NCBI GenBank assembly: GCA_018655525.1
Contig: JABIJM010000020.1
Location: forward strand, 14,091-78,090
Direction of reading: 5' to 3'
Length of the DNA: 64,000 nucleotides
From: Candidatus Woesearchaeota archaeon
GTDB lineage: Archaea; Nanobdellota; Nanobdellia; Woesearchaeales; GW2011-AR9
Shown here: piece after piece, positions 1 through 64,000 of the stretch
Position numbering within the stretch: the first letter of the stretch is position 1
Layout of the letters: each line of letters opens with the position of its first letter
The notes under the pieces: model-generated
Database searches by the model: none
What the model saw: the letters and a program-made list of their open reading frames with translations, nothing else
Told to the model about the DNA's origin: nothing
Program-made: the position numbers and the translations under genes

Positions 1-414
1 AATTGTAACGGTTGATTCAATCACCATACGTTTCGTACCTTCATGAAATACATGATATTTAATTTTATTAAGTGGAAATTTTGAAATAATTGCATTTGCT
101 TGTTTATTTAAGATTGGAACATGATGGAATAATTTCAACCATCCCGTGACAGGATATTTGACTTTCTCAGCGTAATTATTCATCCCTAAACCTTCTTCAA
201 AGAATTTCACTTGGTCTTTTCCTCTTGCACGTAAGGAACCTGTATCAACTTCAATTAATGTTACAATATCTGGTTTGAGTTTTTTTAATTGATCCAGAAT
301 TTGTTGTTCTAATTTTGGTGGTGGAAAGAATATTCGCCAGAAAAAAAGGTATTGGTACCATAATCCTTCCATTCCTTCACAGTATTCTATATTGTAGGAA
401 ATTAGTTTCACCAT
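1..414 (-). CDS. Endonuclease/exonuclease/phosphatase (EEP) family protein, 3' end outside window
   Basis: Manual translation from ATG at 414: MVKLISYNIEY...KPDIVTLIEVD...NAIISKFP; SYNI, PDIVxLxE and NAIxSKFP are EEP motifs. Confidence 0.8.
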   Translation of the reverse strand, partial: MVKLISYNIEYCEGMEGLWYQYLFFWRIFFPPPKLEQQILDQLKKLKPDIVTLIEVDTGSLRARGKDQVKFFEEGLGMNNYAEKVKYPVTGWLKLFHHVPILNKQANAIISKFPLNKIKYHVFHEGTKRMVIESTVTI

Positions 415-473
415 GTTATAAAGAAAGGTTTTAGGTTTATATATTCTTTGGTAATGTTTAAATAAATAAGAAT

Positions 474-1007
474 GTGGTTATGATTATGGTTATTCATTTT
501 GAAAGAAGTTTACAGGACGCTTTAGAAAAAATAGGTAAACACGAATATCATGAGTTTAAGATTCATTCTTTTGAGGAAGAAGCTAAGCACGAACATGATT
601 TGATTGAAACATATGGAAATGCAAAATGGGCAATTGTTGATATCTTAAATGGGAGATATGGCCTGAATGTAGATTTACAAAATTGGTTGGATCACAAAGA
701 AGATGATGTTGCATATTTCTTAAATGAAGCTGGTTCCAATAGTTTGCATCATTCGGAATTTAAAGCACCTTATCGGTTGTGTTTATGGTTGGGTGAAAAT
801 GGATTTATGATTTCAATAGAACAAAAAGGAAAAGGTTTTGATGCTTCTTTTGTTGATTCTCATAGAATTAAAGAGAATGAAGGTGCTGCTTTTGAATTTT
901 ATAGAAAGTGTAAAGGAGAAGTATTTTTTGATGATGAGAAGGAAACAAGAGTTATTTATTACGTAAGTGATATATCCGTTCTATGTGAGCAGGGCACGCC
1001 GCAGTAG
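474..1007 (+). CDS. Hypothetical protein, possibly a degenerate GHKL/HATPase_c (RsbW-like) fold
   Basis: FLNEAGSNSLHH resembles an N-box and EQKGKGFD a G1-box; start probably later than 474. Confidence 0.45.
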   Translation: MVMIMVIHFERSLQDALEKIGKHEYHEFKIHSFEEEAKHEHDLIETYGNAKWAIVDILNGRYGLNVDLQNWLDHKEDDVAYFLNEAGSNSLHHSEFKAPYRLCLWLGENGFMISIEQKGKGFDASFVDSHRIKENEGAAFEFYRKCKGEVFFDDEKETRVIYYVSDISVLCEQGTPQ

Positions 1008-1066
1008 ATTTTGCAAGCAAAATGCGGCTCAATTGGCGCTGCTCACCCACTTGCTATATCACTCAC
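964..1066. other. Long GC-rich imperfect stem-loop (candidate ncRNA or non-autonomous element)
   Basis: Nested arms GTGATATA/TATATCAC, GTGAGCAG/CTGCTCAC, GCCGCA/TGCGGC, ATTTTGC/GCAAAAT. Confidence 0.55.
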
Positions 1067-1109
1067 TTCCTACAAAGAACTTTTAAAGTAAGTCCTATAA
1101 TATAGAAAT

Positions 1110-1349
1110 ATGGATTTGGATGAATATTATAATCAGGTAAAGAGTTTAAGAACAAAAATTAGAACCAATACAATTGATCAAGATGTTCTTAATGAAGTTG
1201 ATGGTGATGACCCCTGTTGTTATTTCTGTTTTGAGAATCCGGGAGAATTAGTTGTTATTGATCATGAAAGGTTCCCTCTTGACAGAGAATGTTATGAATT
1301 AGCGAGAACACATTTATATATTGCCGGCAAACCTTATGAAATGAATTAA
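1110..1349 (+). CDS. Small hypothetical protein
   Basis: 79-aa ORF with TATA-like TTTTAAAG upstream; CCYFC motif. Confidence 0.55.
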   Translation: MDLDEYYNQVKSLRTKIRTNTIDQDVLNEVDGDDPCCYFCFENPGELVVIDHERFPLDRECYELARTHLYIAGKPYEMN

Positions 1350-1401
1350 TTCATGTATTCCCTCCAAAGAACTTTTAAAGTAAACTAGTTTTTTAATTTC
1401 T

Positions 1402-2319
1402 ATGTATAAATTAAAAGTAAAACCTGAAGATTTTATTGTACGTGAAAGAAGTAATGTTAAAATCAAAGATCAAGGTAGATTTTCATATTTCAAATTAACG
1501 AAGAAAAATAGAAACACATTGGATGTTGTGAAAGAAATTGCAAAACAACTTGGTATTAAGGAGAGAGAGATTGGTTTTGCAGGAAGCAAAGATAAACATG
1601 CTATTACAGAACAATTAATTTCTATTCCACGTAAGAAGGTTGATGTAGATGTGGATGGCGTTTCTTTAGAGTTTGTTGGACAAGGAGATAAACCGATCTC
1701 TTTAGGGGATTTGAAGGGGAATGAGTTTGAGATCGTGATTTCAGATTATGAAGGAAAGATTGATGCTATTGATTTTAATGTGAATTATTTTGACGAACAA
1801 CGGTTTTCTAAGAATAATGCAAAGGTTGGGAAACATTTGGTAAAGAAGGAATTTAAAGAAGCTTGCTCCATATTAGAATTAAAAGTAGAAGGTAATAATT
1901 TTATTGGTGCATTAACAAAGATTCCAATTAGAATGTTACGTATGTATGTGAATGCGTATCAAAGTTATTTATGGAATGAAACAGTTGCAAAAATATTGAG
2001 TAAAAAAGATGTTGTTAAGAAAGTTGATTATAGTTTGGGAACGTTTTTCTTTGTTAAAGAAAGAGAAGAGTTGCAAGTTCCATTGATTGGATTTGGTTCT
2101 AAGGAATTTGAAACTGATGATATTAAGGCATTAATGGAGAAGGAAGGTATTCGGTATAAGGATTTTGTGATTAAACAAATTCATCAATTGACATTGGAAG
2201 GAGAGATGAGAGATGTGTTTATTGATGTCAATGATTTTAAGGTTAATGGAAACAAAGTTTTCTTCTTTTTGCAGAAGGGATCGTATGCAACGATGGTTAT
2301 TAGAAGAGTTGTAGCATAA
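1402..2319 (+). CDS. truD: tRNA pseudouridine(13) synthase
   Basis: KVKPEDFIVRE, GFAGSKDKHAITEQ (catalytic Asp), NYFDEQRF, KGSYAT. Confidence 0.93.
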   Translation: MYKLKVKPEDFIVRERSNVKIKDQGRFSYFKLTKKNRNTLDVVKEIAKQLGIKEREIGFAGSKDKHAITEQLISIPRKKVDVDVDGVSLEFVGQGDKPISLGDLKGNEFEIVISDYEGKIDAIDFNVNYFDEQRFSKNNAKVGKHLVKKEFKEACSILELKVEGNNFIGALTKIPIRMLRMYVNAYQSYLWNETVAKILSKKDVVKKVDYSLGTFFFVKEREELQVPLIGFGSKEFETDDIKALMEKEGIRYKDFVIKQIHQLTLEGEMRDVFIDVNDFKVNGNKVFFFLQKGSYATMVIRRVVA

Positions 2320-2344
2320 TTATATAAATAAGTATGATATTAAT

Positions 2345-3157
2345 TTGATAATGTCTGCTGTATTAAATACGATTATTAGTGTGGTTATTGTATCACTTGT
2401 TTCTTTAGTAGGTATTTTCTCAATTCTTTTACGAAAGAAAAACACACAGAATTTCTTGTTGTTGCTGGTAAGTTTATCAGCAGGAACCTTGTTTGGAGGT
2501 GCATTTTTACATCTGCTTCCTGAAGTAGTTGCAGATCATGGATTTACAATTCAAATTTCACTTTTAGTATTGGCAGGAGTTATGACATTTTTTGTTTTAG
2601 AAAAATTTATTCATTGGGGCCATTGCCATCATCATCCTGCGTTTGATTTTTTACATTCACATCATGCTACAGATAAAAATCATCATGATCATAAGAAGAA
2701 GAATGATAAATCTCAAATTGCAGTTTTAAATTTGCTTGCAGATGGAGTTCACAATTTCTTAGATGGTTTAGTGATTGCAGGTAGTTACCTTGTGAGTCCT
2801 GCTGCAGGAATTGCAACAACAATTGCTGTTATTATCCATGAAGTTCCTCAAGAGATTGCTGATTTTGGTGTGTTGTTGTATGCGGGTTTGAGTAAAAAGA
2901 GAGCATTATTATTAAATTTCGGATCAGCTGCGATTTCTATTCTTGGAGCTGTGATTGGATTATGGTTTGGTTCTAAATCAGATCTATTCATTCCTTTAAT
3001 TCTTCCATTTGCAGCTGGTGGATTCCTTTACATCGCTGGATCTAATTTAGTTCCTGAGTTACATAAGAAATGTGATGTTGCAATTGAATCCTTTTGGCAT
3101 TTTGTGATGATGGTTCTTGGGATTGGATTGATGTATGGATTGACGTTTATTGGGTAG
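2345..3157 (+). CDS. ZIP family divalent metal transporter
   Basis: LHLLPE, His-rich loop, HNFLDG and HEVPQE motifs, multiple TM helices. Confidence 0.92.
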   Translation: MIMSAVLNTIISVVIVSLVSLVGIFSILLRKKNTQNFLLLLVSLSAGTLFGGAFLHLLPEVVADHGFTIQISLLVLAGVMTFFVLEKFIHWGHCHHHPAFDFLHSHHATDKNHHDHKKKNDKSQIAVLNLLADGVHNFLDGLVIAGSYLVSPAAGIATTIAVIIHEVPQEIADFGVLLYAGLSKKRALLLNFGSAAISILGAVIGLWFGSKSDLFIPLILPFAAGGFLYIAGSNLVPELHKKCDVAIESFWHFVMMVLGIGLMYGLTFIG

Positions 3158-3268
3158 AAAGACAAAAGGTTTTTAAAAGACGTATTAGTATGTAGTTCTG
3201 TGAGGTTTGTAGCTTACTCAAAAAGGAGATTCTTTTTTGATTGTTCCAAATCCACTCTTACAAATTGT

Positions 3269-3416
3269 GGGCCTGTAGCATAACCTGGATATGATTCAAA
3301 ACCCTACCGGAAAGTGCGGCCGAAGCATTTAATAGATGCTGCCGAAGCTTCGGACCGGTTGACTTGTTCATGGAAATGACAAGGCCGAAATCGGGGTTCA
3401 AATCCCTGCTGGCCCA
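3269..3416 (+). tRNA. tRNA-Arg(UCG) with three non-canonical BHB introns (3291-3312, 3323-3346, 3362-3389)
   Basis: Removing the three introns gives GGGCCTG TA GCAT AACCTGGATA GTGC G GCCGG CT TCG GA CCGGT TGAT CGGGG TTCAAAT CCCTG CTGGCCC A; A20 Arg determinant; A15-U48; one acceptor mismatch. Confidence 0.88.
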
Positions 3417-3430
3417 CTTTTTATTTTAAA

Positions 3431-3640
3431 ATGAAATACATTGAATTAAACACGTTCTTAAACATCTCAGGAGTTGCTAGTTCTGGTGGGGGAGCGAAAC
3501 AATTGATCCGTTCTGAAGCTGTGAAGGTTAATGGAGAAATTGAAACACGTAACAAAAGAAAACTTGTTGCTGGTGATAAGGTTGTTGTTGGTGGAAAGGA
3601 GTTAGTTGTGGAAGAAGAAGTTTGTCAGAAGGAAAAATGA
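3431..3640 (+). CDS. S4-like RNA-binding protein (YaaA/YbcJ family)
   Basis: YIELNTFL...SGGGAKQLI...VKVNGEIETRNKRKLVAGD. Confidence 0.88.
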   Translation: MKYIELNTFLNISGVASSGGGAKQLIRSEAVKVNGEIETRNKRKLVAGDKVVVGGKELVVEEEVCQKEK

Positions 3641-3693
3641 TTGTTACTATTTAGTGAGTTAATTTTATAAAAAAGAACGATAAATAGATACTT

Positions 3694-4377
3694 ATGAAAA
3701 AAATCATTAGTATATTACTCTCATTAGCACTTTCTGGATGTTATCCCGCAGGAATGTATTCATCCCATGAACCTCAAGAATGTAAGAATGTAAAATATGA
3801 AGAAGTCGTTCAAAACGCAAAGCATGCAAATTTTGGTTTGAAGTATCATATTACAACACTTGTTCCAGAAAATAATTTAGAAAAATGTACTTACCGATCT
3901 CCTGTCACAAAAGCAGTTATGATTAAAGATGGACTTGCTCGAAAGATTGAGATGATAGATGTAGGTGCTAAGGTTTCAAATTGGAAAAGGGATCATCATC
4001 CCGCTGGTATAATTTATGATGATGAAATGGCCGCAGATTGTACATATAATCCTCATAGATATCGTGATTGGTTTTGTAAAGGCACCAATGGAAAAAATTA
4101 CACCTTACCAAATAATAACAATAAAGTTACTGAAGGAGAACTAATTACGCTTGCAGTAAAAACAATTGATTGTTTGAAAGGTAAAGGAAGTAATGTAAAG
4201 ATTGATTCAAATGAAGATATAACAAGCTGTATACAAACACCAAAAGGCAAATTACCACGACATAATCCATTAATTCCATCTGATCCTGGATTTCGTAGAG
4301 GACAAGGTCATTTCTATAAAAAGATGGATTATGGATTTTGTTATGATGCTCGTGTTCATTGTCGTTTTTCAAAATAG
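3694..4377 (+). CDS. Putative lipoprotein, Cys-containing, unknown function
   Basis: MKK + hydrophobic stretch + LSGC lipobox. Confidence 0.6.
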   Translation: MKKIISILLSLALSGCYPAGMYSSHEPQECKNVKYEEVVQNAKHANFGLKYHITTLVPENNLEKCTYRSPVTKAVMIKDGLARKIEMIDVGAKVSNWKRDHHPAGIIYDDEMAADCTYNPHRYRDWFCKGTNGKNYTLPNNNNKVTEGELITLAVKTIDCLKGKGSNVKIDSNEDITSCIQTPKGKLPRHNPLIPSDPGFRRGQGHFYKKMDYGFCYDARVHCRFSK

Positions 4378-4484
4378 TGATTATGGAATATACAGGTTTA
4401 CCAAGAAACCACTACAAATGGTTATTTCCACATGCTCAGGTATAACCCATAACTTTTATATAACCACTCTTATTCTAGTATAAA

Positions 4485-5825
4485 ATGGTCCTAGACAAGC
4501 TCGGAGATTCATTAAAGAACACGTTAAATAAGATAACGAAATCAATGTTTGTAGATGAAAAGCTGATAAATGAGCTTGTGAAGGACATTCAACGTGCATT
4601 ATTACAATCAGATACAAATGTTCAATTAGTATTCTCCTTAAGTAAAGCAATCAAAGAACGGGCTAAGGAAGATCCTCCTGCTGGTGTAACAAAACGTGAG
4701 CAGTTAGTGAAAGTTGTTTATGAAGAGTTAACAAATTTCTTAGGAAAGGAAGCGTATGAAATTAAAATTTCTAAAAAGCCTACGCAAATTATGTTGGTGG
4801 GATTATTTGGGTCTGGGAAAACAACAACTGCAGGGAAGTTAGCAAAGTATTACAAAAAACGTGGTTTAAAAATTGCAGTGATGCAAACGGATACATGGAG
4901 ACCGGCAGCGTATGAACAGTTGCAACAAACTGCTGAAATGGTTGGTGTAGATTTTCTTGGAATAAAAGGAGAGAAGGATCCTGTCAATATTTATTTGTCA
5001 TTTGAGAAAAAGTTAAATGATTATGATGTTGTAATTGTTGATACAGCAGGAAGAGATGCGTTATCAGAAGAATTAATTGAAGAATTGAATAAGTTACATG
5101 GGGCAGTACAAGCAGATGAGAAGTTGTTAGTTATTTCTGCAGATATTGGTCAAGCAGCACAGAAACAAGCACAGGCGTTTCATGATACATGCCATGTAAC
5201 TGGTGTTGTAATCACAAAATTAGAAGGAACTGCAAAAGGTGGTGGAGCATTATCAGCATGCGCAGTTACAGATGCAAAAATTGCATTTATTGGAGTTGGT
5301 GAAAAAGTTGACGATTTAGAAGTATTCCATCCACAACGTTTTGTTGGACGTTTGTTAGGGATGGGTGACATTGAAACTTTATTAGAGAAAGCGAAAGAAG
5401 TCATCACTGAAGAATCTGCGAAAGATATGCAAGCAAAATTCATGAAAGGAAATTTCAATCTTGTTGACTTGTATGAACAAATGAAAGCCATGAAAAAAAT
5501 GGGTTCATTTGGAAAAATTATGGAAATGATTCCTGGGATGGGTCAATTAAAGATGCCAAAAGATATGTTAAAAACTCAAGAAGGAAAGTTAGAGAAATGG
5601 AAATTCGCAATGGATTCTATGACAAAGGAAGAGTTAGAAGAACCAGAAGTACTAGATGCTCAAAGAATTGATCGGATTGCATCTGGAAGCGGTTTGAAAA
5701 TCCAAGAAATAAGAGAATTATTAAAACAATATCGTCAAAGTAAGAAAATGATGAAGATGATGAAAGGTGAAGGCGATATTAATAAGATGATGAAGAAAAT
5801 GAAGGGACGAGTTCCTGGTATGTAG
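4485..5825 (+). CDS. srp54: Signal recognition particle protein SRP54
   Basis: GLFGSGKTT, DTWRPAA, DTAGR, TKLEGTAKGGGALS, Met-rich M domain. Confidence 0.97.
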   Translation: MVLDKLGDSLKNTLNKITKSMFVDEKLINELVKDIQRALLQSDTNVQLVFSLSKAIKERAKEDPPAGVTKREQLVKVVYEELTNFLGKEAYEIKISKKPTQIMLVGLFGSGKTTTAGKLAKYYKKRGLKIAVMQTDTWRPAAYEQLQQTAEMVGVDFLGIKGEKDPVNIYLSFEKKLNDYDVVIVDTAGRDALSEELIEELNKLHGAVQADEKLLVISADIGQAAQKQAQAFHDTCHVTGVVITKLEGTAKGGGALSACAVTDAKIAFIGVGEKVDDLEVFHPQRFVGRLLGMGDIETLLEKAKEVITEESAKDMQAKFMKGNFNLVDLYEQMKAMKKMGSFGKIMEMIPGMGQLKMPKDMLKTQEGKLEKWKFAMDSMTKEELEEPEVLDAQRIDRIASGSGLKIQEIRELLKQYRQSKKMMKMMKGEGDINKMMKKMKGRVPGM

Positions 5826-5972
5826 TTAGTGTTTATGTAAGTCTTTTTCGGGTATGGGTTTTTCTTCTCTAAATCCACATTCTTTACAATATTTGATGGT
5901 ATAATATCCATCTGGGAACTTATGTTGACCTTCGTGTAATGTACGTTTGCAGTCTGGGCAGTGTGTTAGCAT
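5826..5972 (-). CDS. Small Zn-ribbon protein (48 aa), not in ORF track
   Basis: MLTHCPDCKRTLHEGQHKFPDGYYTIKYCKECGFREEKPIPEKDLHKH; two CxxC pairs; fills the gap, TATA-like site upstream. Confidence 0.75.
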   Translation of the reverse strand: MLTHCPDCKRTLHEGQHKFPDGYYTIKYCKECGFREEKPIPEKDLHKH

Positions 5973-6043
5973 GTTCTTTAGTAAAATGATATAATATTTA
6001 TAGGTTTAGGTATATTTATAAATTATGAGAGAATTCTTCTTAT

Positions 6044-7096
6044 GTGGCAGATACAATTGAGGGATTTCAGAATTTAATTGGAGAACTAAAAGAAAGCCTA
6101 AAATTTTTTGAAACTGAATCCGTAGATATGGAAACAAATTTACAAAAAATACCTGCTCTTGGAAAGTATTTAATTGAAGAAGAACATAGTGGAAGTACAA
6201 TTAGAAAAATCACAAAAGTTCTTAGAAATGTATATAGAATTGTTAAAAGAATCCAAAAAGCAAGAAAAGAATTTGAAAGTAGACTTGAAGATTTAAATAT
6301 AAGTATAAACAATTTTCTTCCAGGAAGATATAGAAAAAGGTTTGTTCAAAATTCTAAAAAAATGGAAATTATTTCTAATTTTATCCTAAAGTTTTATTCA
6401 AAAAGAGGAGCATTATGGAATAATAGAAAAGATGGAGGGTTATTGCTCACCAAATTAAAAAATTCACAAAGAGGAGGAATAAGACCGCTATTAGCTGTAA
6501 TTGAATCTTACAAAACCTTAATTCTTGATGTAGAAAAAGATTTAGAGAATATTCAATTTAATTTTAATATTGATAATGTTCTAAAAACTGTAGATGCACC
6601 AGTAGATCGAACTGTAGTGATTATTGATGCGGATTTTGCATCCAATGCAGACCATTATAGAAAAATTAGAAGAAAAATAATTCGTTTAGTTAATAATGCA
6701 ACATTAGAGATCCCTAAAACTGTACTTAAAGAAATGATCAAAATTCCAAAAAATAGAAAAGCTGCTCTTGTCAGCAAAGATTTTCGTCGTCAATTACTTA
6801 AATCAGCAAATCTTATTTCCATAAGAAAAAATTTAACTTATGAGGATACAATTATCAATTATTGGAAAAAAACACCAAAGGGAAGTTCAAATGAAAATAA
6901 AATCAGAGAATTTAAAAGAGGAGGAGATATTAAAATCATGTTAAGAGCATTAGAATTAGATCCTATACCTGTTGTAATTCTTTCAAATGATAATGATATA
7001 TATCAAACAATTAGAGCCATGCAGAATGCCGGAATTGCAATACACATTTCAGTCCATGCATTTCAAGATGACGGGACAATTCTTAGAGTGGCATAA
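6044..7096 (+). CDS. Coiled-coil protein with C-terminal PIN-like ribonuclease domain
   Basis: VIIDADF, IPKTVLKE, GDIKI, ILSNDNDI give the PIN acidic pattern. Confidence 0.65.
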   Translation: MADTIEGFQNLIGELKESLKFFETESVDMETNLQKIPALGKYLIEEEHSGSTIRKITKVLRNVYRIVKRIQKARKEFESRLEDLNISINNFLPGRYRKRFVQNSKKMEIISNFILKFYSKRGALWNNRKDGGLLLTKLKNSQRGGIRPLLAVIESYKTLILDVEKDLENIQFNFNIDNVLKTVDAPVDRTVVIIDADFASNADHYRKIRRKIIRLVNNATLEIPKTVLKEMIKIPKNRKAALVSKDFRRQLLKSANLISIRKNLTYEDTIINYWKKTPKGSSNENKIREFKRGGDIKIMLRALELDPIPVVILSNDNDIYQTIRAMQNAGIAIHISVHAFQDDGTILRVA

Positions 7097-7539
7097 TCTC
7101 CTTTAATAGAATCAATTCTTTCTTTAAATGTTTGATATTTCTCACCTAAAACTTTTTCAAATTCTGCTAAAGAAGACCTGTGATAAGAAGCAGGAGTCAT
7201 CATAAATTGAGAGTTATCTTCATCTTTATCAATTTGTATTAAATGATGATTTAGACTTGTTCTAACCATGACCATATTAACTTCGGAATCTTGACTCCAT
7301 AAATAACGAGAAACTGCCCTTTCAAGAGGTCCACCCTTTTCATTTATTAAGGGAATAGAAGAATACATTAATTTATTGTTGTGTGGGTTTTTTTTTGACC
7401 CTACTGCAACATGAAATGGGCCTTCATTCATAAAGGCATTATTACGTGTGATAATATAATCTCCTTCTTTTACATCATTTAATTTTAATAGCTCATCAAA
7501 TAAAATGATTCTTGAATCAATTGTAGTTGTTGTACCCAT
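7063..7539 (-). CDS. Hypothetical protein
   Basis: 158-aa ORF, TATA upstream, no recognised motif. Confidence 0.55.
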   Translation of the reverse strand: MGTTTTIDSRIILFDELLKLNDVKEGDYIITRNNAFMNEGPFHVAVGSKKNPHNNKLMYSSIPLINEKGGPLERAVSRYLWSQDSEVNMVMVRTSLNHHLIQIDKDEDNSQFMMTPASYHRSSLAEFEKVLGEKYQTFKERIDSIKGDYATLRIVPSS

Positions 7540-7593
7540 ATCATCATTTTCAGAATATCTTTTATAAAGATTTCGTCTCTTTTGAGTAAATAA

Positions 7594-8193
7594 TCAAAAC
7601 TCAATGATTTTTCCAGTCTTTCCAACATTGATAACTTTTGTTGATCCAATAAGTTCTTCTATACCGTGAGTTTCATGAATGTGACCACAAATGTGGACAT
7701 CTGGTTTGAATTCTTCAATTGCTTTTCTTACTCCGCTTGATCCCCAACCTGGAATTTTCATGGAGATAATTGAATCATTTGGTTGAACATGTGTAACCAT
7801 AAGTTTCTTTTTACAGTCTTTAATTGAGTTGTGAGATTGTTTGAGTGTTTGAAAAAATTGTTCTTCATTTAAAGTGTGTAAACCTACATCTCCATAACCA
7901 CACCCAAATATGCCCACATCACCAAATTTTAGGCTGTATCCATGAAGATTTTTAACTTGATATGCATCAACCATTGCATTGATTTCAGCCATCCCTTCAT
8001 GATTTCCTGGGACTACGGCAACTTCTAATCCCATTTTTTTGAATGGTCCAATCATACCTTCCTTGAATTGGTCTTCATCAAAGATATCACCTGCAAGAAT
8101 TACAAGATCAACTTTTTCATCTGCACCTTTTTGAGCCATTTTTTGCATAAAGTGGCGATCGTTATGTACGTCTGAGATTGCAAGTATTTTCAT
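7594..8193 (-). CDS. Calcineurin-like metallophosphoesterase
   Basis: SDVH, AGD, GNHE, TH, GHIHE. Confidence 0.92.
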   Translation of the reverse strand: MKILAISDVHNDRHFMQKMAQKGADEKVDLVILAGDIFDEDQFKEGMIGPFKKMGLEVAVVPGNHEGMAEINAMVDAYQVKNLHGYSLKFGDVGIFGCGYGDVGLHTLNEEQFFQTLKQSHNSIKDCKKKLMVTHVQPNDSIISMKIPGWGSSGVRKAIEEFKPDVHICGHIHETHGIEELIGSTKVINVGKTGKIIEF

Positions 8194-8294
8194 GTGATGT
8201 TAAGGATAGGATGACTTTATAAACTTTTTGGATTGGTTACTCCAGAGTAGTTATTTTAAAAAGATTTATAAAGGATCATAAAAATAACACTTAT

Positions 8295-8858
8295 ATGAAA
8301 ATAAATAAAATTATAGGATATGTAGTAGCTGGATTAGCAGCATTAACTATTTCAAGTTGCGAAAGGGAATATACCCCAGCAAATCCAGTAGTACATGGAA
8401 ATGTTGTTACCCATGAAGATTCAAATGGAGGAATCGCAATATATCAATTTCATACTCGGAGAGATGAAGAAATCAAAGGTGCGACATTTATTAAACAATT
8501 CAAAAATGATCGTTTCGGTCAAAAAACTTTAGCAGGTCACTATCAAGATTTAAACAAGAACGGAAAAGTTGACGAGGGAGATTTTTGCTTTGTATCCCAA
8601 GGAGAAAATTGTCAAACACCTCTTGAAGATCGTTTTGTATGTTCTACACATATTCTTAGAACAGTTCATACAGATCATCCTATGAAATACGATGCATCAA
8701 ACCAATCAGAAGGTCTTACCGAAGATGGGACATATAAAACGTATACCACAGCAGGAATGTGGCATTTGCGAAATGGAGTAAGAACGCCTCATCAATCTAT
8801 TGAACAAGCAAAAGATTGTATTAAAGAATGTCCTTCTAATTTATTAGAAAAACTTTAA
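8295..8858 (+). CDS. Putative lipoprotein with Ca-binding DxNxxG loop
   Basis: ISSC lipobox; DLNKNGKVDEGD EF-hand/dockerin-like loop. Confidence 0.6.
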   Translation: MKINKIIGYVVAGLAALTISSCEREYTPANPVVHGNVVTHEDSNGGIAIYQFHTRRDEEIKGATFIKQFKNDRFGQKTLAGHYQDLNKNGKVDEGDFCFVSQGENCQTPLEDRFVCSTHILRTVHTDHPMKYDASNQSEGLTEDGTYKTYTTAGMWHLRNGVRTPHQSIEQAKDCIKECPSNLLEKL

Positions 8859-8873
8859 ACTAATTTTAAAAAA

Positions 8874-10190
8874 ATGACATACAAAAATATAATTAAACAT
8901 GCAATTGTAAGAACTGCAATTGGACTAACAGCCCTCTTAGGGGGATGTGATAAGGATAATGATATACCAGACGTACCTATTCCAACAATTCCTGCAGAAC
9001 CTATAGAATCTCTTAAGGTTATTGGACCTATTCCTCCAAAAACATCTAAGAAATTACCAATTAAAGACAATTGTGAAGCATTAGATGTAATGATTATGTT
9101 TGATAACACTAGTTCAATGGGACCATATATTAATCAAGCTAAACAAAAAGGAATGGAAGCTCTAAACACCATACGTTCAACTTATCCAGATTCACGAATT
9201 GCAATTTCAACAGTAGCCGATTTCGGGCATGGAGATATACCCTACGAATTAAAAACAGGATTTACCACAGACACTTCAATAGTTGGACAAGCAATTAATT
9301 CAATTAAGTTATGTGGTGGTGGAGATGATCCTGAAGCATATTCTCATGCTATACAAAAGGCTTCAAAAGAAAAATGGAGACCAGACGCATATCGTCTTGT
9401 GATTCTTGTAGCAGATTCAGTTGCTCATGATAAAAATAAATTAAAGGCAAATGTTAAAAATTCAAATGAAACACTTGCCGTACTTACTGCAAATGAAGTG
9501 AATATCTCTTATTGGAAAAGTGTAACACCATTTACTCTTCCTTTAGCATCTCATAAAAATTTAAATTCCTTATTATTACGTTCAATTATGATTTCATGTG
9601 GAGATTATCCAAAAATAGAATATGATACCGCTAAATGGGATCTAGATTCTGAAGATAAAAAAGAACTTGATGGGTTAGTAAAAATGCTTAAAAATAAAAA
9701 AAATATTGGCATCCAAGTTGACGGCCATACAGATTCTGTAGGTGCAAATTTCAGAAATGATATCCTTGGAATTAGGAGAGCAAAAGGAGTCGCAGCATAC
9801 CTGAATTCTAAAGGAATTAAAACTGCTGCTGCAAGTTATGGAGAAGTAAAACCTCTTTGTACTACTGAAACAGAAGATTGTAAACAACTTAATAGAAGGT
9901 CACATTTATATCCAGTACTTCTATCACCAAAATCATCTAAATTTCCTTCAAAAATGGGAAACTTTTATTTAGCAAAAATTGATGGAGATACCGCAACATA
10001 TTCATTCATTCCTACTTCTAGTAAACATTTTGGTTCTGTAATAGGGAATATGTTCAATAAAAAAGATCAAGCAAATGTATTCCATACTGTAGGACATCGT
10101 AATATTTCATTAGATGCAGATGGAAATAACTCTGCTGGAGACCATATCCGTAAGTTTGAACCAGTATATTTGAAAGCTCGTTCAAATTAA
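8874..10190 (+). CDS. Lipoprotein with vWA domain and OmpA-like (peptidoglycan-binding) domain
   Basis: LGGC lipobox; MIDAS DNTSS and GGGDDPEA; OmpA_C motifs GHTDSVG, LGIRRAKGV, SYGE.KP, NRR. Confidence 0.88.
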   Translation: MTYKNIIKHAIVRTAIGLTALLGGCDKDNDIPDVPIPTIPAEPIESLKVIGPIPPKTSKKLPIKDNCEALDVMIMFDNTSSMGPYINQAKQKGMEALNTIRSTYPDSRIAISTVADFGHGDIPYELKTGFTTDTSIVGQAINSIKLCGGGDDPEAYSHAIQKASKEKWRPDAYRLVILVADSVAHDKNKLKANVKNSNETLAVLTANEVNISYWKSVTPFTLPLASHKNLNSLLLRSIMISCGDYPKIEYDTAKWDLDSEDKKELDGLVKMLKNKKNIGIQVDGHTDSVGANFRNDILGIRRAKGVAAYLNSKGIKTAAASYGEVKPLCTTETEDCKQLNRRSHLYPVLLSPKSSKFPSKMGNFYLAKIDGDTATYSFIPTSSKHFGSVIGNMFNKKDQANVFHTVGHRNISLDADGNNSAGDHIRKFEPVYLKARSN

Positions 10191-10202
10191 TTTTAGTAAA
10201 AT

Positions 10203-11120
10203 TTACCGATTCATAAATCCAAGAAATTTCAAAGGATTTACCACTCTTCCTTTGTAATAAATATGTAAATGTAAATGAGGGTTTGTTTTGTAAGGATTTG
10301 CTGTTAATCCTGATAATCCTAATTTGGTATTGTAATTTACTTGTTGTCCTACTTTGACATTAACTCTGCTCATATGTAAATAGAGATGTACATAATCTCC
10401 AGATTTAACCTTCACTGCTTTTCCATTCCATTTCATCCACCAGCCAGTTTTAATTACAACTCCAGGAAGAATGGGATATAAAGGCGTACCAACTTTTGCA
10501 TAAAAATCATGACCTTTGTGCCTTCTACTACCTCTATTAGCACCATACAAATCAAACCGACAAGTATAATGTTGACCATTTTTCTGACTATAATTTTGTG
10601 GACTTTCTTGAGAACACCTATGAAGAACAGGTAATTTTTTTCCACCAAATGGACTTTGAAAACCTTTATTCTTGAAATTAGTAGTATTTGTTTTTTTCTT
10701 ATTATCTACAACTTTTGTAATTTTACGTTTTAGAATTACTTTAGGAATCATAATTTTCTGTCCATTCCTTACTAAAGATGGTTTTTTTAAACCATTAAAT
10801 TTTGCAAGTTTTTGATAAGCTTCATTAATATCAGTTACACCATAAAACCTCAAAAGTGTTGAGATATCACAATAATGTTGTACTATTGCACCAAGATTTC
10901 GTCTGTGGGATTCACTTGATTTTACAATTACAATTATAACATCTTCATTTTTTGCAAGTAATTCAAAGGGAAAACTTGCCAAAGTAGCACTCAATCCAGA
11001 AAGACCAACTAATTTAAGAAATCCTCTTCGACTCAGTTCTTTCGTAGCATCTACATCTGGAAGTTCAGATCCATGATATTTACCTCTTGGAAGGAACTTT
11101 TTTAGAAACTCAAAAACCAT
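10203..11120 (-). CDS. Tat-exported M23 family metallopeptidase with LysM-like middle domain
   Basis: SRRGFLK Tat motif; LAKFNGLKKPSLVRNGQKIMIP LysM-like; HKGHD, YLHMS, PHLH, VNP. Confidence 0.88.
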   Translation of the reverse strand: MVFEFLKKFLPRGKYHGSELPDVDATKELSRRGFLKLVGLSGLSATLASFPFELLAKNEDVIIVIVKSSESHRRNLGAIVQHYCDISTLLRFYGVTDINEAYQKLAKFNGLKKPSLVRNGQKIMIPKVILKRKITKVVDNKKKTNTTNFKNKGFQSPFGGKKLPVLHRCSQESPQNYSQKNGQHYTCRFDLYGANRGSRRHKGHDFYAKVGTPLYPILPGVVIKTGWWMKWNGKAVKVKSGDYVHLYLHMSRVNVKVGQQVNYNTKLGLSGLTANPYKTNPHLHLHIYYKGRVVNPLKFLGFMNR

Positions 11121-11218
11121 ATATTGATTACCTCGGTTCCACTTATAATTGTTTGTTGTCCCTTTGGAGTGAATAAAAAAGAAAGATTTATAAAGGATGA
11201 AAGGTATAAAACAATAAA

Positions 11219-12652
11219 ATGTTAGAAAAATTGGTGAGTGATGAACGACATGAAAGTTTAGCTAGATATCACCCTTCTTCAGAAGAAGTATTTACAAATA
11301 ATGACAGTTTTGATTATATAAAAAATGAAGTTCTAAATAGTGATAATCAAAAAGGTTGGAAAAAGGCTGGATTAAAAGGATTAAATGGAGCAGCTCATGC
11401 AACATATGGATTACTTGAAGGAGTTTCACGTGTAACTGAAAGTGGGTTACGATTAGCAGGAAAAGCAGTTGAATATCTTGGAAGAAATGCAGATGATAAA
11501 CTCCAAGCAATTCAAACAGATCAATATGATGATGAGATCAATTGGCCAAAATCAATTTCACAAAATATTAGAAGTTTATATGGAAGTTTAAAAGAGGGTT
11601 TTCTTAGCGTAACTTCAACAAAAGTAAGAAACAATTTAATGGTAGGATTAGCATTGGGGATTGGACTTTATAGTGGATCTAAAATGTTACCAAATATTGA
11701 ATTTTCAGGAGATGAAGATAAAATTGCAGTAGTAACTCCAGAATCATCTTTGCCTAAAACTCCAAAACCATATCCTCTTAGCCCATCTTCACCTCATAAA
11801 CCTGACCCATATAGTACAAGTCACGGTGTTATCAGTGTAGATGAACTTGTAAAAACTTATGGAAAAGATGACGTTAGATTTGCACAAGAGACAATTAAAA
11901 GAGGAGCAAAATTAAGAGAGCAAAACAAAACTCGTTGTCAAAGTCCTAAAGACATTTCTAATAAATGTAAAACTTTACGAGGATTACAAGCAAAATATCC
12001 AGGAAATTATACTGCTCATTTATTTGGTTTTTTTGATGATAACAGAGAGGTTGCAAACATCACGATGTTACGGGATGCTTACCAAAATGTAATGAAAGAA
12101 GCAAATAAAAAAGGCGTAGAATTACCATTTCATTTCGTTGCTTCAACATTAGCAAAAGAAGGTCATAGCTTAGATGTTGATAATTATAAAAGTAGCAGTA
12201 CTAATGGATTTGCACAGTATGGGTTAGATACATTCGGAGATAATTATCAAACTTCAAAGAGTTTACGAACATTATTACCTAAGGGTTTTAATAAGAAATT
12301 TACGGCCCATGCAGCAACCAATGAACTCGGTCAAGTAGTAAAAACAGCAAATTTCAATTCAAAATCTGATGCATTTCATGCATTTGTTGCAGAATTAGCA
12401 TGGCGACAAATGAACTTTACAAAAAAAGCAAAGTGTGATAGTATGCCTGAAGATCAGAAGCTGTTCTTAACTTATGAATTATACAACTGTGGACAAAATT
12501 CACTTAATAAAAAATTAAGAGCAAAGAATACGTGTAAAACTTTAGAAAAACATTTCAAAGATAAATCATTAAATAAATGTCAAGGAAATGCGCATGTTGC
12601 ATTAAAAAGCGCATTATGGTTAGATCAAATGAAAGCGTTTCCAGAATCTTAA
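11219..12652 (+). CDS. Membrane-anchored protein with possible lysozyme-like/lytic transglycosylase domain
   Basis: Single hydrophobic anchor, Pro-rich linker, STLAKEG (putative catalytic Glu) and ELYNCG resembling SLT AYNxG. Confidence 0.5.
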   Translation: MLEKLVSDERHESLARYHPSSEEVFTNNDSFDYIKNEVLNSDNQKGWKKAGLKGLNGAAHATYGLLEGVSRVTESGLRLAGKAVEYLGRNADDKLQAIQTDQYDDEINWPKSISQNIRSLYGSLKEGFLSVTSTKVRNNLMVGLALGIGLYSGSKMLPNIEFSGDEDKIAVVTPESSLPKTPKPYPLSPSSPHKPDPYSTSHGVISVDELVKTYGKDDVRFAQETIKRGAKLREQNKTRCQSPKDISNKCKTLRGLQAKYPGNYTAHLFGFFDDNREVANITMLRDAYQNVMKEANKKGVELPFHFVASTLAKEGHSLDVDNYKSSSTNGFAQYGLDTFGDNYQTSKSLRTLLPKGFNKKFTAHAATNELGQVVKTANFNSKSDAFHAFVAELAWRQMNFTKKAKCDSMPEDQKLFLTYELYNCGQNSLNKKLRAKNTCKTLEKHFKDKSLNKCQGNAHVALKSALWLDQMKAFPES

Positions 12653-13209
12653 CGTCCTTTCAGCTTCAAATCAAGCACTAAATCTTCTAATTTTCTAAGA
12701 TCATACTTCACAGAATCTACTTTACGCCTGATATCATTATTTCTGAAGTCAAATTTAAGTAATTCTCCATAAATTGCGTCTACTTCGTTTTTAATCTTCT
12801 TGACAGCTTCTACTTTGCCTTTTCCAGCTAAATAGACGGCTTTTCGTACAAGTTCACCAGGAAGGTCTGCTAAACCTAGAACGTAGTGTTCTGGGTGTAC
12901 ATTAAGCTCAATAAGCTTCCCTTTCTTGACAAAATTGTAGTATAAGACTCCTTCTGCATATTCTTGGATTGCGACTTTATAACTGCCTTCAAATGCTAGT
13001 TTTGCGTTCTTTTTAGCTATCTGGTTAAGTTTCTTCTTTTCTTGTTCTATTTGTTTAAGAAGCTTAGAAGCTTGAGGCAGATCGTCTCTATGAACTGCAT
13101 ATATGAGTAATTTGCTTAATTTAAGGACAACTCTGCCTTGTTTGATCAAAAGTTCTCTATCTGAGTCATATTTTTTGAATTCTTGCTGTAATTTTGTGAA
13201 ATTTACCAT
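12649..13209 (-). CDS. Translin/TRAX family protein
   Basis: DRELLIK, QEYAEG, YVLGLADLPGELVR, RRKVD. Confidence 0.9.
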   Translation of the reverse strand: MVNFTKLQQEFKKYDSDRELLIKQGRVVLKLSKLLIYAVHRDDLPQASKLLKQIEQEKKKLNQIAKKNAKLAFEGSYKVAIQEYAEGVLYYNFVKKGKLIELNVHPEHYVLGLADLPGELVRKAVYLAGKGKVEAVKKIKNEVDAIYGELLKFDFRNNDIRRKVDSVKYDLRKLEDLVLDLKLKGR

Positions 13210-13323
13210 AGATCTATAATATTGGAGTTTCTTTATATAATTAACTTAAATTTTGTCTATATTCCTATTTAACCACAACCTTTATAAAACAAGTCTCTTC
13301 TCACAACTATATTAATTGAGGTA

Positions 13324-13557
13324 ATGTTAAAAATGGAACAATCACGACCGTTAGATATGCTTAACCGAGCACGGAATAATACCGTTCTCGTAGATTTAAA
13401 AAATGGCTTACGATACGTAGGTAAATTACAAGCGTTTGATATTCACATCAATGTCGTTCTTGAAGAAGCAGAAGAACATAAAGATGGCGAACTAAAAAGA
13501 AAGTTAGGAAATGTATTTATTAGAGGAGATACAATCATAACAATTTCTCCAGCTTAA
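13324..13557 (+). CDS. Sm-like (Lsm/SmAP) RNA-binding protein
   Basis: RPLDML, GKLQAFDIHINVVL, FIRGD; precedes L37e as in many archaea. Confidence 0.95.
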   Translation: MLKMEQSRPLDMLNRARNNTVLVDLKNGLRYVGKLQAFDIHINVVLEEAEEHKDGELKRKLGNVFIRGDTIITISPA

Positions 13558-13568
13558 GGTAAAATAAA

Positions 13569-13736
13569 ATGGTAAAAGGAACAGCAAGTATGGGTAAAAG
13601 AAGTGGGAAGAAAACTCACATCCCGTGTAAACGATGTGGCGGTTTCTCTTATCACGTTCAAAAGAAGAAATGTGCTTCTTGCGGATTTGGTGCAACTAAA
13701 ACCAAACGTAAGTATGGCTGGAACAAGAAAAAGTGA
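13569..13736 (+). CDS. rpl37e: 50S ribosomal protein L37e (not in ORF track)
   Basis: [41 protein letters not shown]. Confidence 0.95.
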
Positions 13737-13916
13737 ACTCACTTTTTCTGGTCAGAAAATTCTTAATTTTCTTGAACAAGAAAAATACAAAGTAATTCTT
13801 TTTTATTATTAATTATAATCTGATATTATTTTTAGGTTGAATTTTTTATAGTTTTTTAGTAGTATTTTTTCTATTCGGTCAAAAAACGAAGATTAGTTTA
13901 TCCAATAAAAAAGAAA

Positions 13917-14447
13917 TTAATGAATTATAATAACTAGGCCTTCGAGTTCACGTAGCTGTCCAAATCCACTGCCATCTAAGTTTAAATCTCCTTTTGCAGT
14001 TGTGTAATGTCCAACTAATTTTTTAAGTAATCTTTCCTCAGCAACTTTAAGACTATTTCCACTCACTAAAATTTGATTTTTATCAAAGGAACGATCAGTA
14101 TTATAATTAAAACGAAGAAAATGTTCATTTCCCCTTTGTGCATATTCTACACCAAAACTTCCAAATACATACTCACCACTAACACCATCTTTAATAACAT
14201 GAGGTTCTCTTTCAAAGCCTTTATAATTTTTAGTTTCAATAAAACCATCTCCAATAAATCTCATCCTATCAGGTGATTTCCTAGATACATTATCATTATC
14301 TCGTGCTCTTAATTTAGAATATTCTCCTTCTACTTCCCTTTCTCCTGAAAGACGTCCTTTAAATGATGAATGTAAAAATATAGCCCTATAAAGTTCAACT
14401 GTTCTTGCATTACTTGGCCTTACACCACTAATTGGTTGTGTTGTCAT
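13917..14447 (-). CDS. Hypothetical protein
   Basis: 176-aa ORF, TATA upstream. Confidence 0.55.
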   Translation of the reverse strand: MTTQPISGVRPSNARTVELYRAIFLHSSFKGRLSGEREVEGEYSKLRARDNDNVSRKSPDRMRFIGDGFIETKNYKGFEREPHVIKDGVSGEYVFGSFGVEYAQRGNEHFLRFNYNTDRSFDKNQILVSGNSLKVAEERLLKKLVGHYTTAKGDLNLDGSGFGQLRELEGLVIIIH

Positions 14448-14538
14448 ATAATTTATTGAAGGGTTGAAATATATAAATCTTCTTGAGGTTTATTAAAAAA
14501 AAAAAAACGATTTAGAAAAATATTAATAAATAAAAAAA

Positions 14539-15207
14539 TCACTCAGTAATCTTTTCTCTGCACGTGATTCTAAGTTGATTAAAGGTTACTTGATCACATA
14601 TTTTAAGGTCATCCTTCAGTTTTGCAACTTTTGCAATACACACCTCTGAGTTTAACTGGTTACTAATTTTCTTACATACTTCAACATCTTCAGTTGCTTG
14701 CGCAATCTTGTTGAGACAAATCCCTTGATCTGGGTTGTTAAGTATTAAACATAAACCAGCCTTATTTGTTTTTAAGGCCACGTCCATGTAACATTCCATG
14801 TACTGGATGTCATTAAAGATTTCACCACAAAATCCACCTTTCTCTTCCTCTAATGCAAATTTATTATAACAATTATCATGCCAATACACATTTTCTATTT
14901 CTTCACATAAATTTGGATCATTTTTAGCTATAGCAATTTCTGATTCACAAAATCCTTGTGTTGTTTTATCTTTTACAAGTTTACACGCTTCAAGATTTTC
15001 ACTTTTCTTTGCAAGATCTGTAACACAAGTATCTCTGACAACATCACTTTTTATTTTACTACAAGTTCCTGCGTCTAGATAACAATCATCCCTATGTGCA
15101 CCTTCTAAAGCAGAACATGGATCATTTGGATCTACTGGTTCTTTGAATAATGTACATCCTGCAAAAAGGAGTGTTAATGTTAATAATAATATGATCAAAT
15201 ATTTCAT
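14539..15207 (-). CDS. Lipoprotein with tandem Cys-pair repeats
   Basis: FAGC lipobox; ~7 repeats of C-xx-I-x(6)-C with ~26-aa period. Confidence 0.8.
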   Translation of the reverse strand: MKYLIILLLTLTLLFAGCTLFKEPVDPNDPCSALEGAHRDDCYLDAGTCSKIKSDVVRDTCVTDLAKKSENLEACKLVKDKTTQGFCESEIAIAKNDPNLCEEIENVYWHDNCYNKFALEEEKGGFCGEIFNDIQYMECYMDVALKTNKAGLCLILNNPDQGICLNKIAQATEDVEVCKKISNQLNSEVCIAKVAKLKDDLKICDQVTFNQLRITCREKITE

Positions 15208-15273
15208 TTTATGTGTTTTTAGTGAAATCTGCTTTTAAGTTTTGTGGAAGTGTAGGAATATATAGCACACCCC

Positions 15274-15303
15274 ACTAGACAAGTACGCATAGAGCTTATA
15301 AAT
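15274..15303 (+). promoter_or_regulatory. Conserved motif plus TATA box upstream of LAGLIDADG gene 1
   Basis: ACTAGACAAGTACGCATAGAGCTTATAAAT; 27/30 identical to 55949-55978 (-). Confidence 0.8.
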
Positions 15304-15323
15304 AAAGAAAATCTGAGAGAATT

Positions 15324-16013
15324 ATGAACCTAGGTAAAATTAATAAAATTCCCTTAAATAATATCACTGCATATTTAGCTGGTGTAATTATTGGAGATGG
15401 AAATGTCTCCAATGCATCAAAATCTAAAAAAGATAAATCAAAAGATTATAGAATTACAATTGAAGTTACTGATCTTAATTTCTTAATCAATGTTGAAAAA
15501 TTAATTAAATCAATTATAAAAACAAAAAGTACAGTAACAAAAAGATCAAAAATTAAAGAAAAAAGGAAACAATTATATTATTTTCAATTTAGAAATAAAA
15601 GTTTTTATTACTTTCTTACAAAAGATTTGGAGATTCCAGCTGGAAAAAAGTCAAATATTGTTTTTGTTCCTAATAAAATATTAAAATCTAATGGATTATA
15701 TCCTTTTTTTCTTGCTGGGGTATTTGATACAGATGGAGGAATTAGAGGAAAGACTCCTGGATTTACTTCAGCAAGTAAAAAATTAATTGATGGATTAAGT
15801 TTTATTCTAAATGAACTTAAAATCACCCATTATTTAGATTCATGGGTTAATAAGAGATATAATCAAAGATATTATGGAATTAAGATATCGGTAAAAGATA
15901 CCGACAAGTTTTTAAATGGGTTACCATCATGTAACAAAGAGAAACTTGACAAAGTTCTTGTCCATGTGGACGTGCCGGAGCGGTCAAACGGGCTGGAAGG
16001 TCTTCCGATATAG
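15324..16013 (+). CDS. Free-standing double-motif LAGLIDADG endonuclease-like protein; 3' end overlaps tRNA-Leu
   Basis: AYLAGVIIGDG and FLAGVFDTDGG; no intein splicing motifs; stop TAG 16011-16013 lies in the tRNA intron. Confidence 0.88.
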   Translation: MNLGKINKIPLNNITAYLAGVIIGDGNVSNASKSKKDKSKDYRITIEVTDLNFLINVEKLIKSIIKTKSTVTKRSKIKEKRKQLYYFQFRNKSFYYFLTKDLEIPAGKKSNIVFVPNKILKSNGLYPFFLAGVFDTDGGIRGKTPGFTSASKKLIDGLSFILNELKITHYLDSWVNKRYNQRYYGIKISVKDTDKFLNGLPSCNKEKLDKVLVHVDVPERSNGLEGLPI

Positions 16014-16079
16014 GAAACCTGGCTGAGCTTAGGACCCAGTGGCTTAGTGCCTACGCAGGTTCAAACCCTGCCGTTCACA
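15966..16079 (+). tRNA. tRNA-Leu(UAG) with intron at 30/31 (15997-16026)
   Basis: GTGGACG/CGTTCAC acceptor, CTGGG/CCCAG anticodon stem after splicing, long variable arm, TTCAAAC loop, BHB at junction. Confidence 0.93.
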
Positions 16080-16086
16080 TCTTTTT

Positions 16087-17658
16087 TTATACACTCTTAA
16101 ACAATTTCACAACTCTTTCTTTTCCAATCTCTAAGATGAATGACGCCAATCGTGGTCCTTGATCTTTATTGATTAAGACATTATACGCTATCTTAAAGAA
16201 ATCTTTAATTGGGAATTCTGAGTTTTTACATAAGATATACATCTCTTCATGTAACTCTTTATCTGTCCATTCTTTTTCACCTAGTTTTTTAGCTAATTGA
16301 TGAAGAATTTCTTTTTCTTCTTTTCCAAGAGTCACTTGCGAGGTTTTTTGTATAGTAAATGTAAATTCATCTGGAGCATATTTTTTAACCCAATTGGTTG
16401 CACATTCTGCACGTTTTCTAATACGTTTTTTATCATGCTCATTCTTAAGCTCTTTTTCAAAATATCCAATGACTTTATCTATATCAAATTCATAAATTTG
16501 TAAAAGTGTTGTTAGATGTCTAAAACTTGGTTGGTAAGGAATAGTCTTTGGAATTTTTCCAATATAACTTAATTCATATGCAACCGACATTTTGATTGTA
16601 TCTTTTTCATTGACTTTATGTTCACCATAATACACACGCTCCACTTTATCAAATTCTTCATAGATTGCAATAACATCTACATCAAATGAGATTGCAAATT
16701 CTCTATTTGGACGAGTTCCTGCAAATAAGTATCGTGTTACTTCTGGTTCATAAATTTCAAGAACGTCTGTTAATGTTGTTACGTTTCCTGAAGAGGAAGA
16801 CATTTTTCCTCCACCACCTTTAATACGAATAAAATCGTACATAACATAGGTTGGTGCTTCAAAACCATAAACTTCTTTGCAAATTTGTTTTCCTGTATCA
16901 AAACTTCCACCCTTTGTAGAATGGTCTTTTCCACCTGGCTCAAAATCTACATTTTCATACATCCAACGCATTGGCCAATCTATTCGCCATTTTAATTTGA
17001 CATTTCCATCTTTGCGAATATCTACTGTTTCGGTTGTACCGTCAGTTAATTTGTAGGAAACACCCCATTTACCGTCCCAGGTTAATTCTGTAACATCGTC
17101 AGTTCCTAATTTTTTAGAGAATACTGCAATAGGCAACCAATCATCTGCTAAAGGGTTTTCTCTATATTGATCAATAATTTTTTTGATTTCTTTTGTATGT
17201 TCTAATGCTATTTTGATCTCTTTAGCATATGTACCTTTCCGATACATTTTATGTTGATAAATATATTCTGGATTAATTCCAACACGTTTTACAGATTCTT
17301 CTACTGCAACTTGGTTATGCTGTGCATAACTTTCATGTGAATCATAAGGGTCTGGTACATCTACAATTGCTTTTCGTAATTGTGCTTTAAGTTCTTCTTG
17401 TTTTGGCATGCCTTTTGGAACTTTTCTAAATACGTCATAATCATCCCAGGAATAAATAAATCGGACTTTTTTGCCTTTTTTTTCAAGAGCACGTTTCACT
17501 AAATCTACAGTTATAATTTCTCTAAAATTTCCAATGTGTACAACACCGGAAGGTGTTATTCCTGAAGCAACAGTATATGTTTCTTTATCTCCTTTTTGTC
17601 GGATGATGTTATCTGCTGCGACATCTGTCCAATGATATGATTTTTGTTCTTTTGCCAT
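16087..17658 (-). CDS. lysS: Class I lysyl-tRNA synthetase
   Basis: GITPSGVVHIGNFRE, KLKWRIDWPMRW, FEPGGKDH, KMSSS. Confidence 0.96.
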   Translation of the reverse strand: MAKEQKSYHWTDVAADNIIRQKGDKETYTVASGITPSGVVHIGNFREIITVDLVKRALEKKGKKVRFIYSWDDYDVFRKVPKGMPKQEELKAQLRKAIVDVPDPYDSHESYAQHNQVAVEESVKRVGINPEYIYQHKMYRKGTYAKEIKIALEHTKEIKKIIDQYRENPLADDWLPIAVFSKKLGTDDVTELTWDGKWGVSYKLTDGTTETVDIRKDGNVKLKWRIDWPMRWMYENVDFEPGGKDHSTKGGSFDTGKQICKEVYGFEAPTYVMYDFIRIKGGGGKMSSSSGNVTTLTDVLEIYEPEVTRYLFAGTRPNREFAISFDVDVIAIYEEFDKVERVYYGEHKVNEKDTIKMSVAYELSYIGKIPKTIPYQPSFRHLTTLLQIYEFDIDKVIGYFEKELKNEHDKKRIRKRAECATNWVKKYAPDEFTFTIQKTSQVTLGKEEKEILHQLAKKLGEKEWTDKELHEEMYILCKNSEFPIKDFFKIAYNVLINKDQGPRLASFILEIGKERVVKLFKSV

Positions 17659-17747
17659 TGAGAGAAGTGAATGGAGGGAATTATATAAACGTTATGGGAT
17701 TACTTTTATAAACCTCAATAATTTACTTATTCCTAAAAAGAGGTACG

Positions 17748-18629
17748 ATGATAATCACAAGCTGTGGAAATTCTGTAAAACTAGCAAAATCGCTCGCAAA
17801 AAAGCTTCGTGTGAAATATGTTCCTTTAGATATTGGCGCATTTCCTGATGGGGATATGTATATGCGATTTAAAGCAAAATCTTTTAAGAAAAAGAAAGTA
17901 GTCATCGTACAATCATTTCAACCAAATCCAGACATGAGTTTATTTGATGTTATTTGGGCTGCAGAAACTGCAAAAGATATTGGGGCAAGGAAAGTAATTC
18001 TGGTCGCACCATATCTTGCATTTATGCGTCAAGATAAACGGTTCAATTCTGGAGAAGCTGTTTCTTCTCGGATAATGGCGAAATTGTTAAACAAATCCAT
18101 TGATAAAATTATCACAATTGATCCACATTTACATAGATATAAATCATTAAAAGAGATCTTCACAATTTCAGCTAAAAAATTAACAGCAAATCCATTAATA
18201 GGTGAATTTGTGAAAAAGAAAATTAAAAATCCTGTGATTCTTGGTCCTGATTGGGAATCATATCAATGGGCAGATAAAATTGCAAGTCATGTTGGGTGTG
18301 ATTCTACGTGTTTAGCAAAAACACGATTTTCTTCTAGAAGAGTAACGTCAAAAATGACGAAAAATGTTGAAATCAAAGGAAAAAATGTTGTGATTATAGA
18401 TGACATTATTTCTACTGGACATACGATTATAGAAGCTGCAAAAAAAGCTAAAAAGAAAGGTGCAAAATCAATCACAGCTATTGGAGTTCATGGATTATTT
18501 GCAGAGAATGCAATTTCTAAAATGAAAAAATATGTTGATTGGATTTATACGACTAATACGATTGAACATAAAACAAGTAAGATTGATGTTTTGCCATTAG
18601 TGTTAAAAGAATTGAAAATATTAAAATAA
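17748..18629 (+). CDS. prs: Ribose-phosphate pyrophosphokinase
   Basis: FPDGD, PYLAFMRQDKRF, IIDDIISTGHT. Confidence 0.95.
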   Translation: MIITSCGNSVKLAKSLAKKLRVKYVPLDIGAFPDGDMYMRFKAKSFKKKKVVIVQSFQPNPDMSLFDVIWAAETAKDIGARKVILVAPYLAFMRQDKRFNSGEAVSSRIMAKLLNKSIDKIITIDPHLHRYKSLKEIFTISAKKLTANPLIGEFVKKKIKNPVILGPDWESYQWADKIASHVGCDSTCLAKTRFSSRRVTSKMTKNVEIKGKNVVIIDDIISTGHTIIEAAKKAKKKGAKSITAIGVHGLFAENAISKMKKYVDWIYTTNTIEHKTSKIDVLPLVLKELKILK

Positions 18630-18905
18630 TGCTTTCTTAAGATACTTCCCTACTGTTGCTCCTTGATTCAATGCAACCAAGGATAAATATCCAGCAACAA
18701 CTGCACCTCCAGCAAGTGTAGCTGCCATGCTACCATTTAAAATTTTATCAGATAAATCGGGATATTGGTGATAAAATTGTGTTTGTTCAATTGCACCATT
18801 TAAATACCATAAAGACAAAGAACCTAAAAAAGGAGTTAATTTAAATTGTATCAAAGAATCATAAAATTTATTTTTCTCTTGTTTTGTTAAGTTATCTAGT
18901 ATCAT
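18621..18905 (-). CDS. Small membrane protein, hypothetical
   Basis: Two hydrophobic segments; coupled to upstream ORF. Confidence 0.55.
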   Translation of the reverse strand: MILDNLTKQEKNKFYDSLIQFKLTPFLGSLSLWYLNGAIEQTQFYHQYPDLSDKILNGSMAATLAGGAVVAGYLSLVALNQGATVGKYLKKALF

Positions 18906-19510
18906 TAGAAACCTGGTCTTATAAATCCTTCATACATGCTTGTTTTCACACAAGACCTATACCTATTATCTGTTCTATTATCTTTGATTTTTTTGAAACC
19001 ACACATCCTTTTAGAAGATTTAATACATTCTTTTTCTAATTTTGATGTTGGTCCAAAATGCAATACACTTTCACTATTTTTACGCATATTTTGAACAGTA
19101 TTCACATAACTTCTACATGCATTTATTGTGAATTCGTCACTTTGATTTTTGTAATGATTTTTTACTCTTGGTCGTTTTTTAGATTTTATAAATAACGGAG
19201 GAATTACAGCTCTTCGCTTCTTTCCAATAGAAACATTTGCATCTCTACCTGTTGCATAACCATTGTCCATTTGGCCTAACCCATGAATTCTTCCATAACC
19301 ATTTCCTGATTGATAGCCTAAGCCATCACCAAATTTTGGTGTTGACGGATTCCAAACTGGTGCTTGTTTTGCAATATAAGTTACATTAGGTTCTTCATGA
19401 GTTACAGCTGGTTTCTCAATAGATGTTTGTTTAACTTGTACTGGTGCACAAGCAATAGACATAGCCACTGCAAGTGGTGCTAATTTATGTAGTATATTTG
19501 TTAGTATCAT
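18905..19510 (-). CDS. Putative lipoprotein
   Basis: SIAC lipobox-like signal. Confidence 0.55.
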   Translation of the reverse strand: MILTNILHKLAPLAVAMSIACAPVQVKQTSIEKPAVTHEEPNVTYIAKQAPVWNPSTPKFGDGLGYQSGNGYGRIHGLGQMDNGYATGRDANVSIGKKRRAVIPPLFIKSKKRPRVKNHYKNQSDEFTINACRSYVNTVQNMRKNSESVLHFGPTSKLEKECIKSSKRMCGFKKIKDNRTDNRYRSCVKTSMYEGFIRPGF

Positions 19511-19515
19511 ATTAA

Positions 19516-20064
19516 TTACATCTCAACATTATGTTTATTACCATCTCTATCTACAGCGACAGCTACTCTGATCCTGGTTTCTGGAACTTGAATGTGATAT
19601 TCAAATCCATTTTTTTGAACACTTATTGTTTGAAGAGCTCTTCCTGTTGATGAATTCCAAGGATAATCTGATTGAACTTTTTGAACTGCTGCATCCAAAA
19701 CACGGTAACATTGTTCAATATCAACACGTTCCATTCCGCCTGAAAGTGTCATGAAATCTCTAGTTTCTTTTGAAGAATCTGTATATTCCCCTCGCATTCC
19801 TTGTTCAAACCTATTGTGTTGACGTTTAGCTGTTTGATAAATATTTCTAAATGCTCTACGTCGTGTTAATTTTTCATGTTCAAATTCACTCATATCCTCT
19901 GTAATATCTAAAGCATCTCCTAACATTGGAAAAGAATGGAGTAAAGTTTCTGACACAACATATTTATCACTTCCTGGAACAGGAGTTTTTCTTCCTTCCA
20001 TAATATCATTATGCGTAGCCATAAAAATATCTCTTGCTTGAACTAATTTATCATTTATTGTCAT
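19516..20064 (-). CDS. Hypothetical protein
   Basis: 182-aa ORF with GAGGT SD and TATA upstream. Confidence 0.6.
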   Translation of the reverse strand: MTINDKLVQARDIFMATHNDIMEGRKTPVPGSDKYVVSETLLHSFPMLGDALDITEDMSEFEHEKLTRRRAFRNIYQTAKRQHNRFEQGMRGEYTDSSKETRDFMTLSGGMERVDIEQCYRVLDAAVQKVQSDYPWNSSTGRALQTISVQKNGFEYHIQVPETRIRVAVAVDRDGNKHNVEM

Positions 20065-20139
20065 TTTGTGTGTTTACCTCTATTTAAGTATAAAATAGGA
20101 GGAATACTTTATAAACCTTTCGTCCCTTTTAAGTAGAGA

Positions 20140-20733
20140 TTAAGCAACTCTTTTTTTCTCTATCTTTTTCACGGTTGCAATAAGGGAAGAGATCCATGTT
20201 TCTACTGTTTCAATGGTAGCATCTAAAGTAGAGATATGTTCAATAAGAGAAAGCATAAATTCTTCAAGTTGTTTAACTGAACGTCCTCTTGAAATATGTT
20301 GGTCTAAAAGCATAATCCCTGTCCTCACATTATTAAATGCATGAAATAAAAGATTCATGTGCTCTTTCAAACCTTTTCTTAATTTATCTTGGACTTCTAC
20401 ATAATTCTGTTGATATTCAAGTGGAACACCTACTTTTTCAAATTCCTTATTTAAATCATTAATATAACGATCAAGTCTAAACGAAGTTTTTGATGCAAAA
20501 CGTAATTTTTCTGAAGATTCATTAATATCATTTTTTGTTTGTTTTAAAAGTAACAATTCTTGAGTCCTTAAAACTCCACTTTTATCTTTACGTTGTAAGG
20601 ATTGTTGTAAATTATTTTGAACAAGCATCAATTTTTCTAAATGTTTTTTTGCATGTCCTATATTATCTTTTAATTCATCAACATATTTAAATTCTACAGC
20701 AAGCCATTGAATTACTTCATCTACACTACTCAT
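20140..20733 (-). CDS. Hypothetical helical/coiled-coil protein
   Basis: 197-aa ORF overlapping the pduO-like stop; heptad pattern. Confidence 0.6.
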   Translation of the reverse strand: MSSVDEVIQWLAVEFKYVDELKDNIGHAKKHLEKLMLVQNNLQQSLQRKDKSGVLRTQELLLLKQTKNDINESSEKLRFASKTSFRLDRYINDLNKEFEKVGVPLEYQQNYVEVQDKLRKGLKEHMNLLFHAFNNVRTGIMLLDQHISRGRSVKQLEEFMLSLIEHISTLDATIETVETWISSLIATVKKIEKKRVA

Positions 20734-21310
20734 GCGTGTTCACCCCATTAAAATATTTGTAAATTGGTTGTTGTTCTTTAACTTCCAATTCATTGTTTGC
20801 ACGTCTTGCAAGAACAAATAGTAAATCACTTAATCGGTTCACATAGCAAAGCACAGAAGGATTTACAAGATGATCATTACTTGCTTTTACTAAGACACGT
20901 TCTGTTCTTCGTGTAATAGAACAGCATAAATGTAAAAAAGAACTTGCAATAGTACCTCCAGGTAAAATGAAAGAAGTTTGAGGTGCAAGAACTTCCGCAA
21001 TGTGATCAATGTGTTCTTCTAAATCTTTAATATGTTGTTGTTGGATTTTTGGAAGGTTATAATCGGGCATATGGGAACTTGCCATATCAGAACCAACAGT
21101 AAAAAGATCGTTTTGAATTTTAGAGAGTAGTTCACGTAACTTTTCATTCTCAATAAAACATAATGTTACACCAATCACAGAATTCAATTCGTCTATAGAA
21201 CCAAGTACTTCTATACGAAAATCATCTTTAGAGACTCTTGTTCCTCCATAAAAAGAGGTTTTTCCTTGATCACCTGTTTTTGTATATATTTTCATCTTAA
21301 TATCCTTCAC
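20726..21310 (-). CDS. pduO: PduO-type cob(I)alamin adenosyltransferase (likely start 21295)
   Basis: KIYTKTGDQGKT, GSIDELNS, FILPGG, RRTER, NRLSDLLF. Confidence 0.93.
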   Translation of the reverse strand: MKDIKMKIYTKTGDQGKTSFYGGTRVSKDDFRIEVLGSIDELNSVIGVTLCFIENEKLRELLSKIQNDLFTVGSDMASSHMPDYNLPKIQQQHIKDLEEHIDHIAEVLAPQTSFILPGGTIASSFLHLCCSITRRTERVLVKASNDHLVNPSVLCYVNRLSDLLFVLARRANNELEVKEQQPIYKYFNGVNTHE

Positions 21311-23363
21311 CTATGTTAATAACTTGATCTTCATAACTTCCATCCCTATAAATGGTGATACCTTTACATTTAGATTTCCATGCAAGAAGGTATGCTTCTT
21401 CAACATCTTTAATGGATGTTGTTCTTGGGAAGTTGATTGTTTTTGAGATGGAATTATCTACATTTTTTTGTAAGGTTGATTGCATTTTAATGTGCCATTC
21501 AGGTGCAATGTCCTGTGCTGTCACAAAAATGTCCCTTACATCTTTTGGAATTTCTTTAAATCCTTGAATACTTCCTGCTTTTGCAATTTTTCTGATTAAT
21601 TCTGGTGTATAAAATCCTCGTTCTCTTGAAACACGTTCAAAGGTTTTATCTAAATAAATTATTTCTGAATCTCCCAACACCGTTTTTTGATAAGAGATTG
21701 CAAATAGTGGTTCACAACCAGGAGAAGCATCAGCCATGATACTAATTGTTCCTGTTGGTGCCAAGGAATTACAAGTAATATTTCGCATTTTTCGTCCTGC
21801 TTTTTGATGATCAGACCCATGCCATGCGGAACATACACCACGTTGTTCAGCAAGTTTAGAGGACATTTCGTAGGTTGTAGTTTTAATAAAACTCATCAAT
21901 TTTTCTGCAAATTCTAAACCTTTATCTGAATCATATTTTAAACCTAATTTTATTAAACAATCTGCAAACCCCATCATTCCCAAACCAAATTTTCTAGAAC
22001 GTTTTGTTCGTTCTTCAATAATTTTAAGAGGATAACTATTCATATCTATGACATTATCCAAAAAGTGAACTGCAGTTTTGATTGTTTCATAAAGATCATC
22101 CCACAATATATCCTTTTTTTCTTGATCTACAAATTTGTTTAAGTTTAATGATCCAAGTACAACACCTTCATATGGAAGAAGTGGCGCTTCACCACATTGA
22201 TTTGTTGTTTCAATTTCTCCAAGATGTGCTGCTGGATGTTTTCTATTAATTTCGTCAATAAAAATTAATCCTGGATCACCTGTTTTCCATGCATTCTGTG
22301 TGATCATAGAAAAAACATCTCGTGCTCGGAGTTTACCATGATTTTTTCCGGTTTTAGGATCTGCAATCATATAGTCCCTATCAGCTTCAACTGATTTCAT
22401 AAATCTATCAGTTACTCCTACAGAAATGTTGAAGTTTTTAAGAGATCGTTTATCACGTTTTGATTCTATGAAACGAATGATATCTGGATGATCAACACGA
22501 AGGACTGCCATGTTTGCACCTGGCCGGATTCCTCCCTGTATGATTGCACCGAATGCTTTATCAAAAACCTTCATAAATGCAATGGGACCAGCTGCAACAC
22601 CTTGTCTTCTACCAACAGAATCCATTCTTGAACGTAAACGTGAGAATGAAAAGCCAGTTCCTGCACCACGTTGATGAATCAAAGCCGCATCTTTAAGGGT
22701 TCCAAAAATTCCCTCCATCGTATCATTAATTGGAAGAACAAAACAAGAAGAAAGTTGTTGTGTTTTTGTCCCTGCATTTTTTAAAGTGGGAGAATTAGGC
22801 ATGAATTTTAATTCAGACATTACTTCAAAAAACCTTTTTTGGTAATCTTTAATTTCTGTTTCTGTTGCATTATAATGTTTATCAGCTTGTGCAACATTTT
22901 TCGCAACACGTTGTAACATCTGCTGCGGCGTTTCAATTAAACTACCAAATTCATCTTTTTGAAGATATCTTCTCTCTAAAATTCTTAATGCTTGATGTGA
23001 AAAATTTAAACTTTCTTGAGATTCTTCTGTTCCAAGAATTAATGCTGACGTTTTTCTTTGCTCATCTTTTTTATGTCTGTGAAGAATATATGCTTTTGCG
23101 ATTTTAACATGCCCACGCTCTATAAGAACTTCTTCTACCAAATCTTGAACTACTTCAGCAGAAGGGACACCTTCTTTATGGCGTGCTTTGAGGTAGGTAA
23201 GGACATCATTTGCTAATGCCAAAGATAAAGAACGATCTGCTTGATTTACGGTAAGAGAAGCCTTAAATATTGCATCTGCAATCTTGACAAGATCAAATTT
23301 AACAACTTTTCCACTACGTTTTTTTATATCTTTAAGTTCTGTAATTTTCTGTGAGTCTTGCAT
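21297..23363 (-). CDS. nrdJ: Class II (AdoCbl) ribonucleotide reductase with N-terminal ATP-cone
   Basis: IKKRSG ATP-cone, PNSPTL, SSCFV, TNQCGE, APTGTIS, ISKTINFP, YRDGS. Confidence 0.9.
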   Translation of the reverse strand: MQDSQKITELKDIKKRSGKVVKFDLVKIADAIFKASLTVNQADRSLSLALANDVLTYLKARHKEGVPSAEVVQDLVEEVLIERGHVKIAKAYILHRHKKDEQRKTSALILGTEESQESLNFSHQALRILERRYLQKDEFGSLIETPQQMLQRVAKNVAQADKHYNATETEIKDYQKRFFEVMSELKFMPNSPTLKNAGTKTQQLSSCFVLPINDTMEGIFGTLKDAALIHQRGAGTGFSFSRLRSRMDSVGRRQGVAAGPIAFMKVFDKAFGAIIQGGIRPGANMAVLRVDHPDIIRFIESKRDKRSLKNFNISVGVTDRFMKSVEADRDYMIADPKTGKNHGKLRARDVFSMITQNAWKTGDPGLIFIDEINRKHPAAHLGEIETTNQCGEAPLLPYEGVVLGSLNLNKFVDQEKKDILWDDLYETIKTAVHFLDNVIDMNSYPLKIIEERTKRSRKFGLGMMGFADCLIKLGLKYDSDKGLEFAEKLMSFIKTTTYEMSSKLAEQRGVCSAWHGSDHQKAGRKMRNITCNSLAPTGTISIMADASPGCEPLFAISYQKTVLGDSEIIYLDKTFERVSRERGFYTPELIRKIAKAGSIQGFKEIPKDVRDIFVTAQDIAPEWHIKMQSTLQKNVDNSISKTINFPRTTSIKDVEEAYLLAWKSKCKGITIYRDGSYEDQVINIGEGY

Positions 23364-23411
23364 TGAAAGATTAAGAAGAAAGGATGTTTAAATATTTATT
23401 GGAATGAGAAA

Positions 23412-26400
23412 TCAATTTAACTTCTTTTTATGAAGACGATGAATTGTAGCTCCTAAAGCCACTACTAGAACTAAAGTGAAGAGAATCACCCAGACTATTG
23501 TAAAAGAAACACCTTCTCCAACAAAGTTATCAAGGATTGCACAGCCAACACCAAGTGGGCATCCACCTTTCTTTTCTTCAGCGGTTTCTTCAGAATTTTT
23601 AGAAGAAGGTAGTGACTTCAGTTGTTGGGATTGTTCCCCTATATTAGGTAAAGTAGCTTCTACTAAAACTTCATCTTTTTTTGGAGGAAGACTTCCGCCA
23701 CCACTACTAGAAGAACTGCTTGAATCAGAAGTATCTGTTGCTGCTGCTGCCGCTGCTGTAACCACAACCGTATCAGTTGTATTTAAAGAATCAAAGTTTG
23801 TTCCAGAACAATTTACATCCCATGTAAATGTTCCCGCAGTTGTGAATGCAGAAGTGTTATATTCCCACCGTTCATCCCCACTATAATTAAATTCCATTGA
23901 CACATTGCTTACACTAATATCGGCAATAGTAATATTACATCCTGCATTTGTAAAAGAAGAGGTAATAGCTGTATCATCAGAGCTATTAGTATAGTTTGCA
24001 TAAAAACCAATTAATGTGTTGACTCTTTTCGTCGTTGTATCTGTATCGTCTGTGATGTTAAGTTGAGCTGTTGATCCAGAAACATAACTTGAAAATGAAT
24101 CTGCAGTCACATTAACATGAGTAGCATTATGTGGAACACAAGTAACTGTATTTGTAACATCAAAACAAATAGAAACATCATCATTACATTTCCAGACTAC
24201 ATCACAATTCCCTCCAGGGCTGGGTAGTGTCATAGTAAAATTATCTACACCAAGTTGTTGTTGCATTTGTTGCCAGGTACTTGAATTCATAGAAAAGAAA
24301 TCTCGTCCAGCAAAATCTCCCGCTAGAGCCTTTGAAGAGTTAAAGGCATTATCAAAATTAAAGCTAGCTGCACGCGCAAAATCAACGCCAGTGAAAGTAA
24401 TTCCATTAAAACCTAATTCCACATTCTTCAAAGAATTTAATGAAAGTCCAGTATTTTCATCATAATCAACAAACCCAGCCCCTAAATTAACTGTCATATT
24501 ATAGCCGGTGACTCCAGAAAAATTAAATGCAAGTTCAGTTTGATTGGATTGAGTGGTAAAATTAAGACAAGAACTAATATATCTATTATCTGCTTGATCA
24601 GTAATATTCATTTTATAAAAATAAGTTGTACTGTTTTGTAAGGAGGAATCAATGGTAGTATTATCAATATAAATAAAGTGAGTTGAGATGTGATTATTTG
24701 ATGATGAAAGAGTGGCATTTCGCTGTGCTTCATCACAGGTACTATTAAGATCGTAATAAATTACTTCACCAAGAACTGGCTCCGTTGCTACAAATCCAAT
24801 ATTTGCATGATCATAATCTGTGGTAACTTGACTATTTTTTATTTGTGGAGACTTTGTATCAGATCCCGGATCATAGGAGTTACTACAAGCGGGATCGATG
24901 AAACAATCTTCATCATCACAATCTGTACTTCCATCAACATCATTATCTACATTATCAAAACAAGAATACTCTTGTTTGACAAAATTATGTCCTGGATCGA
25001 AGGAAGAGTCACATTGATCGGGATTATTGATACAATCTGGAGGGAAAGCATCCATCCAACCGCCATCTCCTAAGACCCCATTACCATCCCCATATTCAAA
25101 TGATGCAGAATCTTCATGACAAAAAGCTCCATAAGGTCCTTCAGTTTCCCAAAGACATAATTTAGAACTAGCACCACACGCAAACTCAGTAACACATATA
25201 TCACAAAATGTGTTACAATCAAAATTATCTTGGTTTGGGAAACATCCGTTATTATAAGAATCATAAGTGCAACCAGCAGCAATACATGCAGAAGAATCTC
25301 CTTGATAATCACCACATCCAACTACACCTGTTATATTTGATTCAAAAATTGTAATGTTAATTGAACTGGTAGTAGCACTAATAGATTGATTACTTGTTAC
25401 ATTAGCAAATGCGGAAAAGAAGTGTTTGTTTGATGATGAATCAGCAGTTGCATTCATATTCCAAGAAACAAGTTGGGATTCACCAGAATTTAAGGTTACA
25501 TTTGATGGATTACTTGAATTAACATAATAGGGGTTAGCGCCAATTGTACCATTAACTAAACCAGATTTACTTACAGCTTCATCACCGCCTGCAAAGAAAG
25601 AATTTGTTAAATCAAAAATTGCAGCAGCAGAAGTAGCACAGCCACTATCTCCTTCAACACAAGTGCAATTACTTGCTGTTACAGCATCATTGCCATTCCT
25701 TTGGTAACTAGGACAATAATAATCATCCCCAAGTAATACATTTGTACATTGACCTGTTCCAGCACCAAGTGGAGTTCCATCACAACCTCCATCAATAATG
25801 ACGGTTTTTGTTTCCGAAGCACAACCAAAAATTTCATTAGCCCATTCCGTACTACCAAACCCAAACAAGTCATTACATGCATTTGTACAACTAAGCGTAT
25901 CCGGGTCACAACCAAAGATAGAATCTAAACTAACATTAATTTCTCCACAGTCAGCATCATTACAAGATACGTTGACAGTGAAGGTTGTAAAAAGATTTTT
26001 ATTAAAATTAACATTTGTATTTGGCGTAACCAAGTTAATTCCAATAGTTGCAGGTGTTGGAAGAATTTCAGTTCCAACTATGATTAGATTATTACCATTA
26101 TTTCCAACAGAAGTGACATTCAGAGTAACAGAATAATTGTTTGATACACCACTTGCAACTGTAAGTTCAATATCCGAGGTTCCACCACCAACAACATTAG
26201 TTAGGGTAGTGACATTAGACGAAGCTATATCTGCATTACTACTATTGATTACTGAAACTAAATAACTATCAGTATTGGTTCCAGAATTTGTGAGTGTGAT
26301 GGAGTAGGATGCAGAAGATGAATTAATAATTGATTGATTGAAAGGTTGTGAGAGTGAGAAAGCATAAGGAGTAGTAATTGTAAGATTAATTGGACTTGTG

Positions 26401-27908
26401 GTCGCACTTATATCTGTATTGGTGGTTGTATTTGCAAATGAAAAGATAGGATAAAGTGTTGAAGCAAAATCAGCCGTTGCATTTAGATACCATGTAACCA
26501 ATTGCGAATCACTTGGGTTTAAAGTTATTGTGGAGGGATTAGTTGAATTAAGGTAAAACGGAGAAGTTCCAGTGATATTACTTATCAAACCAGCAGAATT
26601 ACCACTTGCAAAAAATTCATGTGTTAAATCAAAACCTGTTGCATTAGAAGAACCAGTACAACCACTTCCTCCGTCCTGACAACCACAATCATCCGATGTA
26701 ACACCAGAATTACTGTTTCTCTCATAACTAGGACAAAAATAAGTATCATCTACCGGAGCAACAAGTGCACATTGACCTGTCCCAGCACCAAGAAAAATAT
26801 CACATTGTGAATCAACAAAAATGACATCAGATGCAGAAGCAGAGCAAGCAAAAGCTCCATCCCAAACCCATCCACTAGTATCTGCACTATACAAACCATC
26901 ACAAGCATTTGTACAACTCAAAATATCAGGATCACAACCAGAGGTACGTTCCAAACTCACATTAACTTCACCACAATCAACAACATCACAACTCACATTT
27001 ACGGTAAAATTTGTTAAAACATTTTGTGTGAAATTAGCATTGCCAGTTGGGCTTACTAAACTAATTGATACATTTGCTAATTGAGGATTTACTTCTGTTC
27101 CAATTGTGATATTATAACTTAATGAGGTATTTCCTTCAGAAGTAACATTCACCATCACAGAATAATTATCGGGTGTATAACTTCCTACTATAAGAAGAAT
27201 ATCCGAAGCACCGGCACTACTAATATTTTCTATTAAAGTTGTATTTATTGATGCAAAATCTGCATCATCAATATTAAGAGAGGTAAGGGTATAATTATCT
27301 TGGCTAGTTCCATCGTTCGTCAAAGTAATAGTATAAGTAGCAACCGTATTATTTCTAATAGATTGATTTGCAGGTTGAGATAAAGAGAACGTAAATGGAG
27401 TGCCACCATCACCAGCTCCTGCAAAGAATTCATGTGATAAATCAATAAAATCTGAAGCTGTCCCACATGGCCCATCAAATTCAAAACAAACACAATCGCC
27501 ATTTACAACAGCAGAATCACCATTTCTTTCATAACTTGGACATTGATACAGTGCGATGGAACCCGTTGCAATTTCTGCACATTGTCCCGCTCCAGGTGTT
27601 GCCGCTGGAGAAATCCCACAATCAGCATTGCCTAAAATGAAAGCCCCTTCTGTATTTGCCTCAAAACATTGACCCAAGTCAGGACCCCATGAAGTTACAG
27701 GTAAACCAATAAATAAATCATCACAGGTAACTGTACAATCAGCACCATCAGGGTTACAACCAGAGATTACATTTATTGAATAAGAATCTTCATTAACACC
27801 AATCACTGCTCCAGTAATAGAAACATCTGAAAAAACATAAACTGTAAAAACAGCTAGAAAAATAACAACTACAAATAGATACACCCCTTTATTATTTCCC
27901 TCAAACAT
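23412..27908 (-). CDS. Large surface protein (1498 aa) with triplicated Cys-rich modules and Ig-like domains
   Basis: N-terminal TM + ITGAVIG, three copies of GCxPD..CT..C...GAG.GQC...CPSY[EQ]RN, many N-x-S/T sequons, Ser-rich linker, C-terminal TM. Confidence 0.85.
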   Translation of the reverse strand: MFEGNNKGVYLFVVVIFLAVFTVYVFSDVSITGAVIGVNEDSYSINVISGCNPDGADCTVTCDDLFIGLPVTSWGPDLGQCFEANTEGAFILGNADCGISPAATPGAGQCAEIATGSIALYQCPSYERNGDSAVVNGDCVCFEFDGPCGTASDFIDLSHEFFAGAGDGGTPFTFSLSQPANQSIRNNTVATYTITLTNDGTSQDNYTLTSLNIDDADFASINTTLIENISSAGASDILLIVGSYTPDNYSVMVNVTSEGNTSLSYNITIGTEVNPQLANVSISLVSPTGNANFTQNVLTNFTVNVSCDVVDCGEVNVSLERTSGCDPDILSCTNACDGLYSADTSGWVWDGAFACSASASDVIFVDSQCDIFLGAGTGQCALVAPVDDTYFCPSYERNSNSGVTSDDCGCQDGGSGCTGSSNATGFDLTHEFFASGNSAGLISNITGTSPFYLNSTNPSTITLNPSDSQLVTWYLNATADFASTLYPIFSFANTTTNTDISATTSPINLTITTPYAFSLSQPFNQSIINSSSASYSITLTNSGTNTDSYLVSVINSSNADIASSNVTTLTNVVGGGTSDIELTVASGVSNNYSVTLNVTSVGNNGNNLIIVGTEILPTPATIGINLVTPNTNVNFNKNLFTTFTVNVSCNDADCGEINVSLDSIFGCDPDTLSCTNACNDLFGFGSTEWANEIFGCASETKTVIIDGGCDGTPLGAGTGQCTNVLLGDDYYCPSYQRNGNDAVTASNCTCVEGDSGCATSAAAIFDLTNSFFAGGDEAVSKSGLVNGTIGANPYYVNSSNPSNVTLNSGESQLVSWNMNATADSSSNKHFFSAFANVTSNQSISATTSSINITIFESNITGVVGCGDYQGDSSACIAAGCTYDSYNNGCFPNQDNFDCNTFCDICVTEFACGASSKLCLWETEGPYGAFCHEDSASFEYGDGNGVLGDGGWMDAFPPDCINNPDQCDSSFDPGHNFVKQEYSCFDNVDNDVDGSTDCDDEDCFIDPACSNSYDPGSDTKSPQIKNSQVTTDYDHANIGFVATEPVLGEVIYYDLNSTCDEAQRNATLSSSNNHISTHFIYIDNTTIDSSLQNSTTYFYKMNITDQADNRYISSCLNFTTQSNQTELAFNFSGVTGYNMTVNLGAGFVDYDENTGLSLNSLKNVELGFNGITFTGVDFARAASFNFDNAFNSSKALAGDFAGRDFFSMNSSTWQQMQQQLGVDNFTMTLPSPGGNCDVVWKCNDDVSICFDVTNTVTCVPHNATHVNVTADSFSSYVSGSTAQLNITDDTDTTTKRVNTLIGFYANYTNSSDDTAITSSFTNAGCNITIADISVSNVSMEFNYSGDERWEYNTSAFTTAGTFTWDVNCSGTNFDSLNTTDTVVVTAAAAAATDTSDSSSSSSSGGGSLPPKKDEVLVEATLPNIGEQSQQLKSLPSSKNSEETAEEKKGGCPLGVGCAILDNFVGEGVSFTIVWVILFTLVLVVALGATIHRLHKKKLN

Positions 27909-27987
27909 CTATAGTTAGGAAAATTTTAGACTTTATAAATATGACGTATTATAATAGGCGAGGATAAGAAGAAAAATAAAATAAAAA

Positions 27988-30900
27988 TCAACTACATCCT
28001 GTAGTCTCACCACACACCTCACAAAGCATGCAAGTTCCATTCTGTCGCATCTGGGATGCACCGCAGGATCTGCATTTCTCCTTTTCATCTTTTGAATCTA
28101 TTGTTTTAGTTACAACTGGTTTTTTTACGATTCCAACATCTTCAAACTCTAATAAGAATTCTCTGAGTTCATTTAACACTGGATGTCCATCTGCAGAAAG
28201 AAGTTTCTCCGCAATAAGATGTGAAGACATCCCTTGAGATAAGCTAAAGTTCACAGCATTGACAACTGTGTCCAATAAAACTTTTTGCGCAGGGATTAAT
28301 TCTTCCATTGTATATGAAACTTCTTTTAACCTACTTTTATCTTCACGTCCTTTCAGTTCTAACTTTCGTGGACCTACTTTAACTCTCTTGATCACATTAT
28401 TAATAACAAGAATACCAACTTCTTTTTCTTCTAAAGGAGTCTCAAAGATTTCTTTAAGTTGTACATTTCCTTCTAAGGTTGAGTTCAAAGGTTGGGAGAG
28501 TTTACATCCATCTCTGTAAAGAGCGGTTGCTTTGGTCCCCATTTTCCATGCATCGTAATATGCTTGTTTAATTTGATCTACAGTCCAGTCTGTTGGCATG
28601 TTAATCGTTTTTGAAATTGCACCGGAGATAAATGCTTGTGCTGCTGCAAGCATTTTCAAATGCCCATAAGGATGGATGTACCGCTGGCCTTTTTTTCCAC
28701 ATTTGTTTGCACAATCAAAAATTGAAAGATGTTCTTCTTTCAAATGAGGTGCACCTTCAAGAGTCATTGTTCCACAAATGTATTCATTAGCTTCTGAGAT
28801 TTGTTGTTGAGAGAATCCCAAGATTTCTAAAAGGTCTCCTTCTTTCCCTTGCATTAATTGATTGTATAAATCTTCACCAATTGTCCATTGGTTAAGCACA
28901 TGACGAATATCCATGTTGCTTCCAAGTTGTTTTTCAATATTAACTATTGCTTCTCCCGTGATTCCTTTTGCAGAAAGTGTTTGTGCATTAATATGCGGGC
29001 TTCCATTTAATGAAGCACGTCCTAAACAATATTTGATAATTGAATCTATTTCAAATTCTGAATATCCTAATTTTCTTAATGCTCCTGGCACAGATGAATT
29101 TACAATTTTAAAGAATCCACCACCAGCTAATTTTTTGAATTTAACGATAGCATAATCTGGTTCAACACCCGTTGTATCGCAGTCCATGACCAAACCTATA
29201 GTTCCAGTAGGTGCAAGAACAGTTGTTTGTGCATTCCTATACCCATATTTTTCTCCAAGAGAAAGTGCTTTGTCCCATGCATCATGTGCAGTTTCCAATA
29301 AAGCCTTCGGGCAGATTTCTTGATCAATTGATTGAGGTAAGACCTCTAATTGTTCATAATCGGTGTTATTATACGCTGCTCGTTTATGATTCCTGATAAC
29401 TTTCAACATATGTTCTTTATTTTTTTCATACATTTGGAAAGGTCCAAGAATTGATGCCATTTCTGCAGAGGTTGCATAAGAATCTCCAGTCATGATTGCT
29501 GCCATTGCACCTGCATATACACGACCTTCCTCACTATCGTATGGGATGCCTTGTAACATCAGCAAAGTTCCAAGATTTGCATATCCTAATCCTAATGTTC
29601 GGAATTGAAAACTTTTTATTGCAATTGGATCTGAAGGAAATTGTGCCATAAGTACAGAAATTTCTAAAGTTGTTGTCCACAATCTAATTGCATGTCTATA
29701 ACCTTCAATATCAAATCCTTGTTCTGGTGTGTAAAATTTTACAAGATTAATTGATGCTAAGTTACATGCTGTATCATCTAAAAACATGTATTCAGAACAA
29801 GGATTACTTCCATTGATTGGTCCGTCTTCAGGACAGGTATGCCATTCATTGATTGTAGTATTATATTGTAATCCAGGATCTGCAGATGCCCATGCGCAAT
29901 ATCCGATGTCATCCCATAATTTTGATGCAGGCATTGTTTCCATAACTTCTCCTGATCTTCTTGCAGTTAAATTCCATTCACGTCCTTCGTCTAATGCTTT
30001 AAAGAATTCATTTGGAATTCTGATTGAGTTGTTTGAATTTTGACCTGAAACAGTAAGGTACGCTTCTGATTCATAATGTGTGTCAAATTCTTGGAGAGGT
30101 AATTCATAACCTTGTTTTGCAAGATCTAATGCACGAACCATATAGTTTACAGGGATATTATCTTTTGCTGCTTGTTGTAAAAGTTTCTTAACCTCTGGAT
30201 TTTGTAAAGGATTTTCCTGTCCTTTAGATAATTGAACTATTTTAGATAATCTTTTCTTCAAAGTTTTACTTCCTGCAACGAGACCTGCAACTTTTTCTTC
30301 TTCACGAACTTTCCACCAAATGAAATCTTGAATTTCAGGATGGTCTAAATCAAGAGAACACATTTTAGCCGCTCTTCGTGTTGTACCACCAGATTTTATA
30401 CTTCCTGCTGCTGTGTCAAATATTTTAAGGAAACTCATTAAACCTGAAGAAGTTCCACCACCAGATAATGTTTCTCCTTTGCCCCTAATTTTAGAAAAAT
30501 TACTTCCTGTACCAGATCCGTACTTGAAGATTCGTGCTTCTCTTGTAAGTAAGGAAAAAATTCCCCCATCTGTTACAAGGTCGTCATTTACTGACTGAAT
30601 AAAACACGCATGAGGTTGTGATCTGGTGTATGCATCTTTGGAATATTCCAATTTTCCGGTGACTGGATCTACATAACTATGTCCTTGTGGAGGTCCTGTT
30701 AATCCATATGCAAAATTTAATCCGGTTGTAAACCATTGCGGAGAATTAGGTGCTGCAGATTGGTTAATAACCATATAAGTCATTTCATCGTAAAAAATTT
30801 GTGCGTCTTCAGAAGATGCGAAGTATCCATATTTTTCTCCCCAGTTTCTCCAACATCCTGCTAATCTATGTGCTACTTGTTTAATGGAATTTTCAGATCC

Positions 30901-31182
30901 TGTGATGACTTTTCCGTTTTCGTCTAATAGGAGATCTCCTTTTTCGTTCCTTAGGGGAACACCTGCTTTTCTGAAATATTTCTGTGCAAGAATATCTGTT
31001 GCAACTTGTGACCAGAAGTTTGGAACTTCTACATCATGCATCTGGAATACCATAGAACCATCAGGGTTCTTGATTTCAGAAGTACGAGATTCATATGTGA
31101 ACATATCTTCTGGGTTTACACCTTCTTTTGTAAAGTATCGTGGGATTTTAAGTCCTTGTTTCTGTGTTGTCATTGTTTCCAT
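27988..31182 (-). CDS. nrdJ: Class II (B12-dependent) ribonucleotide reductase, long form
   Basis: SQVATDILAQKYFRK, PNSPQW, HACFI, GGTTRRAAKM, SNPCSEY, APTGTIG, C-terminal CRSC/CEVCG Zn ribbon. Confidence 0.95.
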   Translation of the reverse strand: METMTTQKQGLKIPRYFTKEGVNPEDMFTYESRTSEIKNPDGSMVFQMHDVEVPNFWSQVATDILAQKYFRKAGVPLRNEKGDLLLDENGKVITGSENSIKQVAHRLAGCWRNWGEKYGYFASSEDAQIFYDEMTYMVINQSAAPNSPQWFTTGLNFAYGLTGPPQGHSYVDPVTGKLEYSKDAYTRSQPHACFIQSVNDDLVTDGGIFSLLTREARIFKYGSGTGSNFSKIRGKGETLSGGGTSSGLMSFLKIFDTAAGSIKSGGTTRRAAKMCSLDLDHPEIQDFIWWKVREEEKVAGLVAGSKTLKKRLSKIVQLSKGQENPLQNPEVKKLLQQAAKDNIPVNYMVRALDLAKQGYELPLQEFDTHYESEAYLTVSGQNSNNSIRIPNEFFKALDEGREWNLTARRSGEVMETMPASKLWDDIGYCAWASADPGLQYNTTINEWHTCPEDGPINGSNPCSEYMFLDDTACNLASINLVKFYTPEQGFDIEGYRHAIRLWTTTLEISVLMAQFPSDPIAIKSFQFRTLGLGYANLGTLLMLQGIPYDSEEGRVYAGAMAAIMTGDSYATSAEMASILGPFQMYEKNKEHMLKVIRNHKRAAYNNTDYEQLEVLPQSIDQEICPKALLETAHDAWDKALSLGEKYGYRNAQTTVLAPTGTIGLVMDCDTTGVEPDYAIVKFKKLAGGGFFKIVNSSVPGALRKLGYSEFEIDSIIKYCLGRASLNGSPHINAQTLSAKGITGEAIVNIEKQLGSNMDIRHVLNQWTIGEDLYNQLMQGKEGDLLEILGFSQQQISEANEYICGTMTLEGAPHLKEEHLSIFDCANKCGKKGQRYIHPYGHLKMLAAAQAFISGAISKTINMPTDWTVDQIKQAYYDAWKMGTKATALYRDGCKLSQPLNSTLEGNVQLKEIFETPLEEKEVGILVINNVIKRVKVGPRKLELKGREDKSRLKEVSYTMEELIPAQKVLLDTVVNAVNFSLSQGMSSHLIAEKLLSADGHPVLNELREFLLEFEDVGIVKKPVVTKTIDSKDEKEKCRSCGASQMRQNGTCMLCEVCGETTGCS

Positions 31183-31187
31183 TTTAT

Positions 31188-31625
31188 CTACCTCATTGAT
31201 TGTATTTCTTTTTCTAGTATTTGTGGGTCTTCAATTCCTTTGTAGACCGTTGCATATCTTAGATATGCCATTTTATCATCTTTTTTTAATTCTTGAAGGA
31301 TGAATTTTCCAATGTGAATTGTTTTTATAGGATTTGATTTCTTGTTGAGAATTTTTCGTTGTACTTTTGTTGCTAAAGATTTAATGAGTTGAGATTCCAC
31401 TTTCCCATATGCAGGTTTGATACTTCGTTCAATCTTTTCTAAATCAAATTCTTGAATTCGTCCATCCTTTTTTTGAACTTTCAGATTGAATTCTGCACGC
31501 TCATATGTTGTGAATCTGTTGTTGCAAGAAAGACATTCTCTTCTTCGTCTTAGAGTATCATCTACAATTCTTGATTCTAGAACTTTTGTGTCATTGTTGT
31601 TACAAAATAGGCAATACATCATCAA
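31188..31625 (-). CDS. nrdR: Transcriptional repressor NrdR
   Basis: CLFC..TKVLESR..RRRRECLSC..RFTTYE, ATP-cone, AYLRYATVYK. Confidence 0.93.
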   Translation of the reverse strand: MMMYCLFCNNNDTKVLESRIVDDTLRRRRECLSCNNRFTTYERAEFNLKVQKKDGRIQEFDLEKIERSIKPAYGKVESQLIKSLATKVQRKILNKKSNPIKTIHIGKFILQELKKDDKMAYLRYATVYKGIEDPQILEKEIQSMR

Positions 31626-31697
31626 ACCTCTTTAAAGTTACACAACAGAAAGCATTGCTTTCTGAGCATCACCACAAAACTTCTTTGTAGTGATAAA

Positions 31698-31744
31698 ACG
31701 CTAGATGTAGTGTTTTAAGCATGCACTTTTGTTTTATCTAGTGT
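31698..31744 (-). promoter_or_regulatory. Tandem NrdR boxes
   Basis: ACACTACATCTAGCGT (31698-31713, - strand) and a half-conserved box ACACTAGATAAAACAA (31729-31744), 31 bp apart, downstream of the TATA near 31771-31780. Confidence 0.75.
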
Positions 31745-31860
31745 TAAGATGATGAAGAAGAAATGTGCGATTTAAATATATTTTAGTTTTTTGATGTGTA
31801 TTTTGGAGTGGTTGTTTTGAAAAGGGATATTTTTTAAAGATTTATTATTTTCTTAATTGC

Positions 31861-32376
31861 ATGATTGAATTAATCCTCAAAAGTCTGTACTTCTTTCTTC
31901 CCGCATATTTTGCAAATATGGCGCCAGTTTTTGTGAAGAAAATTCCTTTCTTAGACAGACCTATTTGGACTAAGAAACTTGGAACGCATAAAACATGGAG
32001 AGGCGTTGTTTCTGCAGTTGTATTTGGAGGATTCGTTTTCTGGTTACAAAAAGTCGCATATGTTGCTGGATTCAGAAGTTTAGCAGTAATTGATTATAGT
32101 GATTTTTCTATTGTGTTAGGATTATTGTTAGGTTTCGGTGCAATCTTTGGAGATGCGGTGAAGAGTTATTATAAACGGATAGCAGAGATCAAGGAAGGAA
32201 ACCCATGGCCCGTGTTTGATCAGATCGATTTTGTTGTTGGAGGGTTGGTGTTTAGTTGGTTTGTCTATGTTCCGCAAGCAGAAGTTGCATTGATTGTTTT
32301 GGTGTTAAGTCCTTTATTACATTTCTTAATTAATTATTGTGGGTATTTATTAGGGATTAGAAAAGTCAAGTATTAG
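31861..32376 (+). CDS. carS: CDP-archaeol synthase
   Basis: LPAYFANMAP, KTWRG, GDAVKSYYKR, FDQIDF. Confidence 0.9.
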   Translation: MIELILKSLYFFLPAYFANMAPVFVKKIPFLDRPIWTKKLGTHKTWRGVVSAVVFGGFVFWLQKVAYVAGFRSLAVIDYSDFSIVLGLLLGFGAIFGDAVKSYYKRIAEIKEGNPWPVFDQIDFVVGGLVFSWFVYVPQAEVALIVLVLSPLLHFLINYCGYLLGIRKVKY

Positions 32377-32930
32377 TTTATTTTCTTTATTACATGTTGT
32401 AATTGCATTACTAACGAATAGACAGCTACAACACCTGCTGTTAAATATCCAATAATAAGTAATGTTGTTTCGTAAGGAAAGCCAGGAAAGGTTGCAACTG
32501 CTAAAACTGCCAATGAAGATGTTCTAAGGTACCATGTAGGATAATCTCTTGTTACGTGGAAGAAGATTGCGATTGCATAGAGTCCTGCAATGATATAAGG
32601 ATAGAAATCCAGTAAATAATAACCTAATTTAATCAATAATAATACGGCAATAAAATTATCTGTGATGAGATCAAAGTATTTCCCTGTAATCGTTTCTTTG
32701 GTTCGTCTTGCTAAGACACCATCAAATCCATCAAGAATTAAATGTGAGATGCCGAAGATGATAAAGTAGACATAATTATCAAATAGAAAGTAGACTGAAA
32801 GTAATCCCGAGATTAAAGATAAGGTTGTTAACATGTTTGGCGTAACACCAAGTTTTAGTAAGAATGACGAAATTGGTCCTAGGTACTTGCTCCGTGAATG
32901 TCTTGAAGATTCTACAATTTTCTGAAACAT
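32373..32930 (-). CDS. CDP-alcohol phosphatidyltransferase family protein
   Basis: TPNMLT, DGFDGVLAR...GKYFDLITD signature. Confidence 0.9.
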   Translation of the reverse strand: MFQKIVESSRHSRSKYLGPISSFLLKLGVTPNMLTTLSLISGLLSVYFLFDNYVYFIIFGISHLILDGFDGVLARRTKETITGKYFDLITDNFIAVLLLIKLGYYLLDFYPYIIAGLYAIAIFFHVTRDYPTWYLRTSSLAVLAVATFPGFPYETTLLIIGYLTAGVVAVYSLVMQLQHVIKKIN

Positions 32931-32997
32931 AGAGAAATATATATAAAGTAGAACTATAAAAAGGTAATGTTGGTTCTGGTGTCCATAATACTATAAA

Positions 32998-33276
32998 ATG
33001 ACTGAAAAATTATACCAAGTAGAAACGGAAAAGGCAATCGCGAAGATTAAGGAAGTTGAAGCGAAAACTGTATGTATTCAACTACCTGATGGGATGAAAC
33101 CGTATGCGAATGAAATTGAAGCTGAATTAGTTCGTGCAACAGGTGTAAGAGTTTTAATTTGGTTGGGAAGCAATTTTGGTGCATGCGACATCCCTTTAGG
33201 TTTAGAAAGAATGAAGGTTGATCTTTTGATTAGTTGGGGACATAATAAGTTTGTTAAGAGGGTAGAAGGATGGTAA
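32998..33276 (+). CDS. dph2: Diphthamide synthesis Dph2, N-terminal domain (split gene)
   Basis: IQLPDGMK, FGACD, WGH. Confidence 0.8.
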   Translation: MTEKLYQVETEKAIAKIKEVEAKTVCIQLPDGMKPYANEIEAELVRATGVRVLIWLGSNFGACDIPLGLERMKVDLLISWGHNKFVKRVEGW

Positions 33277-34025
33277 ATGTATTATTCTTAGATGCACCGT
33301 ACTCTGGAAAAGTGGAATTATGTCAAGAGACCTTAGATTATATTACAAAATTCAAAAAAGTAGCATTATATGCGTCCGTACAGTTTGTTGGTAAATTGGA
33401 AAGAGTTGAAGAACAATTGAAAGAAATTGGCGTTGAGTTTGTAACCTCTAAAGCTGATAGAACATCTGTGAAATCTCAATTATTAGGATGTGATAGCTAT
33501 CATGATTCTTTACGTTTAGAAGATGATTTTGACGCGTACCTGTATATTGGTGATGGAAAGTTTCATCCGCTTGCGTTAGTCTATGGTCAAAAAGATTTGA
33601 AAGAAATGAAAGAGATTGTACGAAATGATCCTCTTCAAGAGAAGATGTTTCTTATGGGCGTTGATGAGATTGCAGGCATTCTGAGAAAGTATAGAGGGTC
33701 TTTAGTGAAATTTTTATCTAAGAGTGTTGTTGGTGTGATTGTCACAATCAAACCAGGTCAAGAGCAATTTCGTCCTGCATTAGCGTTAGAAGAAAAGTTT
33801 CCAGACAAGAAATTTCATTATTTTATTGACAATAATGTGTCATTTGACCAATTAGAGAATTTCAATTTTATTGATACGTGGATTAATACATCATGTCCTC
33901 GCGTTGGATTTGACGACCAAGAGAAGTTTCAGAGAGGGGTTGTAAATTTGAATGATGCGTACTTTGCTGCTGAGATATTGGCCAAAGGTAGTGTTTTAAA
34001 CAGAGTGTCAAAAAAGAAAAATTGA
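33270..34025 (+). CDS. dph2: Diphthamide synthesis Dph2, C-terminal domains (split gene)
   Basis: SVQF, QLLGCD, GDGKFHP, KPGQ, TSCPR. Confidence 0.85.
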   Translation: MVNVLFLDAPYSGKVELCQETLDYITKFKKVALYASVQFVGKLERVEEQLKEIGVEFVTSKADRTSVKSQLLGCDSYHDSLRLEDDFDAYLYIGDGKFHPLALVYGQKDLKEMKEIVRNDPLQEKMFLMGVDEIAGILRKYRGSLVKFLSKSVVGVIVTIKPGQEQFRPALALEEKFPDKKFHYFIDNNVSFDQLENFNFIDTWINTSCPRVGFDDQEKFQRGVVNLNDAYFAAEILAKGSVLNRVSKKKN

Positions 34026-34220
34026 TTATTAATACAATATACTCCCTTCATTCTGTTCAATTTCTTTTTTGAACACGCCAGTATTCCATTATTGATGGAA
34101 TACTCAGCGTTTAAGCACGACAAAAAAGAAAGGTTTAAATACTTATTTTATTTCTTCTACGTCAGAAAACAGAGATTAGTTAACACAATTACAAAAAAAC
34201 AAGAAAAAGAGGGATATAAA

Positions 34221-34703
34221 ATGGCAGCACAAGTTGTAGCAAAAGTCGGTGTAAAAAAAGAAAAAGGATGGCTATACTTCTTAGATAAAAACGGAAACGT
34301 TTCAGCAGCAGAAATGAGTAGAGCTGGTCGAAAGAAAGGAAGAGCTAAAAAGAAAGTAGTAGCAAAAGTTGGTGTAAAGAAAGAATCTGGATACCTATAC
34401 TTCATTGATAAGAAGGGAAATGTTGCACGAGCTAAAATGGCACGTGGAAGAAAAAAAGGTAAAAAGAAAGTAGCTAAGAAGAAAAAAGTTGCGAAGAAGA
34501 AACCAGCTAAGAAAAAAGCGGCTAAAAAGAAACCAGCTAAGAAAAAAGTAGCTAAGAAGAAGCCTGCTAAGAAAAAAGCACCTGCTAAAAAGAAGAAAGT
34601 AGCAAAAAAGAAACCAGCTAAGAAAAAAGCACCGGCTAAGAAGAAAAAAGTTGTAAAGAAAAAAGCAGCTAAGAAGAAGCCAGCTAAAAAGAAAAAGCGG
34701 TAA
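34221..34703 (+). CDS. Basic chromatin-like protein: two Cc1-like repeats plus H1-like Lys/Ala/Pro tail
   Basis: Repeat VAKVGVKKExG[WY]LYF[LI]DKxGNV twice; (KKKPA/KKKVA)n tail; ATG 34221 follows GAGGG SD. Confidence 0.75.
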   Translation: MAAQVVAKVGVKKEKGWLYFLDKNGNVSAAEMSRAGRKKGRAKKKVVAKVGVKKESGYLYFIDKKGNVARAKMARGRKKGKKKVAKKKKVAKKKPAKKKAAKKKPAKKKVAKKKPAKKKAPAKKKKVAKKKPAKKKAPAKKKKVVKKKAAKKKPAKKKKR

Positions 34704-34776
34704 ATTTCTTTAATTTTATTTTTTTTTATTTTATATTTTCTATATATTTTTAAATAAGTGATGTTTCTCATAATAA

Positions 34777-35040
34777 ATGGCAGATAAACATCTTAATGAT
34801 TTAGTTTTAGAGATAGGTGATGCAGGTGGAGAAAAAAGAATTCAAGTATCTAGTTCCAAAATGGGTTCTGGAATTGGTCTTATAACACACCAATCCATAA
34901 AAGAACCGGGGATAGAGATACTATTTGGGGAAGGATATGCACATAGAAGGTTAGAGTCCTCCGCAAATGGAAATGGATATGCATTAGCAGAATTAACAGA
35001 TAAAGGTTACATATTATATGAAGAGCTACAAACTCCCTAA
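34777..35040 (+). CDS. Hypothetical protein
   Basis: 87-aa ORF with TATA upstream. Confidence 0.5.
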   Translation: MADKHLNDLVLEIGDAGGEKRIQVSSSKMGSGIGLITHQSIKEPGIEILFGEGYAHRRLESSANGNGYALAELTDKGYILYEELQTP

Positions 35041-35986
35041 ATTCGCAAGTAAAGCATTCTTTGCTCCAATGGCAGGTGTTAGTGATCCTGCATTAAGGTT
35101 AGTATGTAAAGAACTAGGCGCTGGTCTCGTTGTTACGGAATTTGTGAATGTACATGCGATTTCTGCAAAAGAAAAACAATTAGGAGCAGATAGAATCATG
35201 GAGTTTGTTGAGTTTTCTGAAAAAGAGAGACCATTATCTGTGCAATTGTTTGGATCTGATTTGAAGAAGATAGAAGAAGCTGTTAAAGTTGTGACAAAAC
35301 ATTTTGATTTGATTGATTATAACATGGGCTGTCCTGCGCCACATATCACTTCAGAAATGGCATGTAGTGCTCTGTTACAAGAACCTGAGTTGACACGTAA
35401 GATCTTTAAGACGTTGGTTAAGCATTCTACTGTGCCTGTTTCTGTGAAGATTAGATCTGGGATTTCATCACCTGACAAGTATTTAGAAATTGGTAAAATA
35501 GCAGAGGAAGAAGGTTTGGCTATGATTACATTACATCCACGAACTGTGAAACAAGGATACTCTGGGAAATCCGATTGGACCTTGATTAAGAAGTTGAAAG
35601 AATCTGTTAAGATTGCTGTATGTGGTAATGGTGATATTGAAACTCCAAAAGATGCTGCACGTATGTTGAAAGAAACAGGTTGCGATTATGTGATGATTGG
35701 TAGAGCGGCAGCAAAGAATCCTTTTATCTTTAAGCAGGTGAATCAGTATATAAATACTGGAAAGTATTCTAAGATTTCAGAAAGAGCAAGGTTGAAGTAT
35801 TTCTTTAAGTACGTTGAATATACGAAGAAGTATAAGAACATCAAAGTTTCTTCCATTAGAATGCAAGCAATGAATTTTAGTAAAGGATGTGTAGGTGGGA
35901 AAGAGTTACGTGGAGCTTTGATTCCTGTGAAGACGCTTGATGGGATTGAAGCTTTGATGAAGAAGTTTTATAATGGGTTGGCGTGA
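35018..35986 (+). CDS. dus: tRNA-dihydrouridine synthase
   Basis: APMAGVSD, VQLFG, NMGCP, SVKIRSG, LHPRT, GNGDI, MIGR. Confidence 0.93.
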   Translation: MKSYKLPKFASKAFFAPMAGVSDPALRLVCKELGAGLVVTEFVNVHAISAKEKQLGADRIMEFVEFSEKERPLSVQLFGSDLKKIEEAVKVVTKHFDLIDYNMGCPAPHITSEMACSALLQEPELTRKIFKTLVKHSTVPVSVKIRSGISSPDKYLEIGKIAEEEGLAMITLHPRTVKQGYSGKSDWTLIKKLKESVKIAVCGNGDIETPKDAARMLKETGCDYVMIGRAAAKNPFIFKQVNQYINTGKYSKISERARLKYFFKYVEYTKKYKNIKVSSIRMQAMNFSKGCVGGKELRGALIPVKTLDGIEALMKKFYNGLA

Positions 35987-36053
35987 ATATATATCGTTGA
36001 TATTTAATATTCTTTTCCACAAATTTATTAAACTTTCATCCTACCTAAAACAC

Positions 36054-36680
36054 ATGGATTATGATAAAAAATTAAGAAAAGCGTCAAGGTTAGTTCATAG
36101 AATCAATAATTTTCCTTCAGATAATAGATTAGTTCAAACCTTAGAAGCTATTGAATTCACTAAAGAGTTATATGATTCTCATAGAACACCGGAAACCGTT
36201 GATATTCTAGTATCTGCCATATGTCATGCTAATAATTTTGAAGCAGCTGCAAAATTATTAGATGAAGAATTAGAAAGATTCCCAGATGCTAGTGAACTTC
36301 ATTACGATGTAGCAGAAATTCATTTAGCTCTTTATCATCAAAGTGAACCAAAAAATCTTGATTTCTTATTAATAGCAAAAAATCACATTAAGCAAGCTGG
36401 CAATCTTTCACCAAGAGATGGACGATTTCATATGACTCTTGCCGATATTTATTGGTATGAAAGGAAAGAGATTGGTTCTTTTATAGAATATAAAAAAGCT
36501 GAAAGAAAGTTAAGTTTTTCACACTCAACCCCATTCACTGAAACATCAAGAAAAAAACATTTAGCAAATGCAAAAAAAGCAATGAAAGGTATTCAAGAAC
36601 TTAGAGGACCGATCCTTACCTCTAAATACTGGCCAATGGGAGATGGTAGATATCATGACATGGGAATACTTGGTAGGTAA
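36054..36680 (+). CDS. TPR-like helical repeat protein
   Basis: Helical repeats (ERFPDASELHYDVA, LSPRDGRFHMTLA); ATG 36054 follows a TATA. Confidence 0.6.
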   Translation: MDYDKKLRKASRLVHRINNFPSDNRLVQTLEAIEFTKELYDSHRTPETVDILVSAICHANNFEAAAKLLDEELERFPDASELHYDVAEIHLALYHQSEPKNLDFLLIAKNHIKQAGNLSPRDGRFHMTLADIYWYERKEIGSFIEYKKAERKLSFSHSTPFTETSRKKHLANAKKAMKGIQELRGPILTSKYWPMGDGRYHDMGILGR

Positions 36681-36745
36681 AGTATTTTCAACATGTCTAA
36701 AATTTTAGTGCATAAAAATATAAACTCATCCACTTTCTCAGAGAG

Positions 36746-37228
36746 ATGGATTACTTTGCACACATTGCCTGGAGTTACATTCTCTTCAATAAAACAAAGA
36801 AGCCATTCTATGCAATTTTGTTTGGAGTTCTTCCAGACTCTCTTTCTTGGTTATTTTTTACAATCTATCTTTTATTTAAAGGAGAATCATTTCAGCAAGC
36901 TGCTGGAGGTATTCCAGATTGGGTGTTTACCTTATACAACATATCCCATAGTATGTTTACATTTCTTTTAGTATTGGGTATTGTATATTTAATCTGGAGA
37001 AAAATTCCAATTTATATCTGGGCATGGCCTATTCACATCTTAATAGATATTCCTACACATACGCGAGAGTTTTTGCCTACTCCATTCCTATGGCCGGTTT
37101 CTGAATGGGTTTTTCCAGGGATTAGTTGGGGCACACCTTGGTTTATGTTTACCAATTGGACTATTATTACATTTGTCCTTATTTCACTTTATATTTTAAA
37201 GAAGAGGAAAAAGAATACAATAATTTAA
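36746..37228 (+). CDS. Membrane-bound metal-dependent hydrolase-like protein
   Basis: AH, GVLPD, SHS, HILID, WP motifs with TM helices. Confidence 0.75.
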   Translation: MDYFAHIAWSYILFNKTKKPFYAILFGVLPDSLSWLFFTIYLLFKGESFQQAAGGIPDWVFTLYNISHSMFTFLLVLGIVYLIWRKIPIYIWAWPIHILIDIPTHTREFLPTPFLWPVSEWVFPGISWGTPWFMFTNWTIITFVLISLYILKKRKKNTII

Positions 37229-37229
37229 C

Positions 37230-39419
37230 CTACTTTTTACAATTTGTTTTATACAAGATACATGGTCCACAAGGATTCTTTTGACAATACTCTCCATCGG
37301 GAGGAAGAATTGATTCATATCTCTTTCTTGCTTTTTCTTCCATCCAGGTTGGAGGGTTAACATTCATAACTCTATCATATTCCAATTGTGCTAAATTAGG
37401 ATGACGTCTAGCTTGTTCAGGAGGAAGTTCAGAATAGGTTGCAGAAACTTCAGGAAAATTTTTAAAACCGTAAGTAAACGAGTAAGGGTATAATCCTGTT
37501 TTTCTTTTAATTAAATTTTCATAACGCTGACCATATTCTTCTGCTCCTTTTCTCTTCTTTAAACCATTTCCCAAATAATGAAGATTATAAGATAATGCTT
37601 TTTTTTCTCCTAATTCTAATTTAGCAAAATTGACCTTTCTTGATCCTTTAAAAGAATTAACATCTTGTTGTAATCTCTTAAATTCTGGATCCTCTGATAA
37701 TTCTCTACCTATCTTCAACAATTCTTGATTATATAAATCACTAAGTTTAGGAGGTAATTTATCCTTGGAGATACTATTTACATCAGAAGAATATTTATCC
37801 GATACATATATATCTACAACATGAACAAATTCATGATCTAAAGTTTGCAACACATTATGTCCCCTACCAGGTTTATCATTTCTAGTTGCAGAATCCATCG
37901 TTCTTTCTCCGGCAGTTATCCGACCAAACCCAGCGCCAGCATTTTTTCTAGTATCAAAATAAACATTTTTTACATATTTTTCAATTCCTGGTTTTTCTCT
38001 TAACCATTGATCCCAACCTTGGGCCATGTTAGCAGTAATTTCACGATAGTTAAAATTATAATTACGTTCATCAATATCGGGTTTATTAAATTTAATTCCA
38101 GGAAATTTAGCTTGTAAATCCGCAGTAGTTTTCATCATATTAACATCAATAGAATCAGAAACTTCCAATCCCTGTGACCTTTTTAACACAGGTTCTCCTT
38201 CAATAAGATGTTCAAACCGGTTTGATGAACTGGTTCTGAACACATCTTCCAAGTTTCCTTTTGAAACAAGTTCAAAAGCAACACTATTCCTATCGTCAAT
38301 TACACCTTCATAATTAAATAAATTTTGAGGAAGTTTAACATTAAGTTCTTTTCCGACAGCTATATCTAATCTACCAGTTTCAATCTTAACATTACCACCA
38401 TCATGATTATGTTTAACTAAAGGCGTTTTTCCAGATGAAGCTCTTGACTCTACTTTTAAACTATCACCGTTTGTGACAGTTATTTCCATTGTATCTTTTT
38501 CACTGGGAACCAATTTTGGTGGTTTAGTTGAATAATCTCTCTTAACCATATTAAATAATTTATTTCCTGGCTGAGGAATTACTTTAACAGTATTATCTGT
38601 TGTCGATTTAATGTCTAAATGATTATTTGAAATAGAAACATAATTTCCAGAAGATTTTTTAGTTGAGTCAAGGTAAATGTTAATTGGTTCTTTTCCAGCT
38701 ACAATATTATAATAACCTACCTGAGCGGTAGTTCCTGGTTTAACAAAAGCTTGGCCATTTTTAAAACTAAGTTGTTGAACAGTATAGGTTTCACCACGTT
38801 TAGTTTTATAATCAATATCTTTAGTTAAAGTAAAACTGTCTTGTTTAGTAACGGTTTTTTCATTAATGGTTGCTGGTTTTAAAACCTGAATCACACCATT
38901 TTCATCAACTGTTATTTCCCACTCTTTTTTTCCTTCAAGTTGAAAACTCCCTTCTTTAGATTTTAGAATCCCATTTTCTATTTTTGCTTCTTTCCCTAAA
39001 CTAACAACCATTACACCGGTCTTAGATTTAATTGCTTCCCTTGCTTTAGCTTCATCAACGTCATTGACCAAATCACCAATTTTTTCTAAATCGTAACTGA
39101 TTTGTTCAGCAGTTAGTTGTTTACCTTTTCCTGATAGGATAGCTTTAGCACTATCAACCTTTTCTGCATATTCTGAAGGAATATTATTCAAATTTAAGGA
39201 GGGGTTATTATAATCAATCTTATCAAAATCAACATTTTTCCAATCCGTGATTGTAGCATAATCTCCTTGAGCATAATTGAAATTATTGGGGTTGTCAGGA
39301 TTAAAAGTATTTTGATCAATTACTGGATTAGGGGTAGAAGTATCATGATTAGTAGCAATTATAGAAATACTTACCAAAATAATAATAAGTACAAACATTA
39401 ATATTTTATTCAATTTCAT
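37230..39419 (-). CDS. Secreted protein with C-terminal HExxH zincin-like domain
   Basis: Signal peptide; LDHEFVHVVD; downstream YSF...PEVSA. Confidence 0.7.
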   Translation of the reverse strand: MKLNKILMFVLIIILVSISIIATNHDTSTPNPVIDQNTFNPDNPNNFNYAQGDYATITDWKNVDFDKIDYNNPSLNLNNIPSEYAEKVDSAKAILSGKGKQLTAEQISYDLEKIGDLVNDVDEAKAREAIKSKTGVMVVSLGKEAKIENGILKSKEGSFQLEGKKEWEITVDENGVIQVLKPATINEKTVTKQDSFTLTKDIDYKTKRGETYTVQQLSFKNGQAFVKPGTTAQVGYYNIVAGKEPINIYLDSTKKSSGNYVSISNNHLDIKSTTDNTVKVIPQPGNKLFNMVKRDYSTKPPKLVPSEKDTMEITVTNGDSLKVESRASSGKTPLVKHNHDGGNVKIETGRLDIAVGKELNVKLPQNLFNYEGVIDDRNSVAFELVSKGNLEDVFRTSSSNRFEHLIEGEPVLKRSQGLEVSDSIDVNMMKTTADLQAKFPGIKFNKPDIDERNYNFNYREITANMAQGWDQWLREKPGIEKYVKNVYFDTRKNAGAGFGRITAGERTMDSATRNDKPGRGHNVLQTLDHEFVHVVDIYVSDKYSSDVNSISKDKLPPKLSDLYNQELLKIGRELSEDPEFKRLQQDVNSFKGSRKVNFAKLELGEKKALSYNLHYLGNGLKKRKGAEEYGQRYENLIKRKTGLYPYSFTYGFKNFPEVSATYSELPPEQARRHPNLAQLEYDRVMNVNPPTWMEEKARKRYESILPPDGEYCQKNPCGPCILYKTNCKK

Positions 39420-40180
39420 TTTGTCGCGAAGCGTAGACGAACATTTTCATTGTTTATCAAATAATTTTTATTTTCAATCTCAAATATGGAAGTATCATTT
39501 TCATTAGAAAAAATGTTTACCACCATGTCATTTTCAAAAGCTAGATTAGAGAAGCAAGTTAAACAAATTACTTCTTTATCTTGATTTTCAATTATTTTTC
39601 TTGCCATGATAATATTTTGATGAAAGTCAGGTGCAGGAGTAGATATAATGAAATTGAAAAGTTGAGTGGTTGACGATCCTTTAGAAAAGGTAAGAGGATA
39701 ATTTGTACGAATAATGATCTTCTTTGAAGTTAAAGTTGCTTTACTCTGTGGCTTTTCTTCAGAGATTTTGTATCCTTGATTTTGAAAAGAGGTGAAATTA
39801 TCCATACAATAATTTAACATAGCATCAACATATTTAGCTATTTCATTCGCGATTGTTTGATTTGAAGGAATAAGGTCTTTATCATTCAAAGAATAATAGG
39901 GAACATTATCAAATAAATTTTCTGTAGATTTTTCTGGGAGGATGAAGTACCCTCCTGAATAACTATTTGCTAAGATGGCAGCTTCGGTGGTACTTAGAAT
40001 ACATGAATGAACATATTCTTTTATTGAATCTTCAAATAAAATATTTTGTAATTCATTTTCTTCATTTAATTTAACTTCCTGGGTAGCTAGGTAAGAGTTC
40101 AAATAAATAAGGGCAAGTGCAAACATTAGTAAAGCAATTCCTAATATAATGAATACTGTAACTTGTCCTCTTTTTTGCAT
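39416..40180 (-). CDS. Class III signal peptide (pilin-like) surface protein
   Basis: MQKRG/QVTVFIILGI prepilin-type cleavage motif followed by TM. Confidence 0.7.
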   Translation of the reverse strand: MQKRGQVTVFIILGIALLMFALALIYLNSYLATQEVKLNEENELQNILFEDSIKEYVHSCILSTTEAAILANSYSGGYFILPEKSTENLFDNVPYYSLNDKDLIPSNQTIANEIAKYVDAMLNYCMDNFTSFQNQGYKISEEKPQSKATLTSKKIIIRTNYPLTFSKGSSTTQLFNFIISTPAPDFHQNIIMARKIIENQDKEVICLTCFSNLAFENDMVVNIFSNENDTSIFEIENKNYLINNENVRLRFATK

Positions 40181-40228
40181 AATAGAAAATAAGTTTATTA
40201 GAATATTTAAATATGACTATTTAATTAG

Positions 40229-41227
40229 TTAAAGAAGCTTCTTTAATTCCTTGACTGCATGTTCAATGTCATCACTATTTATTTCTGCATCAAATGTCTT
40301 TTGTTTTAAGGTATGACTATAAAGAGGATCATAATAGAATTCTAATAAAATCTTTGCAGCAGTATGATAATCTTGATTATCAATACTTTTAGCTATTTTT
40401 TCTTTGTTTTCTTTGCTTATCAGTTGTCTTAAGGAAAGGGCAATTTCTTTAATTTTGATAATGTTTTCTTCATCTTTAAGATATTCTTCAACTGCAACAT
40501 TAGCACGTTGATTTAAACTTCCTGTGATTAAAATGTTTTTTCCTTTCATAAATTTCTTCCAAAGAGTTTCTGGAATAATAAGGTCTCCGATTCTTCTTCC
40601 CTCACCTTCAACAAAAACAACCTTCTCCGTATTCAATTTTTCTAATCTTCGTAATAAGAGGTTCTCAAATCTCTTTTGAGTATGTGGATTTAACCCTACG
40701 CCACCAAAAAGGCTGGAACGATGTTGGGCTAATCCTTCAACATCTAAAGAATTTTCAAAATGTGTTAAGATTTTTGTTTTACCTGTGCAAGTCAATCCCC
40801 ATAACATAATTAATTGAGGTTTAAAATCATAATTATATAATCTATCTCTAACATATTCTCTAAATGATTTATAACCACCCTTCAATTGTATTGCATCGTA
40901 CCCCAATGCATTGAGTAATGCGACAGCAGCCCTACTTCTCATCCCTCCTCTCCAACAATTAATGATGATTTTTTGATTCCTATATTGATTAATTTGTTTC
41001 ATGAATGTAGGTAATTTTTGAGCAAACAATTCAACACCTTTATTAACAGCATCTTCCCGAGAAACTTGTGTGTATAAAGTTCCTACTACTGCTCGTTCTT
41101 CATTTGAAAGAATTGGTACGTTAATTGCATGAGGAAGATGATCTTCTGCAAATTCTTTGGGGGTTCTGGTATCTATGAATATGTGGTTTGTCTTCAAAGC
41201 TTCTGCAACGGAAATTTTTGGAATCAT
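40229..41227 (-). CDS. selU: tRNA 2-selenouridine synthase (rhodanese + P-loop)
   Basis: DTRTPKEF, CWRGGMRS, GGYK, GLTCTGKT, EGLAQHRSSLFG, YYDPLY. Confidence 0.92.
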   Translation of the reverse strand: MIPKISVAEALKTNHIFIDTRTPKEFAEDHLPHAINVPILSNEERAVVGTLYTQVSREDAVNKGVELFAQKLPTFMKQINQYRNQKIIINCWRGGMRSRAAVALLNALGYDAIQLKGGYKSFREYVRDRLYNYDFKPQLIMLWGLTCTGKTKILTHFENSLDVEGLAQHRSSLFGGVGLNPHTQKRFENLLLRRLEKLNTEKVVFVEGEGRRIGDLIIPETLWKKFMKGKNILITGSLNQRANVAVEEYLKDEENIIKIKEIALSLRQLISKENKEKIAKSIDNQDYHTAAKILLEFYYDPLYSHTLKQKTFDAEINSDDIEHAVKELKKLL

Positions 41228-41274
41228 TTATTGTTTTCCTGAATATATTATTTTGATGTTTTTCCTCATTGGAA

Positions 41275-41514
41275 TTAATTAACTCCATACTTTTTTTCAG
41301 ATTCTTTGAAAGTGTTTTGTTCCCGTAATTCAAGCATATAGGATTCCTCCCTATAATGTTTATGCATAGCTAAAACTAATATGGTCCCAGCTGCTAAACC
41401 ACCCATAAGATATTCGGCAGGTGATAAGATTTGCTTAATGACCGGAACTTTTCGTATGGTAGAATAACCATTACACATTAGTTCTAAACTTCCTATGATA
41501 CATTGTTTTACCAT
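41275..41514 (-). CDS. Small membrane protein, hypothetical
   Basis: 79 aa, one TM. Confidence 0.45.
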   Translation of the reverse strand: MVKQCIIGSLELMCNGYSTIRKVPVIKQILSPAEYLMGGLAAGTILVLAMHKHYREESYMLELREQNTFKESEKKYGVN

Positions 41515-41590
41515 AAATATGCTAATTAAATAACCTTTTTTTAAACCTTTGTGAGATAAATTTATAACTACCCCACATTTAAAAGCAAAT

Positions 41591-42292
41591 ATGGAAGAAA
41601 AACCGATTCAACTGCATCGTGTACAGAAGCTTATGAGTAATTATGGATATTGCTCTAGAAGGAAAGCCGAAGAGATTATCCAAGATGGAAGAGTAAAGGT
41701 AAATGGGAAACCAATCACAATTGGTGATAAGGCAACTGAAGAAGATGAAATTATGGTTGATAATAAACCGATCAAGAAGGAAAGAAAAGTATATTATATG
41801 TTAAACAAGCCCACAAAATGTGTTACGGCATTAACTGATGATAAGTATGAAACAGTTATGGAACATATTAAAGTTAAAGAGAGAGTTTTTCCTGTAGGGA
41901 GATTAGATTATTTTACGTCCGGATTATTATTATTTACAAATGATGGAGATTTTGCAAACAAAATTACACATCCATCAAATGAAATTAAAAAATCATATGT
42001 TGTAAAATTAAACAGACCTATAGATGAGCAAGATAAGAAATCACTTCAAAAAGGAATCAAGTTAGAAGATGGAAAAACAAGTCCTGCTAGACTTAAGATT
42101 CTTGGTCCTCAGATGGCTGAGATTACAATTCATGAAGGAAAGAATAGAATTGTTCGTAGAATGTTTGAAGCACTTGGTTTTAAATTGTCATTTCTTGAAA
42201 GAGTTAAAATTGGAAAATTAGATCTTGGAAGTTTACCTCCTGGAAAGTTCAAGGTTTTAAGTAAAAGAGAAAAAGAATTGATTTTTAGTTGA
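41591..42292 (+). CDS. RsuA/RluB-family rRNA pseudouridine synthase
   Basis: S4 domain SRRKAE, LNKP, GRLDYFTSGLLLFTNDG, EGKNRIVRRM. Confidence 0.93.
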   Translation: MEEKPIQLHRVQKLMSNYGYCSRRKAEEIIQDGRVKVNGKPITIGDKATEEDEIMVDNKPIKKERKVYYMLNKPTKCVTALTDDKYETVMEHIKVKERVFPVGRLDYFTSGLLLFTNDGDFANKITHPSNEIKKSYVVKLNRPIDEQDKKSLQKGIKLEDGKTSPARLKILGPQMAEITIHEGKNRIVRRMFEALGFKLSFLERVKIGKLDLGSLPPGKFKVLSKREKELIFS

Positions 42293-42357
42293 ATTCTTTA
42301 AAAAGGATTAATTTTCTAACCGCAAGGTTTTTATAAGAAATTTATTTAGTTATATCT

Positions 42358-43410
42358 ATGGTGATTAAAGAGGTTCCGGTGGGCACACTGCGTATTAAGG
42401 CACATGACCTTCGTGTGTATGAAAAAACGCAGAAGTCGTGGAAACTCTCTTCTAATAAATTATCTAATGCTTTACAGACGATACATCTCTTTGATGGGCA
42501 TAAGGAATTTGATACATTAATTGATCAAAAGAATCCTAGATTCATGAAAGGTATGTTGTTACCTAATGGAAAAACTTCCGGTGCTCGTGTGAATATTCTC
42601 CCGAATGGTGAAACGTTAGAGAAAGCATATTCTTTATTTGCACCGAATTTAAAAATACACGATCAAGATTCACACGACCATTGGGATGTCCTTTACAAGA
42701 ATGCTGGAGGTACATTTTCATATGTGTACACTTTAGAAAAACGGGCAGCTCATCGGAAACAGAAGTATAAGAAAGTTGAGAGGTTTGATAAAGTCCATAT
42801 GAAACTTTTAACAAACGTAAAAAGTGCGTTACGGAACAAATCAGATACAATGGCGGTTCCAATGTATACATTATTAACCACACATATGCGTATTGGAAAT
42901 GAAACTTATTACAAAACACATAATCATAAAGGTCTTACAACTTTAAAGAAGGAAGATATTTCTGTGAAAGGTAAGAATGTCATGTTTAATTATGTTGGAA
43001 AAGATGGTGTCCCGATTCAAATTAATAAGAGGTTTGGAGATGATTATGTTAAAAGATTGAAAGGTGCTTTGAAGGCTACGAAGAAAGGAGAGTTTGTTTT
43101 TAGAAATAAAAGAACAGGACATCCTTTAGGGGATGTTTATTTTAGAAAAGCATTCAAACGATATTGCGGTCAAGAATTCTATCCACATATTGTGAGATCA
43201 CATTTTGCAACATCGCAAGTTAAAAGTTTCTTAAGTGCAAATAGAAAGCCTGCAAAGAGTGTGATGAAAGAGTTTTTATTTTCTGTTGCTAATGAACTCG
43301 GACATAAAAAGTTTAGTAAGAAGAATCAAGCATGGGAAGATTCATATGCTGTGACGTTGAATTCTTATGTTCATCCTGAGTATATTAAGAAAGTTCGTAA
43401 GTTTCTGTGA
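42358..43410 (+). CDS. Type IB DNA topoisomerase-like protein (compact)
   Basis: MRIGNE, GLTTL, YVGKDG, HIVRS, ELGH, SYVHP (catalytic Tyr). Confidence 0.8.
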   Translation: MVIKEVPVGTLRIKAHDLRVYEKTQKSWKLSSNKLSNALQTIHLFDGHKEFDTLIDQKNPRFMKGMLLPNGKTSGARVNILPNGETLEKAYSLFAPNLKIHDQDSHDHWDVLYKNAGGTFSYVYTLEKRAAHRKQKYKKVERFDKVHMKLLTNVKSALRNKSDTMAVPMYTLLTTHMRIGNETYYKTHNHKGLTTLKKEDISVKGKNVMFNYVGKDGVPIQINKRFGDDYVKRLKGALKATKKGEFVFRNKRTGHPLGDVYFRKAFKRYCGQEFYPHIVRSHFATSQVKSFLSANRKPAKSVMKEFLFSVANELGHKKFSKKNQAWEDSYAVTLNSYVHPEYIKKVRKFL

Positions 43411-43412
43411 AT

Positions 43413-43757
43413 TTATTCTAAACACCAAAAACCACGTTGATATCTTCTAAGCGTAAAATCTTCTACATTTAAAGAAAGGTCATTTGTTCCACAAAGAAGA
43501 TATATTGAAGCGTTAGGATTGTATCCACGATAAGCCTGAAATTGTTTTGTTAAAAATTTTCCCATGAGACCATGATGTGACTTTACTTCAATAAGAGCTT
43601 GCTCTCGTTCAAAGCCTTCAAGAAGAATATCTATTTCACCTTTAGGAAAATAAATACCAGTTTTTGTTTTTTTGACAGGAAAACCAATTTGTTCTTTAAA
43701 ATAATCTAAATTATCACAAAATATTCCCACAACCCTATCATGATACAATGCTTTCAT
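43413..43757 (-). CDS. Small PD-(D/E)xK nuclease-like protein
   Basis: GEIDILL...LIEVK...QFQAY. Confidence 0.65.
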   Translation of the reverse strand: MKALYHDRVVGIFCDNLDYFKEQIGFPVKKTKTGIYFPKGEIDILLEGFEREQALIEVKSHHGLMGKFLTKQFQAYRGYNPNASIYLLCGTNDLSLNVEDFTLRRYQRGFWCLE

Positions 43758-43765
43758 ACAATCAC

Positions 43766-45937
43766 CTAACTATTCACGATCCTGAGGATCTCATCACCAT
43801 ACAATTGGATCTTTCTCGGACCTAATCCAAAGATGTTGTGTAATTCATTTTTGTTAATGGGTAAGTCTGAAGATAGTTGTTCTATGGATTTGTCGTTGAG
43901 AACCATGTATGCCGGTACTTCTTTGATTTGAGACATTTCCCTTCGCCATTCTCGTAAGGCTGCATAAATCTGTGTTTCGTTTTTTGTTTTTGAAGTAAAT
44001 TTGTTGAGTTTTGCAATAGGATTTACGAATTCCTCTCCTCCTAAGAATTTACGGCTTTCTTTATCTATGAAAGGTGTTAAGGATTTTCCTGTGTATGAAA
44101 TGTAAAGTTGTTGTTTTGCTCTTGTGACTGCAACGTAGAATAATCTTCTCTCTTCATCCATTTTGTCGTACTTTTGAAGGTTTAAAGATTCAATTACAGG
44201 ATGATCTGAAACTTTACAAGGGAAGTACATGGAATTACTTCCTAGGACAAAGACAAGTTCTGCTTCCAATCCCTTGATTGCATGAATGGTTGCAAGGGTG
44301 ATATATCCTTGCTTAACTTCAGCTGCTTTGGTTTCATCTGTTTTTAGAATATGAGGAATCTTTTTTTCATGTAATTTTTTGGAAAGGTCAGCAAGTTGTT
44401 TGTTGGTTCTTGCAAGTACAAAAATTTCATTATTTGGAAATTTTGATTGTGCTATTTCTCTTGCAACAAAATTGTATTCTTCATCCATTCGTGAGAAGTT
44501 GAAAAGTTTTGCTTCTGGTGTCGTGAAACTACTTGAAGGAATTCCTGCTTCTTGATCTGCGATGTTCATCTTTTTCACAACTTTGTTTGCTAAGCCTACA
44601 ATGTTTGGATGAGATCTATAATTCTGTTTTAAGACAATTGTTGTTGAATCTGGATCTTCATTGAAATCTAAGATGTAATTAATTCTACTACCTCTCCATC
44701 CAAAGATTGCTTGACGCGGATCTCCAACTGCAAAGATGTTTGGAGGATTGAGTAGTTTAAGAAGAGCTATTTGTATTGCATTAACATCTTGATACTCATC
44801 TACAAGAATGTGATCAAATTTTGGGATGAGGTTAGGGAAATTTTCAAAGATTGTGATTGCATCTTTCACTTGATCAGAATAATCACGAAGATGTTGTTCT
44901 TTCATGATTGTCAGAATGTTCTGACATGTATCGTGAAGTATTTTAGCATTGTTTTTTTCTTTGTATTGTGACATCTCTTTATAGAATGGATTTATTTCTT
45001 GTCGTTCTGTTTTATAATGATCAATGACATGGAAGCAATCATTTACAAAAGAGAATAGAAGTCGGTCTTGAGATTTAATTTTTCTTTGACCTGTTGTGAA
45101 GTAAATATCTGCAACACCTGAAAAACTTAAGCCAATTTGTTTAAGCGCTTGTGTGACTAATTTAATCCTATCTGAATATTTGATAATTTTACTTCTTTCT
45201 TTATAGATTAAATTCCAGTTTTGTTGAATAATTTTTTCTGCAAATGAATTAAATGTATGGATATTTACATTATGTACTTGAAGTTGTGCAAGACGTTCTT
45301 CCATCTCTATTTTTGCTTTCTTTGTGAAGGTGATCGCAAGAACTTTTTCTGGTTTTGTGGATTTAAATTTACAGAGAAATTCAATTCTTTTGGTGAGGAC
45401 AGTTGTTTTTCCAGATCCTGCACCTGCAACACATAATAATTTTTTTGATTCTGAGATGATAGCTTTTGATTGTTCCGGATTAAATTGTTTGATGAAAAAG
45501 GATAATGAATTAATAATTTGATTTTCTTGATCTGAAACAGGTTCAGAATTAAATTCTAACTTGACTTCTTCTTTTTTGGTGAAACCTTTTGGATCTTTCA
45601 GTTCTTGTCTTCCTTTGTCAGAAATGTCAAGAACTTTAATCCATCTGTTTGTAGGAAGTTCTCTGTAAATGAGAAATCCCTGTTCTAATAAAGATTTTAT
45701 TAACATTGCAAGTTGATCTTTTGTTTGATCAGAAAATAATCCAAAGTTTGTTGTCTTTTGAAGGTTTGACTTTTTGACTCTTGGATTAGATTCATTTCCT
45801 TGAAGAACTTGTATGAGAAGGTTCATTCCCATATTGAAAGGGAGATTTCTGATTGTTTCTAAGACTTTGAGATAAATTGACACCACCACCATAAAAAAGA
45901 ACCTAGTTGGGTTGCTTGTATATTGGGTATTCCTCAC
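43766..45937 (-). CDS. UvrD/REP helicase with N-terminal RQC-like and C-terminal HRDC domains (real start probably ~45883-45892)
   Basis: AGAGSGKT, DEYQD, GDPRQAIFGWRG, NYRS, TIHAIKGLE, EERRLFYVAVTRAK; LREWR..VPAYMV HRDC. Confidence 0.9.
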   Translation of the reverse strand: MRNTQYTSNPTRFFFMVVVSIYLKVLETIRNLPFNMGMNLLIQVLQGNESNPRVKKSNLQKTTNFGLFSDQTKDQLAMLIKSLLEQGFLIYRELPTNRWIKVLDISDKGRQELKDPKGFTKKEEVKLEFNSEPVSDQENQIINSLSFFIKQFNPEQSKAIISESKKLLCVAGAGSGKTTVLTKRIEFLCKFKSTKPEKVLAITFTKKAKIEMEERLAQLQVHNVNIHTFNSFAEKIIQQNWNLIYKERSKIIKYSDRIKLVTQALKQIGLSFSGVADIYFTTGQRKIKSQDRLLFSFVNDCFHVIDHYKTERQEINPFYKEMSQYKEKNNAKILHDTCQNILTIMKEQHLRDYSDQVKDAITIFENFPNLIPKFDHILVDEYQDVNAIQIALLKLLNPPNIFAVGDPRQAIFGWRGSRINYILDFNEDPDSTTIVLKQNYRSHPNIVGLANKVVKKMNIADQEAGIPSSSFTTPEAKLFNFSRMDEEYNFVAREIAQSKFPNNEIFVLARTNKQLADLSKKLHEKKIPHILKTDETKAAEVKQGYITLATIHAIKGLEAELVFVLGSNSMYFPCKVSDHPVIESLNLQKYDKMDEERRLFYVAVTRAKQQLYISYTGKSLTPFIDKESRKFLGGEEFVNPIAKLNKFTSKTKNETQIYAALREWRREMSQIKEVPAYMVLNDKSIEQLSSDLPINKNELHNIFGLGPRKIQLYGDEILRIVNS

Positions 45938-46010
45938 CGGCCGTGTGCAAACTTAGTTGCTGGTCGTTAAAGACAATGTGGTCACAGGGACCTAAGCTAT
46001 ACCAACTAGG
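45902..46010. ncRNA. Candidate ~110-nt structured RNA
   Basis: Perfect 9-bp terminal inverted repeat CCTAGTTGG/CCAACTAGG, internal helices, T-tract after the stem on either strand, TATA near 46033-46040. Confidence 0.55.
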
Positions 46011-46131
46011 CAGTTTTTTGAGAATTAAAGGGTTTATAAGTTTTTTGGAGAGTTATCGTGGTTTACGAATATTTCATTGAAGTCATTATAACACAACAAT
46101 ACTTATTAATGGGTCGTTCATCGTTTCTTTC

Positions 46132-46416
46132 ATGAGTTTATATGTAAGCATTGTAAAAAAAGCAATTGTTATGGGAGGGCTTATTGCCATCCTAAGTGGT
46201 TGTGATTCTGAAAGTGTCAGTGGTTGTTATCAAGGTTCCGGTGAGTGTCAGCCTGTAACAGAAAAGAATGTTTGTCACACACAGGAATTAAGTGATTGTC
46301 TTGATAATCATGTTAAAAGTTGTGGAAGTGATTCTGAGTGTATTTCTCTTTGTAAGAAGAAATGTAGTGAATATATCCTCCCTGGCTGTGAGTTAACACC
46401 TTACGGTGTTCAATAA
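46132..46416 (+). CDS. Small Cys-rich lipoprotein
   Basis: LSGC lipobox followed by nine more Cys. Confidence 0.6.
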   Translation: MSLYVSIVKKAIVMGGLIAILSGCDSESVSGCYQGSGECQPVTEKNVCHTQELSDCLDNHVKSCGSDSECISLCKKKCSEYILPGCELTPYGVQ

Positions 46417-46423
46417 AGAATAA

Positions 46424-46948
46424 TTAAAGTTGGAACTTTCTCTTCTTCTTGTATCGGTGATTACCTTCAATCAATGTATATGAAGTAAATTCAAGATGAG
46501 ATTTTACTTTAGGTGTTTGAACGTAAGCAACTTCAACTAATAATTTTCGGTTATGTGGGATTCTCTCCTCAGCATCAAGAATACCTTCTAACAGATTAGC
46601 TTCAGGACTTCCCGGATTAATGAAATTAGCTTTTATTGTCTCCTCGTGATTTATTAAATATCCTCCATTACGACGACTATAAGAAAGAACTCTGTTTGGA
46701 AATTTGCTGTTAGAATCTGCGATGTATTCAGCACATAAGAGTGAATTAAGAATTCTTTTATCACGAATAGATTCTTGTTGAAACATTTTACGAGCCTGTG
46801 TTGGACTACACCAACGTTCACCGTTGTAATCATCATCGTGAGATTTATTATTATCTTGATTTATTGATCTTAAACCCTGACTAAGAGAAGTATTATGGCG
46901 AGCTGGGTTACGTTCATTTAATTTCATTATTGTTGCTAAATCTTCCAT
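46424..46948 (-). CDS. Hypothetical protein
   Basis: 174-aa ORF. Confidence 0.55.
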   Translation of the reverse strand: MEDLATIMKLNERNPARHNTSLSQGLRSINQDNNKSHDDDYNGERWCSPTQARKMFQQESIRDKRILNSLLCAEYIADSNSKFPNRVLSYSRRNGGYLINHEETIKANFINPGSPEANLLEGILDAEERIPHNRKLLVEVAYVQTPKVKSHLEFTSYTLIEGNHRYKKKRKFQL

Positions 46949-47089
46949 TTTTTAATACTTATAATAAAACCACTATTGGGATTAAAAATAGAAGGTTTCT
47001 TTATAATATATTTTCATATATATCTTAAGAATTTGGGTGTAGGTGAGATAGTTGGGAAAATATGAATCACTTATTCTTAAGATATATAT

Positions 47090-47368
47090 GTGATAAGTTT
47101 ATTAAAAAAAGTTCTATTTTTAATCACAACAATGTATAAGGTAATTGATATTAAAGTTCAAACAAAAGGAAGTTATATTAGTCCAGACGTAGATAGAAAG
47201 AGTAATAATTATAAAAATGATTTACTGTTAGACGATTCCTTATCTTGTTTCCCAAACTTGAGGGAAATAATAGACAAACATGATTATAGTTTACGTATTC
47301 TCTGTGATATTGCAGATGAATTTCCTAGACTATTTCCGGAGTTAGTTGAAATGTTATATCACCGATGA
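47090..47368 (+). CDS. Hypothetical protein (likely start 47132)
   Basis: Short ORF; TATA-like TTTATTAA before the second Met. Confidence 0.4.
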   Translation: MISLLKKVLFLITTMYKVIDIKVQTKGSYISPDVDRKSNNYKNDLLLDDSLSCFPNLREIIDKHDYSLRILCDIADEFPRLFPELVEMLYHR

Positions 47369-47446
47369 TTTCTTAGAACGTGTGAAGAAAATATATTTTA
47401 TTATCAATCAACTTCTAACTCAAATTTAAGTATCATAGAAAAGAAG

Positions 47447-47587
47447 CGCCCCCGCCGGGATTTGAACCCGAGTCACTGCCTGTCTTCGTGAGAAGGCCTC
47501 AGAAATCTGAGATTTCTCGCGCGAAAGGGCAGTATGATAGTTTATCCCTGATTCCAGAAAAATCAGTCCGGACTACACTACAGGGGC
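47447..47587 (-). tRNA. tRNA-Glu(UUC) with D-loop intron (47542-47567) and canonical 37/38 intron (47482-47521)
   Basis: Spliced: GCCCCTG TA GTGT AGTCCGGACTA TCAT A CTGCC CT TTC GA GGCAG TGAC TCGGG TTCAAAT CCCGG CGGGGGC G; BHB at both introns. Confidence 0.9.
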
Positions 47588-47642
47588 GTATTTATGCTCA
47601 AACAAGTCCCCTTTAAAAAGATTTCTGAAGATACACCTATTT

Positions 47643-47701
47643 TTCCTTTCGTAAACTGCAGTCACTAGCGTTCGGGAGTTTACTCAGTTCCTTTCGTAAA
47701 C
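47643..47701. repeat. 14-bp direct repeat flanking a 31-bp insert
   Basis: TTCCTTTCGTAAAC at 47643-47656 and 47688-47701. Confidence 0.7.
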
Positions 47702-47731
47702 CTTATAAACATACTTAGCCCCCACTTAAAT

Positions 47732-48085
47732 ATGAGTGAAAGGGTGGTTTTAGGACTTATTGAAAATATTGTTCTTCTAAATAATAATCAAGAAGAAAAG
47801 GTTACAGCTAGGATTGATACAGGTGCAACAACGTCTTCTATTGATCTGAATTTAGCTGAAAAATTAGGTCTTAAAGTTTCAGATAAGGAAAAAATTGTGA
47901 AATCTGCTTCTGGTATTGAAAAGAGACACATGGTTTTTGCACGGGTAAAAATAAAAGATTTAATGATTGAAGATTATTTTACATTAGCTGACAGACACCA
48001 TATGACATATTCTGTTTTGATTGGTCAAAATATTTTAAAACAAGGTGAATTTATTGTAGATCCTTTAAAGGAGGAAAATCAATGA
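47732..48085 (+). CDS. RimK-associated retropepsin-like protein (RimB/ATP-dependent Zn protease family)
   Basis: ARIDTGATTSSI, FTLADR..MTY.VLIG. Confidence 0.85.
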   Translation: MSERVVLGLIENIVLLNNNQEEKVTARIDTGATTSSIDLNLAEKLGLKVSDKEKIVKSASGIEKRHMVFARVKIKDLMIEDYFTLADRHHMTYSVLIGQNILKQGEFIVDPLKEENQ

Positions 48086-49176
48086 AGGCTGCGTTAATAT
48101 CTTTAGGAAGTAAAAGTTCTATGATGGCAGCGGATGCGATGAAGAAGTATTTTGATGAAGTTGATATGATTCAACTTCGTGATATTGAAGTGAGTTTAGG
48201 AAAAGAAAGTGATATTCTTTATCAAGGTGAACCAATGAAACAATATGATTGTGTGTTCTTGAAAGGGTCATTCAGATATGCACATATTTTACGTTCTATT
48301 GCATCAATGTTAGAAGGGAAGGTTGCATACATGCCAATTCCAGCTGATGCGTTTAGTACGGTTCATAATAAATTATTAACACATCTCATTATGCAACAAC
48401 ATAATATTCCGATGCCGAGAACGTATGTTTCTTCTACGGTAGAAGCTGCAAAGGAATTGTTGAATCGTGTGAGTTATCCAATTGTGATGAAATTTCCGGA
48501 AGGAACACAAGGGAAAGGAGTAATGTTTGCAGATTCTGTAAGTTCTGCTGTTTCGTTATTGGATGCATTAGTAGCATTAAATCAACCTGTAATTATTCAG
48601 GAATATGTTGAAACAGGTGGAACAGATATCCGTGCAATTGTTGTTGGTGATAAAGTTGTAGCATCTTACAAAAGAAGATCACAGAAAGAAGATAAGCGAT
48701 CAAACATCCATGCAGGTGGTTCAGGTGAACCAGTTCAATTAAGTTGGCAGGCTGCAAAAGTTGCAGTACAAACAGCAAAGGCATTAGGTGTGGACATGTG
48801 TGGTGTGGATATTTTGGAGAGTCCTTTAGGTCCTGTTGTGATAGAAGCTAATTTATCTCCTGGTTTACAAGGTATAAGTCAAATTTCTACAATAGACATT
48901 CCAGACGCTATGGCACGATTCATGTATGATCAAACGAAAAAAATAGTTGATAAGTCAAGGAATGTTGGTGCGGCTGCAGTATTACGTGATATTTCTTTAG
49001 ATCAACCTAAGAAAAAAGAAGGTAACGGTCATGCTATTATTTCTCCTTTGAAATTACGTGGAGATAGAATCATCTTACCTGAGTTTGTAAATAAAATGGC
49101 GAAATTTTCTGAATCTAAAGAATATTCAATTAAAGCTTCTAAAGGCAGTGTTATCATTGAAGAATTTGATATGTGA
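48082..49176 (+). CDS. RimK/LysX family ATP-grasp ligase with C-terminal AbrB-like extension
   Basis: NKLLT, PIVMK..GTQGKGV, QEYV, DIRAIV, RSNIHAGG, GVDIL, EANLSPG. Confidence 0.9.
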   Translation: MKAALISLGSKSSMMAADAMKKYFDEVDMIQLRDIEVSLGKESDILYQGEPMKQYDCVFLKGSFRYAHILRSIASMLEGKVAYMPIPADAFSTVHNKLLTHLIMQQHNIPMPRTYVSSTVEAAKELLNRVSYPIVMKFPEGTQGKGVMFADSVSSAVSLLDALVALNQPVIIQEYVETGGTDIRAIVVGDKVVASYKRRSQKEDKRSNIHAGGSGEPVQLSWQAAKVAVQTAKALGVDMCGVDILESPLGPVVIEANLSPGLQGISQISTIDIPDAMARFMYDQTKKIVDKSRNVGAAAVLRDISLDQPKKKEGNGHAIISPLKLRGDRIILPEFVNKMAKFSESKEYSIKASKGSVIIEEFDM

Positions 49177-49178
49177 AA

Positions 49179-49475
49179 TTATTTCTTAGATTCTTTTTTA
49201 GCTGGTTTCTTAACTGCTTTTCTTTTAACAGATTCTACAATTACTTCTTCAATTTGTTCAGGATCTTTCCGTGGTTTGAATCCTAGAAGATAAATAATTG
49301 GAAGAAGTCCTGCTGTGTTTAATAAGAACATAACTACAAACCATCCTTTCTGATTGTGCTTACCAGCATGCCATAATGCAATGCCTTTCCAGATCATAGT
49401 CCATGCAATTAATGCAATTAATGTTAATGTAACATATCCCGGAGATTGATATATTTGATTTAAGTACCATACCAT
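49179..49475 (-). CDS. Small membrane protein (DUF5652-like)
   Basis: WTMIWKGIALWHA...WF...LNTAGLLPIIYL. Confidence 0.75.
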   Translation of the reverse strand: MVWYLNQIYQSPGYVTLTLIALIAWTMIWKGIALWHAGKHNQKGWFVVMFLLNTAGLLPIIYLLGFKPRKDPEQIEEVIVESVKRKAVKKPAKKESKK

Positions 49476-49573
49476 GTTGTATTTTTTAGGTTGAAGTGTA
49501 TATAAAGATTGTTGTGTTTAAGTAAACTTTTATAAACAAAAACATCCTCCTATTGTCTATAAAGAGGTACTAG

Positions 49574-51733
49574 ATGAAGTTCTTAGATTGGTTCACAGGA
49601 AAGAAGAAGGTTGAAGGGAATGTTTCTGTACAGAAAGTACATCCCGAAAGTAAGATCCCTCCTCATGCAAAAGTTATGAATAATCAAGTTAAACCTGTTT
49701 CTCAACCAAATCCTAAAACCGTGAATCAAAAGATTACAGCTCCTCTTGCAAAAATCACCGAATTTACTGGCGCAACTGGAAAGAAGAAGATTGGGTATTG
49801 GGTGATTGTGTTTATTCTTATCAACTCAATTTTAGGTTCGTCATTATTTTATCTTCCATCTCAAGGTGTGCTTAGTTCAGGTGCTGCGTCAATTATTGCA
49901 TGGATTGTTTTATTCATCATGGCATCATGGATCATGTTGTACATCGGTGAATTGATTACTACGTATCCTAGTTCTGGAGGAACGTATGAATATTGTAAAC
50001 GTGCATATGGAAGATTTGGATCGTTTTCTGCTGGTTGGTTAATTTGGCTAGCAGGAAATTTTGGAATGGCATTAAACATTGTAGCTGCAGCCGAATATTT
50101 TATTCCTGGTCCGCCTCAAGGAGGGGTTTTAATTTTACGTATTGTATTTGCATTAGTCTGGATCATTGCATTAAATTTCATGGCATTCCGTGGAATAGAT
50201 GCAGGTACAACGATGTTGCTTGTGTTTGGAGTGATTGCTACCTTCGTATTATTATTAATGACATTCCCTTCATTCATTGATTTTGGTGCAATTTTACAAG
50301 GCACATTTAAGTCACCATTTAATCCTGCATATATGCAGCCATTCTTTCAAGGTGTTGGAGGAGTTGGATTTTTTGCGGGATTAGGTTTATCATTATTTTT
50401 AATCAGTGAAGCATTCTTAGGTTTTGAAACTGTAACTTATCTTGCAAATGAAGTTAAAGATCCTAAGAAGTTACATAAACCACTTATTGCTGCAATTATT
50501 ATTTGTGGTGTTTTAATGAGTCTATATGTTTTTTCATCCTTGGGAATTGTGCGTTATTCTGATTATGTTCAAGATGCACGTCCGTTTGCTCTACAGGCAT
50601 TACAAACAATGGGACAGAAGGGACAAGACCTTGTTGTCTTTGGCATGTATCTTGTAATCATTGGAGCTGCTGCTGCATGGCCAATTACTGGAGGACGATT
50701 AATCCAAGCGATGGCAAAAGATAAATTGTTCATCACACATTTTGCGGTATTACATCCAAAACATAAATCTCCACATAGAGCAGTATATTTTCAAACTCTA
50801 GCCGTATCAATCTTTACATTTGTGTTATTTAGAGGATACTATGTCGCATGGAAGGATCCTTATCGAACAGTGTATTTGATTTATGTGTTGCTTAGTTTAT
50901 TGGTTATTGGAATGGTTTTGTTAACTGTACCAATATTACGAAGAAAAGATCCTTTAGCTGAACGTCCATTTAAAGCACCATTTGGTACAATTGGTCCAAT
51001 TATATTATCTTTAATATTTGCAGTTCTTATTGGAAATTGGATTATGATTGAACACGCCGTTGCAACGACCATTATGTCTTTAACTGCATCTTTTATGTTT
51101 GTTGGCATCCCATTTTATTTCATGGTAGAAATGTTCTTTAATCCTAATGCAATCAGAGAAATGAATGATAAATTATCATTTTTTTCAGGAATGTTTGAAA
51201 AAGTATTTTATCCGTTTTCTATTAGAAGAAAGTTGTTGAAAGAGATGGGTGATATGCGTGGGAAAGTAATTCTAGAACATGGTTGTTCTGTTGGGTTGTT
51301 AACAGAAAGGTTAGCGAAGAAAGTTGGCCCAAAAGGAAAGGTTATCGCAACAGATTTTTCTTTACATAAAGTCAAGAAAGCAGATAAACGTACAAAAAAT
51401 ATTGCACATGTTACAGTCCACCATCATCCTAATTTGAAGGATTTTACGTTGGAATTGAAAGAACAAGTAGATGGTATTATTTCTGTAGGAATGCTTTCTT
51501 ATATGCAAGAACCAGCAAAAATGTTGAAAAGTATGGCTCAACATGTGAAGAAAGGTGGAGAAGTAGTATTTTTAGATTTTGATAAATTCTTTTATATAAT
51601 TCCAAACGTAAAATGGGTGCAATCTGATGCTCAATTGATTGGGATCTTTAAGCAAGCTGGATTTGATGTGAAGGTTGAGAGAAAGAATGGACTTCTTTGG
51701 AAGTACATTAATGTATTTGGTGTTAAGGTTTGA
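49574..51733 (+). CDS. APC-family amino acid permease fused to a class I SAM-methyltransferase-like domain
   Basis: GSSLF, EL...YPSSGGTYEY, FLGFE, ERPFKAP; C-terminal VILEHGCSVG, VIATDFS, KKGGEVVFLD. Confidence 0.85.
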   Translation: MKFLDWFTGKKKVEGNVSVQKVHPESKIPPHAKVMNNQVKPVSQPNPKTVNQKITAPLAKITEFTGATGKKKIGYWVIVFILINSILGSSLFYLPSQGVLSSGAASIIAWIVLFIMASWIMLYIGELITTYPSSGGTYEYCKRAYGRFGSFSAGWLIWLAGNFGMALNIVAAAEYFIPGPPQGGVLILRIVFALVWIIALNFMAFRGIDAGTTMLLVFGVIATFVLLLMTFPSFIDFGAILQGTFKSPFNPAYMQPFFQGVGGVGFFAGLGLSLFLISEAFLGFETVTYLANEVKDPKKLHKPLIAAIIICGVLMSLYVFSSLGIVRYSDYVQDARPFALQALQTMGQKGQDLVVFGMYLVIIGAAAAWPITGGRLIQAMAKDKLFITHFAVLHPKHKSPHRAVYFQTLAVSIFTFVLFRGYYVAWKDPYRTVYLIYVLLSLLVIGMVLLTVPILRRKDPLAERPFKAPFGTIGPIILSLIFAVLIGNWIMIEHAVATTIMSLTASFMFVGIPFYFMVEMFFNPNAIREMNDKLSFFSGMFEKVFYPFSIRRKLLKEMGDMRGKVILEHGCSVGLLTERLAKKVGPKGKVIATDFSLHKVKKADKRTKNIAHVTVHHHPNLKDFTLELKEQVDGIISVGMLSYMQEPAKMLKSMAQHVKKGGEVVFLDFDKFFYIIPNVKWVQSDAQLIGIFKQAGFDVKVERKNGLLWKYINVFGVKV

Positions 51734-51739
51734 TAATAT

Positions 51740-52534
51740 TCAATTAAATATCTCTTTGATTAATTTTCCATCCCAGTAATCTTTCTTTTCAAGATTTAAG
51801 ATATGGGTAATTGTTGGAGTGATATCCACAATACTACTAAATTTAATAGTTTTATTTTGATTTACATTTGGACCAACAATAACAAAAAATGTTTCTTTTT
51901 CTTCAGGAGTATTTCCACCGTGATTCCTTTTAATACCCCCGTGATCTGATGTAATTATTAAAGTTGTATTTTCCATCAACTTTTTTTGATGTAAAAGATC
52001 AACCAATTTCTTTACTTTAGAATCTGTTCTTCTTGCCATCCAGTTGTACAGCTTAGACCCATATCCAAAAATATGACCAAAAACATCTACAAGATCAAAA
52101 TGAAGAAATAGAAAATCAGGTTGTTTTTTATTTATTTGTGAGATTGCATTTCTAAGAGATCCTTGATCACTAAGAGACCATTTTGTATGGTAAGAACTTT
52201 TCAGAACAATATTTTTTTCTATAGATCTTTTTACAGATCCAGAATAAAAAATGGAAAAGTCTTTTTTGGTGTTATATAAGAAATCTAATATTGTAGGAAA
52301 GGGTAAAGATTTATCCCTCCGTGATTTCCAATTTTCATCAACAATTCCATGTTTTTTAGAATCTACCCCTGATAATAAAGAGGTCCAATTTGGAGCACTA
52401 GTAGTAATAGCAACATTTTCCATTTTTGTAGTATAAGTTCCTTTCTTAAAAAGACTAGAAATAAAAGGAGCATTCTGAGAATTAATATATCTCCCCCCTA
52501 AACCATCAATCCCTACAACAATAACTTTTACCAA
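51740..52534 (-). CDS. Alkaline phosphatase superfamily (NPP-like) protein
   Basis: GIDG, TSAPNWTSLLSG...HGI, DVFGH, TSDHGG, H. Confidence 0.88.
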   Translation of the reverse strand: MVKVIVVGIDGLGGRYINSQNAPFISSLFKKGTYTTKMENVAITTSAPNWTSLLSGVDSKKHGIVDENWKSRRDKSLPFPTILDFLYNTKKDFSIFYSGSVKRSIEKNIVLKSSYHTKWSLSDQGSLRNAISQINKKQPDFLFLHFDLVDVFGHIFGYGSKLYNWMARRTDSKVKKLVDLLHQKKLMENTTLIITSDHGGIKRNHGGNTPEEKETFFVIVGPNVNQNKTIKFSSIVDITPTITHILNLEKKDYWDGKLIKEIFN

Positions 52535-52559
52535 TTTAAATTTATTAAGAAGAAGTCAT

Positions 52560-53432
52560 TTAATTAACTTTCTTATTTCGTTTCACTGCTTTTCCACATT
52601 GTTTACAGAACTTGGCATCTGTATCGTGTTCTATTAAACCGCATTTTTTACATGTTGACTTCGTTTTACCAGAAGTAGAGATTACAATCTTCAAGAGTTT
52701 TCCTAATTGCCATGGGATTAATGCGATTCCTGAAAGGATCATGATAACGGTTGTAATACGACCCCAGGCTGATACAGGCGTTATGTCTCCATAACCAACT
52801 GTTGACATGGTCACAATCGCAAAATACATTGCTTTCCAGATGGATCCAAATTCTCCTGGATTAATTTTATTTTCAATTGCCCATAGGAATCCAGAAGAGA
52901 CAAAGACAATTGTAAATATCGTTAATACAATTCTAATAATTACCAGTTGTGTATCACTTAGCTGTCCAAACATCGTGTTCTTAGATTTAAAGATTCTCTG
53001 AAACCGAAGAATCCGTAAGATTCTAAAGAGTCGTAAGATTCTGAAAATTCTAAGGAAACTTAGGTTAATGAAGTTTACTGCTACTGGCAAGATTGCAAGA
53101 AGATCTATAATACTATAAATATTGAAGAAATGTTTCGTTTTCCTTTCTGCAACCCACATTCTTGCGGCATATTCTAAGATGAAGATACCAACTAAAAATA
53201 ATTCTGCAGTATGGAGGAAAGTTTGTGTTGCATCTGAGATGTTATGAGTTTCTATAACAAATAAAACGATTGCAAGGAAGTTTAGGAAGAATAAAGTTCC
53301 TTCAATCCTTCGTCCATGTTTTGATCCATAATTATCTAAATGTAAGTGAAGGTATTTCTGTACTTTTTGATGTATCTTTATATCTATTTTATCTTCATCT
53401 GTTAATTTACGAGAAGATTTACGTTTAGCCAT
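52560..53432 (-). CDS. Voltage-gated K+ channel (6TM) with C-terminal Zn ribbon
   Basis: S4 FLRIFRILRLFRILR, filter TVGYGD, CKKCG...CKQCG. Confidence 0.93.
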   Translation of the reverse strand: MAKRKSSRKLTDEDKIDIKIHQKVQKYLHLHLDNYGSKHGRRIEGTLFFLNFLAIVLFVIETHNISDATQTFLHTAELFLVGIFILEYAARMWVAERKTKHFFNIYSIIDLLAILPVAVNFINLSFLRIFRILRLFRILRILRFQRIFKSKNTMFGQLSDTQLVIIRIVLTIFTIVFVSSGFLWAIENKINPGEFGSIWKAMYFAIVTMSTVGYGDITPVSAWGRITTVIMILSGIALIPWQLGKLLKIVISTSGKTKSTCKKCGLIEHDTDAKFCKQCGKAVKRNKKVN

Positions 53433-54050
53433 TTACTTCCTCTTTCTAAGATTAGGTTTTGTACCTTTTCTTCTATGCGTTTTCCATTTACGTTTTGCTA
53501 AATGGTGTTTGGAATCAAACTGTGAAAATAAACGTGATTTTGTTACAACCCTAATTGACCTTGCACCTAATCTTAAAAATTTTGTAAATTTTCCTGTACG
53601 AGATGCAACTTGAATACCTTTTCGTGCTTCCAAACTTTCATGAAGAATCGCTTGACCTATAGCTAATCTTGAACCAGCAGCCACAACCTTAAAGAATTTT
53701 GTTAAAAGAGTAAATGCTAATGCAAGTGGAAAAATTGCAATGATATCCAACCAATAACTTTTGAAGAAAAATGACACAGATTTTGCTTTAATTGCAAGGA
53801 ATGTTAAATCCACAACAAAGACTGCAATGACAAAGTAATCTAAAGCTAAAATATATGTGTGATAGTGATGTGCAAAATCACTAAAATAAGGAACCAACTC
53901 CACTACAATTACAAATAATAAAACAACAATCGCGGGAGTGATTAATTTTGCATTATAATGTTCAACTTTTTCCCAGAAGCCATGTAATTCATGAACAGAA
54001 GGATGTAATTTCTTTTTAGAAGGTTTTTTTACAGCTTTCTTTTTAGCCAT
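53433..54050 (-). CDS. Voltage-sensor-like membrane protein without pore domain
   Basis: S2 DYFVIAVFVVDL, S3 YWLDIIAIFP, basic KFLRLGARSIRV; no GYG filter. Confidence 0.6.
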   Translation of the reverse strand: MAKKKAVKKPSKKKLHPSVHELHGFWEKVEHYNAKLITPAIVVLLFVIVVELVPYFSDFAHHYHTYILALDYFVIAVFVVDLTFLAIKAKSVSFFFKSYWLDIIAIFPLALAFTLLTKFFKVVAAGSRLAIGQAILHESLEARKGIQVASRTGKFTKFLRLGARSIRVVTKSRLFSQFDSKHHLAKRKWKTHRRKGTKPNLRKRK

Positions 54051-54051
54051 G

Positions 54052-54927
54052 TTACTTTCTCCGTTTTTGCTTTTTAGCTAAATTATCAATATTCTTTAAA
54101 TCTTCAACAATATCAGACGCAATAAACGAATATCCTTTCTTTTTCTTAAGAAGCATATCTCCAACTAAACCATTGAGGTATGCTGCAGCAACTGCACTTT
54201 TGAATAAGTCTTGGGACTTTGCAAGAAATCCTACTGCAAGTCCTGCAAGGACGTCACCTGTCCCTCCTTTCGTCATACCTTGATTACCAGTTCTGTTATA
54301 TGAAATTTTGTTTCGTGAAATAATAATGTCTGTTGGACCTTTTAAAAGGAGAACATTGTTATTTTGAAGAAAGTATCGTAAGTTACCTTGAAGAATTTCT
54401 GCTTTTTCTTTTACATGTGCTTCTCGTAATTTAGGGATTAAGAAATCTTTCCCACTATTTGCAAGCATCATTTCTAATTCTGTTTCATGTGGCGTTATAA
54501 TGGAATTTTGAAAATCTTTGAATCCCATTGATTTCAATGCATCAGCATCAATTACTTTTGGCCATGGACATTTTTTGATGAAGTATTGTGCAAATTTATC
54601 TCCTTTTCTGGTCATACCATTTCCAAGAAGTACTGCATCAAAGTGTTCCACAAGCCGCACCATTTCTTTTGCTTGTTTAACGGTATAAAGATTTCCTTTG
54701 ATTTTCTTTGTGATTAAATCTGGAGCATACCTATTTACGGTCCATGCCACTTTATCTTGTGCTGCAATTGTAACAATGTCACATCCGGATCTTAAAGCTC
54801 CAAGACCTGCTAATGTTAACGCACCTACAAAATCTTCAGAACCGCCAATGATTAATGCTCTTCCATTTTCTCCTTTACGTGAGTTCTTCTTACGGTCCAT
54901 TAATTTTTTAACGTAGTTGAGGTTCAT
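54052..54927 (-). CDS. nnrD: NAD(P)HX dehydratase
   Basis: KGENGRALIIGGS, IDADAL, ITPHETE, LKG, GGTGDVLAG. Confidence 0.92.
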   Translation of the reverse strand: MNLNYVKKLMDRKKNSRKGENGRALIIGGSEDFVGALTLAGLGALRSGCDIVTIAAQDKVAWTVNRYAPDLITKKIKGNLYTVKQAKEMVRLVEHFDAVLLGNGMTRKGDKFAQYFIKKCPWPKVIDADALKSMGFKDFQNSIITPHETELEMMLANSGKDFLIPKLREAHVKEKAEILQGNLRYFLQNNNVLLLKGPTDIIISRNKISYNRTGNQGMTKGGTGDVLAGLAVGFLAKSQDLFKSAVAAAYLNGLVGDMLLKKKKGYSFIASDIVEDLKNIDNLAKKQKRRK

Positions 54928-55086
54928 TTATAAAAGAAAATGTCTATTTTGAGGTTTATATAGTTTTATTGTAATCCTAAAGTAAGAAAAGTGATTTTTG
55001 TATGCGTTTATTTAAATGAAAAAACAAAAAAGGTGTATTTAAGTTTACAAAAATCTTTTAAAGGGATGTTGTTATTAGAGCTTTGT

Positions 55087-55225
55087 GGGCCTGTAGCTCA
55101 GTCTGGTCTAGAGCGCTGATTCCTAAAGGAAGCGTAAGTCTTATATGAATGCTCTTGATTCAGATTACAACATCAAGAGTATCTAAGCCAGCCAGAGGTC
55201 GAGGGTTCAAATCCCGCCAGGCCCA
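55087..55225 (+). tRNA. tRNA-Ile(UAU) with introns at 29/30 (55119-55137) and 37/38 (55146-55189)
   Basis: Spliced: GGGCCTG TA GCTC AGTCTGGTCTA GAGC G CTGGT CT TAT AA GCCAG AGGTC GAGGG TTCAAAT CCCGC CAGGCCC A; BHB helices GCGC/GCGT and CTTA/TAAG. Confidence 0.88.
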
Positions 55226-55928
55226 CTTTTTTTTTGAATTTTTTTTTGTTATTATATCCAATTATCTCAAGCCATTTGGTTACTCGCTTAAATCCGTGAA
55301 TTGATATTGTATGAGAGATGTAAGTTTTACTACTTCGTTTATCATATCTTTTTATATCAAGAAGAATAGAATTTTGAATATTTAACTTTATAAAAAGTTT
55401 TTGAAGATCAATAATTAAATTCTTACTTGAAAAATCTCCTTGTAAACTTGGATAAGGGCCGTTACTTCGTTTACGAATTATTAAGCTAAAATCCGTATCA
55501 ATTAGACCTCTTAGAAAACCAGCGATTATTTCTTTGTTATTTGATACCATAATAATGTTTGGAACACAAATATCTTTCTTTGTACCTATTGGAAGTCCAA
55601 TTACTTTAGTATAAAAATTTGCAAGAGCAAAAGAGTAAATCCTAAGTCTTAATTCGTTACCTTTTTGCCTCAATGTTCCTTTTTGAATATTGTATAATTC
55701 TCTCTTAAGGTTCATGATATGCGTCATATGACTTTTTTCATCAATATGTCCAGAATAGATAAATTCAAAAGTTTTACAACTTCCAGCCAGATAAAGAGAT
55801 CCATCACCTAAATGAATTCCAATATCTTCGGATAACTTAGGTGTTAGAACTTCTGGAATTACAATTCCTTTTTCTATATCTCTTCTACTATAAACTACAT
55901 TTGATAAATTTAATTTTTCCATTTTCAC
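55173..55928 (-). CDS. Free-standing double-motif LAGLIDADG endonuclease-like protein; 3' end antisense to tRNA-Ile
   Basis: EDIGIHLGDG and FLRGLIDTDF; tail VGLAGFEPSTSG is the tRNA antisense; stop lies in the 37/38 intron. Confidence 0.88.
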   Translation of the reverse strand: MKMEKLNLSNVVYSRRDIEKGIVIPEVLTPKLSEDIGIHLGDGSLYLAGSCKTFEFIYSGHIDEKSHMTHIMNLKRELYNIQKGTLRQKGNELRLRIYSFALANFYTKVIGLPIGTKKDICVPNIIMVSNNKEIIAGFLRGLIDTDFSLIIRKRSNGPYPSLQGDFSSKNLIIDLQKLFIKLNIQNSILLDIKRYDKRSSKTYISHTISIHGFKRVTKWLEIIGYNNKKKFKKKVGLAGFEPSTSGWLRYS

Positions 55929-55948
55929 TAAACTAAATGGAAAAATTG

Positions 55949-55978
55949 ATTTATAAATTCTATCCGTACTTGTCTAGT
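55949..55978 (-). promoter_or_regulatory. Conserved motif plus TATA box upstream of LAGLIDADG gene 2
   Basis: ACTAGACAAGTACGGATAGAATTTATAAAT on - strand; extra CACTAGACAA copies nearby. Confidence 0.8.
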
Positions 55979-56096
55979 TGTCTAGTGGTTTATAAAAAAA
56001 CCTATGAGAGTTAAAAATTCTTTAGAATTAGGTCCTATAGCACTAGACAATTATTTCAGAATTCCATAACCACATTTGAAAACGAGGATTTGGAAT

Positions 56097-57353
56097 TCAC
56101 TTCAAAATTCCATAACCGATTAATCTAAACCGATCTCCGACTCTTCTGGAAATTGTAATCCTATCTCCAGGATTTGCGCAGATTGGTTTTTTAAGAATAC
56201 AAGTTGTGTTTTTCTTAGAAGGATCTAATACTACACCAACAGTTGCTGCAGAGTTTACATTCAACATAAGAACTTCTTTCTTCGCAAGTGGTTTTACTTC
56301 ATCTTCTTCTTTGGTTCCTACAACGCGTTCAAGAAGATGGGTGTCTAAAGAAATTTGATAATGAACGGGTGGTAATTCCCCAGGTTTTCCAACTAAACTT
56401 CCTGTTAAAGCATCTGATTTTACAATCATTGGATCTAAAGTTGTTCCTAAGGCCATACTTCCACCTGGAAATATTTCATCTACTGGAACTCCGCCTGAAA
56501 AAATCTTTGTAACTTTTGTTTTTACTGGTTTCCAAACCTTTTTGTTTTTTTCTTCAGTCATAAAACCAGGACAGATTTCAATGTCATCACCAACTTTGAA
56601 TGTTCCTTGTTTCACAGTACCACCAAGAACTCCTCCAATAAGATCTTTTGGTTTCATTCCAGGTTTGTTGATGTCAAATGATCGTGCAACAAGCATTAAT
56701 GGTTTTGCTTTCAAATCTTGTTTTATAACTGGCATCTTTTCTTGAATGGTTTTTACTAAAACATCAACATTAACATTTGCTCTTGCTGAAATTGGAATGA
56801 TTGCTGCATTTTTGTAATCGGTATTTGCAAGAAAATCTTTAATTTGTTTATGATTTTTAATTGCTTCTTCTGTTGTTACAAGATCTATTTTATTTTGAAC
56901 AACAATAATATTTTTCATACCGGAAATTTGAAGTGCCATTAAATGTTCTTTTGTTTGTGGTTGAGGGCATTTTTCATTTGCTGCGATCATCAATAATGCA
57001 CCGTCAACAATTGCTGCTCCTGAAAGCATGGTTGCCATTAGAGACTCGTGACCAGGTGCGTCTACTAAGGACATTTTTCTTAGTAATGTTGTTTCAGAAT
57101 TACATTTAATACATTTATTTTTTGTTGTGTAATAATCACATTTGTCACATTTGTAAATTGAAATATCAGCATATCCTAATCTGATGGTAATTCCACGTTT
57201 AAGTTCTTCAGAATGCGTATCTGTCCATTTTCCTGAAAGACGTTCGGTTAAGGTTGTTTTACCATGATCTACATGACCAACTAACGCTAGATTAAATTCT
57301 GGTTGAACATGTTTATCTTTAGATTTTGTTGGTTTTGCTGCTTTTTTAGCCAT
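56097..57353 (-). CDS. eif2g: Translation initiation factor aIF2 gamma subunit
   Basis: QPEFN, GHVDHGKTT, EELKRGITIRLGY, DAPGHE, NKID, RLIGYG. Confidence 0.97.
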   Translation of the reverse strand: MAKKAAKPTKSKDKHVQPEFNLALVGHVDHGKTTLTERLSGKWTDTHSEELKRGITIRLGYADISIYKCDKCDYYTTKNKCIKCNSETTLLRKMSLVDAPGHESLMATMLSGAAIVDGALLMIAANEKCPQPQTKEHLMALQISGMKNIIVVQNKIDLVTTEEAIKNHKQIKDFLANTDYKNAAIIPISARANVNVDVLVKTIQEKMPVIKQDLKAKPLMLVARSFDINKPGMKPKDLIGGVLGGTVKQGTFKVGDDIEICPGFMTEEKNKKVWKPVKTKVTKIFSGGVPVDEIFPGGSMALGTTLDPMIVKSDALTGSLVGKPGELPPVHYQISLDTHLLERVVGTKEEDEVKPLAKKEVLMLNVNSAATVGVVLDPSKKNTTCILKKPICANPGDRITISRRVGDRFRLIGYGILK

Positions 57354-57432
57354 ATTGGCTTAGAACTGTAGGTTATTTATAAAGGTTTAGGGCAGGAATA
57401 AAAAGAGAAAATAAATGATCAAAAAATAAGAA

Positions 57433-57621
57433 TTAATCTTCAGCTCGTTTAAGCCGTGTCATGTAACCTGCAATGATATTACGAATCTTCTTACATTTAA
57501 TGATTGTATATGTATCAACTTGTTTCTTATTACTATCAAAATCTGTTGAGAACTTAGCTCCGTGTTTTTTCAAAAGTTCTTTTGTTTTTCGCTTTGCGAA
57601 TGTGGTTTTAATTCTTCCCAT
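57433..57621 (-). CDS. rps17e: 30S ribosomal protein S17e
   Basis: MGRIKT..KR, FSTDFDSNKK, RNIIAGYMTR. Confidence 0.95.
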   Translation of the reverse strand: MGRIKTTFAKRKTKELLKKHGAKFSTDFDSNKKQVDTYTIIKCKKIRNIIAGYMTRLKRAED

Positions 57622-57794
57622 AATACGTATGTTTGAGTAGGTGGTTTATAAAGATTACGGTATATTTGATCATATTTGAGAATAAAGCACTACTTCCCAA
57701 CATTTTAAATATAAAATAAAATAAAACGCAAAATTACACCACTCCAGTATACATATCCGTAATATTTATATAATAAGCTACCATTTCCTAACCT

Positions 57795-58184
57795 ATGGTT
57801 ATTTTATTTGATAAAAACAATCTAGGAGAGGACATTTACTCTGTAGTTTTTGCAACAGAACAACAGCAATTAGTTGCAAAAATGCTCATAAAATACATGA
57901 AGGAAAATGGTAGAGAGATAGGAAAAACAGAGATGGGATTATTTGCGATGGCGCTCCACGAAGGAAAAGCAATTGTTCAAGAAAAAGGTAGATCTCCATT
58001 AGGTAAAGAACAACGTCTTTCTTATAATAAGCGTCAATTTTATGATAGAATCCTCACACCAATGAGAGGCATGGGATTGATTGAATATGATTTGTATAAA
58101 AAAACGTATAAAATTTCTGATAAATTTAATAAAATGATGATTAAAGTTGGTTTAATGTGGTTACGTGAAGTTGATAAAAAATAA
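57795..58184 (+). CDS. Hypothetical protein, possible winged helix
   Basis: QFYDRILTPMRGMGLIEY..KKTYKIS looks like recognition helix plus wing. Confidence 0.6.
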   Translation: MVILFDKNNLGEDIYSVVFATEQQQLVAKMLIKYMKENGREIGKTEMGLFAMALHEGKAIVQEKGRSPLGKEQRLSYNKRQFYDRILTPMRGMGLIEYDLYKKTYKISDKFNKMMIKVGLMWLREVDKK

Positions 58185-58198
58185 AAAAATAAAAATCA

Positions 58199-59389
58199 TT
58201 AGATAGTATGATCCAATTCTGGAGGAACATCAACTGATTCTTGTTTCAATATTTCTGCTTTATCTGTTTTCTCCCATGTGAAATCTGGATCTTCCCTTCC
58301 GAAGTGCCCATATGCTGCTGTTTTCTGATAGATTGGACGTTTTAAGTTTAGTTGATCTATCATTGCTTTTGGTCGAAAGTTGAAATGTTTCTTTACTAAT
58401 TCAATGATTTTAGTATCTGAAATAGTTCCCGTTCCAAATGTGTCAATGTGAATTGAGACTGGATCTGCAACACCGATTGCATATGCAACTTGCACTTCAC
58501 ATTTTTCTGCTAATCCTGCTGCGACAATATTCTTTGCAACATATCTTCCGTAATATGCACCTGACCGATCTACTTTTGACGGATCTTTGCCTGAGAAACA
58601 TCCGCCACCATGTCGACCATGTCCACCATATGTGTCAACGATAATTTTACGTCCTGTTAATCCTGCATCGCCAACGGGTCCACCAATAACAAATTTGCCG
58701 GTTGGGTTTACAAAATATTTTGTGGTTTCATCAATGTAATCATGACACACTGGCTTGATAACTTTTTCAATCATATCCCTTCTGATAGTTTCTAAAGAGA
58801 CATCTGGATGATGTTGGGTTGATAGCACAACTGCGTCTACACGTTTAATTTTACCATGTTCATATTCTACGGTTACTTGGGATTTTGAATCTGGTCTTAA
58901 GTACCATAATTCTCCACGTTTTCTAATGGATGCAAGTCGTTGGACTAATTTATGTGAAAGCATTAATGATAAGGGCATCAATTCAGGTGTTTCATTAGTT
59001 GCATATCCAAACATTAAGCCTTGGTCTCCAGCTCCTTGTTCTTCATGCAATCCTGTTCCTTCGTCAACTCCTTGCGCGATGTCAGAAGATTGTTCGGAGA
59101 TTGCTGTTAGTACTCCACAGGTTGATCCTTCAAATCCAAATTCTGGTCTGTTATATCCTATTTCACAGATTGTATCACGCACAATTTTCTGAACGTCAAC
59201 ATATGTTGTCGTACGAACTTCTCCACCAACTACGACGAATCCTGTTTTTGTCAAACATTCAACTGCAACACGTGATTCTGGATCTTCTTTAATCATTGCA
59301 TCTAAAATTGCGTCAGAGATTTGGTCACATATTTTATCTGGATGTCCTTCAGATACACTCTCACTCGTAAAAAAATAATTATTTGTCAT
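58199..59389 (-). CDS. metK: S-adenosylmethionine synthetase, bacterial/eukaryotic type
   Basis: [43 protein letters not shown]. Confidence 0.97.
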
Positions 59390-59462
59390 TATTAACCACC
59401 TCGTTTGTAGAAAATTTTAGGTAAAGTGATTTAAATATATTATGATACCTTGATTAATAGAA

Positions 59463-60323
59463 CTAATTCCTAATTGCTTGAAAGGCTAAAATATCTTCTG
59501 TACTTAATTTCTTTCCTTTCTTCATCTTTTCTTTAACTTCGTCGGTTTTCTTTTTAGCTTTTGCTTTATAACTTTGTTCAGAATCTTCTTTGAATAATTT
59601 ACTTAGTTCGTCAACACGTTTTTGTAATTCAGATAGTTCTATTTGTGTTGCTTCATATACTTTCTTTAATTCAACATATTTTTGTGCATTTGGTTTTTCT
59701 TCATCACGACATTGTTTGATTTGTTTATACAATGCAAGCATCTCTTCATGTTTCTTTTGAGATTGTTCTGCTTTTTCTTGAACTAGTTTGTGTGATTCTT
59801 GTGCATCCCTTCGTGCTTGAGGTAAGTTAGATGTATTAGATTTTACTTCTTTCCATAATTCTTCTACAGCTGCAACTTTTTTGTATCGTGATTTTAATTC
59901 ATGAAGTGTTTTTCTGATTTCTTTTTCTTTATTAAACTGAAGAGCTTCTGTTTCTAGTTTAACTTCTAATTGGTCAATTTGTTTTTTAAGCATGAATGGT
60001 GTTTCTTTAGAATCAATTTTTCCCTGAAGGCCTTTCTTTTTTTCATCTAATTCTTTTTTAGAAGAAGATTCTTTTTTGACTGCTTCATTTAATTTATTTC
60101 GTTCTTTTTTAAGATCACGTACATCTTTTGTTAATTGATCACGTTCTTCTTTTAATGTTTTAATTTGACTAGTACGTGCTTTAACTTTATCTCTAGAAGA
60201 TCTAATTGCTCTATACGCTTCTTCTTTCTCTTTATTTTGCTGATTTAATTTAGAACGAAGTGTACTTAATTCTCTTTTTTTGGTAGCAAATTCTTGCCGT
60301 AATTGTGTTATGTTTTGTTCCAT
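59463..60323 (-). CDS. Archaeal coiled-coil protein
   Basis: Continuous heptads ending KKGKKLSTEDIL. Confidence 0.75.
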   Translation of the reverse strand: MEQNITQLRQEFATKKRELSTLRSKLNQQNKEKEEAYRAIRSSRDKVKARTSQIKTLKEERDQLTKDVRDLKKERNKLNEAVKKESSSKKELDEKKKGLQGKIDSKETPFMLKKQIDQLEVKLETEALQFNKEKEIRKTLHELKSRYKKVAAVEELWKEVKSNTSNLPQARRDAQESHKLVQEKAEQSQKKHEEMLALYKQIKQCRDEEKPNAQKYVELKKVYEATQIELSELQKRVDELSKLFKEDSEQSYKAKAKKKTDEVKEKMKKGKKLSTEDILAFQAIRN

Positions 60324-60393
60324 GGGACTCTCATAAAATCACTAAAAGTGATTTCAACTTTATTAAAAATAAAAAAATAAAATAAAAAAAGAT

Positions 60394-60696
60394 TTATCCG
60401 AATAATGCGCCTAGACCTGCCGCAGCAGCTTCGTCAGCTTTCCCTTCATCTTCTTTTTTATCTTCTTTCTTCTCTTCAGCTTTTGCTTCTCCTACAGGAG
60501 CAGCAGCAACTGGTGCAGCAACTGCAGCTTTTGCGATTGCTTCTTCAATGTTTACACCTTGAAGTGCAGCGACTAAAGCTTTAATTCTTGCTTCGTCAAC
60601 TTGGACACCTGCAGCAGTTAAAACTGCTTTAACAGTATCTTCAGTAACGTCTTTTCCTGCTTTATGCAGTAACATTGCAGCGTAAATGTATTCCAT
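60394..60696 (-). CDS. rpl12: 50S ribosomal stalk protein P1 (L12p)
   Basis: [11 protein letters not shown], Ala-rich hinge, GLGALFG. Confidence 0.96.
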
Positions 60697-60831
60697 TTTA
60701 TTTCCTCCGAGTTTCCTGAGGAGTGACTAGAAACACTTAGAAATTTTTCACAAAATTTCTGGTGTCCAAAAAATTGATTTACAATTTTTTTGGATTTTTA
60801 ATTTCTAATTTCCTCTAGGTTTCTAATTTAA

Positions 60832-61674
60832 CTATTCAATTTTAGCTTCTGTTTTCACAGAGTGAGCTTGAGCTTCAGCTTTCGCCAAGATTTCATCCCT
60901 TGTTTCTTCAGTAAGGATGCTTTGTTCCACACCAACAGCCTTTGCTTCTCTGAATGCTTTTTGAAGTAAGACTTCGGTAGTGTCAGCAGTTGGGTACGCA
61001 GCTTCTACAGCTAAGTTGAAAGCCCAAGATGCTGCTTGTGTAAAGTTCGCAGTGTATTCAGCTTCATCAACATGTAGTTGTTTAGCATTATAAACTAAAC
61101 CATCTTCCCATACTGCAACTAAATCTAAACCTACTTCCATAGGTTTAATGTCCAAACGTTTTAATGATTCTGCTAAATTTGCAGAGATCACATCTCCTTC
61201 TTTTGCAACAACAGCATCATTGATAATGGCTAACTTACCACCTTCAACTTTTGTTTTAATTCCTACTGCTGCTAATTCTGAGATGATTGGACCAGGAGCG
61301 AAGTTTGTTGCACCAGCTTTAACGATAACGTCTTTAGGTGCAATTTGACCTTCTTTTGCAGGCGCTTCAGATTTATTCTTCTGAAGTGTTGCATATAATG
61401 TGAAAGGATTTGATTCTGTAAATATTAATGCAGGCATTCCTTTAATTTTATCTTTTAATTCCTGAATATTTTCTTTTCCAGATTGTTCAAATGCTAATTG
61501 TAATAATTTTTTTCGTGCCATCTGGATTTTTACGCCAGATTTACGAAGTGTTGCTCGCATATTTTGTAATTGTTGTGCAGGAAGTGCTTCCATATTCACA
61601 ATACCTATAATAGGAGAAGATTTAATTTGATTAACAAGTTCTTGTACTAACTTTTTCTTATTTTCACTTACCAT
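60832..61674 (-). CDS. rpl10: 50S ribosomal protein L10 (P0)
   Basis: QLQNMR, NPFTL, APAKEGQIAP, TNFAPGP, LDIKPMEVGL. Confidence 0.94.
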   Translation of the reverse strand: MVSENKKKLVQELVNQIKSSPIIGIVNMEALPAQQLQNMRATLRKSGVKIQMARKKLLQLAFEQSGKENIQELKDKIKGMPALIFTESNPFTLYATLQKNKSEAPAKEGQIAPKDVIVKAGATNFAPGPIISELAAVGIKTKVEGGKLAIINDAVVAKEGDVISANLAESLKRLDIKPMEVGLDLVAVWEDGLVYNAKQLHVDEAEYTANFTQAASWAFNLAVEAAYPTADTTEVLLQKAFREAKAVGVEQSILTEETRDEILAKAEAQAHSVKTEAKIE

Positions 61675-61675
61675 C

Positions 61676-62317
61676 TTAGATATCCACCGGTTTCCCCATT
61701 GTTAATTTGATAGAAGTGTTTTTGATGTTTTGATCTTCATTTGGTAATTGTTTCACTGATGTAGTATACACAGTTAAGATATTATCAATAATTTCGTTTT
61801 CAGGTTGATCTTCTTTTCCAACCATACATTGTAAGTTTGTTGCTTTTGTTGCTCTCATACGTACGGTTTGTTTTAATTTTTTCATTAAAGGTTCCAAATT
61901 TGCATTCGGAGGAACAACACATCCTAATTTAGGATTAGGCATCTTTCCTTTAGGACCAAATACACGTCCTACTGCTGCTGCCACCTTTGGCATAAGTGTT
62001 GCTTGTGCAATAAAATAATCGTAAGATTCAGCTAATTTCTTTGCTGCTTTTTTGTCTTTCTGATATTTTGGAAAATCATTTTCTGTGATCACAAAATCGC
62101 ATACTTTTTCTGCTTGTTCCGCTAATTCTGAACCAACAAATGCCGCAATTTTTACAGGCCTACCTTTTGGATGATTTAATGTTACAAAGAAATCTACTGG
62201 ATTTGATTTAACAACCAGGTTTTTTAAGTTTATAATAAGATCATAAGATTGTATGAACTTACGTTTTGGTTGCTTCTTTAATTCTTCTAATGCTTTTTGA
62301 ATATCTTGTTTGTTCAT
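61676..62317 (-). CDS. rpl1: 50S ribosomal protein L1
   Basis: KRKFIQSYDLIINLK, GPKGKMP, KLTMGKP. Confidence 0.95.
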   Translation of the reverse strand: MNKQDIQKALEELKKQPKRKFIQSYDLIINLKNLVVKSNPVDFFVTLNHPKGRPVKIAAFVGSELAEQAEKVCDFVITENDFPKYQKDKKAAKKLAESYDYFIAQATLMPKVAAAVGRVFGPKGKMPNPKLGCVVPPNANLEPLMKKLKQTVRMRATKATNLQCMVGKEDQPENEIIDNILTVYTTSVKQLPNEDQNIKNTSIKLTMGKPVDI

Positions 62318-62322
62318 TTCAT

Positions 62323-62349
62323 GCCTCCTACATAATGTAGTCTTAACGG
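62323..62349 (-). promoter_or_regulatory. Putative L1-binding autoregulatory leader overlapping the SD
   Basis: CCGTTAAGACTAC-ATTAT-GTAGGAGGC: CTAC/GTAG and CC/GG helices around an asymmetric loop, mimicking the 23S L1 site. Confidence 0.7.
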
Positions 62350-62460
62350 TATTAAGCTTAGGATAAGAGGTTATTTATAAAGGTATTGGTTGGAATACAA
62401 ATTATGATGTGTTTTGGAAAAAGTTTAAACTTGAGTTCATTTCAACTACATAGAAAAAGT

Positions 62461-62808
62461 CTATTCAACTTTGTACCAATCTTTTGGCATTTCTTCTTCA
62501 CTACCAACGGGCTGCGTCATTAACCAAGCAGTTTGCTGTGCATCATTAAAACTGTCTCTTCTTTCCGTGGAAGCAGGAACGGAGTCATATTCCTCTGACG
62601 TAACCAGATTAGGAACTAAATAGCTACGAGAATATATTTCTTTCCAACTTGCAACTTGTAAACTTCTTGCTGCATCTCGGATTATTGTGCATGGTTCAGC
62701 ATTTGCGAGAAGTTTTTCTACATCTGGAAATGCATCTAATTTACGTTGATCTTCAGCTGTGATTACAATTTCATCAATTGGCATACTAAAAGGGATATTA
62801 TTAGGCAA
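62461..62808 (-). CDS. Hypothetical protein
   Basis: 115-aa ORF directly downstream of dnaJ. Confidence 0.5.
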   Translation of the reverse strand: MPNNIPFSMPIDEIVITAEDQRKLDAFPDVEKLLANAEPCTIIRDAARSLQVASWKEIYSRSYLVPNLVTSEEYDSVPASTERRDSFNDAQQTAWLMTQPVGSEEEMPKDWYKVE

Positions 62809-62817
62809 TATAAAAAC

Positions 62818-63924
62818 TTACCCAAAAATCTTCTTCAAGAAGCCCTTCTGTGGTTTTTCTTCTTTCAATTGTTTGATAAGATCTTTTTGTTTCTTGGACA
62901 ATTTCTTAGGTACTTCTATCCGTACTTTGACCATTTGATCTCCTTTGCCACCATAGCGGACATGAGGTAGGCCTTGGTCTTTCATTCTCAGAATTGTTTC
63001 AGATGCTGTTCCCGCTGATACTTTTAGCATAGCTTTTCCATCAATGGTTGGAACTTCGACCTCATCTCCAAGAACTGCTTGTGAAAATGAAATTGGTAAG
63101 GTAATATGTAAATCCCCTTCCTCTCGTTTGAAAAATTTATGAGGTGCAACATGAATTACGACAAATAAATCACCAGAAGGTCCACCATTTTGGCCAACTT
63201 CTCCTTCCCCAGAAACACGCAAACGCATGCCATCTTCAATTCCTTCGGGGATAGTAACTTCAAGTTCCTTATCTTTTCTTATTAATCCATCTCCCCCACA
63301 TTTTTTACATGAATCTTGAGGAAGTTCTCCTTTTCCATGACAATAGGGACATGGTGCATTTTGTTGAAAGATGCCAAACGGCGTTCGTTGTGTTTGTTTA
63401 ATATATCCTGAAGAATGACAATGGTCACAACTATTGAATTTGGTTGCACCTTTTCCGTTACAGGATTCACAATGTTCTACTTTATTAAAACGTAATGTTT
63501 CTTTTTTACCTTTTGCAACATCTTCTAAGGTGATTGTTAATTCATACGCTAAGTCAGACCCTTGTCTTTGACGAGTTCCTCTTCTCCTACCAGATCCACC
63601 AAATAGTTGATCAAATACGTCTCCAAAATCACCGAAGTTTCCACCCCTAAATTGAGACATAACATCTGAGAAATCATATGCTTGCTGTCCTCCACCTTGG
63701 AATGCTGAATCACCAAACTGGTCGTATTGTTGTCGTTTTTTTTCATCACCTAAAATGGATGCAGCTTCGTTAATTTCTTTGAATTTCTCTTCATATGCGA
63801 CTTTTTTATCTTCTGGAGCACGATCTGGATGAAATTTCATCGCAAGCTTTTTGTATGCTTTTTTGATTTCAACTTTTGTAGCAGATTTCTCTACACCTAA
63901 TAATTTATAATAATCTATGCTCAT
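62818..63924 (-). CDS. dnaJ: Chaperone DnaJ
   Basis: J domain HPD, G/F region, four CxxCxGxG-type repeats. Confidence 0.97.
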   Translation of the reverse strand: MSIDYYKLLGVEKSATKVEIKKAYKKLAMKFHPDRAPEDKKVAYEEKFKEINEAASILGDEKKRQQYDQFGDSAFQGGGQQAYDFSDVMSQFRGGNFGDFGDVFDQLFGGSGRRRGTRQRQGSDLAYELTITLEDVAKGKKETLRFNKVEHCESCNGKGATKFNSCDHCHSSGYIKQTQRTPFGIFQQNAPCPYCHGKGELPQDSCKKCGGDGLIRKDKELEVTIPEGIEDGMRLRVSGEGEVGQNGGPSGDLFVVIHVAPHKFFKREEGDLHITLPISFSQAVLGDEVEVPTIDGKAMLKVSAGTASETILRMKDQGLPHVRYGGKGDQMVKVRIEVPKKLSKKQKDLIKQLKEEKPQKGFLKKIFG

Positions 63925-64000
63925 TGTGAAGTCTCCATTTTTTGTTTTAATTCTTTTGGCATGAAAGGTAAATGTTGAAATAATTTTTTTTCTAAATCGT

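Follow-up and report, generated by a model that had tools for sequence, protein, structure and literature searches.

The window, by which we mean the whole stretch of DNA that was analysed (64,000 nucleotides, from a genome of 0.96 Mb, G000), contains a LAGLIDADG homing endonuclease gene that runs into an interrupted tRNA-Leu(UAG) gene, and further along a second LAGLIDADG gene together with another intron-containing tRNA (Table 1).

Table 1. Features at the two LAGLIDADG loci of the window, in window coordinates
Feature	Position	Strand	Evidence or remark
Promoter-like motif AGCACACCCCACTAGACAAGTACGCATAGAGCTTATAAATAAA, ending in a TATA box	15265-15307	+	17 nt before ATG
Free-standing LAGLIDADG homing endonuclease gene, 229 aa	15324-16013	+	stop included; Pfam, I-DmoI match, AF2, Foldseek
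First LAGLIDADG motif, residues 16-27, AYLAGVIIGDGN	15369-15404	+	aligns with I-DmoI AYLLGLIIGDGG
Second LAGLIDADG motif, residues 128-139, FFLAGVFDTDGG	15705-15740	+	aligns with I-DmoI ..YVAEGD
TATA-like TTTTTAAAT inside the endonuclease ORF	15909-15917	+	49-57 nt before tRNA +1
tRNA-Leu(UAG) exon 1, positions 1-30	15966-15996	+	hand-built cloverleaf; also codons 215-225 of the endonuclease ORF
BHB intron, 30 nt, tRNA position 30/31	15997-16026	+	fold; absent from G001, G002, G014 and G008
tRNA-Leu(UAG) exon 2, positions 31-73, discriminator A	16027-16079	+	hand-built; T-run after it, 16082-16088
Intron-containing tRNA, 63 nt insert, partner of the second LAGLIDADG gene	55087-55225	+	Rfam tRNA, 43.5 bits
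Second LAGLIDADG gene, 251 aa	55173-55928	-	frameshifted orthologue adjoins the same tRNA in G001
Promoter-like motif copy upstream of the second LAGLIDADG gene	55950-55988	-	motif search

The Pfam scan of the 229-aa protein gave LAGLIDADG_3 (9.4e-15), LAGLIDADG_2 (2.8e-8), and Hom_end (1.5e-4) only, with no GIY-YIG domain, and its best PDB sequence match is I-DmoI (5.8e-5). Two LAGLIDADG motifs with acidic residues had been read from the sequence in the initial annotation, and both were recovered: the catalytic aspartates, D25 (codon 15,396-15,398, at the end of the first motif, AYLAGVIIGDG) and D137 (codon 15,732-15,734, in the second motif), are aligned with the GDG and AEG motifs of I-DmoI, and are, like D135, invariant in 33 homologues of 40-64% identity. 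The AF2 model (pLDDT 89, pTM 0.86) predicts two alpha-beta-beta-alpha-beta-beta-alpha half-domains with a DNA-binding saddle; its folded part comprises residues ∼4-215, and the C-terminal tail has a pLDDT below 50. A Foldseek search with this model returned I-DmoI (E 2.5e-10; TM 0.74-0.80, normalised to the target), and further matches included PI-PfuI, I-Tsp061I and, at rank 39, the bI3 maturase. Judged by its sequence, the protein is an I-DmoI-type two-motif monomer with intact-looking catalytic residues and a candidate nuclease; its orthologues are intact down to 40% identity.

The gene was originally placed at 15,261-16,079, and this span does hold the ORF and the tRNA, but its first part (15,261-15,323) is non-coding and consists of a promoter-like motif and a 5′ UTR; the ORF has its own ATG behind this motif and the TATA box, and begins 642 nt before the tRNA. 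The ORF starts on its own and its upstream neighbour is divergent, so there is no intein context, and Rfam found no group I intron in the 64-kb window; both absences agree with the first reading of the locus. The endonuclease gene is thus free-standing, lying outside any host ORF, group I intron or BHB intron.

The tRNA-Leu(UAG) gene was missed by default ARAGORN and by Rfam at the gathering score, and ARAGORN -i reports it at 15,965-16,081, wrongly typed as Pro. In our manual annotation it is a class II tRNA with the acceptor stem GUGGACG/CGUUCAC, A73, a long variable arm, and the T arm GCAGG-UUCAAAC-CCUGC. Its intron is bounded by a helix of 4 bp, in which GGCU (15,991-15,994) pairs with GGCU (16,021-16,024), and by two bulges of 3 nt, GGA (15,995-15,997) and GAG (16,025-16,027), each predicted to be cut between its second and third bases. 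This core is canonical; with its weak outer helix, the BHB is of the relaxed form. The predicted spliced tRNA of 84 nt is found uninterrupted, at 98.8% identity, in two genomes of the same genus (G001 and G002), and exon 1 matches the initial 31 nt of their intron-less genes at 100% identity. Some metagenome contigs join 15,996 to 16,027, or hold other inserts there; they match ∼31 nt of exon and may be those of other organisms. G000 contains an EndA gene, and also rtcB, which is itself interrupted. A search for RNA runs that contain the stretch gave none.

As the initial annotation had stated, the ORF continues through the 5′ half of the tRNA and terminates in the intron loop: its last 48 nt lie within the tRNA gene, where exon 1 supplies residues 215-224 plus the initial base of codon 225, and the intron supplies residues 225-229 and the stop codon TAG (16,011-16,013, in the hairpin loop). 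The tail is disordered, and among the orthologues three different reading frames run through the tRNA; the read-through therefore looks incidental, the result of tight packing rather than an extension with a function. The TATA-like element noticed near 15,910 within the ORF was located at TTTTTAAAT, and is conserved in the G020 orthologue, which has the TATA-like CTTTTTAAAG at the same distance from the tRNA; in alleles without the endonuclease gene (G001, G002, and G008), TTTTTTAAAT is found ∼25-35 nt before tRNA +1. As the native promoter would have been displaced by the inserted endonuclease gene, TTTTTAAAT is a candidate tRNA promoter, and tRNA-Leu(UAG) is probably transcribed from within the ORF.

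LAGLIDADG genes and their tRNA neighbours

We identified 14 free-standing LAGLIDADG genes in G000: 10 by a LAGLIDADG_3 search, and the rest through the promoter-like motif. The same search gave one or two matches in short frames (<400 aa) in genomes of the same genus, compared with 10 such ORFs in G000. The promoter-like motif lies upstream of all 12 LAGLIDADG ORFs of G000 known at the time of that comparison (14 ORFs later), and also precedes orthologues in other genera. It has 19 copies in the genome, and its 16-nt core occurs in two clear copies in the window (0.14 are expected by chance). LAGLIDADG genes share it with a few genes of DNA-repair type (encoding RadC-like, Nre-like, and PC4-like ssDNA-binding proteins).

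The enrichment near tRNAs that the initial annotation had anticipated is strong: a tRNA lies within 100 nt of the 3′ end of 9 of the 14 LAGLIDADG ORFs in G000, vs. 8 of 736 other ORFs (of at least 150 aa; Fisher 2e-13). In the relatives, 23 of 42 LAGLIDADG genes adjoin a tRNA, and all nine orthologous pairs of >50% identity have the same tRNA partner in the same orientation. Many tRNAs escape the tRNA finders (default ARAGORN reports none in the window, and Rfam at the gathering score one of the two confirmed tRNAs, the second only); since partner tRNAs were missed in this way, we used ARAGORN -i, our own T-arm/acceptor finder, and hand annotation. Rfam at E-values up to 5, applied to 10 loci, added no hidden partner tRNA. 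In the Rfam match to the second tRNA of the window, the two flanks of the anticodon stem are 74 nt apart.

Some LAGLIDADG genes have intron-less partners, for example L047 (tRNA-His, 72 nt) and L050 (tRNA-Gly, 72 nt). Introns were found in 22 of the 27 tRNAs of G000 (ARAGORN -i), so intron enrichment among the partner tRNAs is uninformative within this genome. Across genomes, the count of LAGLIDADG genes bears no clear relation to that of disrupted tRNAs; G008 has no LAGLIDADG match and at least 30 Rfam-detectable tRNAs, and G005, G009, and G018, also with no match, have 10-12 (among the matches listed). We also considered a rule by which the intron would invariably occupy the half of the tRNA beside the endonuclease gene, and rejected it because of two convergent pairs with the endonuclease gene at the tRNA 3′ end: tRNA-Tyr (C21), with an intron at 37/38 only, and tRNA-Asn (C17), with introns in the D-loop and at 37/38. 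Three orthologues of family members are broken, by an in-frame TAA in G002, a frameshift in G001, and an in-frame stop in G016.

Distribution of gene and intron at tRNA-Leu, rtcB, and rnhB

Empty alleles, which the initial annotation had expected in relatives, do exist: G001 and G002 have an intron-less tRNA-Leu with no endonuclease gene there, and in G014 ∼100 nt lead from the lipoprotein gene to an intron-less tRNA-Leu, the endonuclease gene being absent. The lipoprotein gene, tRNA-Leu, and LysRS neighbours are syntenic in G012, G004, and G014, and this synteny led us to reject a larger mobile island carrying the endonuclease gene at this locus. Among the 12 genomes in which the locus was read, the 30/31 intron is present in all three with an intact orthologue (G000, G020, and G015) and in two of the nine without one (G011 and G004; Fisher 0.045, although Fisher values of this kind overstate the association, since related genomes are not independent). 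In 38 of 66 database homologues the tRNA-Leu 5′ half is read in the same frame as in G000, and in 36 of these 38 tails the translation departs from the exon directly behind tRNA position 30; the other two (P0028 and P0053) continue along the exon beyond this position.

In the LysRS tree, the intron occurs in the clade of G020, G011, and G004, and in the other clade in G000 alone (SH-aLRT of 99 for both), so the intron distribution at tRNA-Leu, as read from these sequences, conflicts with the tree. The endonuclease orthologues of G000 and G020 share 58% identity and the LysRS proteins 62%; with divergences this close, long vertical residence is possible, and, as the association of lineage and tRNA is old, with orthologues down to 40% identity, vertical descent could account for part of the pattern. 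In G004, G012, and G022, the initial 7-13 nt of tRNA-Leu recur upstream of the tRNA as relic copies; a reading of these relics as a BHB intron at 13/14 was rejected, since they fold as plain hairpins. Among metagenome contigs we found no clean within-strain join across the endonuclease gene; three joints (sides of 26-35 letters, likeness threshold of 88%) are ambiguous with other organisms.

Introns are rare in protein genes, and two protein genes were found among the partners. In rtcB, an intron ∼240 nt into the gene interrupts the HWG/YG active-site motif in G000, G021, and G023 only; orthologous LAGLIDADG genes (66-69% identity) lie upstream of all three interrupted copies and of none of the 24 uninterrupted ones (p = 3.4e-4). 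The intron position in rtcB differs by 7 nt between G000 and G021/G023, and a single recognition site would be expected to span both positions. In rnhB, an intron in an active-site motif, at DEAG|RGP, with a covarying 4-bp BHB helix, is present in 5 of 30 loci, and a LAGLIDADG gene of the C9 type is upstream of two of these five and of none of the other 25 (p = 0.023). The linked endonuclease genes are located at C23 99,563-100,153 (rtcB) and C9 28,724-27,711 (rnhB), and the predicted splice junctions are GGAT|ATGG in rtcB and GGAAG|AGGC in rnhB. The interrupted rnhB genes of G004, G035, and G025 have no LAGLIDADG gene, and in G031 another LAGLIDADG lineage adjoins an uninterrupted rnhB. The coupling of enzyme and intron proposed in the initial annotation therefore holds in part: endonuclease gene and intron co-occur at three host genes (tRNA-Leu, rtcB, and rnhB), but intron-less partners and enzyme-less introns exist. 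Comparison across related archaea points to joint movement of enzyme gene and intron.

Proposed mechanism and rival explanations

Archaeal BHB introns have no ribozyme and usually no ORF. What we observe is a free-standing endonuclease gene beside a gene whose intron has no ORF, and we favour, with a probability of roughly 0.6, an archaeal, BHB-intron version of the collaborative homing of phages. A cassette of ∼750 bp (the shared promoter motif and the ORF) would have inserted directly 5′ of tRNA-Leu(UAG), and its enzyme would recognise and cut the uninterrupted tRNA-Leu gene around position 30/31; repair from the occupied allele would then copy three things at once: the cassette, an exon piece of 30 bp, and the BHB intron of 30 nt. 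The intron would split the recognition site in the occupied allele, making the carrier immune, and the splicing endonuclease and ligase of the host would remove it, so that the tRNA would still be functional. A generalization, which we put forward tentatively and at slightly under even odds, is that free-standing LAGLIDADG endonucleases may be the DNA-level vehicle by which ORF-less BHB mini-introns enter conserved sites of tRNA genes and of rtcB and rnhB in DPANN-type archaea, with one host gene per enzyme lineage, the intron as immunity element, and the whole family under one shared promoter motif.

The intron might instead be a linked passenger of an enzyme whose site is the junction of the tRNA end and its flank, or lies elsewhere in the tRNA, with immunity coming from the cassette or from sequence differences. 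Such an enzyme would suit the family members beside intron-less tRNA-His and tRNA-Gly and beside the uninterrupted rnhB of G031, as well as the ORF ends, which without exception coincide with a boundary of the tRNA, be it the 5′ or the 3′ one; the relic tRNA-Leu starts in G004, G012, and G022 also hint at events near the tRNA 5′ end. We nevertheless regard it as unlikely, since it predicts neither the 36 of 38 orthologues beside a tRNA-Leu interrupted at 30/31 nor the 3/3 vs. 0/24 distribution at rtcB, where the intron is ∼240 nt into the gene, and since empty alleles show little conservation ahead of tRNA +1, which makes this region a poor target. Quite improbable, in our judgement, is a domesticated, immobile, maturase-like helper that enables relaxed BHB introns to fold or splice, or helps process the neighbouring pre-tRNA, and is kept only with its intron. 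LAGLIDADG maturases exist, one of them (bI3) is among the fold matches, intact orthologues persist at low identity, and a helper would equally be found only where the intron is; but both catalytic aspartates are invariant, intron alleles occur without the protein at tRNA-Leu (G011 and G004) and at rnhB, EndA, which cuts BHB introns, is encoded in G000, and the patchy presence in close relatives, together with the three broken copies, fits a selfish element better. BHB introns are, to our knowledge, not known to need maturases. We consider it least probable of all that the gene is a decaying or neutral passenger, old, vertically inherited, and close to the tRNA simply because the genome is streamlined, with the overlap and the intron link as accidents of descent: the similar divergence of the orthologues and of LysRS, and an overlapping tail with neither structure nor conserved frame, would be expected of it, but compaction does not explain the 9/14 vs. 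8/736 contrast, the distribution clashes with the LysRS tree, the pattern repeats at three unrelated host genes, and the catalytic residues are conserved.

If collaborative homing with BHB introns is the true account, it would provide a concrete, testable DNA-level route for the arrival and spread of archaeal tRNA introns, a second, independent origin of collaborative homing, and an explanation of why BHB introns are located in the most conserved motifs; the predicted targets would be tRNA-Leu around 30/31, rtcB at HWGYG, and rnhB at DEAGRGP. The loci also yield natural LAGLIDADG enzymes whose candidate targets can be read off.

Comparison with known systems

In the openly accessible main texts that were searched, we came upon no description of free-standing LAGLIDADG genes flanking archaeal tRNAs, and did not encounter BHB introns in rtcB or rnhB. 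The route by which archaeal tRNA introns arrive is still called open in a 2026 preprint (10.64898/2026.10.13.758758).

The closest relatives in sequence and fold are I-DmoI (from the 23S rRNA intron of Desulfurococcus mobilis) and I-Tsp061I, which are likewise two-motif monomers associated with archaeal BHB introns. Genes of the I-DmoI type, however, lie inside long rRNA BHB introns, whereas the ORF described here starts outside its host gene and extends into the 30-nt intron with its final codons only. Short BHB introns in mRNA have been described in the Cbf5 gene of Crenarchaeota (PMC2738675), and resemble those found here in their length and patchy distribution; here, the hosts are rtcB and rnhB of DPANN-type genomes, and a neighbouring LAGLIDADG gene is tied to the introns, a link that the abstract of that paper does not mention. 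The SegB endonuclease of phage T4, a free-standing enzyme encoded in a tRNA gene cluster, promotes inheritance of its own region (PMC2330249), and so resembles the genes described here in being both free-standing and located near tRNAs; SegB is a phage GIY-YIG enzyme, with no intron known to act as protecting element, and the domains found here are LAGLIDADG only.

The nearest parallel in logic is F-CphI, for which collaborative homing with a psbA intron was reportedly described by Zeng, Bonocora, and Shub in 2009. In cyanophage S-PM2, the free-standing endonuclease F-CphI and the group I intron of psbA are treated as collaborative homing in PMC6083498, and that system and ours have in common a free-standing endonuclease gene beside an intron-containing gene, an intron with no ORF, the co-occurrence of the two, and the same proposed logic, in which the intron protects and the enzyme mobilises. 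F-CphI is of the Endo VII type and its partner is a self-splicing group I intron in a phage, in contrast to a LAGLIDADG enzyme and a 30-nt, protein-spliced BHB intron (by prediction) in a cellular archaeal genome. The putative targets here are tRNA genes, rtcB, and rnhB, and the LAGLIDADG family, unlike F-CphI/psbA, is multi-copy and furnished with a shared promoter motif.

Endonuclease gene and interrupted tRNA-Leu(UAG)

The endonuclease gene beside tRNA-Leu(UAG) encodes a protein matching LAGLIDADG_3 (9.4e-15), LAGLIDADG_2 and Hom_end in Pfam, with I-DmoI as its best solved relative by sequence (5.8e-5); in the alignment the first I-DmoI motif pairs with AYLAGVIIGDG and the second with FFLAGVFDTDGG. 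The initial annotation had placed the gene at 15261-16079, with two LAGLIDADG motifs carrying acidic residues: the ORF and the residues stand (D25 and D137 are unchanged in 33 of 33 homologues, each 40-64% identical to the query), while 15261-15323 is non-coding promoter and leader. The AlphaFold model (33 homologues as input) has a pLDDT of 89, falling below 50 only at residues 1-3 and 216-229, and its Foldseek neighbours are I-DmoI (TM 0.74-0.80 to target), intein endonucleases and I-Tsp061I. Since it has its own start and a divergent upstream gene, the gene is free-standing, and the suggested lack of intein or group I context holds: an Rfam scan of the window found no group I intron and matched one tRNA as its sole family.

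The adjoining tRNA was missed by default ARAGORN and by Rfam, and ARAGORN -i detected it with the wrong isotype. By pattern search it is the sole tRNA-Leu(UAG) of G000, the genome carrying the window. In the predicted intron fold, 15991-94 pairs with 16021-24 to form a 4-bp helix with a 3-nt bulge on either side, the predicted cuts falling after the second base of each bulge. An uninterrupted copy of the predicted spliced tRNA is present in the same-genus genomes G001 and G002 (98.8% over 84 nt), tRNA-Leu is also uninterrupted in the related genomes G014 and G008, and metagenome contigs show both the direct exon junction and other inserts at the 30/31 site. A gene for the splicing endonuclease EndA is present in G000 (C8:4224-4484, reverse strand; a 208-aa open frame with a single Pfam match), about 0.8 kb from a RadC-like gene bearing the shared promoter motif.

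As first described, the ORF reads through the 5′ half of the tRNA, codons 215-225 being exon 1 and the last codons the intron, and its stop codon sits in the loop of the predicted intron hairpin. This overlap looks incidental. The ORF tail is disordered in the model. In the 66 homologues from the database (40-65% identity at E up to 1e-10, besides the near-copy P0001 at 99%; some labelled Woesearchaeota or Nanoarchaeota by their sources), the tRNA 5′ half is read in the same frame by 38, in the second frame by 8 and in the third by 6, is entered only briefly by P0014 and P0021, and is not read into by 12, five of which look cut short. Stop codons are absent from the GC-rich exons and supplied by the AT-rich introns; translation leaves the exon directly after position 30 in 36 of the 38 same-frame orthologues (exceptions P0028 and P0053). 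The conserved feature is the tight packing of ORF against tRNA. The TATA-like element proposed near 15910 was found within the ORF (TTTTTAAAT, 15909-17), with an equivalent at equal distance in the orthologue from G020; it is similar to the TATA box native to tRNA-Leu in alleles that lack the endonuclease, and in other co-oriented ORF-tRNA pairs the tRNA TATA box likewise lies within the ORF's last codons.

Coordinates of the features (no prefix, window; C, contig of G000; L, locus in G000 or relatives)
Feature	Location	Strand	Remark
Promoter-like motif copy	15265-15307	+	
LAGLIDADG ORF	15324..16013	+	229 aa
tRNA-Leu(UAG), class II	15966..16079	+	hand-built
30-nt intron, tRNA positions 30/31	15997..16026	+	predicted fold
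Promoter-like motif copy	55950-55988	-	
Motif-preceded RadC-like gene	C8 5935..5261		name by sequence reading
Motif-preceded Bro-N gene	C12 90227..		name by sequence reading
Motif-preceded ORF6N genes, two	C15 7765.., C23 177176..		names by sequence reading
Motif-preceded Nre-like gene	C23 152634..		name by sequence reading
Motif-preceded PC4-like ssDNA-binding gene	C30 12686..		name by sequence reading
Motif copy without ORF, one spot	C18 11074		
rtcB-linked LAGLIDADG gene	C23 99563..100153		57 nt upstream of rtcB (G000)
31-nt BHB intron in rtcB (tRNA ligase gene)	L008 1850-1880 = C23:100449-100479	+ (L008)	
rnhB-linked LAGLIDADG-wHTH gene	C9 28724..27711		overlaps rnhB start (G000)
30-nt BHB intron in rnhB (RNase HII)	L010 957-986 = C9:27656-27685	- (L010)	DEAG/RGP
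Leader hairpin upstream of tRNA-Leu	L024 3883-3944	-	
Leader hairpin upstream of tRNA-Leu	L013 543-604	+	
Leader hairpin upstream of tRNA-Leu	L019 2514-2569	-	
Inverted intron-less tRNA-Leu	L012 1288-1450		G002
Inverted intron-less tRNA-Leu	L025 1065-1148		G001

Endonuclease genes and introns at three host genes

Because 22 of the 27 tRNAs called by ARAGORN -i in G000 carry introns, its tRNAs alone cannot answer whether gene and intron are linked. A tRNA-Leu lay in the retrieved flank of 11 of 22 genomes with a LysRS match, the only ones examined there; the G015 copy was read from elsewhere on its contig. An intact orthologue and the 30/31 intron occur together in G000, G020 and G015 (3/3), the intron occurs without the gene in G011 and G004, and neither is present in G001, G002, G014, G008, G012, G022 and G024, so the empty alleles that the initial annotation had proposed to seek do exist, even within the genus. 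Remnants of the ORF's 3′ end are kept in G012 and G004. In a LysRS tree built by a quick method (both clades SH-aLRT 99), the intron marks the clade of G020, G011 and G004, and the other clade has it in G000 only.

G004, G012 and G022 (loci L024, L013 and L019) carry a partial copy of the tRNA-Leu 5′ end (first 7-13 nt) upstream of the tRNA, followed by a hairpin and a degenerate inverted copy, together a strong stand-alone hairpin; the upstream copy is where both the remnant endonuclease ORF in G012 and the complete database protein P0021 end (..HVDVPV..). A comparable leader hairpin precedes tRNA-Gln in G000 (C11 62892-62920) and G015. Relative to LysRS, the intron-less tRNA-Leu of G001 and G002 points the opposite way to tRNA-Leu in G000 and the rest of the family. 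In G002 the last 30 nt of the tRNA recur some 50 nt downstream, resembling an attachment-site duplication.

At rtcB, the G000 intron interrupts the HWG/YG active-site motif, and its removal restores HWGYGFP; the insert forms a 4-bp helix with a 3-nt bulge each side and a 10-bp hairpin. Besides G000, only G021 and G023 are interrupted among 27 informative loci (three loci starting after an intein were left out), their 30-nt introns lying 7 nt upstream of the G000 position, and an orthologue of the LAGLIDADG gene (66-69% identity) precedes rtcB in these two only; the 24 other loci have neither. At rnhB, the DEAG/RGP site is interrupted in 5 of 30 loci (G000, G016, G004, G035, G025), predicted splicing gives back DEAGRGP in all five, and the central helices covary (AGGA/UCCU, CGGG/CCCG twice, CGGC/GCCG, AGGG/CCCU). 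A gene of the C9 type lies upstream in G000 and G016 (2/5 interrupted versus 0/25 uninterrupted loci); the G016 ORF has one in-frame stop, enters rnhB exon 1 in frame and ends in the intron. The rnhB start codon of G016 is not evident. The associations give Fisher 0.045 (tRNA-Leu), p 3.4e-4 (rtcB) and p 0.023 (rnhB), all overstated because the genomes are related.

tRNA adjacency and a shared promoter-like motif

The 963-kb, 30-contig G000 has 14 free-standing LAGLIDADG ORFs and two intein-type matches. The proposed survey of tRNA proximity revealed enrichment: nine of the 14 are tRNA-linked (eight end inside a tRNA gene, one 47 nt away; three upstream and co-oriented, six downstream and convergent), versus 8 of 736 other ORFs of at least 150 aa whose 3′ end lies 100 nt or less from a tRNA, none overlapping (Fisher 2e-13). 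In relatives' loci, 23 of 42 free-standing LAGLIDADG ORFs end within that distance of a tRNA. The G000 paralogues are mutually only ~30% identical, and 9/9 relatives' proteins more than 50% identical to one keep its tRNA partner and orientation. Presence varies within the genus, and three copies are broken, one each in G002, G001 and G016. The tRNA-Asn-linked orthologue in G002 has an in-frame TAA (L098 1351-2151, 83.5% identity), and a frameshift disrupts the G001 orthologue of the second LAGLIDADG gene in the window (L103 1327-2278, ~47-66%); both remain beside the same tRNAs. A tRNA missed by all programs (C8:49905-50075, reverse strand) appears to have a T-loop intron (..CTGGGTTCAAA[insert]TCCCAG..) and at least one more; the T-loop insert holds the stop codon of a convergent LAGLIDADG ORF (C8 49305..49946). 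Another candidate tRNA-like locus (window 47447-47587, reverse strand; C26:61537-61677) came from a T-arm/acceptor finder only, with no match by ARAGORN -i or Rfam.

A conserved motif of ~45 nt ending in a TATA box (CACTNGACAAGT...TATAAA; 19 copies in G000) precedes 13 of the 14 ORFs, the fourteenth (C5) having only a degenerate remnant. Its 16-nt core occurs in the window at 15272-87 and 55965-80 (chance expectation 0.14), and the motif is conserved upstream of orthologues in other genera. The genes behind it, of which the non-LAGLIDADG ones are tentatively named by sequence reading, look like one regulon.

Probable collaborative homing and its alternatives

Our main argument is an asymmetry, recurring at three unrelated host genes (tRNA-Leu, rtcB, rnhB): with few exceptions, intact endonuclease genes adjoin host genes that are interrupted, and introns also occur without the gene. 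Together with the conserved catalytic residues, the within-genus presence and absence and the three broken copies, this fits a selfish endonuclease whose presence would be tolerated only if its target is split by an intron. We put at roughly 60% the probability that these gene-intron pairs represent collaborative homing, the arrangement described in PMC6083498 for F-CphI with the psbA intron.

Some observations count against this reading. A different LAGLIDADG lineage abuts an uninterrupted rnhB in G031, and two tRNA partners are intron-less (L047 tRNA-His, L050 tRNA-Gly); an endonuclease that targets the flank, with the intron as passenger, would be a considerably less probable account. Alleles with an intron and no endonuclease gene are common, and a maturase-like helper, which would also pair gene with intron, seems unlikely. 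The G000 and G020 endonucleases (58% identical) have diverged about as much as LysRS (62%), and a neutral passenger, to be weighed against the invariant D25 and D137, appears slightly more unlikely still.

Our full-text search, which covered the main text of freely accessible articles, turned up no account of free-standing LAGLIDADG genes lying next to tRNA genes in archaea or tied to BHB introns. Nawrocki et al., on archaeal group I introns, deal with intron-encoded LAGLIDADG genes (PMC6125680), and a 2026 preprint (10.64898/2026.10.13.758758) treats the arrival route of tRNA introns as still open. The principle of collaborative homing is already known from phages; the G000 case differs, and is new, in enzyme family, intron type, hosts and multi-gene scale.

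Follow-up and report, generated by a model that had tools for sequence, protein, structure and literature searches.

The repeated motif analysed here points to an undescribed common switch, and not to a private tag of two LAGLIDADG genes. We find that the 30-nt motif lying before both LAGLIDADG genes of the window (the whole stretch of 64,000 nt that was analysed) is the 3′, promoter-proximal part of a promoter box of ~40 nt. This box probably acts as the common cis-regulatory element of a regulon that a family of Woesearchaeota-type DPANN archaea has retained. This very small archaeon and its relatives place it before some twenty genes whose products repair, cut or recombine DNA. The two copies in the window are the promoters of two among twelve LAGLIDADG genes.

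Anatomy of the promoter box

The two 30-mers are located at 15274-15303 (+) and 55978-55949 (−) and are identical at 27 of 30 positions, with three mismatching positions, as the sequence-only reading had stated; a 13-mer core matches exactly at site 1 and site 2. When the window was scanned with the 30-mer at ≤3 mismatches, just these two sites were recovered, and no match occurred in 100 dinucleotide-preserving shuffles (0/100). The features of the two loci are as follows, PWM being the position weight matrix described below.

15243..16089, strand not given: segment differing from both congeners (boundaries approximate, by eye)
15265..15286, +: box-specific part of copy 1 (GCACACCCCA + CTAGACAAGTAC), PWM score 55.8, about −60 to −39 from the ATG
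15287..15303, +: BRE-like stretch (15287-15295) and TATA box (15296-15303) of copy 1
15324..16013, +: free-standing LAGLIDADG endonuclease gene 1, 229 aa (LAGLIDADG_3, 55.1 bits)
15966..16079, +: tRNA gene, read as Leu (anticodon TAG), exons defined by the intronless G001 and G002 orthologues; isotype read by hand from the anticodon arm
55087..55225, +: tRNA gene convergent with LAGLIDADG gene 2 (RF00005, 43.5 bits, with a 74-nt insertion; G001/G002 comparison)
55173..55928, −: free-standing LAGLIDADG endonuclease gene 2, 251 aa from the GTG (LAGLIDADG_3, 21.9 bits)
55949..55965, −: BRE-like stretch (55958-55965) and TATA box (55949-55957) of copy 2
55966..55988, −: box-specific part of copy 2 (CCACTAGACAA + CTAGACAAGTAC), PWM score 52.7

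The layout of the box is cCCAC..CCCA-CTnGACAAGTnC-GGnTAGA-TATA. Its box-specific element lies at about −62 to −39 from the start codon and consists of two halves that resemble tandem direct repeats, CAC..CCCA or CACTGGAC first and CTnGACAAGTnC second; the upstream half of copy 2 is the tandem-repeat variant (CCACTAGACAA). The BRE-like GGnTAGA stretch (−38 to −30), which is purine-rich, and a near-consensus TATA box (−29 to −22) follow. The box is asymmetric and non-palindromic, with its box-specific part upstream of the BRE. In generic promoters of the genome, conservation begins no earlier than −8 of the TATA box, and the upstream 25 nt are therefore specific to the box. The spacing between element and TATA box is constant over 135 sites, a regularity that is partly owed to how the search pattern was built. 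Because the TATA boxes of the box copies are near-consensus, activation and repression are indistinguishable.

Both window sites have an archaeal core promoter (BRE + TATA) at the canonical TATA distance: the TATA heptamer starts 28 nt upstream of 15324 and 28 nt upstream of 55928, and the genome-wide TATA-to-start peak falls at 28-31 nt (291 occurrences; 767 crude ORFs). The ORFs begin ~20 nt past the TATA box, and transcripts from box promoters are predicted to be leaderless. The identical spacing proposed for the two motifs holds in part. The gap at site 1 is 20 nt (motif end 15303 to ATG 15324), and at site 2 it is 20 nt to the GTG at 55928, the start in the ORF list, whereas the first ATG (55922) is 26 nt away, so that the equality depends on choosing the GTG. 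Equal spacing is in any case accounted for by the ordinary TATA-to-start distance of leaderless genes, genome-wide.

Genes behind the box in this genome and its relatives

Both strands of the 0.96-Mb genome were scanned with a PWM made from 17 hand-picked sites, which yielded 21 sites at 28.7-62.9 bits and none between 18 and 28.7 bits; 17 of the 21 match by construction, because the matrix was built from the chosen sites. The observation that the full motif precedes no other gene is correct for the window, where there are only two PWM matches, but not for the genome with its 21 copies. Twelve copies stand before LAGLIDADG genes and nine before others, namely Hef, NreA, RadC, Lhr, Bro-N, two ORF6N genes and two small-protein loci (a gene for a 94-aa protein and a small-ORF pair). 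A motif specific to LAGLIDADG genes is contradicted by these nine copies, and the finding that had been named beforehand as a refutation, a motif common upstream of unrelated genes, is what was obtained: 9/21 copies here, to which relatives add UvrA, UvrB, PolB, integrases and methylases. The box is a discrete element in 21 copies with a fixed position relative to the core promoter, as is expected of a regulon. It is ~85-90% alike between loci whose proteins share ~29% identity, although common promoter descent adds to this similarity, given that more than half of the copies precede LAGLIDADG genes.

Among related genomes, a pattern search at ≤1 mismatch gave 112 matches in 27 of 41 genomes, compared with 12 matches for the reversed control, and within the family 31 of 40 further genomes have the box (7 control matches). 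We examined 60 sites from relatives for their downstream genes. These were LAGLIDADG genes (10), small-ORF operons (8), Bro-N (7), Xer-like integrases (7), Hef (4), the 94-aa gene (3), RadC (2) and C5-methylases (2), and one each of UvrA, UvrB, PolB, Lhr, PD-(D/E)XK, KilA-N, ORF6N, Mrr, DUF4186 and a small HTH gene.

Searches that started from the genes gave a corresponding picture. The box was found ~50 nt before the start in 16 of 28 Hef orthologues by regex, plus one by eye (17/28), and upstream of the 94-aa gene in 23 of 30 genomes. For NreA it lies directly upstream in 7/29, plus one by eye, which is only about a quarter of genomes; in G014 and G020, NreA adjoins a box-driven integrase gene. 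The control gene, eIF2-gamma, had the box upstream in 0/28 genomes. Conservation before orthologues in other genera together with absence at a control gene is likewise the behaviour of a regulon. In addition, certain lineages carry their own version of the box throughout: CTGGTCAAGTCC in 5/5 matches in G045 and 3/3 in G012, CTGGTCAAGT in 6/7 in G056, and GTrGACAAGT in 5/7 in G049. Such concerted variants are what co-evolution with one trans-acting factor predicts.

In an explanation without any dedicated regulator, the box would be a constitutive module of high promoter strength that has multiplied through duplication or gene conversion and persists for the high expression it gives. The near-consensus TATA box and purine-rich BRE-like stretch are in keeping with it, as are the many copies on paralogous selfish genes, which are able to carry their own promoter along. 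Nor was a regulator found among the candidates looked at: the genome (93.6% complete) has one TFB gene and one Orc1/Cdc6 (one Cdc6_C match), no WYL protein was found in it, and Bro-N is missing from several box-bearing genomes. We nevertheless consider a constitutive module improbable, because generic and presumably strong promoters show no conservation further upstream than the BRE, the genes form a functionally coherent set and not one of highly expressed housekeeping genes (eIF2-gamma, 0/28), and concerted changes in core bases throughout a lineage are difficult to account for unless a binder co-evolves with them.

The proposal of an operator for a shared regulator, by comparison, has been strengthened by the fixed place of the box upstream of the TATA box in many genes, its retention before orthologues across genera and its concerted lineage variants. 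A single sequence-specific DNA-binding protein may occupy the box-specific part upstream of the BRE and control recruitment of TBP/TFB. Stable members of such a regulon would be Hef, NreA, RadC, Lhr, UvrA, UvrB, PolB and the universal 94-aa protein (DNA repair or DNA transactions), and putative selfish or mobile joiners would be the free-standing LAGLIDADG endonucleases, Xer-like integrases, Bro-N/ORF6N/KilA-N proteins and methylases. Co-regulation and a DNA-damage signal are what we infer from gene content alone; the signal would most likely be DNA damage or a related DNA-stress state. With such a signal, the endonuclease genes would be expressed at the time when recombinational repair is raised. 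We found no paper describing the box or its regulon.

LAGLIDADG genes and intron-bearing tRNA genes

The link between LAGLIDADG genes and intron-bearing tRNA genes is borne out: of the 12 LAGLIDADG ORFs driven by the box, 8 terminate inside or beside a tRNA gene, and all 8 of these carry the box. In gene 1 the last 16 codons cross the tRNA 5′ exon and the stop codon (16011-16013) is inside the tRNA intron, and the 3′ end of gene 2 passes antisense through the tRNA 3′ exon and stops within a tRNA intron. The intron of tRNA-Leu is 30 nt long (15997-16026) and non-canonical, on the 5′ strand of the anticodon stem; the tRNA at 55087..55225 has two interruptions in its anticodon arm, and its anticodon was read as TAT. 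The two proteins had been thought to share little beyond the LAGLIDADG helices; their similarity is indeed weak, at 28% identity, but it extends over 204 aa (E 9e-7), which makes them full-length homologues. Across the twelve paralogues the median identity is about 29%. Ten of them exceed the Pfam LAGLIDADG_3 cut-off of 22.5 bits, with the site 2 protein (21.9) and the C9 protein (20.2) just below it, and D or E is kept in both LAGLIDADG motifs in 12/12, as in homing endonuclease genes.

Comparison with G001 and G002 indicates that these genes vary between congeners. At the 15243..16089 locus, both congeners have the same flanking genes around an intronless, inverted tRNA-Leu alone, and the box and LAGLIDADG gene are absent between those flanking genes. 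LAGLIDADG genes are present in G000 at the tRNA-Leu, tRNA-Cys, tRNA-Pro and tRNA-Phe loci and were not found beside the orthologous tRNA genes in G001 or G002; the site 2 gene is present in G001 and was not found in G002. Presence or absence at an otherwise conserved locus is the polymorphism expected of homing endonuclease genes. At the tRNA-Cys locus, box and endonuclease gene occupy a gap that measures 15 nt in G001. Gene-bearing alleles carry extra non-canonical introns relative to the gene-free alleles of congeners; tRNA-Phe in G002 retains both introns without an endonuclease gene. Our literature search found no description of LAGLIDADG genes beside intron-bearing tRNAs with extra non-canonical introns.

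Two further explanations attach the box to the LAGLIDADG genes themselves. In the first, the motif would mark the terminus of a mobile cassette (motif-TATA-LAGLIDADG-tRNA) and owe its conservation to a requirement of the mobility machinery. The segment missing in congeners does include the site 1 box, ~20 nt in from its left edge, box and endonuclease gene at tRNA-Cys occupy what is a 15-nt gap in G001, and every one of the 8 tRNA-linked genes has the box. Against this, 9/21 copies are at non-LAGLIDADG genes, conserved single-copy host genes included; across many genera the box keeps one position in front of Hef and the 94-aa gene; its position is fixed to the TATA box and start codon, as in a promoter; and the matrix scan showed one copy per locus with no second end on either strand. 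A cassette end is highly unlikely, and this reading is already largely refuted.

In the second, the LAGLIDADG proteins would themselves bind the box, be it as their recognition site or as an autoregulatory operator, which had also been suggested. An asymmetric, highly conserved sequence of ~22 nt has the size of a LAGLIDADG target. LAGLIDADG-derived regulators such as WhiA exist; the Pfam WhiA-type model gave weak matches, and some box-driven LAGLIDADG proteins have additional HTH domains. We regard this explanation as very improbable, however, because the paralogues, with their ~29% identity, would not be expected to have one common 22-bp specificity, and because in many genomes conserved host genes, Hef and the 94-aa gene, are under the control of the box as well. 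The catalytic acidic residues kept in 12/12 also fit nucleases and not domesticated binders.

Returning to the regulon, it is possible, and we put it forward tentatively, that the box defines an SOS-like DNA-damage regulon of Woesearchaeota-type DPANN, into which free-standing, tRNA-adjacent LAGLIDADG genes have plugged, and that non-canonical tRNA introns are gained through the activity of their endonucleases. The allele carrying the gene would then be protected, because the intron breaks the target of the enzyme.

Significance and comparison with known systems

To our knowledge, hardly anything is known of how DPANN archaea regulate their genes, and we found no report of an SOS-like cis-element outside Sulfolobales. 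A 40-nt box with ~20 copies per genome and family-wide conservation is a ready-made handle, which could serve as bait for the regulator and for predicting regulon members in uncultured genomes. With it one can also ask if the expression of selfish endonucleases is timed to the repair state of the host. According to a 2026 preprint, the route by which tRNA introns arrived in archaea remains open (10.64898/2026.10.13.758758). LAGLIDADG genes that are flush against tRNA genes, variable between congeners and accompanied by extra non-canonical introns bear on this question; intron gain driven by LAGLIDADG endonucleases within an SOS-like regulon, if true, would be a concrete route for that arrival.

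The bacterial SOS regulon is defined by the LexA box, under which mobile elements also place their genes. Its operator is palindromic and overlaps the core promoter, and its repressor LexA is an S24 peptidase. The box described here would resemble this system in that one cis-element precedes uvrA, uvrB, polymerase, helicase and Bro-N-type genes as well as selfish elements, and is conserved across relatives. It differs in belonging to an archaeal BRE/TATA promoter, in being non-palindromic, with tandem direct-repeat-like halves, and in lying upstream of the BRE instead of overlapping the core promoter.

The DNA-damage response of Sulfolobales is described as Orc1-2-dependent, with a promoter motif and one global regulator (PMC6061795, PMC12490963). 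The likeness is that of an archaeal regulon with a promoter motif, a DNA-damage signal and single regulator being inferred for the box; the differences are in phylum and gene set, in the origin-type repeats near cdc6, from which the box is distinct, and in the Orc1/Cdc6 complement, as no second, non-initiator paralogue was found in this genome. It is scarcely credible that an alternative TFB/TBP, or an Orc1/Cdc6-type regulator as in Sulfolobales, reads the box as an extended BRE: the conserved stretch does continue into the BRE position, and Orc1-2 is described as the DNA-damage regulator there (PMC6061795), but the 93.6%-complete genome has a single TFB gene and a single Cdc6_C match, and around cdc6 there is no box word within 4 kb and the neighbouring repeats are unlike the box.

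PafBC and DriD are described as WYL-domain activators of a LexA-independent DNA-damage regulon, with a motif just upstream of the core promoter (PMC6789036, PMC12340889), and a related system is reported to couple damage response and defence genes (PMC12392091). The placement of the motif is the same in our case; theirs, however, are bacterial sigma-70 promoters, and a WYL domain was not found in this genome.

For the endonuclease genes, the nearest parallel is 'collaborative homing', in which a free-standing homing endonuclease adjoins an intron that is not its residence. The cyanophage enzyme F-CphI is described as a free-standing homing endonuclease (PMC6083498). As with F-CphI, the endonuclease gene is beside and not inside the interrupted gene, and gene-bearing alleles have an extra intron absent from the gene-free alleles of congeners. 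The introns here are instead short archaeal tRNA introns at non-canonical positions and not group I introns, the enzymes are of LAGLIDADG type, and tRNA-Phe in G002 departs from the F-CphI pattern in keeping both its introns. Finally, in Caldiarchaeum, tRNA intron gain has been linked to a mobile element that encodes a recombinase and leaves a tRNA fragment (PMC3293823). In both cases heterogeneity at one tRNA locus, within a population or between congeners, consists of intron gain plus an adjacent inserted gene; the neighbour here, unlike that in Caldiarchaeum, is a LAGLIDADG endonuclease gene with a putative regulon promoter.

A promoter box upstream of DNA-repair, DNA-cutting and DNA-recombining genes

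The 30-nt motif that a sequence-only reading had noticed before two LAGLIDADG genes belongs to a discrete, conserved element that has a constant position, immediately upstream of the BRE, before a coherent set of genes for DNA repair, DNA cutting and DNA recombination. The window holds two copies:

15274-15303 (+): site 1, before the LAGLIDADG gene with start codon ATG 15324
55978-55949 (-): site 2, before the LAGLIDADG gene with start codon GTG 55928

These coordinates are confirmed, as is the 27/30 identity (the two 30-mers differ at 3 of 30 positions). When the window was searched with the 30-mer at up to 3 mismatches, only sites 1 and 2 were found, and none of 100 dinucleotide-preserving shuffles gave a match. 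The equal spacing reported for them stands in part: 20 nt separate the motif from both start codons, the GTG of site 2 being the choice of the ORF caller, and the distance at site 2 becomes 26 nt if the first ATG (55922) is taken as the start. The two proteins have weak full-length homology (28% identity over 204 aa, E 9e-7), and score 55.1 bits (site 1) and 21.9 bits (site 2) against Pfam LAGLIDADG_3, for which the cut-off is 22.5.

The spacing is also not a special feature of the two genes, as the TATA-to-start distance is generic in G000, the window's own genome. Among 767 crude ORFs of G000, TATA-like heptamers begin 28-31 nt ahead of the ATG in 291 cases, with a peak at 29 nt (115 cases). 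Archaeal TATA boxes are centred about 26-27 nt before the transcription start, and on this basis most genes of G000 look leaderless, because the heptamers gather at that distance from the ATG. The generic BRE of this genome reads C-A-A-A-A and occupies -8 to -4 relative to the TATA box. In box-free promoters conservation begins only with these bases, from -8 onward, and the sequence further upstream is plain AT-rich; what is specific to the box therefore amounts to 25 nt, which span about -62 to -39 relative to the start codon. Of this box-specific element the 30-mer contains 14 nt, followed by the BRE-like stretch and the TATA box.

The 13-mer core of the box occurs 32 times at up to 2 mismatches in the 963,529 bases of G000, vs 15 times for a reversed control, and a third exact copy lies on contig C11. 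A comparison of flanks showed about 45 nt common to 9 of 10 core matches with at most 1 mismatch. A looser core search gave 17 sites, from which a 54-nt position weight matrix was built; the matrix scores 21 sites in G000 at 28.7-62.9 bits and none between 18 and 28.7 bits, 17 of the 21 matching by construction and 4 being new. Just two of the 21 are in the window. The consensus over 135 sites from G000, its relatives and public Woesearchaeota-type MAGs is cccac..ccCACTgGACAAGT.CggatA.a.ttTATAAA, in which the positions within the search pattern are constrained by how the sites were selected. In many boxes the core recurs in the upstream half, e.g., at site 2 (CCACTAGACAA-CTAGACAAG) and before a gene for a 94-aa protein (CACTGGAC.CACTGGnCAA), so that the box can be read as a tandem of two direct-repeat-like halves, spaced by about one helical turn.

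Genes behind the box in G000 and its relatives

The full motif had been noticed only before the two LAGLIDADG genes, and one proposal was that it marks the end of an element or cassette. The motif is not a cassette end and is not specific to LAGLIDADG genes: the copies in G000 also precede genes for RadC, Hef, NreA, Lhr, Bro-N and ORF6N proteins, and the motif is instead the probable promoter box of a regulon.

Genes behind the 21 box copies in G000
LAGLIDADG proteins: 12 copies, one protein with extra winged-helix matches
RadC: one copy
Hef: one copy; helicase, ERCC4 and HhH domains
NreA: one copy; Nre_N and Nre_C, NCBIfam NreA at E 4e-73 (under the equivalog cut-off)
Lhr-type helicase, 1424 aa, G000:C23:189991-194259 (-): one copy; carries a LAGLIDADG intein
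Bro-N protein: one copy
ORF6N proteins: two copies
94-aa protein, G000:C30:12405-12686 (2197-2478 of locus L027) (-): one copy; leader of about 75 nt after the box
Overlapping small-ORF pair, 614-852 (+) of locus L019 (G000:C18:10579-13679): one copy; leader of about 100 nt after the box

Two other free-standing LAGLIDADG ORFs of G000, on contigs C5 and C23, have degenerate boxes. The ATG of the Lhr gene follows its box by 213 nt, and the GC-rich leader in between matched no Rfam family; no Rfam family was found in the leaders behind three boxes. The small-ORF pair has the best-conserved box in the family and encodes 41 aa (orfA, MVDLTTRTI...SGGW) and about 35 aa, both kept in 8 other genomes; a second TATA-like sequence, ATATATAAA, stands directly 5′ of the box at all orthologous sites. 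Of 40 family genomes, 37 encode the 94-aa protein (KKFRAG...SATVW...LPKA) in a single copy; its gene has a long leader, and the box before it is in most cases a perfect tandem.

In relatives, the pattern CTnGACAAGTnC-N9-WTWTAWA at up to 1 mismatch gave 112 matches in 27 of 41 genomes vs 12 control matches, and an even sample of the family contained it in 31 of 40 other genomes (7 control matches). The exact pattern occurs in at least 119 stretches across 185,579 species genomes; among the 80 matches listed, the majority come from MAGs under the titles Woesearchaeota, Nanoarchaeota, 'archaeon' or 'uncultured Methanosarcinales', and about 18 are bacterial, which by estimate is about chance level. 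We examined 60 of the 94 matches outside G000, taken from 11 genomes, and sorted them by downstream gene; part of this classification rests on BLASTP to Pfam-annotated references.

Genes behind 60 box matches in relatives
LAGLIDADG: 10
Small-ORF operon: 8
Bro-N: 7
Xer-like integrase: 7
Hef: 4
94-aa gene: 3
RadC: 2
C5-methylase: 2
UvrA, UvrB, PolB, Lhr, PD-(D/E)XK nuclease, KilA-N, ORF6N, Mrr, DUF4186, small HTH protein: one each
Unclassified: 5
Without ORF: 1
False match in 23S rRNA: 1

The false match (L084, G011:C3:1204-2831) is inside a 23S rRNA gene and adjoins a group I intron; the intron match there, of 36.7 bits (under the Rfam gathering score), has a LAGLIDADG_1 ORF beside it.

Counts per orthologue agree with a conserved regulon. 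The box precedes 16 of 28 Hef genes by regex (30 loci minus 2 partial matches) and one more by eye, at 49-51 nt upstream, or 59-60 nt in tandem forms. The 94-aa gene, which is near-universal, has it upstream in 23 of 30 genomes, some of which the strict pattern had missed, and NreA has it directly upstream in 7 of 29 (30 loci minus 1 cut by a contig end), plus one by eye. For the control gene, eIF2-gamma, the box was found in 0 of 28 upstream regions (30 loci minus 2), two loose core matches being without box features. Changes in the box are concerted within lineages, as core variants are lineage-wide: CTGGTCAAGTCC is in 5/5 matches of family genome G045 and 3/3 of G012, CTGGTCAAGT in 6/7 of G056, and GTrGACAAGT in 5/7 of G049.

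Directly adjoining NreA in each of two further genera is an Xer-like integrase gene that has a box (L088 in G014:C3 and L114 in G020:C3), with overlapping stop and start codons in G014 and a 16-nt gap in G020, which suggests an integrase-NreA operon; unlike these, NreA of G000 has its own box.

LAGLIDADG genes at tRNA loci

The link between LAGLIDADG genes and tRNA genes is borne out, and is a separate matter from the box. Of the 12 LAGLIDADG ORFs behind a box, 7 have a 3′ end that overlaps a tRNA gene (2 on the same strand, 5 convergent), and an eighth ORF adjoins tRNA-Pro, its stop codon lying inside the TATA box of that gene. The site-1 ORF reads across the tRNA-Leu 5′ exon, and its stop codon lies in the 30-nt intron of that gene; the ORF at tRNA-Cys has its stop codon in a D-loop intron. 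All 12 proteins keep the acidic residue of both LAGLIDADG motifs, at a median pairwise identity of about 29%. The endonuclease gene on contig C21 and its orthologue in G014 (61% identical) both overlap the 3′ end of a tRNA-Tyr-like gene; this endonuclease-tRNA pair is thus kept across genera.

The 28 known tRNA loci of G000 comprise 22 from Infernal and 6 from ARAGORN with introns allowed; isotypes are our reading of the anticodon arms, and the ARAGORN -i labels differ because that program misplaces introns. Introns interrupt nearly all tRNA genes of G000, and the positions of many are non-canonical. Within the window, ARAGORN with default settings detected no tRNA gene, and the Rfam search did not recover the tRNA-Leu of site 1. 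The intron of that gene (15966-16079) interrupts the anticodon stem on its 5′ strand. The site-2 tRNA (55087-55225) has two interruptions in the anticodon arm and was found only by Rfam (43.5 bits), not by default ARAGORN. An 897-aa ORF (G000:C8:68429-71056, -) has its P-loop split right after GKRGSGKC by an intein-like insert, which is the best LAGLIDADG_3 match in G000 (65.7 bits) and has no box upstream.

Five loci were compared with two congeners, G001 and G002, whose genomes are 76% and 80% complete.

Endonuclease genes and introns at five tRNA loci
tRNA-Leu (site 1): G000, gene and intron; G001 and G002, gene and intron both absent, tRNA inverted but flanked by the same genes
Site-2 tRNA: G000 and G001, gene and two introns; G002, gene absent, upstream region homologous but followed by a different tRNA body that lacks the stem intron
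tRNA-Cys: G000, gene and D-loop intron; G001, neither, tRNA 15 nt after the preceding tRNA; G002, locus cut by contig start
tRNA-Pro: G000, gene and an intron near position 9/10; G001 and G002, no gene, other introns
tRNA-Phe: G000, gene and two introns; G001, neither; G002, the same two introns, no gene

The tRNA-Leu flanks (LysRS and Cys-rich genes) are the same in all three genomes (compared through L185 of G001:C31 and L184 of G002:C45), and about 40 nt downstream of the tRNA, G002 has a second copy of its 3′ end, 43 nt long. Downstream of eIF2-gamma, 0 of 29 other genomes had a box, a LAGLIDADG gene or a tRNA; as G002 shares only eIF2-gamma at this flank, it offers no clean empty site. 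The pattern at the five loci fits homing-endonuclease gain and loss, and it is possible that the introns protect the allele that carries them from the endonuclease.

Among the sequencing runs listed as containing this DNA, none is of RNA. Contigs from four seawater runs were compared with window positions 13000-19000. Among the matches listed, the site-1 arrangement is unchanged in three other runs: identical contigs span box to LAGLIDADG (X5 record 4, X6 record 11) and LAGLIDADG through tRNA to LysRS (X6 record 12, X8 record 19), and no contig is joined across an empty site 1. Two X5 joints, 15997>16034 and 15997>16036, have sides of 29 and 23 letters (threshold 85%); their probable source is intronless tRNA-Leu genes in other organisms, and they were therefore set aside.

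Possible regulation and related systems

The motif had also been proposed as an operator for a shared regulator, and this idea is supported: the box is probably the promoter element of a conserved regulon of DNA-repair and selfish-DNA genes. One trans-acting DNA-binding protein would read the two half-sites and would control recruitment of TBP/TFB. Archaeal activators usually act from a site directly upstream of the BRE, but a TATA box as close to consensus as this one would be compatible with a repressor too. Judging from gene content, the inducing signal is most likely DNA damage, because the genes include those for UvrA, UvrB, Hef, NreA, RadC, Lhr and PolB. The selfish genes, for endonucleases and integrases, would then fire while recombinational repair is active; mobile elements fire under the bacterial SOS response.

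A search of G000 for regulators found one TFB gene, one Orc1/Cdc6 (a single Cdc6_C match) and no WYL domain. The repeats beside cdc6 bear no likeness to the box; they are three copies of the 11-mer ATTTCCTATGG or its complement (G000:C12:80913, 81916 and 82689), which flank the single orc1/cdc6 gene and are candidate origin-recognition boxes. Bro-N was not found in 8 of 41 genomes, among them five that have the box (G004, G007, G011, G017 and G020). The AF2 model of the 94-aa protein (pLDDT 70.6) has four strands and a C-terminal helix, and may resemble PC4-like single-strand-DNA binders. Its family is large and uncharacterised (3111 representative clusters at E<=0.001, the Atlas clusters being 'hypothetical' only); Foldseek against the PDB gave no match at E<=0.001, and Pfam and NCBIfam gave nothing. 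orfA is modelled as a single long helix, PDB sequence searches gave nothing below E 1, and models and searches yielded no informative fold or family for either the 94-aa protein or orfA.

The LAGLIDADG-tRNA-intron association is real, and is a more novel lead than the box. Full-text literature searches, with supplements outside their scope, found no paper on such a box (DPANN/Woesearchaeota promoters, archaeal DNA-damage regulons) or on LAGLIDADG genes beside archaeal tRNA introns; supplements may contain tRNA-intron or promoter tables that bear on this novelty. The known neighbouring systems are Orc1-2 of Sulfolobales (PMC6061795), the WYL activators (PMC6789036) and the free-standing endonuclease F-CphI (PMC6083498). 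For tRNA introns, a 2026 preprint describes their route of arrival as open (10.64898/2026.10.13.758758), and in Caldiarchaeum a tRNA intron was gained beside a recombinase element (PMC3293823).

Follow-up and report, generated by a model that had tools for sequence, protein, structure and literature searches.

A candidate homing-endonuclease cassette at the 3′ end of an archaeal tRNA-Ile gene

An endonuclease gene that overlaps tRNA-Ile(UAU)

Within the window (the whole stretch of 64,000 nucleotides of a Woesearchaeota contig that was analysed), a free-standing LAGLIDADG gene lies between a tRNA-Ile(UAU) gene and the gene for eIF2-gamma, with nnrD on the other side of the tRNA:

54052..54927, minus strand: nnrD, NAD(P)H-hydrate dehydratase (Pfam Carb_kinase, E 7e-43), divergent from the tRNA
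55087..55225, plus strand: tRNA-Ile(UAU) gene (Rfam tRNA, 43.5 bits)
55087-55118, 55138-55145 and 55190-55225, plus strand: tRNA-Ile exons (intron removal, ARAGORN)
55119..55137, plus strand: intron 1 of tRNA-Ile, 19 nt, non-canonical position 29/30, predicted bulge-helix-bulge
55146..55189, plus strand: intron 2 of tRNA-Ile, 44 nt, canonical position 37/38, predicted bulge-helix-bulge
55173..55225, both strands: 53 nt over which the ORF tail runs antisense to tRNA exon 3 and intron 2
55173..55922, minus strand: predicted LAGLIDADG homing-endonuclease ORF, 249 amino acids from the first ATG (55920-55922)
55491-55493 (D144) and 55803-55805 (D40), minus strand: catalytic Asp codons of the endonuclease ORF (alignment)
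55227..55247, both strands: T9-GAA-T9 directly 3′ of the tRNA (read from the sequence)
55228..56050, minus strand: putative inserted cassette, ~823 nt (~0.82 kb), comprising inverted box, promoter block and ORF
56097..57353, minus strand: eIF2-gamma gene (Pfam GTP_EFTU, eIF2_C)

An intron-blind tRNA scan of the window returned no genes, and ARAGORN with introns allowed mis-typed the tRNA-Ile as Cys; it also mis-typed the tRNA of gene 1, another tRNA-coupled ORF in the window. Once both introns are excised, the tRNA-Ile gives a canonical cloverleaf of 77 nt that ARAGORN types as tRNA-Ile(tat). Base by base, each insert shows two 3-nt bulges on opposite strands with a 4-bp helix between them and splice sites in the bulges, a pairing that was proposed by hand and differs from that of an unconstrained fold. 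We regard both inserts as predicted archaeal bulge-helix-bulge tRNA introns that would be excised by the tRNA splicing endonuclease. Synteny comparison places the orthologous tRNA upstream of nnrD in relatives.

The endonuclease frame is open over 55173..55928 on the minus strand (ORF listing). Pfam LAGLIDADG_3 matches it at E 2.2e-4 and 21.9 bits, slightly below the curated cut-off of 22.5, and a profile built from 28 homologues matches solved LAGLIDADG enzymes at E 3.4e-15. Six columns are invariant across the 28 aligned sequences (G35, G39, D40, G41, G139 and D144), including the acidic residue of each of the two LAGLIDADG motifs, GDG (D40) and DTD (D144). The best Foldseek matches of a structure model (pLDDT 91.7, pTM 0.89) are the TliVMA intein endonuclease domain, I-Tsp061I and I-DmoI, all with probability 1.00. 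The ORF is intact and, in the alignment, keeps the catalytic Asp of both motifs. Alignment and model together point to a monomeric two-motif LAGLIDADG homing endonuclease with a pseudo-symmetric two-domain alpha/beta fold, for which DNA cleavage is predicted.

The original prediction had the ORF entering the 3′ half of the tRNA in antisense and its TGA (55173-55175) lying in an intron. Both statements are confirmed: a minus-strand ORF overlaps a plus-strand tRNA by 53 nt, and the stop codon falls in intron 2. On the minus strand the T9-GAA-T9 tract supplies K-K-K-F-K-K-K codons of the endonuclease, and on the plus strand it probably serves as the oligo-T terminator of tRNA-Ile, so the endonuclease frame would stay open through the terminator into the tRNA up to the first stop. 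The Lys-rich C-terminal stretch aligns with homologues; residues 237-249 (pLDDT < 50) are predicted to be disordered. Because this overlapping tail is the predicted disordered part, the antisense overlap and the intronic stop look like incidental by-products.

The same prediction contrasted this arrangement with the opposite geometry of gene 1. Gene 1 (ORF 15324-16013) does enter a co-directional tRNA, typed as Leu(tag) once an intron of ~30 nt is removed, and its TAG lies within that intron; but the convergent arrangement is the commoner type, found at 25/28 loci of relatives.

Putative promoter boxes and a duplicated gene end

The DNA between the ORF and eIF2-gamma is rich in repeats:

55949..55987, minus strand: promoter block, with a doubled box (CACTAGACAA + CTAGACAAGTACG) and then a TATA box
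55970-55985: tandem TTGTCTAG x2, reading CTAGACAA on the minus strand (sequence search)
56041..56050, plus strand: auxiliary box CACTAGACAA in inverted orientation, 70 nt upstream of the main box
56051..56071, minus strand: copy B of the eIF2-gamma end, 21 nt, which would again encode GYGILK-stop
56072..56096, minus strand: spacer between copies A and B, 25 nt, the first 14 nt conserved in relatives
56097-56117, minus strand: copy A, the real eIF2-gamma end (gene 3′ end)
56060-56071 and 56106-56117: 12-bp direct repeat AATTCCATAACC, part of the 21-nt duplication

A sequence search recovers all of the repeats that had been described here, namely the tandem, the inverted copy, the 12-bp repeats and the recurrence of TATAGCAC (at 56036 and 15261). 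The 15-mer box has five matches in the window against 0.69 expected (0/100 shuffles reach five), and genome-wide the box pattern has 25 matches against a mean of 3.3 and a maximum of 7 in 30 shuffles. The CTAGACAA boxes form part of a promoter motif that occurs at 22 sites in the genome, of which 13 precede LAGLIDADG genes; the others include the repair genes Hef, RadC and Nre. The promoter block stands upstream of 13 of the 14 free-standing LAGLIDADG ORFs of the genome, with the doubled box at three endonuclease promoters, and 5/22 motif sites have an inverted box at -69 to -71. In relatives, the box lies upstream of RadC at 6/10 loci. ORF6N and Bro-N proteins bear this box too, and are candidates for the factor that would bind it. 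From this distribution, the CTAGACAA boxes are parts of a putative promoter/operator motif of a regulon that also takes in DNA-repair genes. The matches listed in a literature search for a known Hef/Nre regulon included nothing pertinent. The endonuclease ATG is 26 nt downstream of the TATA box, implying an almost leaderless transcript; a candidate 5′-leader hairpin over the start codon was set aside because its upstream arm would fall outside that transcript.

The 21-nt duplication of the eIF2-gamma end is conserved in this genome and in four relatives in which this position lacks the endonuclease (G001, G002, G004 and G013), and thus predates the present insertion. Around the eIF2-gamma stop, both arms of a hairpin change across relatives while their pairing is kept; this hairpin and copy B might serve as a bidirectional terminator. 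The conserved 14 nt of the spacer have no other copy in the genome.

Filled and empty sites

We used nnrD as the synteny anchor; its synteny with tRNA-Ile holds across the family. A screen of 30 related nnrD loci of the family with 40 endonuclease queries (threshold E<1e-4) found a LAGLIDADG gene at one locus and none at the other 29. An insertion at tRNA-Ile, as originally proposed, would sit badly with an nnrD–tRNA–eIF2-gamma interval that had no empty allele among relatives. Comparison of the interval yields such an allele in G004, in which the duplicated eIF2-gamma end is followed by 2 nt and then the tRNA 3′ end; together with the single filled locus among 30, this supports the insertion. 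That the filled arrangement is genuine is shown by contig pieces of four runs from four studies, which bridge the nnrD–tRNA, tRNA–ORF and ORF–box–eIF2-gamma joints with 0 differences. No cassette-skipping joint was among the contigs listed for the four seawater runs, but contigs drop rare variants, and the missing joint therefore says nothing on empty alleles. The host, found in these seawater runs, is a tiny marine archaeon.

Other relatives carry different genes at this position. The congener G002 has two unrelated genes in the same tRNA/eIF2-gamma gap, and on either side of one of them the tRNA 3′ end is repeated (33 nt, 88%), with copies 819 nt apart; the gap of G001 likewise holds other genes. 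Judged by these genomes, the tRNA-Ile/eIF2-gamma junction is an apparent hot spot. We rejected an integrase-type integrative element for the present cassette: its sole ORF is the endonuclease, with no integrase gene, and no tRNA-end repeat flanks it between 55000 and 56200.

The tRNA-Ile allele itself looks replaced. The nnrD–tRNA spacer is identical to that of G002 at 132/161 positions, yet the tRNA exons agree with those of this congener at just 61/76. Against G259, of another genus, the exons agree at 72/76 positions, intron 1 at 17/19 and intron 2 at 35/47. An intron at 37/38 is present in 23/23 parsed alleles of relatives, whereas the 29/30 intron is missing from 22 of the 23, G259 being the sole exception. 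That the allele, introns included, is nearer to another genus than to a congener fits copying-in together with the endonuclease gene. Alternatively, the discordance could stem from old polymorphism or from an exchange of tRNA alleles unrelated to the endonuclease. G259 has the same allele type without the endonuclease, and neither an endonuclease relic nor a box was found beside its tRNA.

A family docked on tRNA genes

Homologues of the endonuclease occur patchily, in 68/201 genomes of the order. The best non-self match, at 51% identity, is in G208, from another family; it also adjoins tRNA-Ile(UAU) in an identical ORF/tRNA frame, although the neighbouring genes are completely different. At all 28 assessable loci of relatives the ORF abuts a tRNA (25 convergent, 3 co-directional), or at 26/26 without L071 and L078 from unpublished genomes; these counts were read by eye, with partial automatic support, because the automatic tRNA delimiter is unreliable for relatives. 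The present genome (0.96 Mb) has 14 intact free-standing LAGLIDADG ORFs, 9 of which adjoin a tRNA at the ORF 3′ end, counting one tRNA recognised only by eye. Even at a loose threshold, Rfam missed multi-intron tRNAs beside four endonuclease genes, and a split-tolerant tRNA finder was too noisy.

In a tree of 28 homologues, the clades coincide with tRNA labels, several of them assigned by eye: Ile-UAU (2), Lys-CUU (5), Thr-UGU (5) and Asn-GUU (3). The labels change nine times on the tree, the minimum possible, against a shuffle mean of 18.2, and 0/200 shuffles are as low. On sequence grounds, this is an apparent family within an archaeal order in which each lineage is tied to one tRNA species, with the ORF 3′ end docked against the tRNA; the deep association could in part reflect old vertical inheritance with many losses. 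Presence/absence polymorphism at the locus and the sporadic distribution are as expected of a predicted homing endonuclease.

A probable homing cassette and its alternatives

We consider it probable that the locus holds a tRNA-docked homing cassette of ~0.82 kb that acts by cutting its target locus, beside an older eIF2-gamma duplication and with boxes that belong to a regulon. The cassette would have entered precisely at the junction of the tRNA-Ile(UAU) 3′ end with the eIF2-gamma end. Its enzyme would cut cassette-less tRNA-Ile loci at or near the tRNA 3′ boundary, and recombinational repair would then copy the cassette and the neighbouring tRNA allele; a carrier would be immune, because insertion of the cassette splits its own target. 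The repeat-rich far end would combine operator/promoter boxes of the repair-gene regulon with the older duplication of the eIF2-gamma end. A half-site in non-conserved flanking DNA would be unusual, which is a point against this explanation.

The alternative that survives best, although we think it unlikely, is an endonuclease–tRNA pair inherited vertically from the ancestor of the order and since mostly lost, in which case the gene may be decaying or idle. The junction and frame common to the 51%-identical orthologue in another family would follow from this, and the fidelity of clades to tRNAs is also expected from long co-inheritance. Against this, none of the 29 other family loci is filled, and many independent losses would be needed; moreover, neither the ORF nor either catalytic residue has been lost or damaged, the tRNA allele does not follow genus membership, and the genes around the G208 orthologue are entirely different.

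The original prediction took the tandem, inverted and direct repeats as scars left where endonuclease genes had repeatedly been inserted or replaced at tRNA-Ile. Much about the junction is in keeping with such a history: it is variable (empty in G004, with other genes in G002 and G001), the gene in G002 lies between tRNA-end repeats, and the 21-nt duplication could have been left by an older element that brought in a substitute gene end. The inverted box directly adjoins the duplicated eIF2-gamma end and so marks the cassette edge. The boxes, however, recur with the same spacing at other promoters, including those of non-endonuclease genes (22 sites, five with the inverted box), and the doubled box is found at three loci; promoters such as those of Hef, RadC and Nre argue that the tandem and inverted CTAGACAA boxes are not scars. 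Nor does the 12-bp repeat fare better as an insertion scar, since four relatives that lack the endonuclease also have the duplicated end, and the stop-codon hairpin stays paired despite changes. In the window, no tRNA-end repeat flanks the cassette. Insertion, a hot spot and a replaced-looking allele thus stand from that proposal, whereas the particular repeats are mostly not scars, and we give little credence to the scar reading as a whole.

A further possibility is collaborative homing, in which the enzyme would cut intron-less tRNA-Ile at the intron site, and the 29/30 intron would protect the carrier and travel along. A shielding of tRNA genes against mobile elements by their introns has already been proposed in print, in the portion of PMC4090602 that cites Randau and Soll (2008). 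Several observations accord with collaborative homing here: the carrier has the rare 29/30 intron (just one of 23 alleles of relatives), 22 of 27 ARAGORN tRNA calls in its genome contain introns, and T-loop introns occur in 20/23 tRNA-Ile alleles without the endonuclease and in 0/2 with it. These counts are small and come from related genomes, and the carrier is not always intron-bearing. Intron-less docked tRNAs occur in the same family (L053, 74 nt; L054, 73 nt), the tRNA of the G208 orthologue has no 29/30 intron, G259 has that intron and no endonuclease, and several docked tRNAs do contain T-loop introns. We rejected an obligatory intron partnership on the first two of these points, and hold collaborative homing to be improbable.

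Most improbable is that the LAGLIDADG proteins are domesticated host tools of a DNA-repair/recombination regulon, kept for the benefit of the cell: the promoter motif common to Hef, RadC and Nre, the 14 free-standing ORFs, all intact, in a genome of 0.96 Mb and the box before RadC in 6/10 loci of relatives would suit this reading, but the distribution is patchy (68/201 genomes), the tRNAs occupied differ between genomes, 29 family members have no orthologue at the site, and end-on placement against tRNAs is not expected of host repair genes.

Relation to known systems

Phages and organelles are well-known hosts of free-standing homing endonucleases, and in archaea rRNA introns and inteins are known to encode LAGLIDADG enzymes. 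I-DmoI, I-Tsp061I, the Tli VMA intein and PI-PfuI likewise carry two motifs per chain, each with a conserved acidic residue, and have the fold predicted here. Their coding sequences lie within rRNA introns or inteins, whereas the present gene is free-standing, with its own promoter, and lies end-on outside a tRNA; the tRNA-Ile introns (19 and 44 nt) are far too short to encode an endonuclease. In phage T4, the free-standing GIY-YIG homing endonuclease SegB is encoded among the clustered tRNA genes and is credited with causing the tRNA region beside it to be inherited preferentially. The similarity is a free-standing endonuclease among tRNA genes; the differences are the LAGLIDADG type, the archaeal chromosome, the exact docking on tRNA ends and the specificity of each lineage for a tRNA. 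F-CphI, a free-standing endonuclease, and the cyanophage psbA intron home collaboratively; there too the endonuclease gene lies beside an intron-bearing target gene, but the present family also docks on intron-less tRNAs, so that an intron is not a required partner.

Integrase-borne elements with tRNA att sites also use the tRNA 3′ end as a landing place, a situation comparable with the 33-nt repeat in G002; here there is neither an integrase nor a flanking tRNA-end repeat. Fungal mitochondrial mORFs are endonuclease ORFs that replace the end of a host gene. The present locus resembles them in its duplicated gene end (GYGILK-stop twice) beside an endonuclease gene, and differs in that the endonuclease is not between the two copies and the duplication is kept in endonuclease-less relatives. 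A literature search found no paper on tRNA-docked endonuclease cassettes, and a chromosomal cassette family that docks end-on on particular tRNA genes, with each lineage keeping to one tRNA, seems not to have been described.

Implications

If this explanation is correct, the cassettes would amount to an identifiable mobile agent directed at archaeal tRNA genes, the lateral replacement of tRNA alleles would be explained and the hypothesis that introns protect tRNA genes would become testable. A regulon that links selfish nucleases to DNA repair would also be indicated, in organisms without a genetic system. The cassettes would also provide a set of natural enzymes, presumably with distinct long DNA targets. 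We tentatively extend the argument, while thinking the extension more doubtful than not: the cassettes may be wired into a conserved repair regulon of these ultra-small archaea, and tRNA-specific endonucleases may be the selective force behind oddly placed tRNA introns. A two-box operator common to Hef, RadC and Nre would make selfish nucleases fire with the repair machinery that copies them, and the intron load of tRNAs (for example, the T-loop introns in 20/23 tRNA-Ile alleles) would then directly support the intron-shield idea.

Endonuclease gene at the 3′ end of tRNA-Ile(UAU)

The window derives from an archaeal genome (0.96 Mb, 33% G+C, 30 contigs, 93.6% complete) whose organism shows up in seawater metagenomes in a survey of sequencing runs. 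As originally noted, a LAGLIDADG open reading frame (ORF) enters the tRNA-Ile gene in antisense and stops in an intron: its TGA (55173–55175) lies within intron 2, giving a 53-nt overlap. The features of this junction are as follows.

55087–55225, plus strand: tRNA-Ile(UAU), matched by Rfam with a 74-nt gap within the anticodon arm
55119–55137: intron 1 of the tRNA, 19 nt, position 29/30
55146–55189: intron 2 of the tRNA, 44 nt, canonical position 37/38
55227–55247: T9-GAA-T9, directly 3′ of the tRNA
55173–55928, minus strand: LAGLIDADG ORF, 249 amino acids counted from the first ATG at 55922

The encoded protein has two LAGLIDADG motifs, with acidic residues D40 and D144 invariant in an alignment of 28 homologues. 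The Pfam LAGLIDADG_3 score is 21.9 bits, slightly below the 22.5-bit cut-off, and a profile of the 28 homologues matches solved LAGLIDADG enzymes (E 3.4e-15). AlphaFold gives a confident model (pLDDT 91.7, pTM 0.89), which retrieves the endonuclease domain of the Tli VMA intein, I-Tsp061I and I-DmoI in Foldseek, with a probability of 1.00. An 18-nt inverted repeat (55907–55952, 89% complementary) spans the start codon and probably lies upstream of the transcript start.

We placed the introns by enumerating all possible canonical anticodon arms and by comparison with the uninterrupted genes of relatives; without both introns, ARAGORN calls tRNA-Ile(tat). In a pairing proposed by hand, both fit a bulge–helix–bulge of two 3-nt bulges around a 4-bp helix, and the splice site follows the second base of the bulge. 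On the tRNA strand, we infer that T9-GAA-T9 is an oligo-T terminator. On the opposite strand, it reads as K-K-K-F-K-K-K codons that align with the Lys-rich C-terminal stretch of the endonuclease family; past these codons, the frame crosses the acceptor and T arms up to its first stop, and residues 237–249 have pLDDT values <50. The end point of the frame looks incidental, because paralogues in the same genome (G000) stop at other places in tRNAs. For the ORFs at G000:C21:25444, C17:31198 and C11:85852, the abutting tRNA supplies the stop, an in-frame TGA in its antisense T-loop; at C8:49946, the stop falls within an intron in the T-loop of a tRNA called by no tool.

An endonuclease family docked on tRNA genes

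Homologues of the endonuclease occur in 68 of 201 sampled genomes of the order. The best non-self homologue (51% identity, from another family, G208) also adjoins tRNA-Ile(UAU), in antisense, in the same frame and with the same Lys-rich junction, and its gene neighbours are unrelated to those in the window. We fetched 29 non-self loci, 28 of which were assessable (automatic anticodons for 14), and all 28 touch a tRNA gene when read by eye, 25 convergently and 3 co-directionally; two loci (L071 and L078) are from genomes flagged as unpublished, and leaving them out gives 26 of 26. In a maximum-likelihood tree of 28 endonuclease proteins, labelled by the tRNA touched, the clades are as follows.

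Clades of the endonuclease tree by tRNA touched
Ile-UAU: 2 rows, support 100/99
Lys-CUU: 5 rows, support 100/98
Thr-UGU: 5 rows, support 98/97
Asn-GUU: 3 rows, support 100/99

The tree requires 9 changes of tRNA label, the possible minimum, compared with a mean of 18.2 when labels are shuffled (0 of 200 shuffles as low), and single tRNA clades mix different taxonomic families.

Docking is also common within the source genome, in which 9 of 14 free-standing LAGLIDADG ORFs have their 3′ end on a tRNA (6 convergent and 3 co-directional; one of the nine tRNAs was identified by eye alone) and a tenth begins 20 nt past tRNA-Met. This contact is far above chance, because by our own arithmetic positions ≤50 nt from called tRNAs make up only about 0.7% of the genome. 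Two long frames, at G000:C8:68426–71119 (897 amino acids) and C23:189988–194262 (1,424 amino acids), have LAGLIDADG domains inside other proteins and are probably inteins. In the literature library searched, we found no account of LAGLIDADG genes that dock on tRNA genes of archaea.

Filled and empty sites

Divergent nnrD and tRNA-Ile(UAU) genes are a family-wide arrangement. We searched up to 1,500 nt upstream of nnrD in 29 relatives and the source genome (four loci offered only 691–1,160 nt) with 40 endonuclease proteins, and a LAGLIDADG gene was present in this genome alone (1 of 30 loci). In G004, from another genus with an 81% identical eIF2-gamma, 2 nt separate eIF2-gamma from the tRNA 3′ end, a junction that we read as an empty site; by this yardstick, the insert covers 55228–56050 (about 823 nt). 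Two unrelated genes occupy the gap in the congener G002, and other genes lie beyond the duplicated eIF2-gamma end in G001. The interval thus exists in both empty and filled forms among relatives, and the junction is a hot spot, as expected from the proposal of repeated insertion at this tRNA, because it is empty in G004 and filled by different genes in G002 and G001. Mis-assembly does not explain the filled arrangement: contig pieces from four runs in four studies bridge every cassette junction with 0 differences. In G002, one gap gene (244 amino acids, lipoprotein-like) is flanked by 33-nt direct repeats (88% identical; L021:3388–3420 and 4207–4239) of the tRNA-Ile 3′ end, a layout that resembles the outcome of cassette integration there.

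The repeats on the far side, which had been read as insertion scars, were each found in place and for the most part have other explanations. The 12-bp direct repeat forms the core of a longer duplication, in which 21 nt from the eIF2-gamma end are present twice (56051–56117; 18 of 21 nt identical). Both copies read GYGILK-stop; the second lies about 46 nt downstream, and the spacer of roughly 25 nt holds a conserved 14-mer. This arrangement occurs in 5 of 29 loci with a readable gene end, including the source genome; the other four (genomes G001, G002, G004 and G013; loci L021, L024, L026 and L044, in no matching order) lack the endonuclease, so the duplication predates the cassette. In our reading, the five sequences have changes on both sides of a stop-codon hairpin with pairing kept. 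The duplication may have been left as a footprint by a far older event, or it may belong to a two-way terminator.

Promoter boxes shared with DNA-repair genes

The CTAGACAA boxes belong to a single motif, in which a CACT-N-GACAAGT core is followed, after some ten further bases, by a TATA box; the ATG comes about 51–65 nt beyond the core. The core pattern has 25 matches genome-wide (22 distinct sites), compared with a mean of 3.3 in 30 shuffles (maximum, 7). Examples are at 15273–15302 and 55949–55987 in the window and at G000:C8:91592, C8:5988 and C23:152686. The motif lies upstream of 13 of the 14 free-standing LAGLIDADG ORFs, of the genes for Hef (DEAD, ERCC4 and HhH domains), RadC and Nre, of one Bro-N and two ORF6N proteins, and of a 94-amino-acid protein without a Pfam match; of the remaining sites, one has no clear gene and one is probably spurious.

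The tandem duplication is a doubled-box variant that recurs at two other endonuclease promoters, and the supposed inverted copy is an inverted box 70 nt upstream of the main box. An inverted box at −69 to −71 occurs at 5 of the 22 sites (56041–56050 in the window; G000:C23:~137945, C8:~80907, C30 and C18), two of which do not belong to endonuclease genes, and this fixed spacing suggests a two-site operator. Related boxes occur upstream of many endonuclease homologues across the order; in relatives, they also lie upstream of RadC at 6 of 10 loci and of Nre at 3 of 25. From sequence, the boxes are predicted regulatory sites rather than scars, and the genes that share them look like a DNA-repair and mobile-gene regulon. 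At one G002 locus (L119), Nre is preceded by an apparent tRNA 3′ portion carrying an insert in its T-loop, in place of the box promoter.

Allele replacement, introns and homing

The nnrD–tRNA spacer is identical to that of the congener G002 at 132 of 161 positions, and the similarity stops at the tRNA 5′ edge. The tRNA itself shares only 61 of 76 exon positions and 25 of 45 intron 2 positions with G002, which lacks intron 1, compared with 72 of 76, 35 of 47 and, for intron 1, 17 of 19 with G259, from another genus. G004 and G259, two genomes of one genus, agree at only 60 of 76 exon positions. The tRNA allele and cassette thus form an apparently foreign block, because the spacer matches the congener while the allele matches another genus. 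This is the pattern that homing with co-conversion would be expected to leave. An old polymorphism could also account for the discordance. No endonuclease relic was found beside the G259 tRNA, although it carries the same allele type.

Introns are widespread in these tRNAs. In the source genome, they interrupt 22 of 27 ARAGORN calls, many at non-canonical positions, and standard tools mis-type or miss several tRNAs. Among the tRNA-Ile(UAU) genes of relatives (L081–L109), T-loop introns of about 18 to >100 nt occur in 20 of 23 alleles, some alleles also have D-loop introns, and intron content varies among close genera. The hypothesis that introns shield tRNA genes from mobile elements is raised in PMC4090602. 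A looser, arms-race version of such protection may hold here, as T-loop introns are present in 20 of 23 tRNA-Ile alleles lacking the endonuclease and in 0 of 2 carriers. The attractive alternative in which the odd introns act as a protective partner for the endonuclease is weakened by two observations: some docked tRNAs (L053 and L054) have no intron at all, and the presence of the position 29/30 intron mismatches that of the endonuclease. The endonuclease could conceivably be a vertical relic or domesticated, but both readings fit its patchy distribution poorly.

Classical homing at the tRNA 3′ boundary is the best reading of these comparisons: a free-standing endonuclease would use this boundary as its landing place, and the insertion itself would shield the carrier from the enzyme.
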